Virus record (IMG/VR): IMGVR_UViG_3300043398_000057
Length of the DNA: 64,000 nt
From: a virus
Strand: one strand, 5' to 3'
Shown here: positions 1 through 64,000 of the stretch, in pieces
How the letters are laid out: each line of letters begins with the position of its first letter
Position numbering within the stretch: the first letter of the stretch is position 1
Program-made: the position numbers and the translations under genes
Notes under the pieces: generated by a model
Database searches by the model: none
Seen by the model: only the letters and a program-made list of their open reading frames with translations
What the model was told of the DNA's origin: nothing

Positions 1-924
1 AGCAGCACTCAGGAAGTCTTCAACAGGCTTCATGAACGACTTTTCCCACATTGTACCATAGTCAATGTAAGGTTCCATCTTGAACTCGCTAGGCAGCTTG
101 TCAATGAAACCAATCACATTGTTCTTGGTCGGATTGGGCAACACGGTATAGACAAACTTCATTTTGTCGCCCGGGTTGATGTTAGGAACATCGTTTTCAA
201 GTTTCTTGTCCTTGACCATCATGTTATGGACAATCGATGCGCGAACGTGAATAGGGCAACCCTTCTTGGGACCGGTAGGCGTTTCCCATTTAGCGATATC
301 CTTTACCCCACGCGGGAATGCGATTTCTTCGGGCTTTGCATTCATGTAGATTTCGCGGGTCTTTTCGATATGGTTTTGAATCTTTCCAATGTCTTCGTCC
401 AAAAGCATTGGCAACATATCGGTTAGATGGGTTCTAACAATTTGGGGCGTGGAAGAACGGACAACAGTGATGCCCATGATCTTCAAATCACCTTCAGGAT
501 ATTCAACACCTTCATTGTTGTAAACGCGGGTCATGTACATCTTCTTAGCAATCATCAAAGCCCGATCAGCAACGAATTCTCGCTTGAATGATAGCCGTGT
601 AGCATCGAGGTTCAAATAATCGCTCAGAGAGGCCATAGAGGCGTTCAGGATGGGTTGAATCTTGGCATCGATCACCTTGATCAGACCGTTTGTGATCTTG
701 GTCTTGTCTTCAACACCGGACATGTACTTCTTAACAATCTCGTCAAGACTGAAAAGAACGGAGTCAGTGTCAGTGTAGAACCTTGAGTTACATCCGAACA
801 GTTCTTGATACCATTTATCAATTCCGTCACCAGCATATCGAACCATGCATTGACCTGTCAGTGTAATGCCTTCAGACAATCGAGAATCCTGAAGGAAGAA
901 CCAATCGTTTGCGGTTGCGCCATA
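1..924 (-). CDS. 43B: DNA polymerase B C-terminal subunit (gp43B), exon 2; runs off window
   Basis: Manual translation from 924: YGATANDWFFLQDSRLSEGITLTGQ...FYTDTDSV (motif C)...KKMY...KIMGITVVRSSTP; open to position 1. Confidence 0.93.
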
Positions 925-1175
925 CATTTGTATTCAGTGCAAGTCGTTAATTTGCACCCGTCATTAAGACTGCTCATAGTCACCTATGAGATTAGACTAT
1001 CTCACCATCTTCCATGGAAGATGCCCACCACTTCGAGCCACTTGACCCTACGGATAAATCCTAGTCGTTACACTTTTCCGGTTTCCCGGACTTAGCACGG
1101 TATTGTCTCAGTGAGAGTTTCACCGTTTTCGATGGGTTATTCGATCAGTGTCACCACTGAAAGCCTCTACATTCA
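925..1175 (-). mobile_element. ORF-less group I intron (251 nt) in gp43B motif B
   Basis: Removal restores KVAGNSL|YGA; 5' exon ends in U paired with G in P1 (CCUU^U...AGAGG); intron ends in G; core elements AAACGGUGAAACUC, AAUACCGUGCUAA, P7 GACUA/UAGUC. Confidence 0.9.
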
Positions 1176-1292
1176 AAGGGAATTGCCAGCAACCTTGAAA
1201 GAACTTTGCCGAGTGTCATACTCTGCAATTTTCTTATCACAGAACTTCAACTTTTCCAACAGTTCGTCATTACTCAATTTGCTTAAATCCAT
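1176..1292 (-). CDS. 43B: gp43B exon 1 (39 aa)
   Basis: MDLSKLSNDELLEKLKFCDKKIAEYDTRQSSFKVAGNSL: second fingers helix and start of motif B (Q..K...NS); AAGGAA RBS upstream. Confidence 0.88.
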
Positions 1293-2356
1293 ATACATTC
1301 CTTTATTGTTTGCATGTTCTCAATTATAGCAGACTTTGGGTAAAATTTGAAACCATAATCGGCCATCGTTTTCCCTACATGATCAACCAAGAATGGAATA
1401 GCTTGAACTCTTCTTTTTGTTATTCTCATATCGAGTTTTCTCAGAATGTTCTAATCGACTCTTTTGACACCAATAAATTTTGCGAATCTTGTAGTATTGG
1501 CAAACGCATAAGTTTTACCATTGTAAGGGAATGTCCAAACGCCGGAAAAATTTTGTGTAGCCGAATACTCGGTGTATTCTCTTCTTGTAGTACCATCAAA
1601 AATATCAACGTATATCGGTTCATTGAAATTGTTGTTTTTGTATATTCTACCCGGAACCAAATTATCTGGTTGTGTACCTTTGTAATATCTAAAATTTTTC
1701 AAAGTTTCTGGACAGTGAAACCAATTTTTGTGACCGTTCATTATTCCTTTAAGTTTGATATTTCCTTGAAAGAAACCTTCCGGTACTATTTCCGAATCAG
1801 AGAAATATCTAACAACGCCATATCTATTACTATGAGCGGTCTTACCGGATAGTGATTTTGATTGTCTCTTTTTGAATTCATTACTTCTTCTATTTCCCAT
1901 ATTTGCCGGAACTAACTCACCTGTTGAGATTCTAGGATCATCTTTGAATACAAGAAAAGAATCGCCAGATAGGTTCTTTACTGTAACTTTTCCAACCATT
2001 TCTTTCTTGAGTAATTGTCTATGCTATTCAGCATCGTAACCATATAATTCAATTTCTTTCCAGCAATTTTCATCAACGCTTTTCCTCAAAATCTATTTCA
2101 CCGAATTGAGCATGAGTAAAGATTTTGTTATTTTGTATAGAAGTAAATGCGCTTTAGCATGATTGATTAAAGATAGCTTCGCGCAGTTCCAAGGATAATC
2201 GGAGAAACTTCTATATTCCGGGAAGATACTTTTTGGAAGTATGTGGTGCATATCCACAAATTCAGAACTTTCTTCCTTACTACAAAGTGCTAGATATTCA
2301 TCTATTAGATCGTTTTCACCAAACTTTGAAACTAGAGTTTTCTTCTAATCTATCAT
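1283..2356 (-). CDS. Free-standing HNH (Mob-like) homing endonuclease, 357 aa, with 4 in-frame TAG
   Basis: ATGA overlap with gp43A stop; HHILPKSIFPEY...WNCAKLSLINHAKAHLLLYK motif; TAG at 2345-47, 2093-95, 2024-26, 1451-53; ends TAA overlapping gp43B start; AT-rich. Confidence 0.82.
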
Positions 2357-3909
2357 ACAGTAACACCGCGCTTTTTAAGTTCATTTTTGATTTGAGTCTT
2401 CAAATCCTTGTACTTGAGCATTTCCTTCTTTGCAACTTTACGACCATCGAAAACCTTTTCAGTTTCTCGCGCAATGAATCCAAGTTCATCTTTTCTAAAC
2501 ATTGCACCGTTTGCCAACATGGCGTAATTCATTGACTTGAGGTATTCGCCCAAACCAGAGATGCCTTGTTTCAGAACCAATTCAACGTTGATTTTTGTGT
2601 TTTCATCAACCGGTCCATAACCATTGGCGATAGCCCATTCATTGAAATGTGCAGCTTTGAACATTCCAACAAAGGTTTCGGTTGAAAGGTTTGATGCCAT
2701 CATGATAGATGGATACTCGGATGTTGCATCAACCGAACAAGCCCACTTGTAAAGGCCCGGCTTAGGCGTCATCACATAACCACCTTCATATGGGTATGAT
2801 GGACCCTTTTCACCATCAATACAGACAAGTTTCTTATCGAAGAACAGTGTCGAAACCAGAAGGTTTTCCCAATACCGAACAGGGCTGAAAACATCCTCAA
2901 GATTTGACCGCATCACTTGAGCAAGGGTGAATGCCAAGTTGATAAGATTCAGCTTATCATCGATTTCCACACAACGAATAACGTCAATACGGTTGTACTT
3001 TACAAAGTGAGTGTCCCATGCTTTTTGATAGTTGTCGCGAAATGATGCGTATGGCATTTCCAGCTTACCAACACCCAGCACCACAGTTGAAATATGGTCG
3101 AGCTTGTAGGTTTCCTCTTTCTTGAGGACGAACTTCTTATAGAGTTCCATCAGGTCAAGACCGGCGATACCGTAAATGTCAAAATAGATGTTGGTTTCTT
3201 CTTCATCCCATTCAGACTTTTCCTCACGCTGGCGTACAACCCCAAATGGCGACAATTCATTAACAAATTCTTCACCAAGGATTTTGGAGATACGAACACA
3301 GAGATATGGAATATCGAACAACCGGCAACGCCATCCGGAATAGATATCAAGATTCAGAGTCTTCCAGTAGCGAATGAATTCGCGAAGCATGATATCTTCG
3401 CTTGTGTAATACTCGTAGTCAAACTCTTCATTACCGTAGTATGGACGACACGAAAACGTTTTCACCCGTTTGAAATTCTTGTCATAGATGGTGATCAACG
3501 TGATCATCTCAGCGGCAATCTTAGGTTCAGGGAACCCGGTCGAATACTCACCGACAGTCGTTTCAATGTCGATAAACCCGATTTTCAGGTCTTCGAAGTC
3601 ACCCGAATAGTTTTGAGGGAAGTTTCGGTTGATGAAGTCTTGCGCGGAATTCTTAACACCATAGAACTTCAGGTTCTCAACATTCCCATGAGATTCCTAG
3701 AACTTGTACTGATGGTTCGTGCTATCGAATTCGACGGGCACCAAGGGTTCACCCTTCATGGTCTTGAACTCAGACTTTTCATCACCACCACGCCGGTACA
3801 GAACAGGCTTTAGCTTTTGCTTGGTCTTGAATGGCTTACCGTCTTTGTAGCCACGAATGAGAATGTCACCCTTGTAAGTGTTCCAATATGTTGGATACAT
3901 GCTTGTCAT
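2353..3909 (-). CDS. 43A: DNA polymerase B N-terminal subunit (gp43A; exonuclease and motif A), 518 aa, with 1 in-frame TAG
   Basis: ORFs 3697-3975 and 2353-3507 share a frame joined by TAG at 3697-99 (YKF*ESHGNVENLKFYG); FIDIET ExoI, YKLDHI, YNRIDV, DATSEYPSIM motif A. Confidence 0.92.
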
Positions 3910-4070
3910 CAAAATCCTTTCATCACTGTCAGTCAATGGTGCAGTGTACCATAGAAAATGGCCCCGAAGGGCCATTGTTCACACGCAAACCTTGATGATT
4001 TCGACTATGAACGGTGCAGCAAACATTGCACCAATAGCGATAGCACCGAGAATTTCTTTCATGATTTCTT

Positions 4071-4475
4071 TCAGAGTTGTTGTTCAGTTGGTTCAGTGTA
4101 CACCAAGTCGAAGTGTTCCGCAAGTTCTTTCATACCGGTTTCAAACAATTCCTTGTTATGAACCTTTGGGTTCAGTTTGCCTGTATCGTTCATACCATCA
4201 TGAACAAATTGCAACCTTTCGAGAAAATCGATTTGTTCAAAATCGAAAAACAGTAAAAATGTCGGGTCGGTTTTGCCAATATGTGAAATTGAAGAGTCAT
4301 CTTTAATGTCCCACAAATTTGCGGTTTCATCATCGATGCAGTGCCCAACGACACACTTCAAACCGCCATCACCACGGTATGCACAAATATCAATCTTTTC
4401 AGACTTCACATAGTTCTGTGCACGGATTCCGAACAGTGCCTTGTCAAAGATTTCTTGATTGGTCAGTTTAGTCAT
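4071..4475 (-). CDS. Hypothetical early protein, paralog family 'NQEIFDKALFGIR' copy 1
   Basis: C.YRG..G.KC.VGHCI and LQ..HD motifs shared with 4492-4908, 8925-9311, 44139-44549. Confidence 0.8.
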   Translation of the reverse strand: MTKLTNQEIFDKALFGIRAQNYVKSEKIDICAYRGDGGLKCVVGHCIDDETANLWDIKDDSSISHIGKTDPTFLLFFDFEQIDFLERLQFVHDGMNDTGKLNPKVHNKELFETGMKELAEHFDLVYTEPTEQQL

Positions 4476-4491
4476 GTTGTCACGATCACTC

Positions 4492-4908
4492 TCAAAGTTG
4501 TTGAACGGGTTCAGTGTACACCAAATTGAATTCGTATGCAAGTTCGCTCATACGTTCTTCGAAGAGTTTACCGTTTTTCTCCAAAGGATCAAAAAATTCG
4601 TCATTGCTATGGCGCATATTATCGTGAATATGTTGAATTTTTCCCAGAAAATCAACCTGGGATTCCGAGAAATACTTCTTGAAAGATTCTGGAATTTCCT
4701 GGGAAACATATTCAATTGAAGTGTCAGATTCCAACAAATCCCACTTGTTAGCGGTTTCATCATCGATGCAATGACCCACAGCACATTTCAAATCATCACC
4801 ACCACGGTATGAACAGCCACCTTCAAATTTCCCGGATTGTTTGTAACCTTGTGCACGGATTCCGAACAGTGCCTTATCAAAGATTTCTTGATTTGTAAGT
4901 TGAGTCAT
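4492..4908 (-). CDS. Hypothetical early protein, paralog family copy 2
   Basis: Tandem paralog of 4071-4475. Confidence 0.8.
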   Translation of the reverse strand: MTQLTNQEIFDKALFGIRAQGYKQSGKFEGGCSYRGGDDLKCAVGHCIDDETANKWDLLESDTSIEYVSQEIPESFKKYFSESQVDFLGKIQHIHDNMRHSNDEFFDPLEKNGKLFEERMSELAYEFNLVYTEPVQQL

Positions 4909-4917
4909 GCTGTCCCT

Positions 4918-5544
4918 TTATTCAAAAGTGATTTTGACAACGACACCGAGATTTTTCAATTCTGATGCCGCATACTTCAAGCGTTCTAGGTTCAGCTTGA
5001 TATCATCATTGCGCTTCTTTTCAGCAATAGCGTGAAGTGCAGCGTCTTCAGACTTCTTAATCAGGTAGTCAATGTCTGAAATTTGATGAGATTGTTGCTG
5101 CACCGGTTCGGGGATTTCGGGTTCGATGTAGCAATCAACCCGGGGAAGCATGATGTTGTAATCACTGTCAAGGATTGTATCACCAACCACAGGATTTACC
5201 GGGACAATGAAGGTGACAACAACATGATGAACCTTACTGTCAGTTTCCAAACTTTTCATCGACCATGTGAGTGCATCACTATCTTCATACTTTGGGTTTT
5301 CCCAACCATTTGCAAGAAAGTATGTTGTATTCCTATAATCATCAGAATAGATGACATAAGAATTTTGTGGGATTTCGGGGGTATTTCGCCAATTTTCGCT
5401 GGTGATTTGAATCACTGCGATAGTTGCATCTTTATAACATTCGGTTTCATCAATGATGCTAAGAATCATACCTTTACTGATATGCGATTTTTCGGGATGA
5501 ACAATTGTTTGTTCAATGTCTTGGTAGAACAGTTTGCAAATCAT
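4918..5544 (-). CDS. Hypothetical protein (similar to 36515-37276)
   Basis: Open frame with RBS; shares P.YED and V.T.I.PV.P.(V/I)G segments with the 36515 ORF. Confidence 0.7.
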   Translation of the reverse strand: MICKLFYQDIEQTIVHPEKSHISKGMILSIIDETECYKDATIAVIQITSENWRNTPEIPQNSYVIYSDDYRNTTYFLANGWENPKYEDSDALTWSMKSLETDSKVHHVVVTFIVPVNPVVGDTILDSDYNIMLPRVDCYIEPEIPEPVQQQSHQISDIDYLIKKSEDAALHAIAEKKRNDDIKLNLERLKYAASELKNLGVVVKITFE

Positions 5545-5554
5545 GATGTGTCCT

Positions 5555-5911
5555 TTATTGGAAAATGCGGGCGATTTCAACGGTTTCGCCGCACGAAAAT
5601 TGTGTATCGGTGAAACGATTATGCGAGATTGTGTTGGCGGCAGGTTCGATCATGAAAACTTTGAGAACATCAATACCAACTTGGATGAAAACGAACTTTC
5701 GACCATCATATTCAAAATGTTTACCAATACCAGCGACAACATATTTGTCAGGGTTATTCAATTTGTTGACGAAAGAATTCATGTTGTCCTTCAGGTATTG
5801 CGGGAAAGTGAGTGAAGTAATTGTTTTGCTGTATTCGTCAAATGCCATATCAATCAACTTCATATGGTATTCAGTGAATTGCGGTTCAACGAGATTACTG
5901 GTGTTGCTCAT
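5555..5911 (-). CDS. Hypothetical early protein
   Basis: Directly downstream of a promoter cassette. Confidence 0.7.
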   Translation of the reverse strand: MSNTSNLVEPQFTEYHMKLIDMAFDEYSKTITSLTFPQYLKDNMNSFVNKLNNPDKYVVAGIGKHFEYDGRKFVFIQVGIDVLKVFMIEPAANTISHNRFTDTQFSCGETVEIARIFQ

Positions 5912-5913
5912 AA

Positions 5914-5980
5914 TGTTCACTTGAAAGTTGTGTTGCTATGGAATGAATTATGGCCCTTCGGGGCCATCTTGTCAATCACA
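5914..5980 (-). promoter_or_regulatory. Early promoter stem-loop cassette (PeSL-like)
   Basis: TTGACA-17 nt-CATAAT with spacer hairpin ATGGCCC/GGGCCAT; repeated leader TCATTCCATnGCAACACAACTTTCAAGTGAACAT. Confidence 0.85.
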
Positions 5981-6000
5981 AAGTTGTAACAGTTTGTAAC

Positions 6001-6360
6001 TCAGACCACGTTAAAGAACTTGGTCACGGTCACTTCGCGCGGTTCAACAAGATACATGTCATCATAGTAAGAACCAGAATACGATGCATACGAACCATTG
6101 AACTTGATGTGAACCGTTACACCATTGCGGGTGAACTTGTACACTGACCAGTATTCTTCACCTTGACCTTCACCACCATAGTTGTCAACGTATTCATAAC
6201 TGATCGTGCCAGTAGTGGTATCGAGCCAACCATCTCTACCAGCTTCAGATTGAAACATTTGCGCTCGATAGCTATCGTAGCAACCATCTTCAGGTTCATT
6301 ATCCCGAAGATAGTCGTAAAGGAAATCGAACAAAATAGTTTGTTCATTTGTTGCTGCCAT
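6001..6360 (-). CDS. Hypothetical phage protein
   Basis: Open frame with GGAG RBS; GGEGQGEEYW and G.Y.SY.G motifs; related to 8546-8914. Confidence 0.7.
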   Translation of the reverse strand: MAATNEQTILFDFLYDYLRDNEPEDGCYDSYRAQMFQSEAGRDGWLDTTTGTISYEYVDNYGGEGQGEEYWSVYKFTRNGVTVHIKFNGSYASYSGSYYDDMYLVEPREVTVTKFFNVV

Positions 6361-6385
6361 AAGTGTTTCTCCTATAAAGGTTGCA

Positions 6386-7213
6386 TCAAGCAACGGTTTG
6401 TAAAATTTTCTGAACTTTTGTGAACTTTTCATAGTCCACCGACTTCATGATTTCATCAAAGTTGTCGATTGCGTAATCTCTGAAAAAACCACTGGTGAGT
6501 GTGGTGCAAATCTTACACATCGCTTTGTAGAAAGCAAGGCGTTCATTATACACCCAATCTTTCGGAACCATGAATCTTTCGGTTGCGATAACGTAAGCCT
6601 CTTCCTTGATGCACATCAACTTTTCTTCATGGGAAAATTCTTCCCACTTCTGTTTGTGGCAAAACACCGAATCAATCGACTTGTCTTGCATACGCTCATA
6701 CAGCGGTCGATCTTGATGTGCGAAAAGTTCATGAAGGTAATCGTGATCATACTTCTTAATCACATAGTCATCAAAGAATTCGTCTTTCGTCTTCTTCAGA
6801 CTGATCTTGTGTTGAGGAAACTCCTTTTCCGTGTACTCGATTCGTTCTTTCAGAAGGTGATCGTACAGCCACCGGTTCTTGTATTGGTCATGGTATCGTT
6901 TCAACCACCGGGTGTACATGGTGATATGTTTGTCAAATGACAAATCCCGCCAGAGATGGCTTCGCTTGATCAGCGCAAGAAATTCCGGCCTAGCAACCTC
7001 AACCATGTGACCATGATAGTTCACAAACTCACCAGAACCACCGAAGTTCAAAATGGCTTGATTGTTAAGGGTTTCAGTCGGGTGCCACTCATAAAGTTTG
7101 TCAGAGACTTCATATTCTTCATGACTGATGATATCCCAATCAGTTGTTTCCTTGATTTTGAATTCAGGATGCCAGTAGTTCAGTGCGCGGGAACCAATCA
7201 GAAGTGTTTTCAT
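6386..7213 (-). CDS. Putative nucleotidyltransferase-fold protein
   Basis: N-terminal LIGSRAL...DWDII signature. Confidence 0.6.
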   Translation of the reverse strand: MKTLLIGSRALNYWHPEFKIKETTDWDIISHEEYEVSDKLYEWHPTETLNNQAILNFGGSGEFVNYHGHMVEVARPEFLALIKRSHLWRDLSFDKHITMYTRWLKRYHDQYKNRWLYDHLLKERIEYTEKEFPQHKISLKKTKDEFFDDYVIKKYDHDYLHELFAHQDRPLYERMQDKSIDSVFCHKQKWEEFSHEEKLMCIKEEAYVIATERFMVPKDWVYNERLAFYKAMCKICTTLTSGFFRDYAIDNFDEIMKSVDYEKFTKVQKILQTVA

Positions 7214-7509
7214 TGCTTGTCCTCATTTTCCATTTCTTTAATCAGTTGATTGATCAAAATTTCCGCAAGACGTTCACGTTCAGCAAGTTCCTCAACAGAC
7301 ATACCTCGAACCGCGTAACCGGGTGTAGGGCTGAAAAACTTGTTGGCGACAGAGAATTGCTTGGTTGATCCAGAAGGAATGTGTTCGGGCGCATCAAGAC
7401 AACCGGTGAACGCAGTTGCACAGAGTTCGGAACTTGTGTTCAAAGAGTGCAGATACACAGCATCAATCTTTGCCCAAACGTTGTCGCGATCACGGTAAAA
7501 GTTTTGCAT
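7210..7509 (-). CDS. Hypothetical early protein
   Basis: Follows the promoter cassette at ~7535-7570. Confidence 0.6.
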   Translation of the reverse strand: MQNFYRDRDNVWAKIDAVYLHSLNTSSELCATAFTGCLDAPEHIPSGSTKQFSVANKFFSPTPGYAVRGMSVEELAERERLAEILINQLIKEMENEDKQ

Positions 7510-7562
7510 GGTTGTCTCGAAATGTGCGTTGAAATGAATTATGGCCCTTCGGGGCCATGTTG

Positions 7563-7847
7563 TCAAGCAACTTTTTCAATGTCGAAACATTTTCCGTACA
7601 TCCTTTCAAGGTGTTGTTGGGTTTCGTAGAACATCCCTTGATCAACAACCACACCATCTTCATCAATACATTCAACTTTGATCCACTCCATCGGACCAAG
7701 TTTGCGAACCCGAAAAACGCAAGACACTCCATAGAGAATGTCGCTTGTGCGATAAACCTTTGAATCGATGTTTGAAACAAAGATGCCTTCAACGAACTCA
7801 CCATTCAAAACCTTTTCAAAAGTTTGCGGTGTTGCGTAATGTTTCAT
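7563..7847 (-). CDS. Hypothetical early protein
   Basis: Follows the promoter cassette at 7846-7918. Confidence 0.65.
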   Translation of the reverse strand: MKHYATPQTFEKVLNGEFVEGIFVSNIDSKVYRTSDILYGVSCVFRVRKLGPMEWIKVECIDEDGVVVDQGMFYETQQHLERMYGKCFDIEKVA

Positions 7848-7918
7848 GATGTTCACTTGAAAGTTGTGTTGCGATGGAATGAATTATGGCCCCGAAGGGC
7901 CATGTTGTCAAGCGATTT
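7846..7918 (-). promoter_or_regulatory. Early promoter stem-loop cassette; further copies near 7535, 32330, 37706, 41050, 44805, 45740, 53960, 59470
   Basis: TTGACA ACATGGCCCTTCGGGGC CATAAT plus conserved leader. Confidence 0.85.
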
Positions 7919-8543
7919 ATTGCGTGACTTCTATTTCTGGATTGAATTGCGTGACTTTTGTTTCTTCGATCAAACGGATGAAATTTTCCCCGAAGTATTG
8001 TTTCGCACCTTCATGCGTGTACAAACCAGACGAAACGTAACATTTGTTACCTGATCGAAACATAACTTGATAGTAGTCAGTTCCTTGGGATTCTGGCTTG
8101 ATTCGAAGTTTCAAATTTGGCCAACTAAACACATGCAAACTGGTGATCGTATGCCATTTTTGAGAACTATCACAGAAATACTGAACCTCCTTACCATCCA
8201 ACGCACAAAGAATGAATTCCTTATACTCATGGACAGCATTTTCAGGTTTCGAGAAAAGCCTCTTCATGAAACGTGGATCGGGACCAATCAGTTTATACGC
8301 CGGAATCATACGACGAACTTCATTTTCCCGGCACCATTCATTTGTCAACTCATATCTGGTACCAAGAAGAAAAACGTAACGGGCATACGTTTCTTCGACC
8401 TTCGAAGACTTATATTGATCACTCGAATAGTCAAAATTCGGTGCATGAGGCAGAACCTTACCGTTCAGAAGAATTCGGTAACCATCGACATAATCAATGA
8501 TCAAATCCTTGTAACCCGCATACTTTTCAGAAAACTCCGACAT
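7917..8543 (-). CDS. Hypothetical protein
   Basis: Open frame with GGGAG RBS; internal duplicated module. Confidence 0.65.
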   Translation of the reverse strand: MSEFSEKYAGYKDLIIDYVDGYRILLNGKVLPHAPNFDYSSDQYKSSKVEETYARYVFLLGTRYELTNEWCRENEVRRMIPAYKLIGPDPRFMKRLFSKPENAVHEYKEFILCALDGKEVQYFCDSSQKWHTITSLHVFSWPNLKLRIKPESQGTDYYQVMFRSGNKCYVSSGLYTHEGAKQYFGENFIRLIEETKVTQFNPEIEVTQ

Positions 8544-8545
8544 GT

Positions 8546-8914
8546 TTACTCCCAAACGTTGATAGTCTTGGTGATACGTTGGACAATCTTGGTTCCATAG
8601 AAGTAAGCACCACCATACGAACTGTAACCATACCTCACCTTGATGAACGTGGTTGTGCCGGTTTCAGTGTTGCGAACTTCATAAATCAGGAATTCATCAT
8701 GATTGTCATTGTCATCATGTTCTTCCCGTTGTGACGAATCCAAAAGAGTTGCCTCGAACTTATAAAAGCTGATTGATGGTGTTTGCAATTTACAAACCTT
8801 GTCACCAATCTTATAGAAATTGATCCAATCAATTTCTTCATTGATCGGTGTGAGAAGATGTTTGTTGAACTCTTCACGAATGTTTTCAGCATCGGTTGCG
8901 TAATTATATGACAT
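8546..8914 (-). CDS. Hypothetical protein
   Basis: Open frame with RBS; YSSYGG motif like the 6001 ORF. Confidence 0.65.
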   Translation of the reverse strand: MSYNYATDAENIREEFNKHLLTPINEEIDWINFYKIGDKVCKLQTPSISFYKFEATLLDSSQREEHDDNDNHDEFLIYEVRNTETGTTTFIKVRYGYSSYGGAYFYGTKIVQRITKTINVWE

Positions 8915-8924
8915 GATGTTTCCT

Positions 8925-9311
8925 TTATTCGGTTGTTTCAGGTTCGGATGCAGTGTACACCAAACCAAACATTTGTGCAATGTGTTTCATGTAAGTTTCG
9001 AAGTCTTCAACGCTATCTCGCAAAATGCAGTCATGAGCAGTCTGCAAAAATCCTAACAGGTTGATTTGATATGGTTCGAAATGTTTCTTGAAATTGTTGA
9101 AGTCTACCATGTAAATGTAGTCAAGACCATTTTTACCTTTGAAAAATTCGTCCCACAAAATCGCAGTTTCATCATCAATGCAATGTCCAACTGCACACTT
9201 GGTACCGTTTTCACCACGGTATGCGCAACCAAAGTCGCTAACTGATCGTTGGTAACCTTGACCACGAATGCCGAACAGTGCCTTGTCAAAGATTTCTTGA
9301 TTGGTGAACAT
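8925..9311 (-). CDS. Hypothetical early protein, paralog family copy 3
   Basis: NQEIFDKALFGIR...CAYRGENGTKCAVGHCI. Confidence 0.8.
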   Translation of the reverse strand: MFTNQEIFDKALFGIRGQGYQRSVSDFGCAYRGENGTKCAVGHCIDDETAILWDEFFKGKNGLDYIYMVDFNNFKKHFEPYQINLLGFLQTAHDCILRDSVEDFETYMKHIAQMFGLVYTASEPETTE

Positions 9312-9616
9312 TACAGTTCAACCTTTTCTTCGGCAACAGTGTCGCTATCAGGAAAAACCTTCATGTACAGTTCAACAACTTCCTTGGTTTGTTCAACTGT
9401 CTGTTGCAGGTTCGACTTGTGGTAAGACACAGCGGCCTTACGCAAATGCTTCTTACTGATCTTGTGCTTTTCGGCAACGTTGTTGATGGCTTCCTTGATG
9501 AAGTCTCGTTCAGACTCAATTCGAGTCATGGATGCGGAAATTTCAAAGATGCAATCCTTGACTGCCTTCAGTGCAATAGGATCGTTAGGGATAATGGACA
9601 CATCGTTTTTACTCAT
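9311..9616 (-). CDS. dsbA: T4-like dsDNA-binding protein DsbA
   Basis: EISASMTRIESERDFIKEAI...KKHLRKAAVSYHKSN resembles T4-like DsbA. Confidence 0.8.
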   Translation of the reverse strand: MSKNDVSIIPNDPIALKAVKDCIFEISASMTRIESERDFIKEAINNVAEKHKISKKHLRKAAVSYHKSNLQQTVEQTKEVVELYMKVFPDSDTVAEEKVEL

Positions 9617-10519
9617 TTGTTTCCTTTCAGTCAATACTTGTGCCGTCAGCAGGCACTTCAATGAAACGATTCACCGTACCACGAGTGAAATTGATCCCAA
9701 CCACGGGATACCCCATTGGCGATTTCGCAACGCATCGAACAGTGTAGAATTCTCCGTCAACACTAGTGATCAGACAATTATTGCAAAGAGTTGCAATTTC
9801 CTTCTTCTTCATTTCTTTGAAATTGATCGGTTCAAGTTTGACCTTACATCCAATCCATGACAAACCGTTCCCACACTTAGATTTGGTCCCAACAACTTCA
9901 TAAATGACGCCGGGCTCAAGTTGATCAATACGCAATTTTTCGGACATGGGTTTCCTCAGATGAAAAAGTTGAAAACAGCGGCACCCACAACCAACACCAG
10001 AACTACCCAACCAACACGAACAGCGATCTTGCCTTCGGTGGAACTATAGTGTTCGATTGCGTTATGGTAACCCTCAGACACGGGGAATGCTTCTTGCAGA
10101 GAACGAGAATACATTTGGGCCTTGTATTCGCGACGGTTGTATTCATTCATGATGTAGCTCCAAATGTGTAGTAAACAAAGTCACCGATTTGTTGACGATG
10201 GAAAGAGTTTAACCCAAGAATCTCAACAAAGCAATACTCAGCCAAAGAAATTCTCTCTTTGTTGTAGTAAAGCGTCATTTCGGGTCTGAAGTCTCTTAGA
10301 CCTTCCAGAAGATTTGTGAAAAAGTTGATGGTGTGATGGTTCTTCAGTTCTAGATAAACCGTGGTGGAATCAGAACAGAATTCAACATGGCAACAACTGA
10401 TCCCACCCGGAATACCAACAATCTTTTGAACCGCCAGCTTGATGGATTCTGAAGTTGTCTGACCATCAAAAGTTGAACTCCCGGTTTTCAGACAATCCTC
10501 AAGAATCCTCAAAATCAGT

Positions 10520-11101
10520 TCAGAGACCATCTTGGTACGACCTTCCACCATGGTGCTTCATGATTTCGCGGGTTTCCATGATCTTCAGAATTTCTTCTTC
10601 CGAAAAAGGAATCATCAGCTTGTCAGAACGGGCATCAACACCAACGTCCATGATTCGGTACTTGCTCTGTCCCAAACCGCCATGACAATGCCCGTGAAGC
10701 ATGATGGCACCATAGCTACATTGGTTCCATTCCATCATGGGGAAGTGAGACATGACAACCTTTGTCTTATTTTCATCATTCAGGCGGATTTCCTTGTACG
10801 ACGAAACTGACCGGAAATGCCGGTGCAGATGATCGTTCTTGTGGAACAGACGGTCATGGTTGCCCAAAATGATGTGCTTGTTAGGGCACTTGATTTTGCG
10901 AATCAGTTGCTGAGTTCGGTCATAGTTGCCGAATGAGAAGTCACCAAGAATGTAAAGTTCGTCGGAACGACCGACAGTTTCATTCAGGTTATGAACCCAA
11001 ATTTCGGTCATTTCTTCTTCGTCTTGACCATCGCGGGTGTCGGCGCAAAAATTCATCACACCTTTATGGAATGCATGAATGTCGCTTGTGAAGTAACGCA
11101 T
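10520..11101 (-). CDS. Calcineurin-like metallophosphoesterase
   Basis: SDIH, LGDF, GNHD, SHFP, LHGHCH motifs. Confidence 0.88.
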   Translation of the reverse strand: MRYFTSDIHAFHKGVMNFCADTRDGQDEEEMTEIWVHNLNETVGRSDELYILGDFSFGNYDRTQQLIRKIKCPNKHIILGNHDRLFHKNDHLHRHFRSVSSYKEIRLNDENKTKVVMSHFPMMEWNQCSYGAIMLHGHCHGGLGQSKYRIMDVGVDARSDKLMIPFSEEEILKIMETREIMKHHGGRSYQDGL

Positions 11102-12737
11102 GTTGTTCTTTCTGTGAAATTGATGGATGAATCATAACATCATCAAGGTATTTGTCAATACATTTCTGAACCTCTTTGTGGTCTTCCATCATCTTTTTTG
11201 TAACAATTGTGCCACTAGGGTAAACCCTTAGGAAAGATTGGAGCCTTGACATATCACAAACTTTCTTGACCCACCTTCATAACAACTTCATAGAAGTCTT
11301 TCCGGTAGTCACCAATTCGCATGTCATCCTTGTTCCAAATCATGACTTTCTTGAAAACTAGGTCATGAATCGAAATGTGGTACTTGTCATAAAGGTCTAA
11401 AAACTCTAGCGCATGAACGTATTCGGGGGTTCCATACATTCCCCAAAAGAAATCGTAATACTCTCTTCGCAATTGGTTTTGTTTCGAGATAACGTACTCA
11501 TGACGAATCCCAACAAGGACGAAAAGAACCAGTAGAACCGTGAAGAACACACTAAAAAATTCAGCCATTGTTTTCAACCTTTGCCTTTTCCAAGTATTCA
11601 ACAGTTTCGTAGAAATCAACGCGGAAGTCGCCAGTACACATTTCATACTTTCGCCACATCCAAAATTTCTTCAACACTGCCGTGTCGTAACTCATGTGAT
11701 AGTATTGAAACTTTCCGGTGAAACGTGCAACAACTTCGGGGTGTGTATTGGCGTGTGATTCAAAGAAGCTGAAATACTCATTGATTAGTTCTTTGTACCA
11801 CTTGTGAATAACGTTGTTGCGAATGTTGAAATAGATCAGCACAACACCCATAACAACACCAAAAAGAATCAGAAAAATATCCATGTTAAACACCTCGAAC
11901 GTGAGAGTAAAAGATTGTGTACCATCCTAGAATATGCACACTCGATGCTGAAAGTGTTGCCAGCGTTGGAATCAAAATTTCATAGATCATTGTAGCACCA
12001 CGAAGATATCAGGGTAAGAATTTGTGATTCTGAAAAGATACAGCAACTCTTCATAATCGTTTGTGGTGTGTCCACCTTGATCAAGGAAAACTGTGATTCC
12101 CTCGAACCTCATTCCGCAAAGTTTTTCCATTTCAACACCATGGAAAAATTTGACTCCAAGCATCAATTCTTGAGGTTTCTTGTAGCCCTTAGACATGAAC
12201 ACAATATCATCGGGCCTTGCGGCTTCCTTGATGAATGTGGTGTGTCCCATACCACGACCAAGATTGATCTTCATGAAACGATGGTCAAAGAAAAACTGTT
12301 GTTTTGAAACAAACGAATCGATTCGATTAGCAAGCAACAAGTTAATTTGTTTGCGCTTCGCTTCAAGAATGTCACGGAAATATGTGTGCATCAATTCGAC
12401 CTTTCTTGTTTTTGCTTCAGGGAGTTGAGAAATTGTTGACCTTGAGCCGACTTTTCTTGCATACGCTTTTGAGATTCTTCGGCGTAACGTTGCTGATCAT
12501 ACTCACGAACTTGTTGAGTCAGAATGTAGACAACAACCGGGTTTTGGGGTGCCGCGCGTTGCAGCATCAGATTCTTGTAAACGTCAACAACGTTTTGCGC
12601 TTGTGCGCTTGCGATGCAGACAAACATTGCGGCAGTTGCGATGAATTGCTTGAACATGGTATCTCCTAAGTTGATGATGAATCATAACACATCTGGTGTG
12701 TCTTTGTCAAGAAAAATGGCCCCGAAGGGTCATTTGT

Positions 12738-14198
12738 TTACAGAGTTGCGCGAACTCGCTTGACGGCTTCCTTAAAGTTGCCATCACGAATATACGGTTC
12801 GGGATTATAGTCATTCATAGCGTAATACAAGATTTCGACATTCTCCCATAGAGGACCGACTTCTTCATAGTGTGCAAAAGTCTTGTATTCACCGGTCACA
12901 CAATTCATGTAAAGCGTTTGAATACCACGCTTCGATTCTTTGCCGGGATCGGTGATAGGACTCTTGTAAATGTTCTTTTCAACACGATCAACAACCACAA
13001 ACGATTGCTTCATGGCAACCTTGAGCCAGTCACGATCACATGCTTGCAGCAGAGCGCCACCCATACCGAAGACGATGTTTTCCGAAGACCAATTAGCATC
13101 CTTCAGAATCTGAAGAATTTTATTGATGCTTTGCATGTTCACACCGTCACCTTGCAGAACACGGATGCAGTCGGGAAGAACCTTGTAACCCTTACTGTTG
13201 ATGGTGTAGCCGAAACCTTCACCCAAAATTTCAAGAATCTTGGGCAAGATCACACGCGCATCACCAGAGTCGGGGCGGACAACAAAACGACCACCAGACT
13301 TGATGATTCGATCCTTGAACACGGTTGCAACACGTTCAGTGAAACGATACACATTAAAGGTATCAGCAACCGCCGAAACGATACCACCCTCACGCTCAAG
13401 CAGACTGACCATCATTTCGAGTGCGTCAATGTCTTCCTTGTTTTCACAGTCACTGTTTGCGCAAGTGACAGAGTGTTCAGAGGCGAGAACGCTGAAAGCG
13501 GGCATGGATGCATCATCTTCTTCATCCAGACCGTAATAGTCATACAAGTGAGTGATTGCTTGCATGGTATCGGTACCGTTGAAACTCAGCAAGTGACCGG
13601 AACCACCACGACCGGCAGTTTCAACCGAAGATGCGCCACGGAAACCGAAATCATGCAGTGCAAAATCCAACCCACCCATACGGTCATCATCAACGGTTTC
13701 TTGCCAGAACTGACCAATGTTCTGGCGGCACTGATACGACAGGCTTGCAACCGTGATAGGATACCAGATGTTCAGCAGCAGAGGTTCAACATAGGAAACA
13801 ACCCATGCGAAATCGGGGTGGGTGTTGGAAACACCAATCAGAGAATTCTTCAGAGGAATGACAGAACCTTCCTTTGCACCAGTGATGGTTATCGGAAGAT
13901 AACCATTGAACTCGGTCACGATTCGCTTCCAACCTTCATAGTTGAATGCACCGGGCTTCAGGTGACGATCAGCAAAACGCTTGGCACGTTCAACATCTCG
14001 CATGGTGACAGGCTTGCTCAGGTACTTCTTCACCGTGTAAACGATATCCCAAACAACACTTTGTTCGATACCAACGGTATCACCACGACTCTCGATGTAA
14101 GAGAATGCATAGGTAGTGTTTGCAGGTTCCATCTTCCAGTGACCAACCTTGTAGGAATCGGTCAGCAGGGGCAGAACATCAGAGAGAAAATCAGACAT
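12738..14198 (-). CDS. nadV: Nicotinamide phosphoribosyltransferase (NAMPT)
   Basis: TDSYKVGH, LHDFGFRG, ASEHS, VRPDSGD, QGDG, FGMGGALLQ motifs. Confidence 0.95.
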   Translation of the reverse strand: MSDFLSDVLPLLTDSYKVGHWKMEPANTTYAFSYIESRGDTVGIEQSVVWDIVYTVKKYLSKPVTMRDVERAKRFADRHLKPGAFNYEGWKRIVTEFNGYLPITITGAKEGSVIPLKNSLIGVSNTHPDFAWVVSYVEPLLLNIWYPITVASLSYQCRQNIGQFWQETVDDDRMGGLDFALHDFGFRGASSVETAGRGGSGHLLSFNGTDTMQAITHLYDYYGLDEEDDASMPAFSVLASEHSVTCANSDCENKEDIDALEMMVSLLEREGGIVSAVADTFNVYRFTERVATVFKDRIIKSGGRFVVRPDSGDARVILPKILEILGEGFGYTINSKGYKVLPDCIRVLQGDGVNMQSINKILQILKDANWSSENIVFGMGGALLQACDRDWLKVAMKQSFVVVDRVEKNIYKSPITDPGKESKRGIQTLYMNCVTGEYKTFAHYEEVGPLWENVEILYYAMNDYNPEPYIRDGNFKEAVKRVRATL

Positions 14199-14223
14199 TT
14201 GAAACTCCTTCAAATTGAGGTTG

Positions 14224-14253
14224 ATGTTTACTTGGGTCTATCCCGTTCAACAT
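14224..14253 (-). promoter_or_regulatory. 5'-UTR structured motif upstream of nadV
   Basis: AUGUU-GAACGGGAUAGACCCAAGUA-AACAU, just downstream of a TTGCAC/TGCTACAAT promoter; 20-nt core identical to 15374-15393. Confidence 0.7.
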
Positions 14254-14292
14254 GTTGAGATTGTAGCACCCTTTGAACCCGGGTGCAATAGG

Positions 14293-15348
14293 TTATTTGA
14301 TGCGAGAACGCAACGTTTCGATGATGCTGAAGTGATCTTCGAAAATCTTGTGACTGTTTTCGATGATTTCAGCAAATGAAATCCAACGTGCACCGTAGGT
14401 TTCAGTTGGGCAACCCTTGATTTTGGGCAGACGATTTTCACCAACAAGGTTGAAAATGTATGCGTGAGTGATCGTTCGGCCACGGGTAGAACGCAACGGG
14501 TGATCAAAAACTTCGGAACTCACCAACGAACCGCGCATGACCTTTTCAGGCACACCAATGTTGGTTTCTTCATAAAGTTCCTTGATACAGTTGTCAAAAA
14601 TCTTGATATTCTGTTCAAGGAACCCACCCGGAAGTGCGTATTGACCCTTACCGGTGCTTGCCGAACGCTTGACCATCAGGATGTGACCATTACACACAAC
14701 CACAGCGTCAGTGGTGACAAAGGTGGGTGCATATGGCGCGTTGTTCCACGATTCTTTGTAAGCCTTGACAAGTAGATATTCATCAACCATTGCGGCTTCA
14801 TCACTGATGGACCAAAGATCGGTCAAACTCCATGCATCGGCATAGTGAACCTTACCAGACTTGATCAGATTTTGAAATTCCGTGTAATTGGAAAACAACG
14901 CATCACGGACACGGGTTCCATCGATATCTTGATTGTTTGGAATGTGCATGAAATCAAACCCGAAGATTCGCAGGTAGTAGGTTGTTTCATCCTTATCGGA
15001 ACCAACCACAACCACATCTTTGGGATTGTAGGTCATGTTTCGAGTTTCAAACCATTGACGAACAGTGCTTTGAATTTGTTGAACCCACTGCGCATCATTG
15101 TAGAGATAGTCTTGCGCAAACGACAACGTGAATTCATCACGGTTGTAACGACTTGTAAGCGCACGATCAATGATCTTCATGCGGATTTGGTGGGGAACCG
15201 GGTTTCGAATGCTTGGCGCAGAAAACGCAGAACCGACAACGATCAGAGTGTGATCAGCAGTTTTGTTGGCAGCTTCGAAAAGTTCAAAATGACCACTGTG
15301 AGGCAGTGGTTGAAAACGCCCAATGACTAGGGCCAGCTTGTATGACAT
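14293..15348 (-). CDS. Bifunctional NMN adenylyltransferase / ADP-ribose Nudix hydrolase (NadM-Nudix)
   Basis: GRFQP.PHSGH, DGTRVR, ALPGGF...IKELYEET Nudix box, RSTRGRTITHA, FEDH. Confidence 0.95.
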   Translation of the reverse strand: MSYKLALVIGRFQPLPHSGHFELFEAANKTADHTLIVVGSAFSAPSIRNPVPHQIRMKIIDRALTSRYNRDEFTLSFAQDYLYNDAQWVQQIQSTVRQWFETRNMTYNPKDVVVVGSDKDETTYYLRIFGFDFMHIPNNQDIDGTRVRDALFSNYTEFQNLIKSGKVHYADAWSLTDLWSISDEAAMVDEYLLVKAYKESWNNAPYAPTFVTTDAVVVCNGHILMVKRSASTGKGQYALPGGFLEQNIKIFDNCIKELYEETNIGVPEKVMRGSLVSSEVFDHPLRSTRGRTITHAYIFNLVGENRLPKIKGCPTETYGARWISFAEIIENSHKIFEDHFSIIETLRSRIK

Positions 15349-15370
15349 ACAAAACTCCTTTGCAAATAAA

Positions 15371-15396
15371 ACCTACTTGGGTCTATCCCGTTCGGC
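15371..15396 (-). promoter_or_regulatory. 5'-UTR structured motif upstream of NadM-Nudix
   Basis: GCC-GAACGGGAUAGACCCAAGUA-GGU downstream of a TTGACA/TAAAGT promoter. Confidence 0.7.
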
Positions 15397-15403
15397 ATGG
15401 TAC

Positions 15404-15694
15404 TTACTTTACCAGTTGGAATGTCTTTTTGTCAACCTGTTGACGCCACAAAAACACGTTCGTCATATGGGCATACAACCTACCTACAGATTGATCACCA
15501 AGAATAGAGTAACTGTAGCACAGTTGCCCCTTTTTGATTGGTTCACGTTCAAGTTGGTTGATGAAGTATTCCCAAAACAGTTGTGATTCTTCAGTCTCAG
15601 CGTTGTCAAATTCTTGAATCGCTTGATCAACTACAGCACACCAACGGTTTTTCTTGACCGATACAATCTTCGTAGCCTAAACGTTTCCGGTCAT
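15404..15694 (-). CDS. Hypothetical protein, 96 aa, TAG at codon 6
   Basis: ATGA overlap with upstream gene; MTGNV*ATKIVSVKKNRW... open to TAA; fills an otherwise empty gap. Confidence 0.7.
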
Positions 15695-15969
15695 AGCTTC
15701 ACCATTTCGTAAAGTTGTGCACGGTTCATGAACTCGCAATCCTTTTCAGCATCAACCAGATAACGGTAAATGCTATGTGCACCTTTATCGACAGCACCCT
15801 TGACAGGCTTGAACGTCACCGCATCAAGCATGACCATACAGAACTTGTCAAGATGTGGAACATAGATCAGCTTGAACAAAGTGTTGTCCAATTCGCAAAT
15901 CGTTCCACGGGGTGCAGTCAGAATTGATGCCGGATGCGTATTCAGGTTAATGATCTTGTCCATCTTCAC
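15691..15969 (-). CDS. Hypothetical protein
   Basis: Open frame, overlapping neighbours. Confidence 0.6.
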   Translation of the reverse strand: MKMDKIINLNTHPASILTAPRGTICELDNTLFKLIYVPHLDKFCMVMLDAVTFKPVKGAVDKGAHSIYRYLVDAEKDCEFMNRAQLYEMVKL

Positions 15970-16264
15970 ACCTCAAATAGTTAGAGATTGAGTGATACTT
16001 CTCGATACGATCAACTTTTTGTTTGGCAACATCTTTGTCAATCAAAGGGTCGGTAATACCAAGTTCATGCTTGAGCATCATCATACACGAAAACAGTTCA
16101 GAAAACTCGGTAAAGAGATGTTCAATGTTGGTTTTCTCCAACACCACACCATCAGAGGTTTGTTGATGGTTGTGGTAGCCAAACTTTTGACACTTGGACT
16201 ATGCTTGTGCAACTTCAGCACACTCTTCCATGACCGACAGACCGATAAAATCAATTCGCTTCAT
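15947..16264 (-). CDS. MazG-like NTP pyrophosphohydrolase, TAG at codon 22
   Basis: MEECAEVAQA*SKCQKFG matches the EECAEV.QA(I/L)SK..(R/K)FG pattern; start overlaps gp46 stop. Confidence 0.78.
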
Positions 16265-17967
16265 CACTTTCCTTCCAAGTAGCTGAACCCGTCAACGTCC
16301 TTAGAGAACGTCACAACATCATCAAACAGGTGGGTGATACCGGTGTCAGTTGCCTTGTGAGAAACCACATAGACGCCCATATCATCAAATTCCTTATCGT
16401 AGAACATTTCAATCATGGTCACGAATGAATCACCGGCAAGGGTTTCCAGAACTTCGTCACAGAACAGAATGTTACACTGGAACTTCGCCTTCAACTGGCT
16501 AATCTTTCGGAATGCCATCAAGATAGCCATGTCCAACTTTGCCTTCTCGCCACGACTCAAATTGTTGTAGCTGAAGTTGTCGCGATCACGACTCAGAATC
16601 TGCTCATTGAATTCACCATCAAAACTGAATTTTGTTGACAGTTCAAGCATGTCGGTGTAATCATAAACAGCAGAGTTGAACTCTGACAGGTATTGCTCGA
16701 TAACCGATTTCTTGATACCGTCATCCTTCAGAATTTGAGTCATCACCGCGCCGATTGAAACTTGTTCTTGCAGCTTGGCGATTTCGCCCTTCATGGTCTT
16801 GGCACGGGCAGCAATCGATTTTGCTTCTTCCTTAGCTTCGGTCAGCTTACTTTCATCAATGCTTTGTAGCTTTGATTTGATTTGTGATGCACGTTGTTTG
16901 ATAGAGTTTGACTCGGTGCTGATCATCTGAAGTTGCTGAATCAGGTTTGTGGATTCTTGGCGAAGGTCGGCTGGTTCAACAAGAACACCAAAGTTTTCAA
17001 TCTTGTCGAGCGTCTTAGCGAGTTTGTCTTTCGCCCCAACAATACATTCTTCAGCATGTGCAATTGTTCGGTCAACCTTTTCACCGGAAATAGAACTTGA
17101 ACATGTTGGACAAACACCAGCGATCTTCTTCTTTTTCTCAGCGTCTTCAATTTCTTGCTTGTATTTGATAACCGAATTCTTGAGATTTTGCAGTTCTCGT
17201 TCACGGTCATAGTACGCATCAAGTTGTTCCTTGATTTTCTGACTTTGTTCGGTCAGCTTTTCATAGGGTTCGGTGACTTCCTGATACTTCAGACGACACT
17301 CTTCCAACTCATTGGTAAGTGTGGTCTTTTGATCACCAAGCATTTCACTGATGGTTTCGACAGTCTTGGTAGCGAGTTGGAACTTTTCTTTCAGGGCTTC
17401 ATAGTTGTTTTGCATTGTCTGCAAATTCTTCTGAGCGTCCTTATATTCCTTGGCGTGAATATCCTTCATCATCGTGAGAATACCAAGGTCAATGATTTCG
17501 TCAACAAATGACCGGCGTTCGGCAGCTTTCATCATCATGAACGGTTGATAGTTTTCAACGCTGATCATGACGGTTCGGATGAAGTGCTTGTAGTCGCAAC
17601 CAATCACGCTATCGAGGTATGTCTGATAGTCGCCAACGCGCGTTTGGTCAAGCAAAACGCCATCTTCATAGATTTCAAAGATGTTAGGCTTGATGCCACG
17701 GACAACACGATATTCAATTGTTCCGCGATTGAACTCGATTTCGGTGACGCAATTCTTGTTGTTGATGGTGTTGACAATCTGAGGCTTGTTAAGTTCCTTG
17801 ATAGGCTTACCGAACAGCGCAAACACAACAGCCGAAACCAGTGTTGACTTGCCAGCACCATTTTTACCAACAATCAAGAACTTTCCGTGCTGAAAATCAA
17901 ACTCAATCTCAGCGTTACCGGTAGAAAAGAAGTTCTTGTACTTGACTTTCTTGAAATTTACGATCAT
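16264..17967 (-). CDS. 46: Recombination endonuclease subunit gp46 (Rad50/SbcC-like)
   Basis: GKNGAGKS Walker A, CPTC hook, LSRGEK signature, FCDEV Walker B. Confidence 0.96.
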   Translation of the reverse strand: MIVNFKKVKYKNFFSTGNAEIEFDFQHGKFLIVGKNGAGKSTLVSAVVFALFGKPIKELNKPQIVNTINNKNCVTEIEFNRGTIEYRVVRGIKPNIFEIYEDGVLLDQTRVGDYQTYLDSVIGCDYKHFIRTVMISVENYQPFMMMKAAERRSFVDEIIDLGILTMMKDIHAKEYKDAQKNLQTMQNNYEALKEKFQLATKTVETISEMLGDQKTTLTNELEECRLKYQEVTEPYEKLTEQSQKIKEQLDAYYDRERELQNLKNSVIKYKQEIEDAEKKKKIAGVCPTCSSSISGEKVDRTIAHAEECIVGAKDKLAKTLDKIENFGVLVEPADLRQESTNLIQQLQMISTESNSIKQRASQIKSKLQSIDESKLTEAKEEAKSIAARAKTMKGEIAKLQEQVSIGAVMTQILKDDGIKKSVIEQYLSEFNSAVYDYTDMLELSTKFSFDGEFNEQILSRDRDNFSYNNLSRGEKAKLDMAILMAFRKISQLKAKFQCNILFCDEVLETLAGDSFVTMIEMFYDKEFDDMGVYVVSHKATDTGITHLFDDVVTFSKDVDGFSYLEGK

Positions 17968-19031
17968 TGTGGTGTAGTCTCCGCAACAGTTTTGAGTCTA
18001 TTCAACTCGTTCATGATTTTTTCCTTGTCGAAATCGGTGTCCATCTTCTGAACAAAGTTGCTCATGATGGTGTCAATGTCCGAGTCTACCACAGTTGGCG
18101 CGGGCGTTTGTTCTTCACCGTCTTCAGTTTCGGTGACAACCTCAGTCTTAACGAATACCGTTTTATCGATGGTGTTCACAGTGTGAGGATTGGCCTTAGC
18201 GACAGCATCCATGTACTTGTTGAAAGTCTTCATGTTGGTGCGCTTTTTGATGATGATGCGAACCTTTTTTCCGGCAATTTCGCCAATCTCGTTCTTTTCA
18301 TCTTCATGGTAGTCAAGACTCACATGAACCTTGTTCGGGTTCTCGATACGCGCGATCTTACCCGTTTCGGTATCGAGCACTTCAAAGCCCCGGGAACAGC
18401 CGTAATCGGCCCATGTCAGTTCGTAAGGTGTGCCGACATACCGAACGTTGTCCTTGGTGCTTGGTTCGTGATAGTGCCCGCTAAACACGGTCTTGAACTT
18501 ATCGAAAATTTCGGTATGGTTCAAACCATGGGTCGCATTTCGACCCTTGTAAAGTGGGAAGTCGTTAAACTCGAAGTGACCGACACAATACTTCTTTTCA
18601 GTCTCATTCAGAAACTTCATCATCGAGTCATGATTGGTCTGATTGATCCATGGAACAATGGCGAAACTACCCCATTCGATAGGTTCATTATCGACCACAA
18701 CAAAGTGTTCATTATCGGGAACAATCGAACGAATCGCGTTAACTCGATTAGTGTTCTTATAGGTCGAATCATGGTTGCCACACAGAATGACACACTTCAT
18801 ACCATATTCAACAATCTTCTCGAAAAAGAAACTTTGAACACTCATTACACTTTCATAACTTGCGCCCTTTGGACGGTCGAACAAGTCACCAGTTTGAATG
18901 ATGTGATAAATCTTGTTCTTGATCAGTGTCGGGAAAAACACATCATCAAAAAACTGTTTCTGGTACTGCATGTAATACAAATCACCATTACCAATATCAA
19001 AGTGGGTGTCACCCAAAATCGCAATACGCAT
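17964..19031 (-). CDS. 47: Recombination endonuclease subunit gp47 (Mre11/SbcD-like)
   Basis: GDTHF, GDLFD, GNHD, GHFE, SGHYH, GTPYELTWAD. Confidence 0.96.
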   Translation of the reverse strand: MRIAILGDTHFDIGNGDLYYMQYQKQFFDDVFFPTLIKNKIYHIIQTGDLFDRPKGASYESVMSVQSFFFEKIVEYGMKCVILCGNHDSTYKNTNRVNAIRSIVPDNEHFVVVDNEPIEWGSFAIVPWINQTNHDSMMKFLNETEKKYCVGHFEFNDFPLYKGRNATHGLNHTEIFDKFKTVFSGHYHEPSTKDNVRYVGTPYELTWADYGCSRGFEVLDTETGKIARIENPNKVHVSLDYHEDEKNEIGEIAGKKVRIIIKKRTNMKTFNKYMDAVAKANPHTVNTIDKTVFVKTEVVTETEDGEEQTPAPTVVDSDIDTIMSNFVQKMDTDFDKEKIMNELNRLKTVAETTPQ

Positions 19032-19397
19032 TATCAGTTTCTCCAAGTTGCTTTGGCTTCAACTTCAGCAAATGTTGTTTGCTCAATTTCAATGAGTTGA
19101 TCCAAGAAATGATTCGCCAGTTTAACCCACAATTCGCACGCAAGACCTGCATGAACAACTCTATCAATCTTTTCCAGAACATTCAGTGCAGTGAAATCCC
19201 AATCGTTTGTTTCCTTGAAAAACTTCGTGATAACGGGTTCACACAATTCTTCAGGTGCTGTGCGCAGAAGTTCAACAGTTTGGGCGATATCGCCAGTAAA
19301 TTTCAACATCGTATCTCCAATGAAAAATGCGGGAAATGATAGAATGTGATCAGTTTACCACACCTACCATACTTCCCGCATTCGTGTTACAAATTTC

Positions 19398-19625
19398 TCA
19401 GTCGAGGTACTTCAGAAGGTCGTTGTAACCGCCAATGTGGGTTTCGCCAATGAAAATCTGAGGCATGGAACGATACCCACCCTCACTGATGAAACGCATA
19501 GCGTCAACGTCTTCGTCAATCGAGCGAACATCAATGGTATAACCCTTGCTTTCCAGAAGCATCTTGGCTTTCTTGCAGTTGGCACAGTTGTTCATGGAAT
19601 AGAGGACAACATTACTTGCAGTCAT
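19398..19625 (-). CDS. Glutaredoxin
   Basis: CANC active site, RSMPQIFI...IGGY. Confidence 0.9.
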   Translation of the reverse strand: MTASNVVLYSMNNCANCKKAKMLLESKGYTIDVRSIDEDVDAMRFISEGGYRSMPQIFIGETHIGGYNDLLKYLD

Positions 19626-19936
19626 TTAGAATCCTTTCGTTATCTTTTTGTTGATGCGGGTGAAAACCGGAATTTTACTAATCCAGTGGTGAAACTTTAG
19701 TTGCTTTTCCAGACCGGGCAACTTGTCTTGATTGACCGAAACCGATTCTGTCATGAAAGGGTTATCGGTTGTTAGGAAGATCGTGATTTGGTTTTCCTTT
19801 GTTGGAATGTATGATAACTGATGGGCAAAATAGTCCATCCAATTATCAACTTCCATCGGGGCCTTTTCTTGCGTTGCAATTACCTGAACCGGTTCAGGCT
19901 TTTCTTCAACCTCTTCAGAAAAGAAATCGGCCAAAG

Positions 19937-20179
19937 TCATCCCAAAAACTCCGTCAACGTGATGCCACGCTTGATGTAACCAAGTTCTTGAAAGTTTACC
20001 TCAAGTTTTTCCTTGATTGCCTGAGACATGAACTTTTTAATGTCTTCAGGGTCGGTGTCGTATTCCTCACAGAATTTCAACACCGCATCAATGTAAGAAA
20101 GTTCATCATGGATGACATAGTTTTCAATGATTACCGAAAACTTGCTTGGTGTCATGATTGAATCGTGATCACTGCTCAT
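19937..20179 (-). CDS. 33: Late transcription coactivator gp33
   Basis: FSVIIENYV...SYIDAVLKFCEE...IKEKLE resembles gp33. Confidence 0.82.
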   Translation of the reverse strand: MSSDHDSIMTPSKFSVIIENYVIHDELSYIDAVLKFCEEYDTDPEDIKKFMSQAIKEKLEVNFQELGYIKRGITLTEFLG

Positions 20180-20657
20180 TGTCAATCCTCTCGAAACCGC
20201 GTTCGGGGAACACACGACAGAAGTATTCAAACGTGATGTTCGGGTAAACTTCAGGTAGAGACTTTTTGTAACATGCGTACACAAATTCGGCTTCACTCTT
20301 TGGCATGGTTTCGAGGTAATGCACAAAGTGCATATCATTGTGCAACTTGGCGAAACCTGTATTTGGTGCAGAGGTCAGCGACTTACCCATTCTACGCCAG
20401 AAGTAAGTGAACGTGTTGTCGGCCAAAACTTCATCATGAGGAAAAGGCTTGTAGGTCAGGTCATCACTGAGATTCCACCATGTGAATCCCATGAAGCTGT
20501 ATTCCACAAGATCAATGGCCCATGGGTGAAGTTGTCGAATCATCGACGAATGCGGGTTCTTCGCAATATCCTCATTGACTTTGCGAAGTTGTTCACCTAC
20601 AGTTGTATAACCGTTTAGCATGGCTTGCGCCCTTTCATATTGTGACTCAAAATTCAT
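20169..20657 (-). CDS. Conserved T4-like hypothetical protein
   Basis: Between rnh and gp33, overlapping both. Confidence 0.65.
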   Translation of the reverse strand: MNFESQYERAQAMLNGYTTVGEQLRKVNEDIAKNPHSSMIRQLHPWAIDLVEYSFMGFTWWNLSDDLTYKPFPHDEVLADNTFTYFWRRMGKSLTSAPNTGFAKLHNDMHFVHYLETMPKSEAEFVYACYKKSLPEVYPNITFEYFCRVFPERGFERIDNEQ

Positions 20658-21564
20658 TGATGTTCCCCATAAAGTTGTCCAGACCCATGGTGACGAAAAA
20701 GTTCATCATTTTCATGGTGTTTTTCTTCTTTCCTTGATGTGAGGTGTACTGGTTCACGATTCTCTCACGAATCGACACGGGAATCTTGGCGAAGTCTACC
20801 AAAATTTGATTTCTCATGAACCTTTGCTTCTGAATATCGTCTTCAAAAGGTAGTGGTTCACCAGCCATCATCTTTTCATAGAAGGTGTCGATCAACTTTT
20901 GTGAAACTGGTGGTTGTCGCTTTTCCTTTGTAACAAACTGATCATCAGGGGACTTGAAATTCGGAACACCGTCACCTTCATCACCTTTCATGATCTTTGT
21001 CAACAAATCAAGTTTTGGGCGTTCAGAAACAATCATGGTGTCGTCACGCTTTGAGTATTGCTGAACATTTTCGTGAACTTGCAGAGACTTGTAATCATGG
21101 TCAGAAGACACGATCAAGATAGATTCAGATTGCTCGAACACACCGCGCATTTGAACCGTGTTTTTGGTGATATAACGGGTCAAAACGCCGATACCATCAT
21201 CAGCTTCAGCCTTGTCATCTCGAATCGCAATCCATGGAAGATACTCATTCACATCATCATGAAATTCATTCAGGTACTGATTGAACAGATTCCAATTGAT
21301 TGCTTCCGTCTTGCGCTTTTCTTTTCTGGCAGATTTGTAATACTCGAAAACATCGTTACGCCAAGTGTTGCTACCATCAACACACATAACAATTTGTCCG
21401 AAGTCTTTTGAAAACTTTCGGTTGACGTTAAGCATTTGACTCAAGATGTGACCATAGAGGTATTTCTTGGTTTCATCATCAGGTTTACAGAACGATGCCT
21501 TTAGGTATGGGTCAGCGTGTAGACTCGCAACCGCTAGACCGTTGGTGTCCACAAGAATTGTCAT
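20647..21564 (-). CDS. rnh: T4-type RNase H (5'-3' exonuclease)
   Basis: WRNDVFEYYKSARK, EADD, SSDHDY, GDEGDGVPN, RNQILVDF. Confidence 0.93.
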   Translation of the reverse strand: MTILVDTNGLAVASLHADPYLKASFCKPDDETKKYLYGHILSQMLNVNRKFSKDFGQIVMCVDGSNTWRNDVFEYYKSARKEKRKTEAINWNLFNQYLNEFHDDVNEYLPWIAIRDDKAEADDGIGVLTRYITKNTVQMRGVFEQSESILIVSSDHDYKSLQVHENVQQYSKRDDTMIVSERPKLDLLTKIMKGDEGDGVPNFKSPDDQFVTKEKRQPPVSQKLIDTFYEKMMAGEPLPFEDDIQKQRFMRNQILVDFAKIPVSIRERIVNQYTSHQGKKKNTMKMMNFFVTMGLDNFMGNINEF

Positions 21565-21899
21565 TTTGGCGTGATCCCCAAAGCCTTGTCAGACTTGTTC
21601 ATGTGATACTTTTGCAAAATGAACAGCAAGCAGCAAATCGCATGGGCGGCATGGTGCTTACCAGATTCTTCATCAAGTTCGATACCATCCAACATATCAA
21701 GAATGTGACGCAAAACAGCGTCATCATAACGATAGTCTTCAACGTTCATGTAGTTGCCACGGGCGTACTTTGCTGCACCCATTTCAAGCACATCAATAAC
21801 GTCACGAAATGCCGCGATGAGGTCTTTCAGAATCTATGTGGGGCGAGGCTTGCCGCCATCAAATTTAATGCCACCAAGCTCGTTCTTAGGCGTTTCCAT
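21561..21899 (-). CDS. dATP/dGTP diphosphohydrolase-like (DUF5664), TAG at codon 22
   Basis: GIKFDGGKPRPT*I...VLEMGAAKYARGNY...DEESGKHHAAHA; family pattern GK.r..Ll puts Leu at the TAG. Confidence 0.82.
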
Positions 21900-21909
21900 G
21901 GTCTTCCTT

Positions 21910-22467
21910 TCAGAAAATTGATCCCTTGAATGTCCGACACAGAATGTCGGCTTGCGCTTTCACATGCGCAACGGGATCGTTTGGGTTGTTGTATTGATCT
22001 TGCTTCACTTTGTTGACATTGATGCCAGCCAGTGATGTAATCGTGAGCATATCATGAAACCGGTAAAATGGTGCAGGTTCAGCCAAACCCAAGATTCGAT
22101 ATGCGGTCAAGATTTGACCTGCATGAGCATGTGAACCATGCGTCCAGATGCAAGGATTCTTGAACTGACTGACCCATGAGGTGAAATCGACCAAAACCTG
22201 AATGAGTTTTCTTGGATTGGTTTTCAGAAACTTTTTGTATTCAGGGTCGAAACTCTTCCAGTATTCGATAGTCTCAGGGTCAAAGTGAAAAACCGAACGA
22301 TCAATACTTCGAGGGTCAACAGCCGCAACAAAACAATCATCACTGATCGAATTCATTGTAAAGTGACACGCTGCAATATGCGCAATCGCGGCATTACCAA
22401 GCAACGAATATGTGTCAACCTTCAGCATTACATGATCTTGTTTTTCATCCATTCTGTAATTCCTCAA
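21910..22467 (-). CDS. DEDDh 3'-5' exonuclease-like (DexA-like; catalytic residues look degenerate)
   Basis: HVMLKVDTYSL, PETIEYW and IWTHGS layout; acidic motifs altered. Confidence 0.55.
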   Translation of the reverse strand: MRNYRMDEKQDHVMLKVDTYSLLGNAAIAHIAACHFTMNSISDDCFVAAVDPRSIDRSVFHFDPETIEYWKSFDPEYKKFLKTNPRKLIQVLVDFTSWVSQFKNPCIWTHGSHAHAGQILTAYRILGLAEPAPFYRFHDMLTITSLAGINVNKVKQDQYNNPNDPVAHVKAQADILCRTFKGSIF

Positions 22468-22925
22468 TAAAAATCTTCATCATCAGGGGCCACATAAAAG
22501 TATTCATGTGGGTCACACTCATACAAAATTGCTTGGAACACTGCGATTCTATCATCTTTTCCCTTCAGATTGAGGTACTTGCATGTCTGGTTTGCCAGCA
22601 CGAAACGGTTGTAGAACTTCTGCGATGTGGTTACGATAAGATTCACATCATCAAAATTTCGGAATGTGACGAAAATCATTTCTTCATCCCATTCCTTCGC
22701 GTGTTCATAATCGTGATCCGTACCAATCGGATAGTCGTAATCATCATCCAGAACAGAATCTTGAAATTCTTCAAACTTGTCTTCTTTGACAAGCACCAAA
22801 ATGTCGGTGTCGCTTTCTTCAATCGGTGGCGGTGGACTCACCGATGTTTGAGAACCTACAGCAGAGATTTGAATGATGTATTCACCGTGTTTCTCAAGAA
22901 TTTCCTTCATGTAAATTTCATGCAT
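22464..22925 (-). CDS. Putative nucleotidyltransferase-fold protein
   Basis: VGS...SDTDILV. Confidence 0.5.
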   Translation of the reverse strand: MHEIYMKEILEKHGEYIIQISAVGSQTSVSPPPPIEESDTDILVLVKEDKFEEFQDSVLDDDYDYPIGTDHDYEHAKEWDEEMIFVTFRNFDDVNLIVTTSQKFYNRFVLANQTCKYLNLKGKDDRIAVFQAILYECDPHEYFYVAPDDEDFY

Positions 22926-22936
22926 ATATCAACCTT

Positions 22937-23536
22937 TCAACGTGCCGGGTAGTCTTGAATGAGTTCTTGGATGAAACCGAACCATTCACTGTTGTTCTCC
23001 ATTTTGTAGTGACGCGAGAAATCATGAGAAACAATCGGCATCGCATAAGCGGTTAGCGAATACATGTCCGCACGATTGCGCCATTCGTCAATGTTTCCCT
23101 TATGGTCATCAACCAAAACTGTGTTTGAGTCACAGTAGTATTTCTTATCGGTGTTCTTTGAAACAAAAACAACATCATCGAAGAAATCTTTGGTGTTGCC
23201 ATACTGTGCATCCAACCATCGCAGTTTTTCTTGCATGATGATAATGGATGTGCTGCCACTTTGACCGGCAAGCGAAGTCAGGATTCGGTTCTTACCACCA
23301 TGAGACTTGTTCAACAACATCAAAGTCATGATGGTTTTCATCAGAGGTGAAGGTTCAAGTTTCAGGAAAAGTTCATTGTTGCGAACCTCGTTTGTGTACC
23401 AATCTTCAAATTCTAGAACCCCTGCAACTTGCGTGTGAAAGTTCGCGAGGTTGCGAGGGGTCATGTAGTTTTTGTGAACGTACTCGAACCATTGCGCTTG
23501 TACGTCATCCATGTCCCAATAAATTGTCAATGCCAT
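22937..23536 (-). CDS. HAD-family 5'(3')-deoxyribonucleotidase-like
   Basis: IYWDMDDV, ILTS, EKLRWL, LVDDH..NIDEW. Confidence 0.8.
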   Translation of the reverse strand: MALTIYWDMDDVQAQWFEYVHKNYMTPRNLANFHTQVAGVLEFEDWYTNEVRNNELFLKLEPSPLMKTIMTLMLLNKSHGGKNRILTSLAGQSGSTSIIIMQEKLRWLDAQYGNTKDFFDDVVFVSKNTDKKYYCDSNTVLVDDHKGNIDEWRNRADMYSLTAYAMPIVSHDFSRHYKMENNSEWFGFIQELIQDYPAR

Positions 23537-23606
23537 TGAAAGCCTTTCATAAAGTAAAAAGGGAACCGTTGTTGGTTCCCTCATTGTAGCACAAGTTCAG
23601 AAGATT

Positions 23607-24374
23607 TTACTTGGCGCGTCCATATTTTGCGGTCAAGTAAGCCTTCACGAAACCAGAACGAACAATGTCATCAAGACCGAAATCAATGAAGTATGTCCCG
23701 GGTGTGCGGCGCAGAATCGGGATGATGTGCATGAAACCAGACTTGTTACCAAGATCGTTTTGAATGTCATCACCACAAATGATCATTCGAGTTTCATCAC
23801 CAATGCGGGTGATACAGGTTTCACCTTCAACTTCAGTAGCGTTTTGAATTTCGTCAACGATGATGATGGCGTTATCGAACGTGTTACCACGCAAGAATGA
23901 GGTGCACTCAAATTCGATCTTACCAAGTTCCTTCAGATTGTCGTAAGAGTTGCGGAACTTGAACAGTTTATCACAGATTGCACGATAGGGTGCTTCATAT
24001 GGCGCAATCTTGTCTTCCATCTCACCGGGCAAGAAACCGATTTCGCGAGATGGCACAACTGAGCGAAGAATCACGATCTTTTCATATGGTGTTTCAGGAT
24101 CAAGAACTTCCTTCAGTGCCATGTACATTGCCAAGAAAGTTTTACCGGTACCGGCATAGCCCAACATGGACAAAACTTGAATCTTTTCGGAATTGAATGC
24201 ACTAAATGCTTCTGATTGATGTTCGGTCAAAGCATCAATATACTTGAGGTCTTTCAATGTAAATGTCTTTTTGATTTGTGGTTTGACAGGTACCACAACA
24301 TCCTCAAAAATTTGAGATTCTGTCTTTTTTCTACGGGCAGTTTTGGTAGCGAAGCGTTGTGCAGACTTTGACAA
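23607..24374 (-). CDS. phoH: PhoH-like ATPase
   Basis: GYAGTGKT, IGFLPG, FLRGNTF, VDEIQN, TRIG, DIVRSG. Confidence 0.95.
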   Translation of the reverse strand: MSKSAQRFATKTARRKKTESQIFEDVVVPVKPQIKKTFTLKDLKYIDALTEHQSEAFSAFNSEKIQVLSMLGYAGTGKTFLAMYMALKEVLDPETPYEKIVILRSVVPSREIGFLPGEMEDKIAPYEAPYRAICDKLFKFRNSYDNLKELGKIEFECTSFLRGNTFDNAIIIVDEIQNATEVEGETCITRIGDETRMIICGDDIQNDLGNKSGFMHIIPILRRTPGTYFIDFGLDDIVRSGFVKAYLTAKYGRAK

Positions 24375-24433
24375 GGTTTGTTCTCCTTGATTCAGTTAAA
24401 GAAAAGCCCCAACGATGCGGGGCTTACGGGAAC

Positions 24434-24694
24434 TCAGGAATTCAGTGCGCTAGAGGTCTTATCGAGGGTCGAACCCGGGCAGTTTGCGTGCATGTGCTTT
24501 AGCACATCCTTGAAACCATCGGGAACCTTCAGACCACCAGAACCGGCCACAATTTTGATAGGCGTCACAGTCTTGAAAATTTTTCCACCACACTTTTGGC
24601 AAGGTGTTTCACAAGGCTTTTCTCGGTTTGAAATTGATTGCAGATCATCAAAAACATTGTCACATGATTCACATGCATAGGTGTACAGCGGCAT
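24434..24694 (-). CDS. FmdB-like zinc-ribbon protein
   Basis: MPLYTYACESC...PCQKCG. Confidence 0.8.
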   Translation of the reverse strand: MPLYTYACESCDNVFDDLQSISNREKPCETPCQKCGGKIFKTVTPIKIVAGSGGLKVPDGFKDVLKHMHANCPGSTLDKTSSALNS

Positions 24695-26256
24695 TAACTC
24701 TTTCTCCATTTTCCATTGATGATTGTAACCAATTGTCGCTTTCCGTTGTTGTGGATAATGCAGTTTGTATGTAACCAGCTTGATGGGCCAGTCAAATACT
24801 CCAAATCCATTCTACTTAGAGTGCCAACTTGGAAACAACCATTTTGAATACCGGGGGTATGCGAGTGACCGATAATCAGTTTATCACCAATCTTAGCCAG
24901 ATTTTGAATACTGCCTCTCGCACCATTGGGACCACTGTGACCATGAAGACCACATTCGATACCAGCGATATTCACAGAACCATTTGAGAATTCGATGTTG
25001 CCACAAATTCCCTTAGATTCCCAAAGAGTGTCACGGAAAATTTCAAATGCAGACTGCGACTTACCAGTTTTCTCAATTTGCTGAAGTTTTGTGTACATCA
25101 GGTAATGGTAGATTTTCGCATTCACATAGTCATTTCGAATGTCAGCACTATTCAACCACTGCTCAACATGGTCATGGTGATTCGATGAAACGATAATGGA
25201 TTTTGAGAATCTTGGCGTTGTCATTGCAAGATGATCCAAAGTCAGTCGCATTTCTCGTTCAATCGAATTCATTCCAGAACTCATGTTCTTGGTGAACCGG
25301 GTGAAGAAATCATTGTTGTGCCACTTGGAAACACTGTAGGAATCCAGAACATCATGGCGAACAATGACTTGAGGTTTCAGAACGTTCACCATAGATTTCT
25401 TATCGAAGAACGTTGCATCAGCGGCCTTTTCATCTGAGAACAAAACGTGTTCATCACCACAGACCAATGCGGCAACACTACACTTCGAACCATTGCTTGT
25501 TTCATCCCATCGTTCATCAAGGTCATAGAACCCGCCTGTATGGTCAGCAAACAGTTGTCGAAGGTGGAAGGTACTACCTTCATCAAATTCGATTGCAACA
25601 GCCGCAAAACAATGATGGAAAGAGGCTTGATAACCAGCCTTTGATGCCGAATAGTTGTTCTTGGATGAAATACTACCAGTTGAATGTAGAATGATAGGTT
25701 CATTCCATGGATTCACCGGCAGAGACTTCATCTGAACAACCGAATGCCCGACGATTGTTGTAATACCTTCACACAGCTTATCAATACCGGTCAGAGGGTG
25801 GGTTGCGGTCGCTTGAATGTTGCAATCGCCAATGATCTTGAACTTATCTTTCCATCGAACAGTTGTATCAAGAAAATACTTTGTGGCGCGGGTAGGCCAA
25901 GTTTTACCACCATCCTTGTGCATGGCGGAAGGGTTTTGATACTTGATAGGAATCACAAACAGTTTGAAGTTTTTGCGTTTGCAAAACTTCTCAAGGTTTG
26001 TCAAAAAGCTATCATTGATGGGCGTGTCATTGATGCAAGATGTTACAACAATACCACGATAAGAAGGATAAGCATACTCAAAGTCAACAGAGGGAAGAAT
26101 CGGGTTAGATTTGTTTGCAACTTCTCGAACAAACTTCTTATCGCTTTTTGTGACATGGTTACATTCCTCACATTCATAGTGGTGCTAACTTTTCTTACCG
26201 GCGAACCGTGGGCCGATATATCGTGTTTTGTATGATCCACAACTTTCACACTTCAT
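24694..26256 (-). CDS. Zn-ribbon + metallophosphoesterase protein, 520 aa, TAG at codon 24
   Basis: MKCESC...KKS*HHYECEEC is in frame with the 436-aa ORF; GDEH, HDVLD, SNHHD, HGH, GHSHTP motifs. Confidence 0.8.
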
Positions 26257-26285
26257 CTAGTATTTCCTTTACACACGATTAAGAA

Positions 26286-26306
26286 CCAAAGGGGCCGAAG
26301 CCCCAT
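26286..26306 (-). terminator. Intrinsic terminator hairpin
   Basis: GGGGC TTCG GCCCC followed by TTTGGTT on the minus strand. Confidence 0.6.
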
Positions 26307-26319
26307 TCATAGGTATCTA

Positions 26320-26577
26320 TCAGTCCTGATACAGACAAATCAATCGATAACGATTGTAGGTAACACGACGACCCGAACGAACCTTGGTTACCGGTTCAGA
26401 AATAATGTTGAAACCATCAACAATGCAACGCTTTCGCAGACGACAAATTTCAGCGGTGGGCTTTTCAATCTTGAACTGTGCCCGAATCTGTGCAGAGGTA
26501 AGGGGTCGATCCTTCAGTGCCAGATACAGGCGTTCGATCTTTGCAGTCTTCTTAACGGTCTTGGTTGTCTTGGTCAT
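26320..26577 (-). CDS. Putative winged-helix DNA-binding protein
   Basis: LTSAQIRAQFKIEKPTAEICRLRK helix-turn-helix pattern. Confidence 0.55.
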   Translation of the reverse strand: MTKTTKTVKKTAKIERLYLALKDRPLTSAQIRAQFKIEKPTAEICRLRKRCIVDGFNIISEPVTKVRSGRRVTYNRYRLICLYQD

Positions 26578-27008
26578 GTAGATTTCCTTCTATAAGTTTT
26601 GTAATCGATGCCAGCTTCGATAAGCATCGAGATTGAAAAATCAGGGTTCCAACGTTCGGCAAACTCTGGTTCGGGCTCATACCACACAACGCGAGAAATG
26701 CCACTCTGAATCAGCATCGATGTGCAGTTTGAACATGGTGGATGGGTGATATAGATTGTAGCACCCTCAACCGATGTTCTTGCAGTGAGTCTAGCATTCA
26801 ATTCAGCATGAATTACGGTCTTGTATTTGATTTCTCGGGTTTCAAGATACCTTTCATCATCTAACCCGGATGGAATACCGTTGAAACCCTATGAAATGAT
26901 TCGGTTATCCTTGACAATGGTAGAACCAACTTGTGTTGAAGGGTCTTTCGACCACGACGACACAAGTTGTGCCATCTCAAGATACCGTCTATCCCACTTT
27001 TCAGACAT
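26574..27008 (-). CDS. cd: dCMP deaminase, TAG at codon 40
   Basis: SKDPSTQVG...RIIS*GFNG...HAELNA...PCSNC. Confidence 0.9.
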
Positions 27009-27504
27009 TATCAAACGTGTGAACAAAGGGCTTCAGGTCGGGTGGAGTCCAGCCTTCAGGCTTGAGAATCTTACCGTCTTCACGCTTGATGCAAACACCG
27101 GTTGTCGGATCGATCTTAGCCAGATTGGAACGGGCAACCTCACGCCAAGCACCATCGAAGTCCCAATTCATGCGTTGACAATGATCAGTTGCAAACGTCA
27201 TGAAATTAAAGAATTCCTTGACATTTTCATTTTCCGACATAACAATGTCGGTGTAGTCATTACCCTCAGAAACGAACTTACCAATCCATACCCATGCGGT
27301 ATCACACAGACCATCAAGGTGTTCGACATAGTTTTCAAAAGTTGGTGCGCCAGAAGCAGCAGCAGCAGTTTCTTGTTGTTCTTCGGTGATCAACTTTTCA
27401 TACAGTTGAACTTGTTCAGGGTTGTTCACATCAATGGTCTGACCAGCGGCAGACATGAAAGTGACAACATCGGAAAACATATCAATCAGAGTCAGTTCAC
27501 TCAT
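27001..27504 (-). CDS. NTP pyrophosphohydrolase (PRA-PH/MazG-like)
   Basis: LITEEQQE, DGLCD, EVARSNLAK, REDGKILKPEGW. Confidence 0.85.
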   Translation of the reverse strand: MSELTLIDMFSDVVTFMSAAGQTIDVNNPEQVQLYEKLITEEQQETAAAASGAPTFENYVEHLDGLCDTAWVWIGKFVSEGNDYTDIVMSENENVKEFFNFMTFATDHCQRMNWDFDGAWREVARSNLAKIDPTTGVCIKREDGKILKPEGWTPPDLKPFVHTFDNV

Positions 27505-27687
27505 TTCATTCCTTTTCTTCGATGATTGGGATTTGCGGGTCTTCAGCCAAAATATCATCAATTTTGACAACGCCTTCGATTTTCTTACACACATCACACT
27601 GAAAACCAATGTAGATTCCTGTACCTTCTTGAAAGGTACAGATTCTACCATTGTAACGGTTTGTGAGATGTGCTAACCAGTGGAACA

Positions 27688-28362
27688 TTACTTCTTCCTT
27701 GCTGCAACCTTCTTAGCTGGAACCTTCTTTGATGCAACCTTCTTCGCGGGTGCCGCAGATTGAAGCAGTTCCATAGCTTCGAAGTATTCCTTACGCTTTT
27801 GCAAACGTTCAATGATTTGTTCAGCATCAAACCAGAATTCCATACCCATGATGACCTTTTCAATTTCGTCTTCTGAGAGGAAACCTTCATAAACCTCATG
27901 CACGAACTTGTTGACCCACTTGTTCGAGAATGAGGCGTATGCGTTGATGTTGTTGTCGGTACCACCATAGCCGTGCGATGCGGTATGGATCATCATTGTA
28001 GCACCGGGAAGAATGATTTGTTCGTCACATCCCAAAAGAATCATGGAACCGGCAGAGGATGCCGAACCAACATGAATGCCGCGAATGTGCGCTTTGGTGA
28101 TAGCCATCGCATCAAGAATTGCGCGGCACGATTCCATCATACCACCGGGGGTGGCAAAGAACATGTCAACTTGATCACTCTCAGTCGCAGAGTAAAGAAA
28201 GTCAAGCAGTTTTGAATACTGCATAACATCCACAATGGGACCATAGAACCGTGCCTTGGCAACGTAGTTCGTCAGTGGAATCTACTCAAGCTCAAATGGC
28301 ACCCGCGTTTCATCTTCATCAAGATCGATTTCGGTCTTTGGAGTTGTCTTTTTGGTTGTCAT
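27688..28362 (-). CDS. ClpP-like serine peptidase, TAG at codon 27
   Basis: TPGG, ASSAGS, MIH motifs; upstream ATG with RBS is in frame through FELE*IP. Confidence 0.8.
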
Positions 28363-28371
28363 CGGATTCCT

Positions 28372-28851
28372 TTACAGGTAGGGTTCCCAAGTATCGGGGA
28401 ACGAACAATTTGCACCACAATCGCGGAACAGGGGAGCAATTTCTTCGGGAGTGTAACCGGCAAGACCGCAACCAATACCGGTAATGAAAAAATTCAGATC
28501 GAAGTTGTCTTTGGTAAACTTCACGAACTTGGCGACGTACTTGAAGATTTCTTCGATTTCCATCGTTTGAATGTATTCATCCTTGGTGGGGATGGCGTAG
28601 GTCTTACCCGTGATACCATCCCATTCACCCAGCTTGGCACCAAGGTGATCCATGGCGTAACGTGCTGCGCCAGCACCATGAACACCACGCTTGTTGGAAC
28701 CAAAAACAAAAAATTGGTCGGGTTCAGGTCCCGAACCATCAACATGGAACTTGCGGCGCTTGTTGCCAAAAATGGCATCGTAGTTTTCGCGATACACTTG
28801 GTTACCCCACTTGGTGATGATGTTATCGCCAGTAATGTCATTCTTGCTCAT
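28372..28851 (-). CDS. Macro-domain-like phage protein
   Basis: FVFGSN..G.HGAGAA, YAIPTK, TGIGCGLAG. Confidence 0.7.
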   Translation of the reverse strand: MSKNDITGDNIITKWGNQVYRENYDAIFGNKRRKFHVDGSGPEPDQFFVFGSNKRGVHGAGAARYAMDHLGAKLGEWDGITGKTYAIPTKDEYIQTMEIEEIFKYVAKFVKFTKDNFDLNFFITGIGCGLAGYTPEEIAPLFRDCGANCSFPDTWEPYL

Positions 28852-29050
28852 GATTAACCTTCAGTCAAAATTTGCTTGTGGAAACCGGTAACGCTTTCAC
28901 CAAGTTGGTTGTAGCGATCACCGTTGTTGTCAACGTATTCTAGCACAGTGTTCCCGGTAATGGGGTCATTGTACGTCACAACCGAAGTGATTGTGACAAA
29001 AGTTTGATCAGATTTTTGATAAGTCTTGCCAAGTTCCATGTTATGACTCC

Positions 29051-29470
29051 TTATTCACATTGAATTGCTACACACGAGAACTTTTTCTCCGCTTGCACGG
29101 AGTGTAGCACACGGTCGCTGAATTTGTACCATGATCCCTTAACAAGCTGCACATAAGAGTTTCCAACATGCAGATAAGCATGATACCCCGGGTCGGAAAG
29201 AACACCAAACAGACTGTAGTTCGTGTCAATCTCGCCAACAGGGTCATCAGTATGAGGAACAACGTTTTTCACATTCAGTGCAACAGCACTCGCATATGAA
29301 TACACCAAACCTTCAGGAAAAAGATGATGAAGTGTTTCGGGAATGGAAACATTGAATTCGGCGTCTCCATTTTCTTTGACGAACTTCAAAAGTTCTTTGG
29401 GAACATAGTCGCAACTGATAAGTTCAATCTTTGGCATTTTCGGTTTCCGTGGTTTGATCGGTGTCCACAA
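29051..29470 (-). CDS. Putative 2OG-Fe(II)/cupin-like protein
   Basis: PHTD...LHSV motif. Confidence 0.45.
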   Translation of the reverse strand: MWTPIKPRKPKMPKIELISCDYVPKELLKFVKENGDAEFNVSIPETLHHLFPEGLVYSYASAVALNVKNVVPHTDDPVGEIDTNYSLFGVLSDPGYHAYLHVGNSYVQLVKGSWYKFSDRVLHSVQAEKKFSCVAIQCE

Positions 29471-31118
29471 TCACTTTCACACTCTTTGTCTTGGTGTGCA
29501 GACAGTTGAGAAACTCCAAAGCATCAGCTTTGTATTCTTCACACACCTTAGGGTCTTCGAGTGCCGCACTGAGCCATGGTGCAATTTTATGGCATGACTC
29601 GATGAACATGGCGTCAAAAACCGCAAAGTATGCAATTTTGTGAGAACTCATAACATCAACCCAAATTGTTGGATGTGAGGTAATCTTGCAACAGTTCTTC
29701 GGCGGTTCGATGACCCTCAAGGATGCCAGAAATTAGCGCAAATGCATGATCCAGAGACTTGCTCACATCATCAGGCGAGACACTGTATTCGGTGCCGACA
29801 CGGTATGACCGCTTCAGTGCTTCGGGCGAAAACAGGAAAGATTGCGTCATGGTAACCCACTTCATGCGGGACCGGCTGTAAATTTCAAAATTCTTCGAAG
29901 AGTCGGAGAACCAAATCTTGAAAATTTCCGCATGAGGTCGGGGAGTGACAGAAACAGGTTCAGCCGTTTCATACGGAAGAACAGCCGAACGTGGGAACCA
30001 AAATGTTTCATGCAGTGTAGTGTTGTGAACATTGATCATTTTATGACGGATGGAATCACCAAGAGGAGTGTCGAAAATTACAAGTTCTTGATCAGCTTTT
30101 TGCGAATCAATGAAATTCTGAATGTCACTTTCATAATACCCAATACCATCCCAAATCGGACCATCACCCTTTTCGATGATATCGATATCCAACAGAACAC
30201 GTTGACCGGGGTAAAAATTAGTCATATAAACCTTTCAGGAAATTTTGGGGAGATATTCTTTTTCGATATGATCAGCGATTTCAGAGAAAGTATACCCTTC
30301 ATCGTTCATATTTGCAACATCAAGTGCGTCATCATGACTCATACCCACATATGTTGTAATTTCTTCTGGTGGCATTTCGGTGTCTCTAATGTTCCCAAAT
30401 CCAACAAAAGCAAATTGACCATCTTGATTGGGAGCATACCACTTGTTACCACCATCTTTCGATGCTAGGTCACAAAGAACGCCAAGACAACAGAACCCTT
30501 CATCATTTTTCAAACAAGACTTAGTTTGTTTGTACTTTCCAGAACGAAGGGTTTTGATCCACAGTTTCATAAACTCTTTCGGTGTGCGATAACGAATCTT
30601 CTTAGCCATTTTTCACCTCTTCGAAATTTTGTTCATCGACGTACTTGTAGCGACTATAGTGTGCAGTGTACATGTCTGAGCTATGTGGCTGAAAAGAACT
30701 TTGTGAACCGAGATGAAGGTTAAGTGACCAACCACCATCTTCACATTCTTCGCGTTCCTTTTCGGTCAAATACTCACGCGCAGCATCCTTGTCATACACC
30801 ATCTCTCTAGGGATAAGCATTGATCGATGTTCATGAACAAGTTTCTTACCAACCTTACCAAGACTGCGAACAGTTGCCTTACCGGTTGCTTCAGAACCGG
30901 CCAGCATGTTTGCAATGTCTTCGGGCTTGAGTTGAATCTCGATGAAACCAATTCGTGAGTTGGTGTCAACCACCGAGATAAAAAATTGACCATCCTTATC
31001 AGGATCACTGGAATTTCTGCGAGAGATACGAACTTCAACGTCAAATTTGTCTTGTGCCATGATTGTCTTTCGGTCAGTGGTCTATAACAATGAACTCATT
31101 ATAGACCACTTTTGAAAC

Positions 31119-32075
31119 TTATGCAAGTGCCAGAAGTTGTTCCAGTGCAGAATTCTTCAGAGAGTTGCCAACACCGAACTCGGAATTGTTGAACTGGTGC
31201 GAAGCATCACGCTTGCCGGTACCATGGGTTGCCATTTCGGTCACAGCGTTCAGAACACCCCATTGGGTACCATACGAAAAATCTGCGCCAGCACCATTCT
31301 TGTAAAAGTGCATCAGGGCATCAGTTTGACGCGAAACGGTCAGCTTGGTGGGGTCGATGTTCTTGGGGTTCACCAGTTTGTTAAAAAATTCAGCAGCGAA
31401 GTCATCAGTGACCTTCTTTTCTGCGAAACCCTTCAGATTGGTGATGAACGAATCCCACGACGAATCAATCAGACCCAAATCAACCTTGAATTGCTTGGGG
31501 TCGAATGCGCTTGCATGGGTCTTGCGAACACTGCTACCTTGACCACGCAGTGCAACTTGCAAAGTGTTGTTGCACACAGTGCGAGTCGATGTGAACTTTG
31601 CTTGAGTCGAAAGCGAACCATCAGCCGAAGTAACCAGCAGCAGTTGACCCTTGATTTCGTCACCGGGAACAATGAAAGCATTCTTGCCGATTTCGGCAGT
31701 GGCCCAAAAACGCTTACCGCCGAACAGGGTGCCAGCAGCAGACAGCTTCATTTTGTTGGTTTCCGTGAATTCACGGAAAAATTCCAGAACTTCCTTGGGT
31801 TGCACAACGTGGTATTCTTCACTCACGATACCCAGCACATCGGTCGAGTCCGAACGGTACAGAACCTTGTTTTGGGTGTCGGTGATCAGACCACCGGCAG
31901 TTTGGAAACGAACATTCGATTCCATGATTTCCCAATCCATACCAGCAGCAGTTTGCCACTGTTCGATGGTTTGGTTTTCGGGCAGGTATTGACCCAAACC
32001 GTGCCAAACTTCCTTGCGGTCACCGAGTGCGGCGAATTCGATGAAACCATTCTTGCGTGCGGTCAGTTGGTGCAT
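31119..32075 (-). CDS. DUF932/TIGR03299 family protein
   Basis: WHGLG, AGMDW, YHVVQP, AGTLFGGK, TSADGS, RTVCNNTL. Confidence 0.88.
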   Translation of the reverse strand: MHQLTARKNGFIEFAALGDRKEVWHGLGQYLPENQTIEQWQTAAGMDWEIMESNVRFQTAGGLITDTQNKVLYRSDSTDVLGIVSEEYHVVQPKEVLEFFREFTETNKMKLSAAGTLFGGKRFWATAEIGKNAFIVPGDEIKGQLLLVTSADGSLSTQAKFTSTRTVCNNTLQVALRGQGSSVRKTHASAFDPKQFKVDLGLIDSSWDSFITNLKGFAEKKVTDDFAAEFFNKLVNPKNIDPTKLTVSRQTDALMHFYKNGAGADFSYGTQWGVLNAVTEMATHGTGKRDASHQFNNSEFGVGNSLKNSALEQLLALA

Positions 32076-32092
32076 TTCAAAACTCCATTCAT

Positions 32093-32143
32093 GTTTAAGG
32101 TGAAGACAGTGTAAGAGATTTTTCAAACACTGTCAAGAACTTT
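32093..32143 (-). promoter_or_regulatory. Second early promoter family (also 57617-57688 and 58696-58757)
   Basis: TTGACAGTGTT...TACACTGTCTTCACCTTAA with GACAGTG/CACTGTC inverted repeat overlapping -35 and -10. Confidence 0.75.
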
Positions 32144-32408
32144 TTAAGACTTTTCCGAAAGTTGTTCAGCAACAACATCCATCGCGTGACTTTCATCAAC
32201 AACCTTGATGGCCCAAAAATGACCATCGATCAGAACATTGTTTGTTTCGCGATCAAAGAAAGCGACGATCTTGTTGTTCTCGTCACGAATGATACCGCTG
32301 CGAAACATGGTGTGCTTGGCGTTCATGATGTTCACTTGAAAGTTGTGTTGCGATGGAATGAATTATGGGGCCGAAGCCCCATCTTGTCAACACCTATTTG
32401 AAAACTTT

Positions 32409-33557
32409 TTACTTTGTTGCGGAAGTGTCACGGATACCAAGTTCCTTCCACTTGCCCTTGAAAAAGTTCTTGTAGTCGTTCTCACGTTCAACATACAGGT
32501 TCATGACAAGACCGAAGTAAAGAGGTGTCACTTCGGTCTTTGCCTTAGACGCGAAATCTTTACGTTCAAGCGTCTTATTTTCACGGTAGAAGTTTTCAAC
32601 TTCCTTGAACATGGCATTGAAAGTTCCCGAAACAAACTTGTCCATCTCTTCAATCAGCTTCAGAGATTCTTCATCTTTTGCGAAGTATCCGCGAAGATCA
32701 TCGGCACCACCATCAACAACAGCCTGAAACAAGCGTCGAGGATTGGTCACAGAATCTTTCACATGATGCAAAGACATGTACTTGTCGGTCTTGTGCTTGA
32801 CACGCTTTCCACCCTCAAACACATAAATGAACCCTTCAATACTGTCTGTCATAGATGCAACAGACTTGACGAATTTTTCAATGTTTTCAGGCTTGAATGC
32901 AGGTCGAGCAAACTTCTTCAACTCTTCCGGAATGTCAACATACAGTTCATCCATGTACAAAGGCATGGTGTCAATAATGTTGAGAACCACCAATTGACTG
33001 TTATCGTATGACAGAACCACACGATTATCGGGCGAAATCCACTCAAGGTTGACCGTGTAACCGGACAATGTTGCAACTTCCAGTTGTTCACGGAACTTGT
33101 TGTTTTCGGGTAGGTTGATCCACTTGGTTGCTTCAATGACCTGAACCGAGTCCAGACTTTCCTTAGACTTGAAAGCCATTTCACCGTAATAGTTGATGTA
33201 TGTCGAAATCAGAGAACCATCATACTTCGGTTCAACAGCGACAATCTTCGAAAGATCAAGACCGATGGTTTCAGGGTTTTCATTCAGGTTGAAAAACTTT
33301 GGCATCGGCAGGCACACCAAAATGGGAACCAAATTTTCGGAAAATGTTTCAAACATGATGCCCCGGGCAAACTTTGCATAAGGCTTTTGAAAGTCGCTGT
33401 ACGATGCAAGGTTGTAGTTGAAAATTCGATACTTCGACGAACCTTCAGTCACATCCTTGTAATAGAACGAATCGTTCGTTTCACACAGTTGCATCAGAGT
33501 TTCGTAGCACTCTTTTTCATCAAACGCTTGGCGAATTTGTTCAGTCTGGTTTGTCAT
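32409..33557 (-). CDS. rnlA: RNA ligase 1
   Basis: ARGIMFE, PKFFNLNEN, KYDGSLI (motif I), EGFI, KHKTDKY. Confidence 0.93.
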   Translation of the reverse strand: MTNQTEQIRQAFDEKECYETLMQLCETNDSFYYKDVTEGSSKYRIFNYNLASYSDFQKPYAKFARGIMFETFSENLVPILVCLPMPKFFNLNENPETIGLDLSKIVAVEPKYDGSLISTYINYYGEMAFKSKESLDSVQVIEATKWINLPENNKFREQLEVATLSGYTVNLEWISPDNRVVLSYDNSQLVVLNIIDTMPLYMDELYVDIPEELKKFARPAFKPENIEKFVKSVASMTDSIEGFIYVFEGGKRVKHKTDKYMSLHHVKDSVTNPRRLFQAVVDGGADDLRGYFAKDEESLKLIEEMDKFVSGTFNAMFKEVENFYRENKTLERKDFASKAKTEVTPLYFGLVMNLYVERENDYKNFFKGKWKELGIRDTSATK

Positions 33558-34425
33558 GATTTAGTCGATTCTTAAAGGTTATGAAAGAGATGAAGAGGAA
33601 GATGGGGATTGTCAAAAACCCCACAACCGCACTTGATGCGATGTATTGCAGTGTAGTCCAATACGGGTCTTCTGTCAATACAGCAATCAGCATTCCGCCA
33701 ACAATTCCAACCATCGGCCAAAGATAGATGAAACTCATGTCAGTAATCGGGAGTGGCAATCTCATACTCTTTGTTCTTGATGCAATCCATCAATTCTTTC
33801 AAAGAGTAAAACGACGCACTTTTTCCAGTTGGCGTTTTGCCATAGATGTACATGGTGTCACTGCGCCTGATGAACCAAAAACCACTTTTGAAACCAATTG
33901 GTTCACCGTGGTCAGAATCAAATGAATCAACAACAAAGGTAACACCATCAAGTTTTACCTTATCGCCAGAACGAAGTTCTTTCAATTCTTCAATTTTTGC
34001 GGTCTTCAGGTTGAGAACGCCGGTCGCAATGTATGTTGATGTGTAATCTTCTGGTAAGTCACCAGTAGCGAAACAGAGGGCATCAATCAATGGTTCAACA
34101 CAATCTTTGTTGTTCGTTGTGATTGATGCACTCGGACCAGAGATGAAGTATTGCATGTGTCACTCATTTGTAAGAGGGTTTTCCAAACCGGCCGCATTTC
34201 TCGCTTGTCGCGTTTCAATGATGACCGGAACGCCCGATTGTACATGCTTTTCATGAATCGCGCCAAGAATCTTTTGGCAGTCTTCATAAGACAGTTGTGA
34301 AAGATCGGGTGAACCATCAGGATCATGAATTTCTGTAGCGATACCGATTTGTGCCAGTGTGCTTGCAATCACGTTTGCAATCGAGGTCTTACCCTCACCG
34401 GTACTTCCAACAATGATGATACGCA

Positions 34426-35040
34426 TTACACACGCTCCATCTTCTTCAGCTTCGACGAAATCTTGGCGAACTTTTCCACGATCTTCTTCTGCTTTTCAAC
34501 AATGTTGCTGATGTACAGATATTCCTTGTACTGTTCAGAAGTTGTCGGATCGTTCTTGTCGCACAGTTCCCACAGTTCAGCCTTGACCTTCTTGAAAATT
34601 TGAATGTCGGCGTAGGTGTAACGCAGAATTTCACGAACTTCCTGCCGCAGAGTTTGGATTTCCGATTGGGTCAGTTGTTCTTGTTGTGGTTCTGGAACAC
34701 CACCCGAAAACTTGTCCATGACCATTTGACCGGTTTCCATCATGAACATGATGATTTGCAAAATGCCACCATCAACCATTTCAGCAAGAACATCACCAGA
34801 TGCTTCAACTTCAACACCATCAACAACGTAAACGCTATCGTCCAGTGCGACAAATTGATTATCTTCGGTAACCATATCGGCAACGCTTGTCATAATGACA
34901 GAACCGGCAAACTTGCCACTGACACCACGGAACACAATGTCAAAATTTTCACCGGGAGTGATGGACGAAAATTGATCGCCCTTGATCAGAAGTTCGAAGT
35001 TGTTCACGAACGGCAGATGGATTTTGGTCAGATTTTGCAT
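34426..35040 (-). CDS. Hypothetical protein
   Basis: Open frame with AAGGA RBS. Confidence 0.65.
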   Translation of the reverse strand: MQNLTKIHLPFVNNFELLIKGDQFSSITPGENFDIVFRGVSGKFAGSVIMTSVADMVTEDNQFVALDDSVYVVDGVEVEASGDVLAEMVDGGILQIIMFMMETGQMVMDKFSGGVPEPQQEQLTQSEIQTLRQEVREILRYTYADIQIFKKVKAELWELCDKNDPTTSEQYKEYLYISNIVEKQKKIVEKFAKISSKLKKMERV

Positions 35041-35073
35041 GATATTTTCCTTCAGTTGTAGAGATGTTTCAGT

Positions 35074-35394
35074 TTACCACACCTTGACTTGGTTCAGATT
35101 GACCCAGGTGTAAAATTGTTTGCGGGTTCCGGTCGCTGCTCCACCCACATCTACACCATTTTCATTCTTGACGTAATAGCGAATGTGACGCCATGGGTAA
35201 ATTTTAGGGTCGCGGAGTTGATCAGGTTTTGCGTGAATTTCAACGTCATTCTTGTCAATTTCATTGAAAAAGATTTCGCTGTTGTAGCCACACTCTTCAA
35301 CCTTGAAACGAACACCTTGAAAGACAACGGTATCACCATCCTTCAAAGTCAGAATCGTTTCAGGGGTTTCTTCAATGTTAATGTCTTGAGTCAT
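35074..35394 (-). CDS. Hypothetical protein, tandem paralog A
   Basis: INIEE.P..IL.L..GD, YPWRHIRYY, .VKVW shared with 35399-35719. Confidence 0.75.
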   Translation of the reverse strand: MTQDINIEETPETILTLKDGDTVVFQGVRFKVEECGYNSEIFFNEIDKNDVEIHAKPDQLRDPKIYPWRHIRYYVKNENGVDVGGAATGTRKQFYTWVNLNQVKVW

Positions 35395-35398
35395 GATT

Positions 35399-35719
35399 TC
35401 ACCAAACCTTTACTTCGCCGTTAGTGATCCAATTATGAAATTCTTCCAGTGATGTACATGCTGTTCCGCCGATTTCCTTGTCAACATTCAATTTGTAATA
35501 TCGAATATGACGCCAAGGGTAATCATTTGTTTGCCAAAGTTTTTCTCCAACCGGTGCCACTACAGGCAGACCCGCCGAAGATACTTCATCGAAGAAAACT
35601 TTTGTTTTATCCATATTATTCCTCAGAACAAACTTCACGTTCTGAAAAATTACGAAATCTCCAACTCTGAGATGAAGAATCTCACTCGGATTTTCTTCGA
35701 TGTTGATGAATTCAATCAT
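35399..35719 (-). CDS. Hypothetical protein, tandem paralog B
   Basis: Paralog of 35074-35394. Confidence 0.75.
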   Translation of the reverse strand: MIEFINIEENPSEILHLRVGDFVIFQNVKFVLRNNMDKTKVFFDEVSSAGLPVVAPVGEKLWQTNDYPWRHIRYYKLNVDKEIGGTACTSLEEFHNWITNGEVKVW

Positions 35720-35727
35720 GGGGTTCC

Positions 35728-35877
35728 TTACCAGTTGTGAATGATGCCAGCGATGATGAAAAGATTTGTCACCACCGAAAGAAAAACTATTGTCAGACGT
35801 ATCAAAGCAATTATATCAGCTTCCCGGTCTGTACTTCCATCTTTTTGACCTAGTGATTTTGCGATAAGACGCCACAT
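35728..35877 (-). CDS. Small membrane protein typical of T4-like phages
   Basis: MWRLIAKSLGQKDGSTDREADIIALIR...TNLFIIAGIIHNW (below the ORF track cutoff). Confidence 0.65.
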   Translation of the reverse strand: MWRLIAKSLGQKDGSTDREADIIALIRLTIVFLSVVTNLFIIAGIIHNW

Positions 35878-36514
35878 AGGTCAATCAGGGTTTACCCTAT
35901 AAAAACTTTCTTCGATTTCACGTTCAACCTCACGATTGAAACGCTTGTTCATGGTTCGCGATTCGCGCTTATCGGAATGCTTTTCCGAACGCTTGGTTCG
36001 CAGAACTTCATTGTTCTTCTTCTTTTCGTATTGAGTTTTTGCCCAAGACATGTTTCTTTCCTTACTTTTTCGTAAACAGTTGTTTGACTGAGTGACCGGT
36101 AGGAAACATTTCAGCGGTTTCCATATCGACCCGCAATTGAGTCGGGTCACAGTCTTGCAGAACATGAAGAATCCGTGTACCCGACTTGTTTTCATACAAC
36201 CAAGCAAACGGTTCAACTTCATCTTCACGACGATCCTTCAATTCTTGGAGAAAAGAAAGAACGTCACGGTAATAGTTCGCTGAACGAGAGTCTTCAGCAT
36301 TCACAATTCGTTCTTGTGTGCGGAAGATGAAAATTTCGAGGTCTGTCATCATTCAAACCATGATTGCAGGTTATAACAAAAATGTGCGCGAATGGCCGGG
36401 CAGTTCATCAAATGAGCAGTGACGATTTCGTTCACAATTTCAGAAGAATCAACCATTTTAGGCTTTCAATGTGTGTTGCGATGGAATGAATTCTATACAG
36501 ACCTCGAACCATTG

Positions 36515-37276
36515 TCAAGTGTTTTTGCGTGTCACATTGACAACAACTTCGTAACCCATGGTTTTCAGGAAATTAACATGTTCACGAATGGTCATCAGGC
36601 TTTCGTAAACTTCGGTCTTCTTTTCAGCCTCAGTTTGATGTGCATCACGTTGACTGCGGATCATGTTCACCCAAGTCTCGAAATCCATGTTTTCCGACTT
36701 TGCTTGAACGACTTCTTCAGCAACAGGTTCTTCCACTTTGAAAGGCATCAACATCAGACGATGTGGAAATGCTGATTGTTCCTTGTCATCACAAACGGTG
36801 TCTTCATAGAACGAAAAAACTTTGATCAAGTCAATGTTTTGAGCAGCCCCGTAGCGTTGATGGTCGGGGTTGAGTTTGATACAGAATTCGCTACCAATCT
36901 GAGGCTCAACCGGGATGATCAGAGTGATATCAACTTCATTGTTTCGACCGTAATTGTGCAAATACTCAAAAAACGGCATCAGTTGCACATAACGATCTTC
37001 ATAGGTTGCTGGCGAAGTCCACGTTGTAGAGACAGTATGAGGTGTGCCACCATAAATGATGACTGAACCCTTAGGGACAACAAAATCAATACCCATTTTG
37101 GAAACGTTGCCGAAATTCACCTTCAGAACAGCGATGGCGTTGTTAATCAATTGATTGCTTCGATTGATGTAACTTTCGATGTTGGGAACAGCGGTTCGAG
37201 GGTCAACCAAGAAAGGTTGAATCGCTTGAGAGTTGCTATTGATCTTCAGATATGCGGTCATGATGCACTCTTTCAA
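36515..37276 (-). CDS. Hypothetical protein
   Basis: Open frame; similar to the 4918 ORF. Confidence 0.65.
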   Translation of the reverse strand: MKECIMTAYLKINSNSQAIQPFLVDPRTAVPNIESYINRSNQLINNAIAVLKVNFGNVSKMGIDFVVPKGSVIIYGGTPHTVSTTWTSPATYEDRYVQLMPFFEYLHNYGRNNEVDITLIIPVEPQIGSEFCIKLNPDHQRYGAAQNIDLIKVFSFYEDTVCDDKEQSAFPHRLMLMPFKVEEPVAEEVVQAKSENMDFETWVNMIRSQRDAHQTEAEKKTEVYESLMTIREHVNFLKTMGYEVVVNVTRKNT

Positions 37277-37282
37277 AAATGA

Positions 37283-37693
37283 TTAAACAAGTTCGTTAGG
37301 AATTTCGAACAACAGGTCAGACTTCCCCGCAACTTTCGACTTCCAAGAAACGTATGCCTTCATTGCGGCATTCAGAGGCGTAGGGCCAAACGCTGTGAAG
37401 CTACCGTCAGAATTATAAATCCATGCCATGCACTTTTCTGCCGGATTGTTGTATGTCAACTCAGTCTTTTGTGTAAGACCCTCAATTTCACCGATGAACG
37501 GACCACCAACAGCCCAATCACTAGAAGGGCGGAAAGACGACAACCAACGACATTCGCCAGTTTGCGAATTTTCCAATTCGAACTTGCCGTTGGAGTGAAC
37601 ATCATAACTGTCCCATCCAGAACACACGGCAACAGCGTAGTCCAGTTGTTCACCAAACAGGTCTTCGATTTTGACAATGGTTGTTGCGGTCAT
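37283..37693 (-). CDS. DUF2591/NinX-like protein
   Basis: LDYAVA, FRPSSDWAVGGPFI, GPTPLNAAMKAYV. Confidence 0.75.
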   Translation of the reverse strand: MTATTIVKIEDLFGEQLDYAVAVCSGWDSYDVHSNGKFELENSQTGECRWLSSFRPSSDWAVGGPFIGEIEGLTQKTELTYNNPAEKCMAWIYNSDGSFTAFGPTPLNAAMKAYVSWKSKVAGKSDLLFEIPNELV

Positions 37694-37765
37694 GATGTTC
37701 TTTCTGTTGAAAGTTGTGTTGCGATGGAATGAATTATGGCCCCGAAGGGCCATGTTGTCAAGCGA

Positions 37766-38380
37766 TTATTTGTAGTTTTTCAGCTACATTTCAAAAAGTT
37801 TCTTTCGATGATCAAGACCGTTCAGACCACCATTGATCTTCTTTGTCAACGCTTCAATGTTTGATGCCAGTGGCGTACAGTTTCGATCTTTCCAGAACCA
37901 GATTGCCGAATCGCAAGCACCCTCAATAGTCTTCAAGAATTCAATAGTTTCGTCAACGGTCTTACCGCGATACTTTGCGTAAGCCTGAACGTTGAACTTC
38001 CCGGTCTATTGAATGAAACCTCTACCAAGGTACTTTGAACCGTCACCAGAGGCTTCGTCACCATTACCCATACGATTTGCATACACACGGTTTGCAATCT
38101 CTCTAGGCTTTCTGGCGTACTGTTTGGCCTAGCTTGGGGTGAAATACTTCCCAAAGGTCTTCAACAGACCTTCTTCCGAATAGTTAAGATTCTCGCTCAT
38201 GTACATGAACCCACCGGACTCATGACCGACTTGCGCCTAAAAAGCACACATCACAGTTTTGTCATCAAGACCATTCAGAACAAGCAAAGGGTACATCGAT
38301 GCCGAAACATCAATCAACCTTTGCTTGGGGATATCTGTAAAAACCGTGATCAACAGTTCTTCAAAAAGTTTTTGGTTCAT
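37766..38380 (-). CDS. GH19 endolysin, 204 aa, with 4 in-frame TAG (missed by the ORF track)
   Basis: CAF*AQVGHESGGF..MSENLNYS...IANRVYANRMGNGDEASGDG.KYLGRGFIQ*TG...SAIWFW...TKKINGGLNGL.HR; TAG at 38237, 38129, 38006, 37784. Confidence 0.92.
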
Positions 38381-38383
38381 ACT

Positions 38384-38425
38384 CATTCCATCGAGTGTTA
38401 GATTTCTTACTTACTCGATGGAATG
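38384..38425 (-). promoter_or_regulatory. 13-bp inverted repeat over the endolysin translation-initiation region with an embedded TAAGTA late-type element
   Basis: CATTCCATCGAGT (38384-96) / ACTCGATGGAATG (38413-25). Confidence 0.7.
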
Positions 38426-38429
38426 TATT

Positions 38430-39294
38430 TCACACTTCGGGGATGATGTAGCTTTCCAGAGGTTGTAGATTACCCTGAAAATCTTCAACAAAGTATGTTG
38501 ATGTGCCAATATTCGATTTGGCATCACTTTCAGGACTCAAATCAATCCAACAAGTTGCTGAGGGTGATTCGGTGGATGTTCGAATGGCGTGCCACCCACA
38601 TCGGCGCGAATTTGGTGGGCACACAACATAACCGCGAATTACTAGTTCGCATGGTGAGATAAACCAAATAGCCATACCGGCTTCCAGAACTTTCGTTGGC
38701 TGTAGTTCGTTTTTCAGTCGAGCAAGTTCTTCTTCAGCGATCTTGATGCGTTGGTTAATATCATCCTGCTTTTCCAAGCAAATTTTTTCGGAGTTCTTGA
38801 GTTTTGACAGAAACTCACGACCAGCCTCTGTTTGAGCATTGATGATAGTCATACAAATTCCTTCAATATGGGAGTGAACAAAGTTTGAACGGTGTAATAT
38901 CACCCGAAAAATCTTCCAAGTAGTAATTTTCGGGGTATGCGTTGATATCTTTCAACAATACTGATGCACCATTACCATCGCCAAGCGAAGGACGAACACA
39001 ATGCCAATCTGGCAAACAATCATTGGGCGCGGAAACGATATAACCACGAACAACATCAATCTGTTTAGATGCGAACCAAATCGTGTGCCCACATTGAATT
39101 ACCGGACCACCGGCAATTTTAGAAGACTTCAGTTCTTCAAGTTGAGTCGTGAGTTGATCGATTTGGGCTTGTAGATTTTCAATTTTCGCATCTCTCATAG
39201 CTTCATGAGTTTTGATCTTATCCATAGATGCAAAAAGGGATTTTCTGATATCCGACCATTCCCGAGAGTTTGACGAAATTTGTGACATATTCAT
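38430..39294 (-). CDS. Two tandem paralogous hypothetical proteins (38430-~38852, 38863-39294)
   Basis: Shared IWF.S....V.RGY.V..PN...WH..R.S and Y..EDF.G. Confidence 0.65.
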
Positions 39295-39960
39295 GTTCCT
39301 TTATGTATTACCGTTAAGGGAAGTCTTGATGTAGTTTCGGGCAATGTTGATTGCCCGATATTGGTCGGGCATAAGTTCCGCCACACCTTGAATGGTATCC
39401 AACTCTTTGACCCACCATTGATCATTCGAGTATTTTTCAGGTTGATCAACTGGTTCCGAAATTTCCGTAACGTTCCAAATCTTTTTATGAATATACCGAT
39501 TGGCGTCGGACAAAGTGTAGTTCGTTTCAAACGAACCACCATCATCACACCATTTGACTTTCACAGAACCATCAATGACGGATGCGCGATAGTACATGTA
39601 CTTTTCATCATCGCAATAGAACTTGAACTTTACACCTTCACGCAGTTCAACATTTTGCAAGTTTTCGCTCATGATCTTTCCTTAGCCAAGCATCACACAG
39701 TTGTCTTCGTCATCATTCCAACATGCTTCGCAGTAGTTGCATGTGCTGCAATAGCGACAACCACAACCATTTTCACGATCACCACAGCTACAACAATTGT
39801 AGCCTTGATCAGAACAGGTTTCGCGATTTTGTTCGCGCTTCTGAAGTTTAGTGATAAAACCCATCTCGTTCTCGCTTGATGTTTGACAATGGTTTGATTA
39901 TTTCACCATATTGTCGGCTTGTCAATTGAAATAAACTATCGAAACCAAACTTTCAATAGT

Positions 39961-40437
39961 TCACCAAGGTTTCAGGCGGAAATTCAACTCTTTTTTGTTG
40001 TACCAAGACTTGATCGGAACCGTTGCAACAGCAGTGCTACACATCTTTGAGGCGTTTTCAACAAAGTGATCAACGTTCGGGTTCATCACAAAAATGTCGC
40101 CACGCTTGAAAGTCATCTTTTGTGTTCCAACGGTCAAATCGAACTTTCCGGCAAGAACAACATGCAGAAACCCGGGTTTATTGGGTTTACCATTCACATA
40201 AACATCAGGCCAGAAATCGTTATGTTTGTCGATGTTGGTGAAACATGCCACACCATCTTCTCGACTACTGTTGTCAACACCAAAGATATCCATGATCTTC
40301 GTTGAAATCTCATGGTCAAAATCTTGACAGATTCCGTTTCGACGCAAATCGCGTCTATTCAATGTTGACAACGCTTTACCGGCAATTCCGCGCGGAAGCG
40401 TCATCTCACCAATTTTTCGAAGGGTGTATTTCATCAC
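39961..40437 (-). CDS. Cupin-fold protein
   Basis: KHND, LHVVLAG, GDIFVMNPNVDH. Confidence 0.55.
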   Translation of the reverse strand: MMKYTLRKIGEMTLPRGIAGKALSTLNRRDLRRNGICQDFDHEISTKIMDIFGVDNSSREDGVACFTNIDKHNDFWPDVYVNGKPNKPGFLHVVLAGKFDLTVGTQKMTFKRGDIFVMNPNVDHFVENASKMCSTAVATVPIKSWYNKKELNFRLKPW

Positions 40438-41517
40438 TCAAGACCCAAAGCAACCCGTTCTTCTGTTGACAGCTTGTTCAGGGCTTCACGACGAATACGT
40501 TCGACCTTGATGGCTTCGGGATCATTCAGCGTCAGACCATAGGGACCGGAAAAATTTGCCAGAGGGAATGCCCGACCATCAATCAAGATGGCATCACACT
40601 TTTGAACATCACCCTTACCACCATACCAACCCTTACCATTCGCGAAAATGTCGGCATTGTATTGGTCATCAAAGAGTCCAAGGAATTTTCCGCGACGACC
40701 ATATCCAACGGTTTCGTAAACAGCGTAAACGGTAATGCGTTGGATATCAGACATTTTGTGTTCCTATGATGTAAAAGTTAAACGTTTCCGACTCGACCGG
40801 TTGCGACAAGATCCGCCATGTGCATGTAGCGAACTTGGAAATCCCAAACACCCTTTCCACAATGCTACCATCAGATTGACGGTATCGCACACTGTAATTC
40901 CACTTGTCGTTGCAAATAGGCCATGGAAACACGCACATGATGTGAACTTTGTTTCCACTTGTGGAAAACCATTCTTGTCCCTCATGGAATGCGGGGGAAT
41001 CATGCTTGTGAAACTTGACTTGCTTGGGCATGATTTTCCTTAGTTGATTTGTTGCGATGTATGAATTATGTCCCTTCGGGACCATCTTGTCAATCACAAA
41101 GTTGTAACAGTTATTCGTATCGATAGACAAGTGACTGAGAGCAACACAAGTTCTGACCGGGATTGAATGATGAAAATCCATCAACATCAACATATTCACT
41201 GTCAGACACCCAAACACCGTCATTAAAAGTTGGCTTTTCCCTGTACAGGTAAGAACGACCAGAATCATCATTTGCCAACCAATTGAAACGTCCGGCAACA
41301 TGTTCCCAATTGATAGAAGGTTTCTGTGGCAGCTTCGGCTTCACACGGTAAACATTGTTCTTAAAGTCCCAAGTTGGGTTACTGTCAGGCATCCAGTCTA
41401 CCGAACTATAAGAGGCATGAAGATGTGAATACTCGATTTCTTCACCACGCAAATGAGCGTTGATGACTTCAATCATTTCATCGGCAGTGTTTCGTTCTTT
41501 CATTTGATTTTCTCCAA

Positions 41518-41913
41518 TCAGAAGGTCTTTTGAATGCTGGCATGAAAAACTGCACCACGGACAGAACCCTCAGAAGTGACCTGAGGAATCACCGAAGTGC
41601 GCAGAACAAAAGTGTCTGCAATGTTGAACTTTACCGAAGGCACGATGAACGGAATCGCCGAAGAACCGCCGACATTGTAGCCGGTTGCGGCACCAAGCAT
41701 CACATCATACCGACAGTTCTCGGTAATGTCGAAAACCTTACCAGCATAGACAGTTTGCTTGTCCAGACTGTTCTTGTAAGTGCCAACAACGTAACTGTTG
41801 TAAGCGACATACACGCCCGGGTTGACGTTGTTGAATTCAGAATTCTTGAAAGTGTGGTACGAACCGATATGCATACCAACAGTGATAGCAGCGGCAGAGC
41901 AGAGAGACAACAT
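41518..41913 (-). CDS. PagP-like outer-membrane beta-barrel protein
   Basis: SYH...NNVNPG..., G.YKNS, GAATGY, terminal Phe. Confidence 0.55.
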   Translation of the reverse strand: MLSLCSAAAITVGMHIGSYHTFKNSEFNNVNPGVYVAYNSYVVGTYKNSLDKQTVYAGKVFDITENCRYDVMLGAATGYNVGGSSAIPFIVPSVKFNIADTFVLRTSVIPQVTSEGSVRGAVFHASIQKTF

Positions 41914-41996
41914 GATGTAGATTCCTTGGAAAGTTGTGTTTCAGTGCTTGCAGTTTATGATAGTTCTGAGAACCTGTCAAGCACTTTCTCAAACAT

Positions 41997-42308
41997 TTAC
42001 GAAAAATGTCGCAGCAAAGTTTCCATCTTTGCCGTGATGTTCACAACACCAACCGGATTTTGCGAGTGAACATAGTAGTCAAACGCTTCAGGAAATGTGA
42101 TTTCCCGGTCAATCAGTTGTTCTTCCATCCAACGCAAAACCTTCATGGAAGTGTCATCACCACCAAGGTCATGGTCAAAAGAAATGTACTTCGGCATACC
42201 GAAGCCTTTGATGATGTTGATGGCGTCATAACTTGTTCGGGCAATTACCCACAGCTTTCCGTCACTTGGAGGGAAGCGTTCATCGTCAATGAAAAGATTG
42301 ATTGGCAT
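41997..42308 (-). CDS. Cyclic-phosphate-processing receiver-like domain protein
   Basis: LFIDDER, ISFDHDLG, VHSQNPVG. Confidence 0.8.
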   Translation of the reverse strand: MPINLFIDDERFPPSDGKLWVIARTSYDAINIIKGFGMPKYISFDHDLGGDDTSMKVLRWMEEQLIDREITFPEAFDYYVHSQNPVGVVNITAKMETLLRHFS

Positions 42309-42834
42309 GATTTACTCAATAAAGGTTTTTGTGCATGATGGACATGCATAAAGGGTTCTGGTTTGTTTGGAGTAATTGTACAGGCTCGTTCTAGAAACTT
42401 CAAGTGGAAGTTCATAGAAATCGCCACATTCACCTTTAACATCTACAGGGTCATCATCGACCCATTCAGAACCATGTGCGTAACCGCAATGTGGGCATTT
42501 CATAGTTTCACCTATTGTTAATTCGGAACATCAATGTTGGTTTTGACTTTGTACATGCGAAAAGTCAGACCATGCTTGGCGTAGTTTTCGAGGAAGTATT
42601 CACCAGCGTAATATGCTTCATAGCTATCAAACTGGTGATAAATTCCGTCCAAACCCGTTGCACCGATGCAAATCTTGTCGCTCGATTCGTTACAAACAAT
42701 CCGAGACAGAACTTCGGGTTTAGTTTTTTCCTTACCGGGTTCTTCGGCATCATTCCAGTCTTCGTAAACCGATTCACCGAAAAGTTCACAGACCCAAAAT
42801 TCGATTTCTGCCTTGTTTTGCATGATGCGCCCGT

Positions 42835-43579
42835 TCAAGTTTGCTTCGACAGATTGTAGCCGACTTCTTCGCAACGTGTTGCACGCTCGTAAGCATCTTC
42901 GGCTTCAAACAGTTGTTGTTGTGCAACAGCGAAGTTCTTTTGTGCGGTCTTCAGGGTCTGAAAAATTTCTTCAAACGATTGTTCGACTTTGGTGGCAGGT
43001 TCTTCAACCTGTTGCTCCCGCATCATCGAGTAGATTCCGAGAATAGATTCGGTTTTCGCGGAAATGTGAGATAGGTCATCACCATCCGACCAGTTGCCAC
43101 GAAAAACAACTTCACTACCTTCAGATACGATGGATGTTACATCCAAAGTAATCGGACCAGTACCAAAATCGTACAACACACGGTCACCGACACAGACCGT
43201 TCCAATTGGGGTTTGATATTCAGAGAATTTTTCCATGATTGACCTTCAGTTCCCGACAGAGTTTCAGGAAAGTTGTTGAATTGATGCCAACATTGTCGCA
43301 CGCATTTGCCAGTTCGTCAACAGTGAAAGAAACATTTTCTTGAACCTGTTGTGTACACCCGGGTCGAATAGCGACAATTTTTTCATTATCCGAACGAATG
43401 TGGGAAGTATCATCACCATCCGACCAGTTGCCCCACATACGGAAAAAATCTGGATTGATATCAGAAACTTCAATCCGTTTCACAACTAGGGTAATGTCAT
43501 CAATACCAAAATTGTAAACCACACTGTCACCAACATGCACGGTACCAAGTGGGGTTTCACAGCTAGTAACTTCACTCAT
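42835..43579 (-). CDS. Two tandem paralogous hypothetical proteins (42835-43236, 43220-43579)
   Basis: Shared TP.GTV.VGD.V.Y.FG and GNWSDGDD.SHI. Confidence 0.7.
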
Positions 43580-44138
43580 TTTTCATTCTCCAGTCAAAAT
43601 TTTCTTCTTCAACTCAACAACATAGTCGGCAGTCAAGTTGTAATACTTCGCCATGTAGGCGTTGCCATTGGAAAGTTCTTCCATTGCCTTGAATCTACAG
43701 TTGCCAATGTCATTTTGAATAATCGTCATGAGAAGCATAGCATCATCATTCGAAATTGTGAAAGTGAAAGTTACGGTACCGTCACCATTGTTCTTGTTCA
43801 TTTTGCTGACTTTCGCAGAGTGACTTCGTAACCAGCTTTGGTCAAGAATTCCACACAAGATTCAACCGACATTTTGAGCGAAGACTTTGCTGAAGGTTCA
43901 GTATCTTCAATACACAGTTCTTCCGGAAGAAACCAACAATGTTCTTCAACACCATTGAAAATCAGTTTCACATAAACGCTAGGATGTTCATAGTCCAACG
44001 CAACAACATCACAACGCGAACCATCATATTCTTCGCCGCCCCATTTTGACACACCATTGACAGGAAGATTGATACGAACTGTCATACCAATGGCAAAGTC
44101 GGAAACGGTATTTTGAGATTGGTGCTTCATGGTTAAAC

Positions 44139-44549
44139 TCACTTGTTTGTTGCAATGACGCTAGTGTACACCAAGTCGTATTCCTCAGCAAGCGATTCCA
44201 TCAAATTTTCGAAAGTTCCTGCAACATCATTGTGTACAGATTCAAAATCGCGATTAAACAACACATCATCATGAATTTTTTGCAGACTCCGAAGTAAACC
44301 AAGTTGGGTAGAGTCGAAAAACTTCTCGAACGATTCTCTTCGAATCAGCCGAACATATGTGATTTCGCCATTGTCAAGCGCATCCCAACTTGCAGCAGTT
44401 ACATCATCGATGCAATGTCCAACAGCACACTTGGTACCGTTTTCACCACGGTATTGGCAACTTTCATTTGTTCCCGAAGGTGCATAGTTCTGTGCACGGA
44501 TTCCGAACAGTGCCTTATCAAAGATTTCTTGATTGGACAGTTGAGTCAT
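44139..44549 (-). CDS. Hypothetical early protein, paralog family copy 4
   Basis: MTQLSNQEIFDKALFGIRAQ...CQYRGENGTKCAVGHCI. Confidence 0.8.
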   Translation of the reverse strand: MTQLSNQEIFDKALFGIRAQNYAPSGTNESCQYRGENGTKCAVGHCIDDVTAASWDALDNGEITYVRLIRRESFEKFFDSTQLGLLRSLQKIHDDVLFNRDFESVHNDVAGTFENLMESLAEEYDLVYTSVIATNK

Positions 44550-45820
44550 GTAGGTCTTTCAATCTTGAGGGAAAGAGACATTCTTGCGAATGCGACGGTT
44601 CAGAGTGATGATCTTGCCAGCAATTTCCATTTCGGCGGCAATGTCGCCCTTGGCCTTTACTTCCAGTGCCTTACGAACCAGTTCCATCTTCTTTTCATGC
44701 AGCTTGACTTGATCGGAATCAACTTCGAATGCGAACTTCAGCGAAGCGTTGTACATGCGAATGCGGGTGATAGTTGCGGTAGTCATGATGAACTCGTTTG
44801 AAAACTGTGTTGCGATGGAATGAATTATGGGGTATCAACATCATCATGTCAACACAGTTTTGAAAAATTTTTGAACTGTTACATTTCACCAACGCTTCAC
44901 AACTCGCATTGATGTGATGCATTCTTTGCCACGTTCTTGCGCTTCAGGGTCATAGTTGAAAACGATCTTGAACTTTCCGCTATGCTCAGACTTTTTAACA
45001 ATCTGATAAGAGTCATCTCGCTTGATGATCCTGATAAGGTTCACATCAACTTCACCGTCAAGACGCTCAATTGTGCTTTCAGTTTCATCATCGGCACGCG
45101 AATTTCTCGCGGCTTCATATCCACCCAATGCATAAGCATCAGAATACGCCTTGCGACTCTTTTCAAGTAGATCGGACATGAACAGACCTTCACCACATGA
45201 AAACTCGAAACCACAAGCGTATTCAACATCTTCTGGCGAACCGAAGAATTCGCAAGCCTCTTCAAAATCATCGGGGAAGCGAAAAGTGATTTGTCGTTTT
45301 GTCATGATGTTCTCAAGCAATTCCAATACCAAACAACCACATGCAAAATTTCACAATCAAGATGAAAACGATCAAAATGATGTGAGCGATGCAGATAGCG
45401 GGAATCTTGTGTTCTTCCTTACGTTCGGAAATAACCATTCCAAGTAGGATGAACCAAATGAGGAACAAACAAGTAACGGCGGCAGTAAAACCCATTATTG
45501 ACATGATGAATCCTTAAAGTAGTGTTCAAGACCATTCAAGTTTGAAAAGGTAGCTGGCTCGCAGTGGAACCCAAAATTCTTGATCGATACGACTACAAAC
45601 ACTACCATTAGTAATTTCTTCTTCTCGAATGAATTCGACGCACTTCAGAACAGCGTAGGTGTCGTCACGATGGATAACTTCATAGACATTCCAGTTACCA
45701 CAGTATTCAACTCGGTTGCCATACTTCAGTACGTCTTGCATGATGTTCACTTGAAAGTTGTGTTGCGATGGAATGAATTATGGCCCCGAAGGGCCATATT
45801 GTCAAGCGATTTTTGAACTG

Positions 45821-46615
45821 TTACACATTAAAGTGTTTGGCACCGAAGAAGTTAAACACTTGATCAGATGTTTCACCCTTGTAGCCACGGGGGTTGCACC
45901 AAAACCATGTGTCATAAATCTTTTTGCTGATGGTATCATGCGTATGACCAAAAATCCAATGGTCAGGTGCTTGGCATGACATAAGACTGTCAAAAATGTC
46001 ACAAGCGAAACCACCATTGATGCCGTAATCTGTATTGAACCTTTCTGAGATAAGTTGCCTTGTTGGTAGATGATGTGTGACAACAACAGTTTTCCCGGTA
46101 TGGTGTGGCGTCGAAAGAAATGTCGAAATCCTAGATGCGAAGAATAAGTTAAGGTCTTTCATGTCCCAAACCGAATAGTTCCGTCCATTGACGCGAATGT
46201 AACGGAAGTCAGACAAAGATTTTTGAACTCTGAACTGTTCCTCAAGCGTCTTACCACCATCAGCCCACAGAGTTGAGGTGATGAACCGAACACCATCATA
46301 CACAAAGCATTCAACACTGGTAGAAACGTGAATGTTTTTGTTCAACGTTGCATTCTTCATGAACTGTTGCCATTCGCCCATATCTGTGTGATAGAACTCA
46401 TGGTTTCCCGGAACATACACAACAAATTTGAACTGACTGCAACACACGTTCAAAAATTCTTCAAGTTGGTCAACCCGACTTGAAATGTCACCAGCAAGAA
46501 CCAAAACAGAATCGTGATCAACACTTTCAAAACCAATCATCAGGTCAAAAAGCCTTTCGGCTTTCGACCCATAAAAGGCTTCCAAGTGAAGATCACTGGC
46601 GTATCGAATTTTCAT
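45821..46615 (-). CDS. Metallophosphoesterase
   Basis: SDLHLE, AGDI, GNHEFY, THHLP, GHTH, NPRGY. Confidence 0.88.
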   Translation of the reverse strand: MKIRYASDLHLEAFYGSKAERLFDLMIGFESVDHDSVLVLAGDISSRVDQLEEFLNVCCSQFKFVVYVPGNHEFYHTDMGEWQQFMKNATLNKNIHVSTSVECFVYDGVRFITSTLWADGGKTLEEQFRVQKSLSDFRYIRVNGRNYSVWDMKDLNLFFASRISTFLSTPHHTGKTVVVTHHLPTRQLISERFNTDYGINGGFACDIFDSLMSCQAPDHWIFGHTHDTISKKIYDTWFWCNPRGYKGETSDQVFNFFGAKHFNV

Positions 46616-46616
46616 T

Positions 46617-47990
46617 TCAGATGTTCTCGATTGCGTTGTTCTTGTGTTGCATGATTTCTTCAAAGGTGTTTGCAGTGTTCTTATCGGTGCGCAGTTCCTT
46701 GAAACGTGGCAGGAACAATGCCCACTGATCAGAGTCTTCCTGAGTCACCACATCGTTACATTCAACTTCGATGATTTTACCGATCATGCTATCACGTTCA
46801 TCCGAAAACTTCTTGCGGTCAGCATCCTTGAATGCGGAAATACCGCACACAACCTTGCCGTCAGCAGATTCACCCAACACAGAACCGAACGTTGATGCGT
46901 TTTTACCGTAACCCTTGTTGAAACCAGTGATAACCATTTCAACACGGAAAGCCAGCTTGAACTTTACCTGAGACTTGTTGTTACCGTCAAACCAGATTGC
47001 ATCAGCAGACTTCACAACAGTGCCTTCAAAACCGGCTTTCGCGACTTCCTTGTAATGTTCAATTGCTTCAGCCAGAGAATACACAATTCGATTGTCAATC
47101 ACGCTGATACGACTGACCAAAGCATTCTTAACAATTTCGGTCAGTTGATCAAAACGTTCACGATACGGAACTTCGTAACGACCCTTGGTAACCGCCTTTT
47201 CCAGAGGGATGCAATCCCACAGTTGAATGCGAACGTCATAACCTTCTTCGATATCACCACCCTTAGCCAGAGAATTCAGGATGCCGTTACCTTCCGAACG
47301 AGACAGCAACTCATTGTTCTTATAGACCAGCATTTCACCATGGTACTGAAAACCCTTCTTCAGATTGGCAACACTGTCAACCAAATTTTGAATCGAGGTG
47401 TTCGGGTAGCGGGTGCCATTACGGGTTACCAGCATGATTTTACCGTCAACGTAATGACTCACATTGACAAACGAACCATCGGCCTTGAATTGGCTGTAAA
47501 CACCCTTCGACCAATCGAAATTCTTGATATCCGAATCCTTTGGTAAGGTGCAACGCATGTATGGGAAATCAGGAATCAGATTGGGGCTTGCCTTCAAGAT
47601 GGTGGACGACGCGAAACCCGCACGCAAATCCTTCAAAATGATCCGCGCCGCAACCGATGCAGACTTTTCATCAAGCATCGCCATCAGCTTGGCAACACGT
47701 TCCTTGGCTTCGTTGCCACTGATAGAACGGTCGGAAAGACGGTCAAGGAACGTCCACACGCGCGAGTCTTCGCTGAAGGTTGTCACATTTTCGCCACGAA
47801 CAGTTTCTTCCAAAATGGGTTCAACAGTGTCTTCCGACATGTAGAAAGAAACGGTCGGGTCATATGCATATTGCAGAACCTTTGCAAACATCGGGTCATT
47901 GATGTGTTGCTTGACGATTGCTTCCTTTTCCTTGCGTGCGGAAGTTGCGGTAATCGTTTCCAGAATGTCAAAAACTTGGGTGGCGTTCAT
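46617..47990 (-). CDS. 30: ATP-dependent DNA ligase gp30
   Basis: KADG motif I, HGEM, EGTVVK, LFLPRF..LRTDK. Confidence 0.94.
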   Translation of the reverse strand: MNATQVFDILETITATSARKEKEAIVKQHINDPMFAKVLQYAYDPTVSFYMSEDTVEPILEETVRGENVTTFSEDSRVWTFLDRLSDRSISGNEAKERVAKLMAMLDEKSASVAARIILKDLRAGFASSTILKASPNLIPDFPYMRCTLPKDSDIKNFDWSKGVYSQFKADGSFVNVSHYVDGKIMLVTRNGTRYPNTSIQNLVDSVANLKKGFQYHGEMLVYKNNELLSRSEGNGILNSLAKGGDIEEGYDVRIQLWDCIPLEKAVTKGRYEVPYRERFDQLTEIVKNALVSRISVIDNRIVYSLAEAIEHYKEVAKAGFEGTVVKSADAIWFDGNNKSQVKFKLAFRVEMVITGFNKGYGKNASTFGSVLGESADGKVVCGISAFKDADRKKFSDERDSMIGKIIEVECNDVVTQEDSDQWALFLPRFKELRTDKNTANTFEEIMQHKNNAIENI

Positions 47991-48054
47991 GAGTGTCCTC
48001 AAAGTTGTAGATGCATCACTGTACCACAACCACCACCCAAGTTTTTGTTAGGGT

Positions 48055-50526
48055 TTACCCTAGATCGGTCAAGTTGTCAGAATACTTCTTGTGGTTGTAG
48101 AAAGTCTTGACTTGTCTTCTGTTCGTACCACGGGTAAAGCTAATGTGAATCCATGGATTGTTTGCTGCAACCGAATACTCAAGCAAAAGTTGATCATAGA
48201 CCGGCAATTGTTCAGACAAAGCCTTAGCAATCTCGAAATAGTCTTTCTTCGACACACCACGGAACTGAATGTCAAACGCTTGACCGTTGATGTGCTGGCT
48301 TGTCTTTGATGATGCCGCAACCGTTCTGAAACCAGATGTTACAAACATCGATGGATATGAACGTTTAACATTCTCAAGAACATTGATGCAACCGGCCTGC
48401 AAGTTACAAATGATTTCTTCTTTGGTCAAACCATTTTGATCAACGACTTGATACTTCGACACAGCAGCCTTGGATGAAACATCAGCCAAAGTAAAGTTTG
48501 GCGACAGTCTCAAATCATCAGGGTAAGATGTAAGACCCGCGATAGCAGCACAGTCAGCCTTAATCGGTGCTTGGTTAGACGTTTGAACTTCGGCTGTGTC
48601 ACCGGCTTCCGGCATCTTGGCGGCTTCGTCAGGGTCGATATAACCTTTCTTGATTCCATCAGAAATCATACCCGAACTGTCACCATCTTCAGGAAGTTCA
48701 AACGTCACAACCGATGCGTCAAATCTTCTATTTGGTGTCGGGTCTGATGGGTTGTTTCCACCGTTACCGGGCGAAGGTTTGGGTTGACCTGAAGATTCTG
48801 CAACACCAGAATTCATATGAACTTGGGAACCATCAAGTGCAATGTTTCCGCCAGCCTTGATCGAAACACTATCAACAGCTTCAAGTTTGATTTCTTGGGC
48901 GACAACGTTCAAGTCTTGCGCAATTCTCAAATTTGCATCACCGGCAATCTCACCGGTCAGGTTTCCGCCAACTGTAAGGTTGCAATCACCACCAATCGTT
49001 ACATTGCATTGACCCTTGATGTAGATGTAACCATTTTTGTCAATGATTTCATAATCTGAGCCAACAATGCGAGTGGTTCGTGAACCAGTGTTGTCAATCT
49101 CAAAATATGAACCAGACCTATGGTAAACGTGAATACGTTCACCACCACTGGTATCATCAACTTCAATCACATGACCAGACTCTGACTCGAAAACTTTATT
49201 GAATGGATACTGCGCTGAATATGGACTAGGTTGTTCAGACCAAGTTTTACCAACAGTGTTGATACCAACAGTTCGGTTAGAGTCTTTTCTGGCAACAACA
49301 GTTTTAGAGATGTTTTCGCCACGGGCAAGACGGTTAGTGTCCTGTTCCTTGACATATCTCGGAAACTTAGAATTGGGGTCTTTGAAACCAATCTTGCCAG
49401 AATTGATGATTTCCTTGTTTGCCTTGATGACACTGAAAGTCTTGGGGTCTTCCATGTTCACAGGTTCGGCAACACTTGTTTGTGCGCCACCCATGAAGTA
49501 TTCATAAAATGTTCTCTTTCGCTGTGCAATATCGGGAGTATTGAACCCCACAGCAGATTTAGCAACATCAAAATATGTCGTAGAAGACTGCGAAATCTTA
49601 CAACGATCAAAGAAATATGCACACGCAACCTTTGCCGATGCAACAGGATCAGTGTTCAAGATTTCAGGATTTGAAACAATGTCAATACCGGAAAGTTTCG
49701 CATAACGTTCATAGTTTGCCCGACCGGTCAACTGAATGAAACCTCGACCGATGAATTTTGCTCCATCCCCGGGCATGGTGTTGCCCAAATTCTTCCCCTT
49801 TTTGGTTGTATGACCATAGAGAAATTCTGGCAAGTCTCGTTCATTGTTGGCATACTGGTTAGCCAATTGGTCATTATCACCGAAGACAGATGGGAAAACT
49901 TCTTTAAGCCTCTTTGCGGAGTATCGGAATGATTCTCTCTTCGGAATCCATGCACATTCACCACCAATGATACCAAGCAATGAAGAAATTGAGCGTCTTG
50001 TGTTAAACCCTTGACTTTTAGCAACATCGATAATCAGTTTGATATTCTGACTTGCGATTGCCGAATTCTGTGTGCCAGCCGGTGCAACAGTGGGAATCTT
50101 CGAAATGTCGTCAAGGTCATCAATCGGGCGAACCGGTTCAGTGGTTTGAGATTGAACCGGCGCGGGGTTCGCAGAATTTGGAAACTCCTGTTCAACCGGT
50201 GCAACACTGATTGATTCGTCACCACCAGATGCTAGAAATGCATCCATTTGTTGAGGAATGCCAACAAACGTGCCCACAACAAATGGCTTTTGCTGTGCTT
50301 CATCTGCAAACCAGATGAAAACCATCGAACCTTCAACAATACCTGTAGGTGAAATGCCAACACCAGAAACCGAAGCGTTGTTGACCCCTGAGATGATTGT
50401 TGCCCAAGGCAATGCATCCGTAGGAACTTCCTCAATTTTTTCGCTGTGCACGCCGAAAACACGCACGCGAACACGACCCTACTTCAGAGGATCGTTTCTA
50501 TCTTCAACAACGCCAACATTGAACAT
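48055..50526 (-). CDS. 5: Baseplate hub/tail lysin gp5-like, 823 aa (OB fold + GH19-like + beta-helix + peptidase M15), TAG at codon 16
   Basis: VGVVEDRNDPLK*GRVRVRVFGVH versus T4 gp5 VGVVEDRMDPLKLGRVRVRV; GRGFIQLTG; ESESGHVIEVDDT; SGFR...SQH..GQAFD...WIHIS. Confidence 0.93.
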
Positions 50527-50536
50527 CAAAACCCCT

Positions 50537-51769
50537 TTACTTGCCAAGTGACTCTTTAGAACACTCGACAATCATATCATGTTGATTACCGATGATCTTG
50601 TGACGAATAGCGGTCACAAGATACTTGCCGGAATACTTATCGTCAATGATGCGAGACTTGTTACCATCATCAATTGATGCATTTTTAGGCATCGTAACAT
50701 TTATAACGTTACCGACTTTCAAATCTGTTCGACCGAATACTTCAATCACAATTCGGTGTGCCATGATCGATTGCAACAGTGTATCGCGTTTCTGAATAGC
50801 ACTCTTCGCATCAACAAAGAATTCGCCCAAGTATTTGCTTGACTTGGTTACAAACGAAATCTTGGCGTTGGAACCAGCAACAACATTCTTGTCAAAAAGT
50901 GGCGAACTTTCCAGATGTGGATAAGTGTTGAACTCTTTGAAATAGTCATGAGTATTGGTTGTGATTCTCTTTGTGGTTGTGTCAAACTCATGCAACTTTG
51001 TTGAAAACATACCATTTGACAAACGCTTGAGAAAATCAAAGTCTTCAATGAACTGAATGTTTTTGATCACCGACAAACGTTCAGTAGTGTTCAGCGAAGT
51101 TCCCGAAGAGTAATTTTCCGCAGACACATCCGAGTCGATATAACTGTGCTTTGCGGGTTGCTTCAAAAGAGTTTCGACGCTAGAAAATTCATAAGACTTG
51201 TTCGACTCAAAAAACAAGTATGATGGTCTGCCAACAGAATTCTTAGAAAGTGATGCGATGTGGTTGATCAGCTTGAACGGTTCCCAATATGGTGAAATGA
51301 ATGTCACTGAGTTGTCTGACGGTTCAATGTAAATTTGCCTTTTCGATGCAAGACCGTATGACGCTGTGAAAATGTCCTTGATCACATCAGAAGTTTTACC
51401 CTTGAATGAGCGACTGATTTTTCTGTTCGCATCATTGATCATTTCGGGAGAACAAAAGTGCAAAACATAGTTCTGCTTTCTTGGCTTTGGCTTTGTTCGG
51501 TTAGAGATTCTGTAAACGAAAAAATCCCTTGAGATTGTTTCCCCGTTGATACCACGAATCGAAAAACTCAAAGTCTCGTTACCCATGATGGGCAGAACGG
51601 AAATGAGGTTTTTGGTGTCTTCAATCAAAATGGAACCCGTCATACAGTTTGCAAACATGTCTTCATAGACATTGATTTCAACAAAAGAATCAGTCAGGTC
51701 AAACCTACCACCGTTGACAGTGATAAGGTCAAGTTTCTCAATATCAACTTTTCCGGGAAAATTGTTCAT
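50537..51769 (-). CDS. Baseplate hub/tail protein (gp27/GpD-like)
   Basis: INVYEDMF..CMTGSILIED, LPIMGNE, YLFFE, YSGKYLVTAIRH; lies between gp53 and gp5. Confidence 0.75.
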   Translation of the reverse strand: MNNFPGKVDIEKLDLITVNGGRFDLTDSFVEINVYEDMFANCMTGSILIEDTKNLISVLPIMGNETLSFSIRGINGETISRDFFVYRISNRTKPKPRKQNYVLHFCSPEMINDANRKISRSFKGKTSDVIKDIFTASYGLASKRQIYIEPSDNSVTFISPYWEPFKLINHIASLSKNSVGRPSYLFFESNKSYEFSSVETLLKQPAKHSYIDSDVSAENYSSGTSLNTTERLSVIKNIQFIEDFDFLKRLSNGMFSTKLHEFDTTTKRITTNTHDYFKEFNTYPHLESSPLFDKNVVAGSNAKISFVTKSSKYLGEFFVDAKSAIQKRDTLLQSIMAHRIVIEVFGRTDLKVGNVINVTMPKNASIDDGNKSRIIDDKYSGKYLVTAIRHKIIGNQHDMIVECSKESLGK

Positions 51770-52248
51770 ACTGCGCTCAAGGCTTTCTCAACTTCAGCAA
51801 TAAACGATGGAAGAACCGTTTCCGCCAAGATTCGGATTCTTTTCTTTTCGTCATTGACCTTCGTTTCATATTCAATGTTTGTGATAGGTACAACAAACTC
51901 TGAAGTATTGTCCTGAACTTCGCGTCCATCAAGTTCGTAATGATGAACACCGTTAATGTCATCATACTTTGATGCGACATATTCAAGCAAAACATCTGAA
52001 CTCATGGGCCAATCAAAGTATGGATCACGAATGTCATTCACAACCAAAATAACCCAATTCAGGTTCGGGTCTTTATAAAACTTGAATGCAACATCATGAG
52101 GGGTTTCACCGTCAGCGATTTCATAAATCTGATACAGAGACTTCTTCGCCTTGATTTGCTTTGACAGTTCTACTTGGGCAATAACATCACGGATGACGAT
52201 TGCCTTACCATCAAACTCATATTGAATGAATGGAAGATACTCAAGCAT
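51766..52248 (-). CDS. 53: Baseplate wedge subunit gp53
   Basis: GETPHDVAFKFY...WVILVVNDI.DPYFDWP, HHYE, YE...NDEKKRI. Confidence 0.9.
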   Translation of the reverse strand: MLEYLPFIQYEFDGKAIVIRDVIAQVELSKQIKAKKSLYQIYEIADGETPHDVAFKFYKDPNLNWVILVVNDIRDPYFDWPMSSDVLLEYVASKYDDINGVHHYELDGREVQDNTSEFVVPITNIEYETKVNDEKKRIRILAETVLPSFIAEVEKALSAV

Positions 52249-52249
52249 T

Positions 52250-53110
52250 TTAATACCCCGATCCTGTTGTGCTACCATCAATCATTGAACGGTCAATAGT
52301 TTCAACTTCAGTGAAAGTAAGGTTCATGGTGCAATCATTGAAATTTCCGTCACTGTGCATGTACATTGCATTGTTTGGTGAATAGTCAACCGAAACTTCA
52401 GTCAGTGCGCAAGGCAAAATCTTTGGAATCGATGTGATTTCATTTTTGCCCGTGAAGAACTGAATCTGAAAGAATGCAGGGAACAACCAAAATGCGTTAC
52501 CGGGCGAAATGGAAGGCGCGGCATAGAAACGGAACGTCTTGATGATTTCTTGAACGTCACGATGTTCCTTGGCATTCTTGGGGTTGAACGTCCAGTTGAA
52601 CGTGAATGTTCTGAAGTTGATACCACGGAAGAACTGTTCTTTGAAATCTCGTTCAGTCTGACGAATCGCACCCTTGATAAAGCCACTAGCCTTTGCGCTG
52701 TTGATCGCTTTGCGCTTGATGTAGTCTTGGGTCACACCTTCAACGCCACCTTCTCTAAAGGCTTCCAAAGCCTTTGCAATGCCGGTCTGTGATTCCTGAG
52801 TCCATTCCATGTTCTGATTGAACTGAATGTTAGGCGGAATGGGCAAAAAGATGGAACGGTCAATCTGTTCAACCCCTTGACGGGTTTTGAAACTGAATTC
52901 GAATTTTGACTTCGCATCAGGCGCGGTAACATCGGGATCAATAGATTTGTCCTTGACCTATGAACCATCGCTTGCAACAGTGGTCAATCGCTTGGATTCT
53001 CCCAAGAAAGAATTTGACTTTGTATCGAGAATCAAAATTCTCGTGTATGGAACACCTTCAGTATTTGACAGGCTGTTCTATTCATTTGGGTAAGCTAGGA
53101 TTTTGCTCAT
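52250..53110 (-). CDS. 48: Baseplate tail-tube cap gp48-like, 286 aa, TAG at codons 11 and 51
   Basis: ILAYPNE*N..., IFLPIP, FRGINFRTFTFNWTFNPKN..E, L.F.EVE. Confidence 0.85.
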
Positions 53111-53117
53111 TCTTGGT

Positions 53118-53151
53118 TGTTCCTAAATAGGTATCACGTTATTTAGGAACA
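53118..53151. promoter_or_regulatory. Overlapping divergent late-type promoters (CTAAATA on each strand) in a 12-bp inverted repeat
   Basis: TGTTCCTAAATA ... TATTTAGGAACA between divergent gp48 and GIY-YIG genes; resembles the T4 TATAAATA late promoter. Confidence 0.7.
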
Positions 53152-53155
53152 TGAT

Positions 53156-53599
53156 ATGACATGGATTTTCAACGATAAAGAAATGGCATCACTCGAAGAT
53201 TTCGAGGAAGGTACCATCGGTTTCATCTACATGATCACAAACATTGAAACCGGTAGGAAATATATCGGTAAGAAGATTCTGACAGGTGTTCGGAAGGTTC
53301 AGAGAGTTGTGAAACTCAAAACAACCGGCGAAAAGAAAAAGAAAAGTGTTCGCAAGACTGTTGAAAGTGATTGGTTGACCTATTACGGTTCATCACCAGA
53401 ACTTGCAGCCGATGTTGAAAAGTTTGGCCGCGAAATCTTCAAAAGAGAAATCATTCACCTTTGCCGTAGCAAGGCCGAAATGAGCTATCTCGAAACCAGA
53501 GAAATCTTTACCCATGATTGTCTTTTGAAACCGGAAGAATACTACAACGGATGGGTAACTTGTCGCGTCACGCGCGCACACCTTAAGAATCTTCAATGA
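53156..53599 (+). CDS. GIY-YIG nuclease-family protein
   Basis: GFIYMITNIETGRKYIGKK...ESDW.TYYGSS...FKREII...YYN; the only convincing plus-strand gene. Confidence 0.85.
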   Translation: MTWIFNDKEMASLEDFEEGTIGFIYMITNIETGRKYIGKKILTGVRKVQRVVKLKTTGEKKKKSVRKTVESDWLTYYGSSPELAADVEKFGREIFKREIIHLCRSKAEMSYLETREIFTHDCLLKPEEYYNGWVTCRVTRAHLKNLQ

Positions 53600-53625
53600 G
53601 AAAGGGGCCAAACGGCCCCTTTCTT

Positions 53626-53925
53626 TTACTTGAGCAAAACGTAAAGTGTTGCAGACATTGCACTTGCAGAATGCCACCAATAAGCGGTATGGTCTTGCCA
53701 TCCCTTAGTTTTAATCTCTCGGTAGCCTTGATAGTGCAGGATGTAATACACGATACACGAAAACATCAAACCGATTGGATCATAGTTTGCCAGAAGAATC
53801 AACATCGTGGCGAAAAACATCACGGGCCATGGATTCTTGAACTGTTGAAAGTATGTGAGAACCGCCGCGCCAAGAAATACCAACCATGAGGTGACAAGGG
53901 GGAAATAGTAAAGAATTTCAATCAT
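53626..53925 (-). CDS. Hypothetical membrane protein
   Basis: Hydrophobic segments; downstream of a promoter cassette. Confidence 0.6.
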   Translation of the reverse strand: MIEILYYFPLVTSWLVFLGAAVLTYFQQFKNPWPVMFFATMLILLANYDPIGLMFSCIVYYILHYQGYREIKTKGWQDHTAYWWHSASAMSATLYVLLK

Positions 53926-54006
53926 TGGATACCTTTCATTGTATCGGTAATTTATCGGTGAATGAATTATGGCCCCGAAGGGCCATCTTGTCAAGCGACT
54001 TCGAAA

Positions 54007-54945
54007 TTATTCTTCGGGGTAGTCGTGATTACGCAACAGTTGGCGAAGTTGAACCCAACGCCGGAAGTTACCGCTACACGGAATCGAGAACAGACCCTTA
54101 GAATCTCGCTTGATGTGGGTCACACCAGCATCAGTGAAATCCTGAATCGGGGTGCCCTGGTGTTCAGCGGGTGAGCTATGCGAACGTTCTTCAGTGCGCA
54201 CCGGTTGATCAAGGTGCAGCTTCTGAGCAATGTCATCAGCCTTTTCAACAGAAGTGTCGTGCTTTCGATAAGAAGTCTGTGCGCAACATGACATGGAAAT
54301 CTTCTTCGCGGTTTCCAAATCGATAACGTCACCACGTTCATCAAAGAAAACTTGCTTACCTGCAACGAATTGTTGATTCACATATGGAAGGTGCCATTGA
54401 CCGGGCTCAAGCAGAACCGGTTCAGAATTGTTCAAAGCGGTTTCCATGAGGTGCGCCAGATAGTTAAATTCCGGTTGCGCGGCATCATGATTGCGAAGCC
54501 AGAAAAAGTTCTTCCAATCGGTTGCGGTCAGAACCATCTTTTGCATCATGATGGGTTCCAAGAATCGCCCGGCAAGTTGCTTGTGGAACTTCTTCTGATC
54601 AAGAATGGTGGCAGCGTCGATACAGTTGCCAACAAGCACACGCCAAATAGCTTTCACTTCTTCAAGTTCTTCACCTTCAAACTGATCATCGGCACTCATG
54701 CCGGGCTTGTTGATACCCCAAAAGTTAGGTTCAAAGTAATTGCCATTTCGAATGTTTTCAATTTGCTTGGCAAGCGGAATTGCGCGAGAACTCGAACCAT
54801 TCTTAGAAACCATCTTGTGCGTGTTCTATTCGGCCAAAATCGGGCGAGGGAACTCGACTTCGTATGTAACCAGCGGAACGCCAATACGCGAAATCGAATG
54901 AGCAATGATGTTTACAGAAGTCTTGTTAGGATGAAAGTTACGCAA
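54007..54945 (-). CDS. thyX: Flavin-dependent thymidylate synthase, TAG at codon 40
   Basis: TTG start with GGAG RBS; FPRPILAE*NTHKMVSKNGSSSRAIP; HKQLAGRFLEP, FFWLRNH..AQPE, HSSPAEHQ. Confidence 0.9.
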
Positions 54946-55187
54946 TGTAATACTCCATAAATGTTGATGACGAACTATTGTACCACAGAAATGCAATGGG
55001 GCAACTAGTCCCTTAACCAGTTGCCCCAAGGGTCTTACCAATACTTCCTGCGAAGAAAAGCCTATGACGACGATCACGGGGTTAAAATGGCCTTGTGTGT
55101 ATCAACCCATCCTACACACAATTTTTTAGCGATGTTGCGCGTTACAACAAGGGAAAACGTTGCACTAAGCGTTGCTGGCCTTTCTTG

Positions 55188-55264
55188 TGGTCTTCCCGGT
55201 AGGATTCGAACCTACGACCCTCTGCTCCCAAAGCAGATGCGCTACCAGACTGCGCTACGGAAAG
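55188..55264 (-). tRNA. tRNA-Pro(UGG)
   Basis: Cloverleaf, anticodon loop TT TGG GA, encoded CCA. Confidence 0.93.
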
Positions 55265-55282
55265 ACAAAACTTAAAACTTGT

Positions 55283-55367
55283 TGGTACCCCCGGTCGGAA
55301 TCGAACCGACACGCCTTTCGGCGGCGCTTTTAGAGAACGCTGTGTCTACCAATTTCACCACAGGGGC
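55283..55367 (-). tRNA. Amber-decoding tRNA(CUA) on a tRNA-Leu scaffold
   Basis: GCCCCTG TGGTGAAATTGGTAGACAC A GCGTT CT CTA AA AGCGC, long variable arm, GTCGGTTCGATTCCGAC, CGGGGGT A CCA; anticodon at 55331-55333. Confidence 0.93.
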
Positions 55368-55394
55368 ACACGAACTCTATTGTACCAGAAATTT

Positions 55395-55468
55395 TGGTGC
55401 CCATGCACGGTATCGAACCGCATTCTATGGCTTACAAAACCATTGCATCACCTTAATGCTTCACGGGC
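55395..55468 (-). tRNA. tRNA-Thr(UGU)
   Basis: ATGGT TT TGT AA GCCAT anticodon arm, CCA. Confidence 0.85.
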
Positions 55469-55500
55469 GTCCTAAACTTTTCACATTATACCACATAACT

Positions 55501-55591
55501 TGGCGGGGTGTGTGAGATTCGAACTCACGGAACGCTATTAACGTTCGCCGGTTTTCAAGACCGGTGCATTAAACCACTCTGCCAACACCCC
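55501..55591 (-). tRNA. tRNA-Ser(UGA)
   Basis: CCGGT CT TGA AA ACCGG, long variable arm, G73, CCA. Confidence 0.93.
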
Positions 55592-55770
55592 ATCAAATTG
55601 AATTTGCGGAACTTCCCAAAAACTTCGACGCCTTTCGGCTCCATCTAAGGGAACGTTTTAACTCGTGTTCCATCGAGATTAGCTACATTTTTGTTACCGG
55701 AGTCTAACCCGATTTCTTCGTACAGACTGCAACCATGTCTGTACTATCTAGGGACCACCTAGAACGTCAC

Positions 55771-55845
55771 TGGCTCCGAAGGTAGGGATCGAACCTACGA
55801 CCAATTGATTAACAGTCAACTGCACTACCGCTGTGCTACTTCGGA
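55771..55845 (-). tRNA. tRNA-Asn(GUU)
   Basis: GTTGA CT GTT AA TCAAT, CCA. Confidence 0.93.
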
Positions 55846-55853
55846 ATTGTTTT

Positions 55854-56366
55854 TCACTTTTTTAAGAAGTAACCTCTTTTCGGAACCTCAATATCAAAAT
55901 GTTGACACCACTTTTTCACGGTTACGTCTGACACGTTGTAAATGCTTGCTATTTTTGTCATTGGCATTTTCCAAACTATATCAGAAAGTTCTTCTTTTGT
56001 TATTTGAAACTTTACTCTATCATCACTCGCACATTTTGGTGAACAATACTTTTGTTCACTTTTGTTAGTTACCTCGAAAGAAACTTTGCACTTTGTACAT
56101 GCACGATATTCTTTGATTACGTTCTTATCTTCTCTATGGTGTAACGCTGCATGTTCCGAGTTTGTCATTAACATCAAATTGCTAATATGATTGTTTTTCC
56201 TATTTCTATCAATATGATGTACACACTCGTCTGGTAGCAACAGTCTACCAATATGCTAACACATTACATAAACATGTTCCATGACTTTACCTGCACCGTT
56301 AGCATAAATGCTTTCCGGATTATAGCAATACATGTAACCTGTTCCAACATCTTCTCTAAAAATCAT
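55854..56366 (-). CDS. HNH homing endonuclease in the tRNA cluster, TAG at codon 37
   Basis: GYMYCY...EHVYVMC*HIGR...ECVHHIDRNRKNNHISNL...EHAALH; C-terminal Zn finger and HTH. Confidence 0.85.
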
Positions 56367-56369
56367 TTT

Positions 56370-56457
56370 TGGACTCCCGTGGAGGTATCGAACCTCTCGA
56401 CTTCCATCCTGCGGTTTAATGTCGTCGGCTTAGAAGACCGATGCGGGGACACGGGAG
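56370..56457 (-). ncRNA. Atypical tRNA-like RNA (UCU anticodon arm, no D arm, 8/4 acceptor/T stems)
   Basis: CTCCCGTG/CACGGGAG-T-CCA; TCGGT CTTCTAA GCCGA; GAGG TTCGATA CCTC. Confidence 0.7.
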
Positions 56458-56478
56458 GTCTAAAAACTTAAAACTTGT

Positions 56479-56563
56479 TGGTGCCCCGGGTCGGACTCGA
56501 ACCGACACTCCTTTCGGAACCGGATTTTGAATCCGGTGCGTCTACCAATTTCACCACCGGGGC
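56479..56563 (-). tRNA. tRNA-Leu(CAA)
   Basis: CCGGA TT CAA AA TCCGG, long variable arm, A73, CCA. Confidence 0.94.
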
Positions 56564-57171
56564 AACGTTTACATGATACATCTGTTTGTTGGCGTCCAAC
56601 ACACTCAGATTATACCATGTTTCGCCGGAATTTCACCGGCTCGTCAGAACGTTTATTCCTTAGACTCCTTAACGACCAGAATCATGTTTTGCAGAACCTT
56701 TGCGCCAACTAGAACACCACTACCAAAGTCGAAAACTTCGCCAGAACCCGAAGTTGCAACTTCGTATGCCTTGATGATCCTGCCGGTAACTTCAGCAGTT
56801 GCTGAATCCCAGGTCAAGATACTTTGACCATTGTACGAACTCACCAAGGTGATGTTGAACAGCTTTTCTTGTGCACTGGTTTCTTGAACTTGTTCGGTCA
56901 TTTTTTTGTCCTTATCTAAAAATGTTGTCAGAATGTAATTATACCACAGTTATTCACTATCCCATGCCGAAAGCATGTCAAAATCTTCATCATCAAGCGA
57001 TTCATCAAGAATTTGATCGGGGCGCTTCTTGTGCTTGGTTGCTTCCTTTTCGTCTTGTTGACGAATGATGAACGAGGGCTTGGGCGACTTGTCGGCCTTG
57101 GTATCGAACTTGTTTTGCATTTCTTTCTCGGTTGATAGTTACTGGTTACGAAATTCAATGTTTGTAGTGTA

Positions 57172-59450
57172 TCACACTTTTTCGAGTGCTGTATGAAGAT
57201 TTGCACACAGTGATTCGACATAGTAAGTAGCATGTCCAATCTTCACACCAAAGGCCCAAACAGTGCACGGTGAGTCAAGTTCGGGGCAACCGTATGCCTT
57301 AGGGTCTTTCTTGATGATAGATGCCGGAATCTTGACAGTATTCCATTGTCCTTCACCCTGAGAATTTGCGGCATCAACCGCTTCCTTCAGGCTTGCGCCG
57401 GTCAATGCACGGTATGTCTTCACCCATTCAACCTTGGATTGTACCACAGTTTCAACAAAAACGTTGTCCTTGGGTGAAGGGGTTTCTTCACCAACCAAAG
57501 TAACCAGTTCTCGATAGAAATCCAAAGTTTCGATGTTCAGTTCTGAAACCTTACGGTTGCTATAAATTGCCAAGATTTCTTTGGCGACCGAATCGGGGAT
57601 GTTGATGTTAGGCATGTTAAAACTCTTTGAAAACTTGTTAAGGTGAAGACAGTGTATCAACATCTTTGAACACTGTCAAGAACTTTTTAGCAATCCTTCA
57701 TGGAATTGATGCGGTACTTGTTGATCCACTTTGTGACAACCTTATCACAACGCTTCAGCACAGCGTCAAGTTCGGTGTAGTTTTCGGCGCGAACCTTGAA
57801 ATAGACTTCGCCATAAACATTGTAATCATGAACACGCGAAAACTTGTCATTAAGGAATTCGACATCAAGCATATCCTTGAGAATTTCCGAATAAGTGACC
57901 GGATACTTCCCACTACTGTACATCTTGAACCGTGGATTGTTTTCTTCGGCTTGCAGCAAAACAAATTCCAGCCGTTGATCCCACTTGGTGCAAACGTAGA
58001 ATTCGGCATAAACCGCATCACGCTTGATAGAGTTGAATTCGGTTGTTTGGGCGGAAGTCATTTTTCAGTCCAGTGCTTGTTTCAATGACTGTATTGTGAG
58101 CGAAGTCAAAAACTTTGTCAACAATACCCTCAAAAAATTTATGGCTTTTGTTTCAGTTCTTTGAGTTGATCGCGAAGAGTTTCCACGAACTTTGTCCGCG
58201 ATTCCTCGGTCATTCCTTCAGAACCGAAAATGGATTCATAGTCATCCATCATTTCCTGAATTTTACCGGTTCCGCCAGTGTACTTGACACACATCATGGT
58301 GTATCCAGCCATAGAGAAAAGCGCCATTGCTTGAAACTGATCCATCGACACGGTAACAGTCTTTTGGTCGGTATCGAAATTTTTCATATCATGCCTTTGG
58401 TTTGAACATGGTTGCGAGGTCATAACTGCGAATCATATCGTCAGTCATTGCGGAAATGGTTTCATGAGACAGTCCATCGCGAATCATGAACGGTTCGCAA
58501 ATCTTTTCACCACCGATTTTTGTGATAGTGATGATCACTCCCGACGCCATCATGTGATCAACACTCGCTTTCTTCAAATCCCTAGCGGCAGTGTGGTAAA
58601 CACTGGCCTGTTGAGACTTGGCTTCAAGCAACTTTTGTTCCAACTGCTTGACTTGTTGTTCAAGTTGCTTGGTCTTGGAAATCTTGGTCATGATGAAACT
58701 CTTTGAAAACTTGTTAAGGTGAAGACAGTGTAGCAACATCTTTGAACACTGTCAACACATTTCTTCAAAATTTGAAAATTGCGGTAACCCGCTGATTCTT
58801 ACTCATGTAGCCAGTGTCAATGATGTTTCCATCAATCACAGCGAAGATGTGAACACGAATGTGAACAGCGTAACGTCCATTCTTCAACATCGGCAAAACA
58901 TTTTCAATCGTTCGCCCGGCGATGTACTCGATTTCGTCACGCTTGTACATTGTCAGATGCTTGAAACTGTTTGCGGCATTGGTTGTACCAACAATGTGTG
59001 TCAGTTTCATACCACACCATTCGGAAATTCTCACGATGCCGGGCAAATGCATACCGGTACCGTTTCTTTTGTAATCACATTTTTCAATCGCAAAACGTTC
59101 GATTGCCATATAGTCAATACCCGTGGCGTTTGCCATGGCACGGATGACACAATCGTTACGAATCGTTTCGAAACGAACACCACCACGGGTGGGTTGAATG
59201 TACTTTTTGGCGATGTAGTTCATGATCACAGACCCTTACTTGCTGCACGAACACATTGTTCATGGTAAGCAGAAAACGACCAATCAAACATTTCCTTGGT
59301 CTTGGAGTCAAACACAATGGCCCAAACATCACAGAGTGCCGTGTAACAGGTGTTGCGAATGATTTGAGAACGGTAGTCTGGTGAACCCATGGTTCGAACC
59401 GAAGCATTCATGATAGTTGCGCCAAGTTTGATGGCGTTGTTCTTTGTCAT
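57172..59450 (-). CDS. Cluster of small hypothetical early genes (57172, 57687, 58139, 58389, 58765, 59226)
   Basis: Co-oriented ORFs behind sigma70-type promoters; all end in TAA or TGA. Confidence 0.6.
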
Positions 59451-59555
59451 GATTTGTCTCGATGTGAAGTGTTGCGATGGAATGAATTATGGCCCCGAAG
59501 GGCCATCTTGTCAACACCATTTTAGTGGTGTGGTCATTGTTGTCTTTTTACAACA

Positions 59556-62500
59556 TCAATTGTTTTTCTTGTACTGCCTACCGAAGACGTAGTTCGCGTA
59601 TTCCTTGTAGCCTTGACCCTTCTTGATCATCAAATCTTCGCCATGAGTCATGATGTTGAACGATGTTGAGTCATTCTCAATTCTGACAACAGGGCCGCGA
59701 CTCGTTCTATACACTTCAACATCAGGGTTCTTAAACATGCCGTCTTCATATTCACGATAGTCAATAACACCATCATTTGTTGGAATCATACCATCAGTGA
59801 AAATGAATTCGATCACATGTTTAGGAGTTTGATACTTCATGGTGGACTCGTCAATTTGAACCGATTCGGTAAGCGAGTCGATGCTTGTTTGCAACCATTC
59901 ACGCAGTTTCTTAGTTGACGTTGTACGAACCTTGAAAACCTTCACAATCCGAATCATCATCTGTGGCGCGTTCACCGCGTATTCGGGCGAAACCAAACGA
60001 CTCGGATAACCATTTGGCAAACCAGTGTTACCACCATACCACCAAGTCTTACCAATTTCACTATTGGAAGTTGGCTCATAAACTTCAAGTTGGAACAAAT
60101 AACCAATTTCGTCATATGTTCGCGCGTAACCATGATCCGAAATGTACTGTTGTGACTTGTCGGCAGTTTGGGTGTAGTAAATGCCGTTGACTTTCGCTGT
60201 ACCTTCCTGTGCCTTAACTTTTACATCATTGACCTTATAGTTAGCAAGATAATAACCCTTTTTGTAGGCGTCATCAAGGCTTGGGAAAGGATCATTTATA
60301 GCACTGATTTCAACCGCTGGCTTAGTGTCATCAAATCGTCCGAATCTGAGATTCTTACATTCCAACATTTTACCAGCAACCTTAATCGGCCCGCCACTCT
60401 TCAAAAGTTTGAAACCGTATCGAGTGATGAAAGTTGCAGCGCGAGAACCGCAACCATGGAAAACATCAGTTCGCAATTTGTACTGAACATTGTTGTCGGC
60501 CCAAATTTTCAACATTGCGGCAATCATCTTTTCATCACTGATTTTCGATTCAAAAATGTCTTCAACAATCATCGCAAAGTCACCATGCTTACCATTTGAA
60601 CGATCAGCAAGATATTTTGTGGCTTCGATCCTATCCTTCAGCGATGGGTTTGCTGGAGTAATCATCTGAGGTTTAACGTAAGGCGTGAAATTATCAAAAT
60701 CGATGGTATCGGGATCAACACCTTCCATGATCGAATCTGTGTCAACTTCATTAACCCACATCAACTTATGAATAAGACCGGCTTCCAGTGGTTCATTAGG
60801 AACAATCGGGCTACCTTCATTGTAAGACTTTGCAACACGTTCACCAGCGGCAAAGTAAATGACCTTCTTCTTAGCTTCTGGTGGAAGCGACTTCATCGCT
60901 TCAGTAAACCCAGGTTCATCATTTCGCGCAGCAAAGAATCTGTAAGCACTTTCGATAACTTTCTCTTTCTTCAGGTTTCGAGACTTGTCATATTGACGGA
61001 ACGCCAATTCGATAGTTTTTTGATCACTGATAAGACTTGCAAATTCCGTGATATCAACAGCTTGTGAACCAGTCGGGGAGAAAATCTTTTGACCGACCGA
61101 CAATGAGTTCATCGCGATATTGTAGAGTTCGGGGAAAAGTTGAGCCAACTTTGTCGCAACATCAGAGTCCATGATAGACAGTGATGGAACGTTTTTGATG
61201 TTTGGTTCGGTACCGTAATTCAATTGGGCATCTTTCCAAAGATTCACAATTCGTTCGGCATCGGCCATACTACCGGCACTATTGAGCAAAATACCTGAGA
61301 ATGACTGATTGATTTGATCAGCGTAGTTTTCAAGAATGAATTCTCTAAACTTCTTTGAAATTTTGCTGGCGACACGGAACAAAGAACCGATGAAAATTTC
61401 ATGAACGTTCGTTCTATAACCATCGAGAAGTTTGTCAAACAGTGCAGGATGAACATCAACGTAATGATCCAATGAGGCGTTCAACAAATCGAACGAATCG
61501 TGCACTTCGGCATGGCGAATCATGGAAGTACAGGTTTCAGTTTCCAAGATTTTATGCGCAACGTTTGTGTGAATGTTGACAACCGAATCATGGAAGTACA
61601 GCGCGAAGTTGCCATAGTTTTTGTTGTAGAACGCCGAAATACACCAGTCAACGAATTTTTCGTTAGTTTTACGGTATTCAATGATTTGAGCGATTGCTTG
61701 GAAATGAGTATCAGAAAATTTGTCGGCAGGGTGAATATCAGCAATCAGTCTAACAAGATTGGCAAGGTTTGGCGGAATGCATGAGGTGTCATAGTACCTC
61801 GAATAACTATCAAACTGTTGCAAAAATGTTTTATACTTTGATGCGTCATCAAGATTGAACGAATTTGCATCCTTTTCATATTTTGCAAAAATCTCGTTCA
61901 GTGAACCACTTTTGTATTTTTCCAGTTTGAAAGAAATTGGAACAAGTTTGTAGTGACCCAAGTATTCCGTGCTATCAAAATTCTTCAGTGCTTCCATGAG
62001 TGCATCATATTCAGCATCATCAGAAACCACATACTGATCATATGTGTCCATGGCAAGTGCCAAAATAACATCGGGGGTTTTCTCGAATGTAAATTTGTCA
62101 TCGCCTATCACACCAACGGGGAAGAACTGCTTACAAGCTCTGAACGCGCACACGCTACCACCACTAAGATGGGGTTTGAATTCCAACTCGCCGCTGCGCA
62201 TAGAATAGTAGCTGTAATTCGAAAAATCGTCCTTACCCGTGTTCGTCAGCGTAGAACCCGGGAAAATCTCAGAGAAGTTGACCAACATCCAACGTTGGGC
62301 GGAATTGATTGTACCAAAGTCAACACTTGATGGAGCGTTGAAAATATACTGAGCCAGCATCAACCAAAAGAATTCATTACCGGTTGCCTTTTTGTAGAAA
62401 CCAGAATTCACCAAACCCTTCATGAAAGAATCAAACCGTGCGCCGGAATCGGATTCATCCACAACAAATCTGACGGTGTTTTTCGGATATTGTTCAAAAG

Positions 62501-63893
62501 CATGGAATGCATAATCATATGCACTCTTCGAACTGTAATAGTATGACGAACGATAGAAATACTTGTTGACCCCCTTTGAGTTTCGTTCTGTTGAAATGTT
62601 GTACTCATATTTTGTTGCCTTGAAATATGCATCAAAAAACTTCTTGGCATTATCCTTATCGGCGTTTGCGATGGCATCATTGATTTTGTAAGAGTATTTG
62701 TACATGTCATCATTAGCGTTGATGTATTCCAAAAACTCTGTAACATCAACACGCTTGGCAACCTTATCAAATTCACCATTGATCAAGTTGACAAACATGT
62801 TCTTCATTTGCAATGGCGTAAACGATGATGGCGCGGCCAAAGTCTTACTACCCTTTGGTGCACGACCGCGTTTTGCCGGTGCTGTAGCAACCGGTGCCGG
62901 TGAGGGAGTTGCAACCGGTGCCACAACCGGTGCCACAACAGGTGCAACAGGTGCCACAACCGGTGCAGCAACAGGCGCGGGAGTAGGTGCAGGCGTTGCA
63001 ACGCGAGACACAAACGGTTGCGAGAATTGCGAAACGGGCGTAACCAATGGTTGAACAATTGGACGAACCACGGGCTGAACAACGGGTGCTGTAGGCACAA
63101 CAGTGGCAACAGGTTGAACAATTGGACGGGGCGGGGTCACAACCGGTGCTGGAACTGGTGTGGGTGCCACAACAGGTGCCGGTGCTGGAACTGGTGTGGG
63201 TGCCACAACAGGTGCCGGTGCTGGCGTGGGCGCAGGGGTTGCAACCGGCGCAGGCGCGGGCGGAGTCACACCAGCTTTAGGTGTACCCTTGGGACCAAGT
63301 TCACCAACAATCTTAGGGTCATACGAATCGAAACCGTTTGAGCCAACATAGTGAGTTGCAAGCCGCTTAAATTCAGCAGCAACCTTTTGACGAGCCTTAG
63401 AGTAGCCTTGAATGTCTTGCCAAACAAGAACACCAACTTGTTGAATGCTGTATGTGCCGGTGCGCCACTTGGTGAACTGATTCTTCAGAATCGTCGATGG
63501 TTTGAAATCCGGATCACGCAACATTTCCTTTGCAAGACCGCGCAAAATAGTTTCATCAATTTGACTTGACGACAAGTTGCCTTGCTTGATCTTGGCGAAC
63601 AGAAGCGTGAACTTGTCGGCCAGAACCCGACTCATAACACCACCTTCAACAGCCAGCTTCACCGACAGTGAAATGTCATTGTTTGCGTCACCAATGTTGT
63701 CAAACCGAATCGACTTGTCATTGATGAAATAGTTCTTAACAGCGTGACCACCTTGAGTATCACCAATGGCATACAGACCAAGAATGCCAAAAATGTTGAT
63801 AATCAGTGCATCAGACTATTGTTGCTTGTCGGCAACCAATGCATCCTTTTCTTGGGCATTGGTGTAAAAGGTGTTTTCATACAAACGTTTCAT
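59556..63893 (-). CDS. Large Alt-like putative virion ADP-ribosyltransferase, 1445 aa, TAG at codon 26
   Basis: MKRLYEN start is in frame through KQQ*SDAL; C-terminal VFHGCGS...GF...GIYYT..ADKSQQY...PEYAV (PARP-like H-Y-E); TAAGTA upstream. Confidence 0.72.
62870..63275 (-). repeat. Pro/Ala/Val/Thr low-complexity coding repeats
   Basis: Tandem PAPAPVVAPTPV and APVV units within the large ORF. Confidence 0.85.
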
Positions 63894-64000
63894 TATTTCT
63901 GAACCTCAATTTGTGGGTGATAAAGTATGGGTTACTTACCCAAATTATTAAAAAAGCACAACGGTCAGAACACCCGAATAGTATCGCCAAAAGTTCAACC

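Follow-up and report, generated by a model that had tools for sequence, protein, structure and literature searches.

An uncultured T4-like phage that very likely decodes UAG as leucine through its own tRNA-Leu(CUA)

An uncultured, freshwater, T4-like phage very likely decodes UAG as leucine by means of its own tRNA-Leu(CUA). In the window analysed here, a stretch of 64,000 nt from a 145-kb genome, 21 in-frame TAGs are found across 14 otherwise intact genes, all on the minus strand. This count had been given in the original prediction, and each of the 21 codons has been located in the sequence. The genes are as follows, with TAG coordinates given as the first base of each codon:

1283..2356, minus strand, HNH-1 homing endonuclease after gp43A (phrog_655); TAGs 2347, 2095, 2026 and 1453
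2353..3975, minus strand, gp43A, N-terminal part of the split DNA polymerase (phrog_262, aligned over residues 22-533); TAG 3699
15404..15694, minus strand, orf15694, a small ORF and the weakest case, with a low codon score; TAG 15679
15947..16264, minus strand, MazG-like NTP pyrophosphohydrolase (phrog_4856); TAG 16201
21561..21899, minus strand, DUF5664 / dATP-dGTP diphosphohydrolase N-terminal domain protein (PF18909); TAG 21836
24694..26256, minus strand, Zn-ribbon protein (phrog_1745), whose N-terminal CxxC...CxxC pair spans the TAG; TAG 26187
26574..27008, minus strand, dCMP deaminase, with a PF00383 match crossing the TAG; TAG 26891
27688..28362, minus strand, ClpP-like protease (phrog_1827, aligned from residue 36); TAG 28284
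37766..38386, minus strand, GH19 endolysin (phrog_181, 208.6 bits with L; solved GH19 endolysins in PDB); TAGs 38239, 38131, 38008 and 37786 (TAG1 to TAG4)
48055..50526, minus strand, gp5 baseplate hub and lysozyme (Pfam Gp5_OB); TAG 50481, residue 16
52250..53110, minus strand, gp48 tail-tube cap (phrog_230); TAGs 53080 and 52960
54007..55041, minus strand, start codon uncertain, ThyX (Pfam Thy1); TAG 54828
55854..56366, minus strand, HNH-2 endonuclease within the tRNA cluster (PF13392 and phrog_15471 align through the TAG); TAG 56258
59556..63893, minus strand, large protein of 1445 residues; TAG 63818, residue 26

Most of the names given earlier are matched by Pfam, PHROG or PDB, but two lack such support: the TAG of the supposed "Zn-phosphoesterase" is present, but the family match is phrog_1745, labelled "DNA transfer protein", and that of the "Alt-like ART" is likewise present in the large protein, which has no Pfam match and only phrog_18612, a family of unknown function.

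Homology spanning the TAG anchors about 17 of the 21 sites, and single profile alignments cross the TAGs. The 357-codon frame of HNH-1, which opens in an ATGA shared with the gp43A stop, is broken by TAGs only. For gp43A, matches to the RB69 and T4 polymerases (PDB) begin downstream of the TAG. In the ClpP-like gene the interval from the TAG to residue 36 contains no start codon, and the codon scores before and after the TAG are both positive; in-frame codon-usage scores are also positive on both sides in the large protein, with a GAGG ribosome-binding site upstream of its ATG at 63893. Four sites are weaker, as they depend on where the gene is taken to start or end: orf15694, which has no homologues or family match, residue 26 of the large protein, residue 4 of HNH-1 (TAG 2347) and the endolysin TAG at 37786. 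The last, with a TAA only 5 codons further on, may be a genuine terminator; the 5-codon tail past it is identical in a relative, which may reflect an overlapping promoter element, not translation.

The contig is assembled from a metagenome and homing endonuclease genes often decay, so one might put the TAGs down to mistakes in sequencing or assembly, or to pseudogenes decaying in a defective phage. The probability of this is close to negligible. TAG is the sole interruption, and TAA, TGA and frameshifts never break these genes, among which are essential ones (DNA polymerase, gp5, gp48); furthermore, a cognate tRNA is encoded. Error is unlikely: the likely source run, assembled separately by Logan, shows 0 differences over the stretch compared (about 20-24x), and in-frame TAGs persist in related strains found in other samples. 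Indeed, a 98.2% identical strain in ENA (L008) retains the TAG at 21836, the sole TAG site that it spans, and a related phage from another sample (SRR30451274; 75-83% nucleotide identity) has 3 TAGs in common with the window.

The ends of the genes present the complementary picture. In gene maps with TAG as sense, 97-100 genes end with TGA (57-59) or TAA (40-41), and no independent gene among the approximately 100 mapped in the window is terminated by TAG, which bears out the earlier statement that every convincing gene end checked is TAA or TGA. Gene calls under code 11 give TAG-ended ORFs only as fragments of gp43A and the endolysin. In a 38% identical relative using the standard code (L002), TAG ends 2 of 20 genes; assuming a 10% TAG-stop rate, the probability of 0/97 TAG stops is 3.6e-5. 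When genes were re-called with TAG as sense, as had been proposed, coding density rose by only 4 points.

Which residue is inserted was assessed by setting the TAG to each residue in turn and scoring the profiles, summed over 10 genes. The sums are 1353.2 bits for L, 1351.9 for I, 1334.8 for Q, 1332.7 for S and 1331.5 for Y, placing L 18-22 bits above Q, S and Y (18.4 for Q) and Ile within 1.3 bits of L, so that profile scores on their own leave Leu and Ile unseparated. L is the best residue for the endolysin (L 208.6 > I 208.2 > A 205.2 > M > V > F > Y = S 201.0 > Q 199.9 > K 198.8), gp48 (L 133.8, I 132.2, Q 131.4) and DUF5664 (L 77.4, next 75.4), and L exceeds Q for ThyX (L 33.3, Q 30.0), while Ile is slightly preferred in gp43A (I 429.0, L 428.0, Q 426.4), HNH-1 (I 79.7, L 77.8, Q 77.3) and MazG (I 54.9, L 54.0, S 53.3, Y 52.9, Q 52.0). 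Two columns lean polar. At HNH-2, for which a polar residue had been anticipated to fit equally well, Q scores 131.0 against 128.6 for L (+2.4 bits); for dCMP deaminase, Q and Y are ahead by about 1 bit, and this column is uninformative on the residue because it is variable (G/V/T/T/H in PDB homologues, residue scores within 1 bit).

Homologue columns separate the candidates better. At ThyX, 119 homologues have L89, V16 and F10, and the nearest (70% identity) has L; at DUF5664, Leu is found in 8 of 8 homologues; at the endolysin, the TAG1 column (residue 50) has L96 / I38 and the TAG3 column (residue 127) L104 / I28. Log-odds over five columns with real homologue sets are L +12.2, I +0.5, V -2.3 and Q -12.2 bits. 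The gp5 column, offered originally as evidence for Leu, has L in T4 gp5 and in L002, yet a further solved spike (9f4a) carries Q there, which makes the column weaker evidence than assumed. The internal control proposed within the same gene holds: GRGFIQ-TTG-TG is found at 49731, and the GH19 (lysozyme) domain of gp5, a paralogue from the same genome, has Leu facing TAG1, TAG2 and TAG3 of the endolysin.

The SRR30451274 relative provides codon swaps in both directions. Where it differs at window TAGs, it has Leu codons in 4 of 4 cases: CTT at the gp48 TAG 52960 (L001), CTG at the DUF5664 TAG (L007), and TTG and CTG at TAG1 and TAG3 of the endolysin (L009). TAG2 and TAG4 of the endolysin are common to both, and the gp5 TAG is also present in L001. 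The relative's own TAGs face CTG, CTT (Leu), GTA (Val), TTC (Phe) and CAG (Gln) in the window; in DUF5664, its own TAG comes two codons after the window TAG, where the window has CTG. Thus a Leu codon and TAG replace each other at 6 of 9 differing sites (P of at least 6/9 Leu by chance = 5.5e-6), and no swap between TAG and Ile, Tyr or Ser was found with this relative.

It is very unlikely that TAG instead stands for Gln, the code-15 reading of crAss-like, Lak and further recoded phages, or for some different non-Leu residue, for instance Tyr, Ser or Ile. For such a residue speak the two polar columns, the Q in the spike, the closeness of Ile in the summed profiles, the one relative TAG facing CAG, which lies in a variable gp5 linker, and a database gene caller that translated the DUF5664 gene of the relative "with_TAG=Q". 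Against them, the column log-odds put Gln 24 bits and Ile 11.7 bits behind L, the swaps lack Ile, Tyr and Ser, and the tRNA itself is of another type. On profiles, homologue columns, paralogue, codon swaps and tRNA together, Leu, not Gln, is the best residue overall, as first proposed.

The proposed UAG decoder and its closest counterpart in the phage are:

55283..55367, minus strand, tRNA with anticodon CUA (ARAGORN; full-length Rfam tRNA match, 48.4 bits)
56479..56563, minus strand, tRNA-Leu(CAA), with the same D-arm and variable-arm hairpin and a near-identical T-arm

The former, predicted earlier to have Leu architecture, is a sound class-II tRNA of 85 nt, in which the variable arm is long, the discriminator base is A73 and the CCA is encoded; the "Pyl" label given by ARAGORN derives from the anticodon alone. 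The long variable arm is absent from tRNA-Gln and tRNA-Ile, and A73 contrasts with G73 of tRNA-Ser. It aligns without gaps to tRNA-Leu(CAA), 69 of 85 positions being identical (81%); the anticodon stem and pair 6:67 are altered with pairing kept, and a 16-nt trailer, ACAAGTTTTAAGTTTT, is identical after both tRNAs. The wobble pairs G1-U72 and U6-G67 of tRNA(CUA) may affect its processing or charging, a point to be set against Leu decoding. Judging from these likenesses, tRNA-Leu(CAA) is probably the paralogue from which tRNA(CUA) was duplicated.

The in-frame TAGs, absent TAG terminators, Leu columns, tRNA build and conservation among strains are established in silico; from them we infer, in the following way, that LeuRS charges tRNA(CUA), that UAG is in fact read through, that RF1 competes for it and that regulation, if any, follows from this. 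The duplication of tRNA-Leu(CAA) would have included the 3′ trailer, and an A-to-U change at the middle base of the anticodon would have come next, with the changes in the anticodon stem and pair 6:67 preserving pairing. Bacterial LeuRS ignores the anticodon and recognises A73 and the tertiary core, and because of this the host LeuRS should charge tRNA(CUA) with leucine. The phage has purged TAG from gene ends and would use it as a rare Leu codon. Probably, the host retains RF1, and tRNA(CUA) would have to compete with termination at every UAG.

One may also ask whether leucine decoding of TAG belongs to the host, with the phage simply following suit, since code 4 and code 25 phages share the code of a recoded host. 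This is highly improbable here: no TAG=Leu bacterium was found in the literature searched, no Leu-type CUA tRNA with this D-arm turned up when one genome from each GTDB species was scanned for the pattern, the phage-borne tRNA suggests a host without one, and sparse, 5′-biased TAG fits competition with RF1.

Indeed, TAG is used at about 1 per 1000 codons, a rarity comparable to that of TTA or ATA. It occurs in genes of replication, nucleotide metabolism, baseplate, lysis and homing endonucleases, and none is found in the long runs of small genes that follow repeated promoters of sigma70-like type. With the endolysin and one homing endonuclease excluded, all 13 TAGs in 12 genes fall before 28% of the ORF length is reached (Kolmogorov-Smirnov p=2e-7), while TAG is over-represented in the endolysin (Poisson p=8.5e-5) and, to a lesser degree, in HNH-1 (p=6.7e-4). 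A contest with RF1 would account for the TAGs at 5′-ends, where failed read-through costs little, and would make the output of the four-TAG endolysin and homing endonuclease steeply dependent on the tRNA level.

The same distribution lends itself to a regulatory reading with the same Leu decoding, in which UAG stays mainly a stop and amber gates open once the phage tRNA accumulates. Such gating, which is possible but the less probable account, might delay or limit the endolysin, homing endonucleases, and middle and late genes, an equally tentative suggestion; the logic is the same as that proposed by Borges et al. for regulation of lysis genes by recoding in code-15 phages. However, early-needed genes (gp43A, dCMP deaminase, ThyX) carry TAG too, the 8 placed TAGs of the SRR30451274 relative are spread roughly evenly (0.02-0.98 of gene length), the base following TAG has no leaky-context bias (chi-square p=0.70), and the full loss of TAG terminators is the selection expected from a constitutive suppressor. 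Leucine decoding through tRNA-Leu(CUA) may work as competitive suppression.

The phage-recoding literature searched reports two reassignments, TAG to Gln and TGA to Trp, and no TAG to Leu. The novelty originally claimed stands within this literature, but the label "new code" needs qualifying, as the recoding is sparse and may be competitive. Recoded phages in that literature read TAG as glutamine, whereas this phage would read it as leucine, and compared with described recoded phages its distinguishing features are the sparse use of TAG and its bias toward the 5′-ends of genes.

Judged from its sequence, the window is part of a divergent T4-like phage. The G+C content is 43%, and the minus strand carries nearly all genes. 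Pfam and PHROG profiles identify a T4-like set consisting of gp43 (split), gp46/gp47, RNase H, gp5, gp48, and RNA ligase 1 (RnlA), along with DNA ligase, PhoH, NAMPT and NadM-Nudix, dCMP deaminase, ThyX, MazG-like proteins, a ClpP-like protease, and a GH19 endolysin. The gene adjoining gp48 corresponds to the Phage_gp53 gene of L001, a contig of a relative found in run SRR30451274. By gp43, the closest GenBank phages are cyanomyoviruses, about 35% identical, while megablast with 6 kb of the window gave no nucleotide match among GenBank phages, and IMG/VR and JGI metagenomes searched with gp5 yielded no relative. A 144,862-bp contig bears the window's proteins. The DNA originates from a freshwater metagenome, and riverine metagenomes of 2018 contain 5–26% of the stretch's sampled words, their contigs being mostly 90–99% identical.

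Some features of this gene set deserve mention in their own right. The DNA polymerase is split: after gp43A (2353–3975) comes the gene of an HNH homing endonuclease, HNH-1 (1283–2356), its start and the gp43A stop sharing an ATGA overlap, and ORF 1–927, which runs past the window edge, is presumably gp43B. An NAD salvage pair at 12738–15348, composed of NAMPT (phrog_448) and a NadM-Nudix-like cytidyltransferase (phrog_395), is free of TAG, and so is PhoH at 23607–24374. As auxiliary metabolic genes, NAMPT, NadM-Nudix, and PhoH are of a kind typical for aquatic myoviruses.

The original prediction was that TAG encodes leucine in this phage, with 21 in-frame TAGs in 14 genes and a cognate tRNA-Leu(CUA). 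A script run over the 14 curated genes recovered exactly the same sites, and at about 17 of them a single profile or structure-sequence alignment crosses the TAG. Conserved genes are interrupted by TAG alone, never by anything else. In the ClpP-like gene, the stretch from the TAG to the first residue of the alignment contains no start codon. In the gene for a 1445-residue protein, the ClpP-like gene, and gp48, codon scores are positive in frame on either side of the TAG and negative out of frame; in a Zn-ribbon protein gene the in-frame score is near zero upstream of the TAG and positive beyond it, again with negative values out of frame. A control comparing codon scores at TAG, TAA, and TGA gave no discrimination, because adjacent genes often share a frame. 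In PDB searches, the gp43 alignments begin only past the TAG, and ThyX gave no match. Weak sites are the one in orf15694 and endolysin TAG 37786, with a TAA 5 codons further on.

The convincing gene ends checked earlier were all TAA or TGA, and no independent gene among about 100 ends in TAG, the sole candidate being the endolysin TAG 37786. With TAG as a sense codon, a greedy codon-usage map contains 97–100 genes, of which 57–59 end in TGA and 40–41 in TAA; in the code 11 map, the TAG-ended ORFs are gp43A and endolysin fragments only. At a TAG stop rate of 10%, the probability of 0/97 is 3.6e-5. In L002, a standard-code relative with about 38% protein identity, genes are without in-frame stops and TAG ends 2 of 20. 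Coding density on our own crude map goes from 84.5% (code 11) to 88.5% (TAG as sense), a gain of 4 points. The phage displays the in-frame stop codon in conserved genes, the absence or depletion of TAG as a terminator, and the suppressor tRNA gene of recoded phages, and lacks their large gain in coding density (cut-off of 10% in a jumbo-phage screen; PMC13037316).

Sequencing or assembly error is an unlikely cause of these TAGs. When the likely source run was assembled independently by Logan, a 19-kb stretch came out at 20–24x with 0 differences. TAG 21836 is kept in L008, an ENA contig from a separate assembly with 98.2% identity, and three contigs of the SRR30451274 relative have in-frame TAGs of their own.

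The residue inserted at TAG was approached by a rough Codetta-like test, in which each gene was translated with TAG as various residues and the hmmscan bit scores were compared.

Profile bit scores of TAG-containing genes translated with different residues at TAG
Endolysin (37766–38386, minus strand; phrog_181), four TAGs together (38239, 38131, 38008, 37786): L 208.6, I 208.2, A 205.2, M 204.8, V 204.3, F 204.0, Y 201.0, S 201.0, Q 199.9, K 198.8
ThyX (TAG 54828): L 33.3, I 32.9, Y 31.3, S 30.3, Q 30.0
DUF5664 (TAG 21836): L 77.4, Y 75.4, I 75.3, Q 74.7, S 74.5
gp5 (TAG 50481; phrog_430): L 134.2, Q 133.7, I 132.5
gp48 (TAGs 53080 and 52960): L 133.8, I 132.2, Q 131.4
gp43A (2353–3975): I 429.0, L 428.0, Q 426.4
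HNH-1 (1283–2356, minus strand; four TAGs): I 79.7, L 77.8, Q 77.3
MazG-like: I 54.9, L 54.0, Q 52.0
dCMP deaminase: every residue within 1 bit
HNH-2 (55854–56366; TAG 56258): Q 131.0, L 128.6

Summed over the 10 genes, the scores are 1353.2 for L, 1351.9 for I, 1334.8 for Q, 1332.7 for S, and 1331.5 for Y. Because L and I are nearly equal and exceed Q, S, and Y by about 18–22 bits, the residue at TAG should be an aliphatic hydrophobic one. In alignments, the homologue columns tell Leu and Ile apart. Across the 150 representatives closest to the endolysin, the columns of endolysin TAG1 and TAG3 (38239 and 38008) contain L96/I38/F6 and L104/I28/V10, respectively, and that of TAG2 (38131) is variable with L as the commonest residue (L31, T27). 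The ThyX column contains L89/V16/F10 of 119, with L in the closest homologue (70% identity), and the DUF5664 column is Leu in 8/8 homologues. When 20 residues were tried over these five columns, log-odds were +12.2 for L, +0.5 for I, −2.3 for V, −7.5 for F, and −12.2 for Q. The TAG columns thus align with Leu, as in the UAG = Leu codes (tables 16 and 22). Code 15, in which TAG is Gln, is rejected since Q lies behind L by 18–24 bits and the tRNA is a Leu-like one of class II.

The lysozyme domain of gp5, a paralogue 28% identical to the endolysin, has Leu opposite endolysin TAG1, TAG2, and TAG3, and the internal control proposed earlier, GRGFIQ-TTG-TG in the gp5 GH19 domain, is found at 49731. 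The TAG column of gp5 itself, also put forward earlier as evidence for Leu, is less decisive than it seemed: it holds L in T4 gp5 and in L002, and Q in a further solved spike protein.

The most direct indication of the residue is the codon comparison with the SRR30451274 relative, whose contigs have 75–83% nucleotide identity to the window. Four window TAGs are replaced in this phage, all with Leu codons (CTT at 52960, CTG at 21836, TTG at 38239, and CTG at 38008). Conversely, the window codons facing the relative's own TAGs are CTG (21830), CTT (22793), GTA (20134), TTC (52588), and CAG (50190), the last of which sits in a variable linker. Leu is found at 6/9 counterparts (P = 5.5e-6 at the genome Leu frequency of 6.5%), and TAGs 50481, 38131, and 37786 are common to the two phages. 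In DUF5664, TAG and CTG are swapped between the phages at two positions, two codons apart. The relative's DUF5664 protein (L007, 1347–1685) is deposited in a public collection as translated “with_TAG=Q,” the automatic caller having taken code 15; this entry puts Gln where the window has the Leu codon CTG, and shows pipelines mis-assigning a TAG = Leu code. A more distant relative, with a ThyX 70% identical (L011/L012; Logan DRR804116 and ENA ERZ28614686), lacks TAG terminators among 29 called genes and in-frame TAGs over about 20 kb; either TAG may be avoided altogether in this phage or the sample may be too small.

The tRNA cluster at 55188–56563 encodes tRNAs for Pro, CUA, Thr, Ser, Asn, and Leu(CAA). 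The predicted CUA tRNA at 55283–55367 is borne out by a full-length Rfam tRNA match of 48.4 bits. Its 85 nt can be aligned without gaps to the phage tRNA-Leu(CAA), with 69/85 identical: the D-arm is the same, the CCGAAAGG variable-arm hairpin is common to both, and the T-arm is almost the same. Furthermore, an identical 16-nt trailer follows both genes. Differences are mostly in the anticodon stem (GCGUU/AGCGC vs CCGGA/UCCGG), which is paired in both; pair 6:67 has changed from G-C to U-G, and there is also a G1-U72 wobble. The tRNA has A73 and an encoded CCA, and the anticodons CUA and CAA are one base apart. All this looks like a maintained and functional gene.

With its long variable arm, the CUA tRNA cannot be of the Gln or Ile type, and A73 speaks against the Ser type. 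The features of a supP-type tRNA-Leu are all present, namely, a long variable arm, A73, a Leu-type D-arm, and an anticodon one base off a Leu anticodon. ARAGORN labels the gene tRNA-Pyl from the anticodon alone, and this identity is rejected in view of the 85-nt length, the long variable arm, and the canonical Leu-type D-arm. LeuRS ignores the tRNA anticodon. Because of this anticodon-independent recognition, the CUA tRNA is predicted to be charged with Leu by LeuRS. On sequence evidence, the reading of TAG as Leu is thus supported by profiles, columns, the paralogue, codon swaps, and the tRNA type.

Pattern scans for Leu-type CUA tRNAs gave two chance matches in IMG/VR, neither of them a tRNA, and one chance match in GTDB genomes, these blanks being weak evidence because the patterns demand this particular D-arm. 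With the same D-arm required, a scan of JGI metagenomes found one genuine, unrelated tRNA. An 88-nt class-II, Leu-like CUA tRNA with A73 is encoded at 64–151 of L010 (JAAUYK010057417.1), an unrelated 1.5-kb metagenome contig, indicating that Leu-type amber suppressor tRNAs exist beyond this phage clade.

Within the tRNA cluster, HNH-2 (55854–56366) lies between tRNA-Leu(CAA) and tRNA-Asn. The region of about 100 nt from HNH-2 to tRNA-Leu(CAA) (56370–56470) is tRNA-like by eye, with a T-arm-like GGTTCGATACC, and is uncalled by ARAGORN or Rfam. The gap of about 170 nt between tRNA-Ser and tRNA-Asn (55600–55770) has no ORF and no above-threshold Rfam match, and recalls the small stable RNAs of the T4 tRNA cluster.

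At about 1.06 per 1000 codons, TAG matches TTA and ATA in rarity, and it accounts for about 1.5% of Leu codons. Apart from the endolysin and HNH-1, 13/13 TAGs are within the first 28% of the ORF (Kolmogorov-Smirnov p = 2e-7), and four TAGs are gathered in each of the endolysin (Poisson p = 8.5e-5) and HNH-1 (p = 6.7e-4). The base following TAG has no bias (p = 0.70). The pattern fits incomplete suppression competing with host RF1: with early ambers, little synthesis would be wasted on failed read-through, and with several ambers per gene, output would be steeply dependent on the tRNA level. We only infer such a gating role, because the relative's TAGs are spread along genes, replication genes carry TAG, and the base after TAG is unbiased. 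One of the four endolysin ambers, TAG 37786, may be a terminator, because a repeated promoter-like element extends over both it and the 5-codon tail, which is identical in the relative.

This element is a 69-nt intergenic repeat at 37702–37770, 44793–44861, and 45746–45814, and also at 41911–41940, and it overlaps with the endolysin gene at the gene's end. Its minus-strand sequence is TTGACA, 17 nt holding a GGCCC-TTCG-GGGCC hairpin, and CATAAT, with an ATG about 40 nt on. It looks like a sigma70-type early promoter cassette ahead of TAG-free small-gene arrays, and the next gene may in truth begin elsewhere than at its annotated ATG (37753). The hexamer TAAATA occurs once per strand in the whole 64 kb; the two copies form the arms of an inverted repeat, CCTAAATA ... 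TATTTAGG, at 53120–53150, between the divergent gp48 gene and a plus-strand ORF (53156–53599). These arms may be late-type promoters; the T4 late promoter consensus TATAAATA has 0 matches in the window.

A full scenario, which we put forward as a tentative possibility rather than as the expected answer, would make this phage a natural codon-capture intermediate in a virus. A duplicated tRNA-Leu would have turned into an amber suppressor, TAG terminators would have been purged, and TAG would have returned to genes as a rare Leu codon read against host RF1. Competition with RF1 would then be exploited as a dosage or timing gate, consisting of 5′-proximal ambers in middle and late genes and of multiple ambers in the endolysin and the homing endonucleases. 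In that case, phage recoding would extend past Gln and Trp, and sparse recoding in environmental T4-like phages would be missed, or called code 15, by current pipelines.

Reassignment to Leu would break the generalization, stated in the searchable literature, that in phages at odds with the host code reassignment is confined to TAG to Gln and TGA to Trp, and would represent a third synthetase route in nature, by the anticodon-blind LeuRS. Gene callers that split TAG genes or write Q would mis-annotate essential proteins of an abundant aquatic phage class, and coding-density screens would overlook recoding so sparse. The CUA tRNA is a candidate for a natural and compact amber suppressor tool, the 5′-biased ambers and the four-amber endolysin may offer a tractable model for suppression efficiency as a lysis timer, and TAG use in this phage may show how codon reassignment starts.

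In gut phages, the recoding of stop codons by means of suppressor tRNAs is well documented, in the forms TAG to Gln and TGA to Trp. According to Borges et al. (bioRxiv 10.1101/2021.08.26.457843), no other reassignments were seen in phages whose code departs from that of the host, a pattern attributed to GlnRS and TrpRS being susceptible. Leucine is unmentioned in the other searchable phage-recoding papers, and a phrase search for TAG or UAG to leucine leads to ciliates and mitochondria only. Like the code 15 phages (crAss-like, Lak, Garnet/Topaz, and phAss-1; Borges et al.; Peters et al., PMC9523058), this phage has in-frame TAG in conserved genes, shuns TAG as a terminator, encodes a CUA tRNA, crowds recoded stops in a lysis gene, and probably has a standard-code host. 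Unlike them, the residue is Leu instead of Gln, the lineage is a freshwater T4-like myovirus instead of a gut phage, recoding is sparse (about 1/1000 codons, with a gain of 4 density points, under the 10% screen cut-off; PMC13037316), and the TAGs are 5′-proximal, the endolysin and HNH-1 excepted.

The same codon has the same meaning in the UAG = Leu codes of chytrid and chlorophycean mitochondria (tables 16 and 22) and of phyllopharyngean ciliates (PMC11687900). These belong to unrelated lineages and translation systems, and are whole-genome codes with no virus overriding a host code. A chlorophycean or chytrid mitochondrial genome as the identity of the window itself is rejected on the T4-like genes gp43, gp5, gp48, gp53, gp46/47, RNase H, and RnlA.

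In an E. coli extract, mass spectrometry of phage CUA tRNAs revealed Gln for 28/29 and Ala for 1/29, and Tyr for one further phage CUA tRNA pair, with Leu in none (bioRxiv 10.1101/2025.10.30.685624 / PMC12636597). Those tRNAs are phage-encoded and charged by host-type synthetases, as is proposed for the window tRNA. The amber suppressor supP (Su+6) of E. coli, an efficient one, is derived from tRNA-Leu(CAA) and has the anticodon CUA. Both cases involve a one-base change from CAA to CUA in a UUG-reading class-II tRNA-Leu, with A37 and A38 after the anticodon; in supP, Leu goes in at UAG since LeuRS ignores the anticodon, and the same is predicted for the window tRNA. supP is a host gene mutated in the laboratory, whereas the window suppressor would be a natural, conserved, and duplicated phage gene, and, unlike the case of supP, the genome appears adapted to its suppressor, having no TAG stops and carrying TAG within essential genes.

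Follow-up and report, generated by a model that had tools for sequence, protein, structure and literature searches.

Phages that recode a stop codon while infecting standard-code hosts read TAG as Gln (code 15) or TGA as Trp (code 4), and include crAss-like, Lak and Agate phages (10.1101/2021.08.26.457843; PMC7886860; PMC9523058; PMC11210395). In E. coli, a Leu amber suppressor gates genes with Leu-to-TAG changes; its charging is anticodon-independent, and read-through falls with each added amber through competition with RF1 (PMC7969014). Theory predicts that codons prone to drop-off should lie at the 5' ends of genes (PMC13271495). Here, we describe a phage in which TAG is, on comparative grounds, read as Leu via a phage-encoded tRNA-Leu(CUA), and in which TAG codons follow two positional regimes. 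The analysis covers a window of 64 kb out of ~145 kb, in which every gene, tRNA and hairpin given below with start and end coordinates lies on the minus strand.

The suppressor tRNA and in-frame TAG codons

The amber suppressor tRNA-Leu(CUA) (85 nt, 55283..55367) was identified with ARAGORN and Rfam and has a type II body, A73, an encoded CCA and A36-A37-A38. As in stop-recoded phages, the cognate suppressor is thus encoded by the phage itself. Sequence comparison points to tRNA-Leu(CAA) (56479..56563) as its probable parent, since the two differ at 16 of 85 positions and share an identical 16-nt trailer; the nearest phage matches of the suppressor are annotated as tRNA-Leu. Pyrrolysine decoding was rejected, as the ARAGORN "Pyl" label reflects the anticodon only and the tRNA, 85 nt long, has a body copied from tRNA-Leu(CAA). 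Code 15 (TAG as Gln) was also rejected, given the tRNA-Leu body and the alignment of TAG with Leu or other aliphatic residues. In gp5, 107 of 119 homologues have Leu at the TAG position; TTG and TAG exchange directly with a 97% identical strain, and CTG, CTC and CTA pair with TAG in the comparison with a ~80% identical relative. The proteins of the 64-kb window contained neither a release-factor (GGQ) nor a class I synthetase motif, and the tRNA pattern had no match in GTDB genomes. Phages matched through NAMPT or the tRNA pattern were rejected as relatives, being unrelated.

Genes were re-called using an independent caller that scored TAG as neutral, such that a true TAG stop would appear as a distal TAG. 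This identified 17 in-frame TAGs in 104 genes (18,717 codons), which, together with four in an HNH gene (1283..2356), make 21 TAGs in 14 intact genes with homology running across the TAGs, a density of ~1 per 900 codons. All 13 positions listed in a preliminary description of the window proved exact (codon 37/170 from the ORF list), while the list itself had omitted the HNH gene, just outside its range, and the endolysin inside it, each with four scattered TAGs. The re-found sites include codon 71/518 of gp43A, the N-half of a split DNA polymerase (2353..3909; TAG at 3697-3699); the phage has no cultured close relative (best gp43A match 37%). TAG also lies at codon 6/96 of a gene of no assigned function (15404..15694), at 22/105 of a MazG-like pyrophosphohydrolase (15947..16264), at 22/112 of a dATP/dGTP diphosphohydrolase (21561..21899; retained in a 98% strain), at 24/520 of a Zn-ribbon protein (phrog_1745, 24694..26256), at 40/144 of a dCMP deaminase (26574..27008; retained in a 99% strain) and at 27/224 of a ClpP-like protease (27688..28362). 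Further sites are codon 16/823 of the gp5 baseplate hub (48055..50526), codons 11 and 51 of 286 in the gp48 tail-tube cap (52250..53110), whose codon 89, TTG here, is a third TAG in the 97% strain, codon 40/312 of ThyX (54007..54945; no PDB sequence match) and codon 26/1445 of an ART-like protein (59556..63893). The "ART" label given to the latter earlier is plausible only via homologues with PARP-domain matches; its homologues can be aligned starting at residue 1-5 and have hydrophobic residues in the TAG column.

If these TAGs were instead true stops, errors or the product of mis-called starts, the genes would begin downstream of them. In-frame alternative starts do occur 5-20 codons after some TAGs, and the ClpP-like protease has the least certain start codon, a good RBS being the sole indication of coding 5' of its TAG. 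However, the alternative starts lack a good RBS, and homology supports coding 5' of the TAG in gp43A and in the 105-, 112-, 520-, 144-, 823-, 312-, 170-, 286- and 1445-aa genes, as does the relative's orthologue for the 96-aa gene. Conserved homology, both 5' of the TAGs and across them, refutes an artefact for 13 of 14 genes. The TAGs are not assembly errors, as independent strains at 95-99% identity retain them, and the cognate tRNA is present. We therefore consider an artefact extremely improbable. TAG also appears to be avoided as a stop: none of the 104 window genes and 33 genes of the relative need it, with codon 199/204 of the endolysin as a possible exception and the only true-TAG-stop candidate among window genes. 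No +4 context bias or reinitiation signal was evident after TAGs in the window, and the variants listed for short river contigs over 44001-64000 miss the TAG sites.

Position of TAG within genes and turnover between relatives

The earlier claim that TAG placement is non-random was borne out by within-gene permutation over Leu sites and by the same bias in the ~80% identical relative. For the 11 single-TAG genes, the mean relative TAG position was 0.13 versus 0.51 expected (p=2e-5), and the 5' bias was also seen across all 14 TAG genes (p=2.4e-4). When compared with the other Leu codons over the 64-kb window, TAG was strongly 5'-shifted and non-uniform. Non-early genes carried 14 TAGs in the 2,610 codons at positions up to 75 versus three in the 6,777 beyond (p=4e-6), and TAG/(TAG+TTG) fell from 0.21 to 0.02 between the same regions. 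In the relative, eight of nine TAGs lie at codon 71 or earlier, with eight in 2,195 codons up to position 75 versus one in 4,331 beyond (p=0.001). TAG here is thus a rare, 5'-enriched Leu codon with one dedicated tRNA, as is the codon read by bldA.

A generic 5' bias towards rare codons or low structure, unrelated to termination, might produce a similar pattern, as many bacteria show 5' enrichment of rare codons (PMC13072593) and CTA is enriched 1.43-fold here. This is, however, a poor fit to the data, and we hold it to be very unlikely. Within codons 2-50, TAG is enriched 2.6-fold and any other codon 1.43-fold at most, with the equally rare TTA (16 uses) at 0.91-fold and ATA at 0.37-fold. The median TAG position, codon 32, lies beyond the initiation region, and the bias is lost in the endolysin and homing endonucleases (p=0.72).

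The number of TAGs per gene did not support a design of one amber per gene, as had been proposed: the number of genes hit is consistent with random scatter (Poisson p=0.25), exactly one per gene was rejected as a design, and relatives carry two or three TAGs in some genes. Nor are sites strictly kept. Only two of five TAG sites are retained in the ~80% relative, with sites both lost and gained. Those in gp43A (in the relative an unsplit 852-aa gp43) and the 520-aa gene are shared. At the gene level, five TAG genes of the window have coverage in the relative, and four of these carry a TAG there too. The 96-aa gene there has CTA at the codon-6 site and TAG at its codon 32, and the MazG-like gene has ATG at the codon-22 site and TAGs at 47 and 50. 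The dCMP deaminase has lost its TAG (ATT), and gp46 (16264..17967), which is TAG-free here, has gained one at codon 43 (CTG here). The gene-level overlap of lineage-specific TAGs gave p=0.06-0.18, and non-Leu partners at TAG sites are not in excess (p=0.10-0.44), neither of which is a sign of per-gene design. Judging from these comparisons, the gated gene set is not fixed between relatives. The earlier view that gp46/47, ligase, rnh and gp53 are ungated holds for this phage, but not for gp46 of the relative. Distant T4-like loci (gp46/gp5 34-54% similar) showed no convincing recoding, and no relatives emerged when viral and metagenome contigs were searched using gp5, gp46 and the 1445-aa protein.

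TAG was scarce behind strong sigma70 promoters, where the earlier description had found none in the small genes: one of 30 genes within 1 kb carried a TAG, versus 13 of 74 elsewhere (p=0.045). Depletion from early genes gave p=3e-7 using hand-drawn blocks, and p=0.09 when gene-order clustering alone was considered. TAG is present in four of the five genes that follow the candidate late motif TAARTA.

These data bear on the possibility of an evolved developmental switch like bldA, in which particular replication, virion and lysis genes would be selected to carry an early TAG that keeps them off until the tRNA accumulates, and in which the 5' position would make the off state cheap and extend it downstream via polarity or translational coupling. 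The scarcity of TAG behind early promoters, its presence behind the candidate late motif, the TAG sites common to both phages in gp43 and in the 520-aa gene, and the retention of TAG in the 96- and 105-aa genes while the site moves are all consistent with such a switch, as are TAGs at codons 32 and 56 of the relative's UvsX and the 5' enrichment of UUA in Streptomyces (PMC13072593). By contrast, the Poisson counts, the change of state of gp46 and dCMP deaminase, the non-significant gene-level overlap, the failure of TAG to reach parity with TTG even in 5' regions (0.21), and the ungated state of gp33, gp47, RNase H, ligase, gp53, the 410-aa tail protein and SegE do not fit it easily. We treat the switch as a tentative possibility. 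Equally tentative is its broader form, a selected amber lock (early TAGs in key replication, late-transcription and virion genes, several in lytic genes) by which one tRNA might time the early-to-late transition, and which may have arisen separately in unrelated TAG=Leu phages.

Scattered TAGs in the endolysin and homing endonucleases

The GH19 endolysin (37766..38380) carries TAGs at codons 48, 84, 125 and 199 of 204, all four retained in a 95% strain. The idea that lysis is gated by a single early amber was accordingly not upheld. The endolysin is the last gene of a sigma70 unit (promoters 39925, 41093). Folding identified a 13-bp hairpin over its RBS (38384..38425; fold z=-5.3), which is identical in L019, encloses a possible late-promoter motif (TAAGTA, 38408-38413) and resembles the hairpin of T4 gene e. 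A similar scatter (codons 4, 88, 111 and 302 of 357) was seen in the HNH gene at 1283..2356, a free-standing homing endonuclease between gp43A and gp43B, for which folding found no RBS hairpin. Its assignment as intron-encoded, with gp43A as exon 1, was rejected, as gp43 is split and the intron lies in gp43B. A second HNH endonuclease, within the tRNA cluster, has one TAG at codon 37 of 170 (55854..56366).

Endolysin and homing endonucleases differ from the remaining genes both in the position of their TAGs (seven of 10 distal, versus none of 18 in other genes, p=1e-4) and in the TAG share of Leu codons (10/85 versus 12/1,235 in other window genes). This enrichment in lysis and endonuclease genes, together with the depletion from early genes, is as found in stop-recoded phages. 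The endolysin's usage of four TAG to six TTG also fits mere relaxed selection.

Possible role of TAG and comparison with known systems

Strong sigma70 promoters precede the tRNA cluster, so that suppression is expected to be ~zero at injection and then to rise. A constant, partial read-through with no timing role would instead leave TAG weak throughout infection and make it at most a dosage attenuator, with early genes TAG-free only because they are very highly expressed or were recently acquired from standard-code phages. With early promoters ahead of the tRNA cluster and no clear intrinsic terminator, any delay may be short, and TAG genes include low-copy products (gp5, gp48 and the endolysin). 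We nevertheless regard constant read-through as unlikely, because a phage-encoded tRNA is necessarily absent at injection, because the codon adaptation of TAG genes is not lower (p=0.35-0.59), giving no sign by this measure of lower expression, and because the additional hairpin lock on the endolysin points to timing.

The reading that we favour, with roughly even confidence, is that suppression is leaky and increases in the course of infection, and that selection against long truncations sets the 5' position of TAG. In a standard-code host, the phage would bring tRNA-Leu(CUA), charged by host LeuRS and competing with host RF1 at UAG. Suppression, we infer, would start close to zero at injection and increase within the first minutes, probably without ever becoming complete, making TAG a conditional Leu codon. 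The allowed sites would then be set by selection against failed read-through. TAG would be eliminated from the genes expressed first, and also from distal sites in genes for replication, metabolism and the virion, where failure would be costliest in wasted synthesis and might leave long, assembly-poisoning fragments. Within the first ~70 codons it would be tolerated, as failure there would give a short peptide. Such 5' TAGs, which turn over between relatives, would arise by TTG-to-TAG change, and each would in effect gate its gene, delaying it briefly and dampening the output of leaky early transcripts. In the endolysin and homing endonucleases, which would be harmful if premature, several scattered TAGs could accumulate and their repression be multiplied; here the gate is probably selected, as with the endolysin's RBS hairpin.

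Purging of distal TAGs had been offered earlier as an alternative to the switch. Given the Poisson counts, scattered lysis TAGs, unfixed gene set and lack of TTG parity, it explains TAG position at least as well. On the present sequence evidence, TAG-bearing genes would depend on the suppressor tRNA, and gating would be real in effect, but the TAG pattern does not yet show an evolved timing switch; selection for gating is clearest for the lytic and nuclease genes. Two observations sit less easily with purging. An essential endolysin with four TAGs implies that late read-through is fairly efficient, and this makes the argument from the cost of distal TAGs weaker. The 96- and 105-aa genes have TAGs in both this phage and the relative, though not at the same sites; together with two TAGs kept over ~20% divergence, this hints at positive selection. 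A pure cost model also predicts fewer TAGs in highly expressed genes, and no difference in codon adaptation was seen.

With stop-recoded phages, this phage has in common a suppressor tRNA, in-frame stops in late genes and a proposed code switch; in those phages lysis genes and an intron endonuclease are the most recoded classes, much as the lysis and homing-endonuclease genes are here. It differs in that TAG encodes Leu rather than Gln, that it is a T4-like freshwater phage with very sparse recoding, that replication and nucleotide genes are included, and that there is a strict 5' restriction. The word "leucine" is absent from the recoded-phage papers (Borges et al., PMC7886860, PMC9523058, PMC11210395), and Borges et al. 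yielded no analysis of codon position. Control of late genes by recoding is known, whereas TAG=Leu, which would be a phage code absent from the literature searched, and the positional rule were not found in the open-access literature. Under code 11, annotation cuts short gp5, gp43A and the endolysin; under code 15, Gln would stand at conserved Leu sites. Being so sparse, such recoding is probably missed by coding-density screens and may be under-counted. In crAss-like phages, where recoded codons number in the hundreds, it is difficult to put the timing hypothesis to the test. With only ~21 TAGs in 64 kb, a single tRNA, TTG as a synonymous escape codon and two clear regimes, the present phage would let it be tested one codon at a time using E. 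coli reporters.

Like Streptomyces bldA/TTA (PMC13072593), the phage combines a dedicated Leu tRNA, a very rare 5'-enriched Leu codon and a dependent subset of genes. The codon here is a host stop, however, so that failure would mean termination by RF1 rather than pausing, and the time scale is that of a phage; bldA control is defined by a tRNA-null phenotype. E. coli supP and the synthetic "leak dampener" (PMC7969014) share the Leu amber suppressor, anticodon-blind LeuRS and Leu as TAG. In the engineered, inducer-controlled dampener, repression is tuned by amber number, and the phage would be its natural counterpart. The RBS hairpins of T4 gene e and I-TevI (PMC3014915) silence the same two gene classes on long early transcripts, whereas in this phage multiple ambers lie on top of the hairpin (endolysin) or perhaps replace it (HNH). 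Finally, drop-off selection gradients (PMC13271495), which predict termination-prone codons near starts, are known as a subtle trend, of which this phage would be an extreme, single-codon case and, if purging is correct, an unusually clear instance of a single codon shaped by selection against premature termination.

Identity and placement of in-frame amber codons

The window, drawn from a 144,862-bp T4-like phage contig of freshwater metagenome origin, has a G+C content of 43%, encodes nearly all of its genes on the minus strand and carries six tRNA genes, one with anticodon CUA (55283–55367). This tRNA differs from the phage's own tRNA-Leu(CAA) at 16 of 85 positions, has the same 16-nt trailer, and has closest phage matches annotated as tRNA-Leu. 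Of 119 gp5 (baseplate hub) homologues, 107 have Leu at the column of the TAG; the corresponding column of the 1445-aa protein is Val, Leu or Ile, and TAGs are partnered by CTG, CTC or CTA in a ~80% identical relative; codon 89 of gp48 is TTG in the window and TAG in a 97% identical strain. A predicted reading of TAG as Leu is well supported by these comparisons.

A gene caller that scored TAG neutrally and ended genes at TAA or TGA only recovered every TAG position listed in the preliminary description, giving 17 in-frame TAGs in 104 genes (18,717 codons) and four more in an HNH gene (1283–2356). With this caller, any TAG that is in fact a stop should show up far into a gene, and just one could be of that kind, codon 199 of the 204 in the endolysin. 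In gp43A, gp5, gp48, ThyX, dCMP deaminase, dGTPase and the MazG-like, 520-aa, HNH and 1445-aa proteins, the TAG is covered by homologues or profiles, and the sequence 5′ of it is real coding sequence; only the ClpP-like gene has a start supported by its RBS alone. The TAGs checked are retained in independently sampled strains of 95–99% identity and are therefore not errors, and we regard an artefact as extremely improbable.

In the 11 single-TAG genes the mean relative position of TAG is 0.13, against 0.51 when the TAGs of each gene are redistributed randomly over the Leu sites of that gene (p = 2 × 10⁻⁵); the same test gave p = 2.4 × 10⁻⁴ for all 14 TAG genes, bearing out the earlier claim that TAG is not used at random. 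Over codons 2–50, TAG was enriched 2.6-fold, compared with 1.43-fold for the next-highest codon and 0.91-fold for the equally rare TTA; a generic 5′ bias is a very unlikely explanation.

The relative (contigs L001, L018, L021 and L022 of SRR30451274; 76–87% nucleotide identity; 33 genes) has nine TAGs: at codons 71 of 852 in gp43, 32 and 56 in UvsX, 43 of 568 in gp46, 47 and 50 of 98, 32 of 95, 24 of 520 and, in a homing endonuclease gene of 321 codons, 277. The 5′ bias was replicated, as eight of the nine fall no further in than codon 71 (p = 0.001); permutation within genes gave p = 0.013 for all TAGs and p = 0.11 for sites not common with the window. Two sites are common to both (gp43 and the 520-aa gene), two genes retain a TAG at another site, and a TAG was gained in gp46 and lost from dCMP deaminase. 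Taken together, the 5′ positional bias of TAG is real and replicated in a TAG=Leu phage. TAG also ends almost no gene in unrelated, standard-code T4-like loci (L002–L005, L011 and L013); depletion of TAG stops is a state proposed to precede recoding.

Multi-amber genes and mobile elements

The preliminary description had treated exactly one TAG per gene as special. This did not hold: random scatter of the 14 proximal TAGs over non-early genes would occupy 11.7 genes on average versus 13 observed (p = 0.25), and relatives reach two or three per gene. Absent from its list were the GH19 endolysin (37766–38380) and the HNH gene between gp43A and gp43B, with four TAGs each, the furthest at codons 199 and 302, respectively. 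In pooled data, 7 of 10 TAGs in endolysin and homing endonuclease genes were distal (beyond codon 75), versus 0 of 18 in other genes (p = 1 × 10⁻⁴), the most distal exception outside these classes being the gp48 codon 89 TAG of the 97% strain. TAG accounted for 10 of 85 Leu codons in these classes versus 12 of 1,235 elsewhere. Since lysis and endonuclease genes are also the most recoded in Borges et al. (bioRxiv 10.1101/2021.08.26.457843), this division is not wholly post hoc.

An ORF-less group I intron (925–1175 (−); Rfam RF00028, 68.6 bits) lies within gp43B at the NSL/YG motif, and splicing it out restores the open frame. The free-standing HNH gene (1283–2356 (−)) is inserted at the gp43A/gp43B split, overlaps both neighbours and adjoins the intron, making collaborative homing possible. 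Because gp43 of the relative is unsplit and intron-less (852 aa), the split, HNH gene and intron are judged to be recent. In the relative (L022 3179–5578), the UvsX intein is itself interrupted by a free-standing homing endonuclease ORF, which suggests trans-splicing of UvsX. Another HNH gene (55854–56366 (−)) sits within the tRNA cluster, and a river contig that apparently, on weak evidence, skips 55817–56370 suggests that it is mobile; immediately preceding it is a tRNA-like stretch (56372–56465 (−)) with a T-arm-like GTTCGA motif, not called as a tRNA by ARAGORN or Rfam.

Promoters and timing

Sixteen near-consensus sigma70 promoters are located among small genes. In one repeated cassette, the 17 bp that separate −35 from −10 are filled by a GC hairpin (5975, 7566, 7911, 32390, 37761, 41093, 45805, 53994 and 59514, all (−)); a second family occurs at 32136, 57679 and 58755. 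No TAG had been noted in the small genes behind sigma70 cassettes; TAG is indeed scarce within 1 kb of a sigma70 promoter (1 of 30 genes versus 13 of 74 elsewhere, p = 0.045). Depletion in early genes gave p = 3 × 10⁻⁷ with hand-drawn early blocks and p = 0.09 from gene-order clustering alone. The tRNA cluster lies 1.1–2.5 kb downstream of promoter 57679, with no clear intrinsic terminator found between them, and is thus probably transcribed early.

TAARTA, a candidate late promoter motif (38408–38413, 50634–50639, 53124–53129, 53140–53145 and 63933–63938), occurs 8 times in the window versus 28.6 expected. One copy lies 113 nt upstream of gp5, and others precede SegE, gp48, the endolysin and the 1445-aa gene by 32–45 nt; four of these five genes contain TAG. 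The T4 consensus TATAAATA was not found in the window. The endolysin is also the last gene of a sigma70 unit. A 13-bp hairpin (z = −5.3), identical in a 95% strain, encloses the endolysin RBS.

Other genes include a TAG-free NAD salvage pair, NAMPT and NadM-Nudix (12738–15348 (−)), also conserved in the relative; a TAG-free early-region RNA ligase-family gene (phrog_562; 32409–33557 (−)), which could function in tRNA repair; and at least four small paralogous genes (4071–4475, 4492–4908, 8925–9311 and 44139–44549 (−)) with a common N-terminal motif, QEIFDKALFGIR. The 1445-aa gene (59556–63893 (−)) belongs to a family of 276 distant homologues, the top ones with PARP-like C-terminal matches, and in the window copy a repetitive segment rich in Ala, Pro and Val lies near 62500–63200.

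Possible selection on amber codons and comparison with known systems

The anticodon is not recognised by host LeuRS; amber suppressors of the Leu type are in competition with RF1, and more ambers give less read-through (PMC7969014). Since the phage tRNA is absent at injection, any gene that contains TAG is in effect gated, and a switch function is plausible but unproven. That TAG acts as a constant attenuator seems unlikely. A switch evolved gene by gene is somewhat more credible, if still doubtful: the signal of positive selection was weak in our tests (overlap of lineage-specific TAGs by gene, p = 0.06–0.18; non-Leu partners, p = 0.10–0.44), and even at 5′ ends the TAG share of TAG+TTG reaches just 0.21 (0.02 distally). 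These results, together with abortive lengths ~7-fold shorter than under random placement and the prediction of a 5′ bias from selection against premature termination alone (PMC13271495), lead us to favour, at roughly an even chance, a reading in which such selection would purge distal TAGs, 5′ TAGs would be tolerated and in part useful, and multi-amber repression would be selected in lytic and nuclease genes. Counting against this reading are codon adaptation that is not lower in TAG genes, and four TAGs in the essential endolysin, which imply good late read-through.

That phages control late genes by stop recoding is an established hypothesis; among the open papers searched, none was seen to describe phage TAG=Leu or this positional rule. 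This phage belongs among stop-recoded phages with suppressor tRNAs, its code is not code 15, and its endolysin RBS hairpin resembles that of T4 gene e (PMC3014915). To the extent that it pairs a rare, 5′-enriched Leu codon with one tRNA, it is also like bldA/TTA (PMC13072593).

Follow-up and report, generated by a model that had tools for sequence, protein, structure and literature searches.

A leucine-type tRNA with a CUA anticodon and in-frame TAG codons in a T4-like phage

Which amino acid does a phage insert at TAG when it carries a leucine-type tRNA with the anticodon CUA, and from which gene did such a tRNA arise? These questions are raised by a tRNA cluster in a stretch of 64,000 nucleotides (hereafter the window) of the IMG/VR record IMGVR_UViG_3300043398_000057, for which an initial annotation had proposed that an amber tRNA arose by duplication of the phage's own tRNA-Leu(CAA) with a one-base change in the anticodon. 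Here, we examined the structure and isotype of the CUA tRNA, the use of TAG in the surrounding genes, and the relation of the CUA gene to its neighbor and to other tRNA-Leu genes.

The tRNA cluster and the isotype of the CUA tRNA

The window is part of the genome of an environmental T4-like phage with a G+C content of 43%, whose own contig comprises 144,862 bp. Nearly all genes in the window are carried by the minus strand, among them those for gp5, gp48, and gp53 (baseplate), a DNA polymerase, a ligase, SbcCD-like proteins, ThyX, and a GH19 endolysin. Between positions 55188 and 56563 of the same strand, ARAGORN called six tRNA genes, all of which were confirmed by Rfam (Table 1). They are transcribed in the order Leu(CAA), Asn, Ser(UGA), Thr(UGU), CUA tRNA, and Pro(UGG). 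The CUA gene and tRNA-Leu(CAA) lie 1.2 kb apart within this one cluster, and a gene for an HNH endonuclease is located between them.

Table 1. Positions of the features discussed in the text, with the residues found in homologues at TAG sites
Feature	Position	Strand	Remarks
tRNA-Leu(CAA)	56479-56563	-	85 nt, A73, encoded CCA; ARAGORN; Rfam 57.1 bits
tRNA-Asn(GUU)	55771-55845	-	ARAGORN and Rfam
tRNA-Ser(UGA)	55501-55591	-	ARAGORN and Rfam
tRNA-Thr(UGU)	55395-55468	-	ARAGORN and Rfam
CUA-anticodon tRNA	55283-55367	-	85 nt, class II Leu-type; ARAGORN; Rfam 48.4 bits
tRNA-Pro(UGG), next after the CUA tRNA	55188-55264	-	ARAGORN and Rfam
HNH endonuclease gene with one in-frame TAG	55854-56366	-	PHROG HNH match runs over the TAG
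3' trailer ACAAGTTTTAAGTTTT, copy 1	55267-55282	-	spacer to tRNA-Pro; identical to copy 2
3' trailer ACAAGTTTTAAGTTTT, copy 2	56463-56478	-	spacer to tRNA-like element; identical to copy 1
TGGTACAAT, extended -10-like	55379-55387	-	11 nt upstream of the CUA tRNA; putative promoter
TGGTATAAT upstream of tRNA-Leu(CAA)	56609-56617	-	TGGTAYAAT scan
TGGTATAAT upstream of tRNA-Thr	55485-55493	-	TGGTAYAAT scan
TAG in gp5 (DPLK-TAG-GRVRV)	50479-50481	-	Leu in T4 gp5; TAG also in L001; column: L 109, M 8, I 7, V 5 of 137 representatives
TAG in gp48-like baseplate protein	52958-52960	-	CTT (Leu) at the orthologous codon of L001
TAG in ThyX (ILAE-TAG-NTHK)	54826-54828	-	column: L 55, F 27, V 24 of 119
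TAG in GH19 endolysin, residue 50	38237-38239	-	column: L 85, I 20, V 13, M 2 of 120
TAG in GH19 endolysin, residue 86	38129-38131	-	column: L 29, T 27, N 13, Q 11 and others
TAG in GH19 endolysin, residue 127	38006-38008	-	column: L 83, I 30, V 6 of 120
TAG in GH19 endolysin, residue 201	37784-37786	-	column: A 65, I 17, L 15, F 12

The two 85-nt genes are present as initially described. The CUA tRNA matched the Rfam tRNA model (RF00005; threshold 29 bits) over its full length, and non-canonical pairs were flagged neither here nor in tRNA-Leu(CAA). The shared features that had been quoted for the pair, namely the D-arm, the variable hairpin CCGAAAGG, the T-arm, and A73 followed by an encoded CCA, were all recovered. 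The variable arm of the CUA tRNA has a 3-bp stem closed by a GAAA loop. G1.U72 and U6.G67 are wobble pairs, the anticodon loop reads CUCUAAA with A36-A37-A38 kept, the invariant tRNA positions are all intact, and positions 8-23 are the same as in the resident tRNA-Leu(CAA). In a tree of 23 class II tRNAs, the CUA gene nested among tRNA-Leu genes and away from the tRNA-Ser of the window, and the annotated features among its best 40 matches in the phage database were all tRNA-Leu. Clustering with a non-leucine isotype, which would have contradicted the original proposal, was therefore not observed, and by its sequence the CUA tRNA is a bacterial-type class II tRNA of the leucine type.

TAG as a sense codon in the window

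TAG is rare on the coding strand, where the trinucleotide was counted 246 times, compared to 546 for TAA and 2132 for TGA, and in 45 long genes (12,898 codons) we found 20 TAG, 249 TTG, and 17 TTA codons. About 20 in-frame TAGs lie within real genes of the window. PHROG matches run across TAG in the DNA polymerase, two HNH/homing endonucleases, gp48, ThyX, a ClpP-like protease, the endolysin (four TAGs), a dCMP deaminase, and a DNA-transfer protein, and homology likewise extends across the TAG of gp5. The affected genes span replication, nucleotide metabolism, and virion functions. Conversely, each of the 15 standard-code ORFs with a terminal TAG and a length of at least 50 codons was a fragment of a gene or an other-frame artefact inside a longer ORF, which implies that no gene in the window terminates with TAG. 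The real stops are TGA or TAA. Within the scope of the window, the phage therefore groups with recoded phages: in-frame TAGs are spanned by homology and TAG is unused as a terminator.

The residues found in homologues at the TAG sites (Table 1) point to leucine. The summed log10 likelihood over six TAG columns was -2.56 for leucine and -6.23 for isoleucine as the runner-up, a gap of about 3.7. Glutamine was counted 0 times in the columns of gp5, ThyX, and endolysin residues 50 and 127, and tyrosine and lysine were absent or nearly so. The TAG columns of the dCMP deaminase (G/V/T) and of the DNA polymerase (unaligned) were uninformative, and a PDB sequence search with ThyX returned no match. 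A Gln was found opposite TAG in two single comparisons: the window has CAG at one TAG of the close relative L001, and PDB 9f4a has Q at the gp5 site.

The initial annotation had further suggested that the change from CAA to CUA in the tRNA mirrors an interchange of TTG and TAG in the ORFs. Inspection of orthologous codons agrees with this: the ThyX site is TTG in the 70%-identical orthologues L023-L025, and the gp5 site is TTG in L028 and L030 and CTT in L031. L001, a 4-kb contig with 80.7% nucleotide identity to the window, shares the TAG in gp5 and has two further TAGs at codons that are TTC and CAG in the window. Since the TAG sites of the two phages differ in part, TAG appears to be gained and lost in this clade like any other infrequent sense codon. 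Considering codon use and homologous residues together, we think it likely that the phage reads in-frame TAG as leucine, a judgement that applies jointly to this assignment and to the overall explanation given below. The data do not place the phage with code 15, in which TAG is read as glutamine by a Gln-type tRNA, as the conserved columns contain 0 Gln and the tRNA is of the class II leucine type.

Comparison of the CUA gene with the resident tRNA-Leu(CAA)

The proposed one-base difference between the two genes did not hold. They are identical at 69 of 85 positions, and the one-base anticodon change is thus accompanied by 15 other differences. Five stem pairs are changed on both sides (27-43, 30-40, 31-39, the pair at the base of the variable stem, and 6-67) and two pairs on one side (U11-A24 versus U11.G24 and G1.U72 versus G1-C72). 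The four differences outside pairs are at 32, 35, and 44 and at one T-loop position. Stems thus account for 12 of the 16 differences, and Watson-Crick or G.U pairing is kept in each. As had been noted, the anticodon stems differ and are fully paired in both genes, with GCGUU/AGCGC (one G.U) in the CUA tRNA and CCGGA/UCCGG in tRNA-Leu(CAA). Because all stem changes are compensated, we agree that a sequencing error is an improbable source of the CUA gene; the preserved pairing likewise argues against a pseudogene and for two functional genes. The differences are clustered: 10 of 27 positions differ in the segment 27-53, which comprises the anticodon arm and the variable-arm base, compared to 6 of 74 elsewhere including the trailer (Fisher p = 0.001). 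With 15 further differences and five doubly changed stem pairs, the genes do not belong among duplicates that are nearly identical outside the anticodon. Since the 16 differences preserve pairing and mostly affect the anticodon arm and the variable-arm base, the change of the anticodon would have been one step among many.

The identical 16-nt 3' trailer reported after the CCA of both genes was confirmed. ACAAGTTTTAAGTTTT has exact matches at these two sites only within the window, and the 5' flanks of the two genes are unrelated. No shared trailer was found in other phage tRNA-Leu paralogue pairs, for which Vibrio EniLVp02, Pseudomonas Bitten, and Aeromonas TSW001 were examined. None of the 16 trailer nucleotides is changed, compared to 16 of 85 in the tRNA body, which has a probability of about 0.036 even at the body's own rate. 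An invariant trailer beside a diverged body is at odds with passive divergence after a single duplication, so that the trailer is either constrained or was recently converted. A functional constraint is plausible, as an AU-rich spacer ahead of the next tRNA-like gene is consistent with a processing site.

Upstream of the CUA gene, the extended -10 motif that had been ascribed to it was found as TGGTACAAT. TGGTAYAAT occurs 8 times in the window, compared to 0.81 expected, and all occurrences are on the coding (minus) strand, including those ahead of tRNA-Leu(CAA) and tRNA-Thr (Table 1). The CUA gene thus probably has its own sigma-70-type extended -10 promoter.

A separate observation concerns the spacer between tRNA-Ser and tRNA-Asn. 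The 12-mer GCCGAAAGGCGT has exact occurrences, window-wide, only in the CUA gene and at positions 55628-55639 of this spacer, where it is preceded by CGTTC...CTTAGA, which resembles the 5' side of the anticodon arm of the CUA gene. The spacer segment may be what is left of another Leu-like copy.

Parentage of the CUA gene

In order to place the CUA gene among other tRNA-Leu genes, we compared sequence identities and a maximum likelihood tree of the 23 class II tRNAs, in which bootstraps on the position of the CUA gene were below 60. The CUA gene is 81.2% identical to its neighbor, 82.4% to the Leu(CAA) gene of L007, and 81.2% to Leu(UAA) of KZY1. Several foreign genes are in turn nearer to the resident Leu(CAA), with 84.7% identity, than the CUA gene is. 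The tree grouped the CUA gene with Leu(UAA) of KZY1 and of the T4-like Vibrio phage EniLVp02 and with Leu(CAA) of L006 (bootstrap 30-52), and the neighbor was not its sister. Forcing the CUA gene and the resident Leu(CAA) to be sisters cost 9.5 lnL and was not rejected (AU p = 0.28). On this evidence, the tRNA body appears to be uninformative on parentage.

The D-arm, CCGAAAGG, and the T-arm were considered as proof of a specific duplication and rejected, as they recur in many unrelated tRNA-Leu genes. Bacterial-type Leu(CAA) genes located at the ends of prophages (L002-L009) have the same motifs, as have many phage tRNA-Leu genes with the anticodons CAA, UAA, or UAG. As far as can be judged from the DNA, the trailer is the sole feature that ties the CUA gene and tRNA-Leu(CAA) specifically to a common local copying event. 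Hence, the duplication proposed at the outset stands as far as a shared copying event, indicated by the trailer, is concerned. It does not stand as the simple one-base derivation, given the 16 differences in 85 positions and a tree that does not pair the two genes. We regard the CUA gene as what seems to be a diverged, possibly mosaic paralogue rather than a one-base derivative of its neighbor.

Relatives and other leucine-type CUA tRNAs

A protein-based scan of IMG/VR revealed no close relatives with the tRNA cluster, and DNA patterns specific to the CUA gene had no match in IMG/VR or the JGI metagenomes. Look-ups of the 90% clusters returned singletons. L001, the sole close relative, is a contig without the tRNA cluster. 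The distant relatives L023-L031 and L040 have intact standard-code genes, and the parts that were fetched are without tRNAs. With blastn, nothing in the E. coli genomes passed the E-value limit.

A pattern combining a Leu-type D-arm with the loop UCUAAA was found at 13 loci in JGI/ENA metagenomes, had one uncalled match among 185,579 species genomes, and had no match in IMG/VR. Three of the metagenomic contigs (L011, L013, and L017) carry a CUA tRNA, which in L011 and L017 is found close to a Leu(CAA) whose anticodon stem is the same. These three contigs were rejected as a second phage lineage, as they are algal mitochondria with the known code 16/22; L017 contains nad1 as well as genes of the nad5 and nad2/nad4 types, and each of its two largest genes is interrupted by 33-37 in-frame TAGs. 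L019, a contig of bacterial appearance, was rejected as a TAG-recoded candidate because TAG serves as a stop there.

Comparison with known systems

The closest known route to such a tRNA is the duplication of tRNA-Leu(CAA) in the mitochondria of Scenedesmaceae (Sphaeropleales; codes 16 and 22), in which UAG came to encode leucine in this way and had been rare before its capture (Noutahi et al. 2019, PMC6551751). As in these mitochondria, a class II leucine-type tRNA(CUA) lies near tRNA-Leu(CAA) in the phage. However, the algal case concerns an organelle, and in contigs L011 and L017 the anticodon stem does not differ between the CUA and CAA genes, which cluster together with 98% bootstrap. In the phage, in contrast, divergence is strongest in the anticodon arm, the CUA and CAA genes do not come out as a pair in the tree, and the signature of duplication is far less clean.

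A second precedent is the E. coli suppressor supP (Su6), which is leuX with CAA changed to CUA; it inserts leucine efficiently, and LeuRS is blind to the anticodon (PMC7969014). Both the isoacceptor and the single change in its anticodon are those proposed for the phage. However, supP is a host gene with a point mutation obtained in the laboratory, and it competes with RF1 at real stops, whereas the phage tRNA is a separate gene with 15 further differences in a genome that ends no genes in TAG.

Among phages, code 15 of crAss-like phages, Lak, phAss-1, and others reassigns TAG to glutamine with Gln-type tRNAs (bioRxiv 10.1101/2021.08.26.457843, PMC10607447, PMC9523058). The phage studied here resembles them in its phage-borne CUA tRNA, its in-frame TAGs, and a host that presumably uses the standard code. 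The TAGs of code 15 phages, however, lie mostly in late or lysis genes of gut phages, whereas here a T4-like phage with a Leu-type tRNA has them in replication, nucleotide-metabolism, and virion genes alike. A phage survey preprint observed only TAG-to-Gln and TGA-to-Trp reassignments (10.1101/2021.08.26.457843), and no report of TAG-to-Leu in a phage was found in the searchable literature.

Proposed mechanism and alternative explanations

We consider it likely that the CUA gene encodes a working tRNA-Leu(CUA) by which TAG is read as leucine, and that it is an old or mosaic copy which shares a copying event with the resident Leu(CAA). The tRNA retains the parts used by LeuRS, i.e., A73, the D-loop layout, and the long variable arm. 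As LeuRS ignores the anticodon, the host enzyme should load it with leucine. Expressed from the extended -10 motif, it would decode the rare in-frame TAGs as leucine, and because genes appear to end in TGA or TAA only, it would act as a dedicated decoder of a rare leucine codon rather than as a leaky suppressor. The identical 16-nt trailer records at least one local copying event with tRNA-Leu(CAA), either duplication or gene conversion; the direction and order of such events are inferred. A wider reading would be that a clade of T4-like phages reassigned TAG to leucine independently, by means of a phage tRNA-Leu(CUA) derived from a spare tRNA-Leu gene, as in green-algal mitochondria, with the remodelled anticodon arm (loop CUCUAAA) and the weakened acceptor pairs being adaptive tuning for TAG decoding. 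This we hold tentatively, leaning slightly towards doubt. The initial annotation had suggested that the remodelled anticodon stem may be tuning for suppression efficiency. As anticodon arms of this type also occur in tRNA-Leu genes of other phages, tuning is just one reading, the other being a mosaic gene or a different parent.

Such a different parent, which may have been a gene of the Leu(UAA) type or a Leu(CAA) obtained by horizontal transfer, is in our view rather unlikely, albeit the most serious of the alternatives. According to this explanation, a later gene conversion brought only the 3' end and trailer, and perhaps the 5' part, into agreement with the resident Leu(CAA). The anticodon and variable arms indeed match those of L006, KZY1, and EniLVp02 far better than those of the neighbor, with an AGCG...CGC anticodon stem common to the CUA gene and these tRNAs, and the acceptor 5' strand GCCCCUG is the same as in Leu(UAA) of EniLVp02. 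The clustering of the differences described above points in the same direction, although anticodon stems change fastest in any tRNA family and some clustering is therefore expected. TTA is almost unused in the window (17 of 12,898 codons), so that a Leu(UAA)-type gene, which is common in T4-like phages, would be redundant; however, a UAA parent requires two anticodon changes. The possible relic in the Ser-Asn spacer and the HNH endonuclease gene between the CUA and Leu(CAA) genes are also in line with a mosaic origin, whereas no donor gene is present within the window and the sister relation with the neighbor was not rejected.

The remaining explanations concern the function of the tRNA instead of its origin. 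That it is charged partly or wholly with another amino acid, be it glutamine through the weak G1.U72 pair and U35, or tyrosine or lysine, seems very unlikely. G1.U72 does weaken the end of the acceptor stem, and a weakened acceptor end reportedly favoured charging by GlnRS in classical supF mischarging work. The two single comparisons with Gln opposite TAG fit such a reading as well. However, neither A73 nor C2-G71/C3-G70 is GlnRS-like, the body is of the class II leucine type, and the conserved TAG columns with 0 Q and (nearly) no Tyr or Lys argue against all three amino acids. It is even harder to believe that the CUA gene is in decay or not expressed and that TAG is read through by other means. 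Its lower Rfam score compared to tRNA-Leu(CAA), 48.4 versus 57.1 bits, would be in agreement with decay, but the compensated stem changes and intact invariant positions are not, and about 20 in-frame TAGs in essential genes would have to be read in a window with 0 other tRNAs able to do so.

Implications

The mechanism proposed here is of a known kind, and its use by a phage with leucine would be new. For practical purposes, annotation of such phages with code 11 or code 15 would yield split or wrong proteins, and the CUA tRNA together with its trailer may be a ready natural part for suppression systems. In this context, it matters less whether the gene originated as a simple duplicate or as a mosaic. 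If the wider reading given above is true, the clade would have the first phage amber code on record that does not specify glutamine. A phage that uses a leucine-type CUA tRNA would also be convergent with chlorophycean mitochondria. Published surveys of recoded phages explained the limits to TAG-to-Gln and TGA-to-Trp by the tolerance of GlnRS and TrpRS. Since LeuRS ignores the anticodon, a single mutation is enough for any spare tRNA-Leu gene to capture TAG, and a leucine-type CUA tRNA in a phage would thus open a second, mechanistically simpler door to recoding.

Leu-like and tRNA-like sequences within the phage tRNA cluster

In the tRNA cluster, we found a possible third Leu-like sequence in the spacer between tRNA-Ser(UGA) and tRNA-Asn(GUU). 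Its core is the exact 12-mer GCCGAAAGGCGT, which occurs elsewhere in the window only in the CUA tRNA, and it is preceded by CGTTC...CTTAGA, which is similar to the anticodon arm of that tRNA. The fold of the spacer was not significant and Rfam returned no match to it. The spacer may represent a third, decayed copy of a Leu-like tRNA. The cluster also contains an HNH endonuclease gene, in a position similar to that of the homing endonuclease SegB in the tRNA region of T4. Gene conversion within the cluster could be driven by this endonuclease.

Features of the tRNA cluster and CUA tRNAs of other contigs
Feature	Position	Strand	Context
HNH endonuclease gene, one in-frame TAG	window 55854-56366	-	within tRNA cluster, between both Leu-type genes
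Candidate decayed Leu-like tRNA copy	window 55598-55690, core 55628-55639	-	spacer, tRNA-Ser to tRNA-Asn
tRNA-like element	window 56373-56458	-	directly 3' of tRNA-Leu(CAA) trailer
Leu-type tRNA(CUA), well-formed, A73-CCA	L019 189-275		OUNJ010000014.1, 21.7-kb contig, 60% G+C
76-nt tRNA(CUA)	L012 2275-2350; L016 8-83		AT-rich metagenome contigs, 24-27% G+C

The tRNA-like element combines an acceptor-like stem of 9 bp and a T-stem of 4 bp (loop GGUUCGAUACC) with a long extra arm, an almost absent D-arm and the anticodon-like loop CUUCUAA (UCU). ARAGORN did not call a tRNA at this locus; with 23.3 bits, the match to the Rfam tRNA-Sec model did not reach the threshold of 47. The fold z-score was -2.6. 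Overall, the architecture is reminiscent of the 9/3 and 8/4 'allo-tRNAs' (PMC5389517).

CUA tRNAs in other contigs

The contig L019 is bacterial-looking and encodes a Na+/H+ exchanger and a PRPP synthetase. The real stop of the exchanger gene appears to be TAG, and the tRNA(CUA) of this contig would be a natural Leu-type amber suppressor within a standard-code genome. Similar GC-rich CUA tRNAs are present on L020 and L022. The tRNAs of L012 and L016 have a Leu-like D-arm but a short variable region; the adjoining ORFs contain a few in-frame TAGs. On four further metagenome contigs (L010, L014, L015 and L021), we observed Leu-type 5' halves that run from the acceptor strand through the D-arm to an anticodon stem-loop containing CUCUAAA; ~100 nt of unrelated sequence then replace the variable arm and the T-arm. 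ARAGORN called no tRNA at these loci. They may represent CUA tRNA genes that are interrupted or contain an intron, or else remnants of attachment sites.

Three JGI/ENA metagenome contigs (L011, L013 and L017) belong to the green-algal mitochondrial type and use TAG frequently as a sense codon. They carry a Leu-tRNA(CUA), with a Leu-tRNA(CAA) nearby in L011 and L017, and are easily confused with AT-rich phage tRNA clusters.

Turnover of TAG codons in a close relative

The close relative L001 (a 3978-bp contig from Logan SRR30451274) is colinear with window positions 48998-52973 at 80.7% nucleotide identity and is likewise TAG-recoded. However, its TAG codons coincide only partly with those of the window (one common, one window-only, two L001-only), which shows that TAG sites turn over fast in this phage clade.
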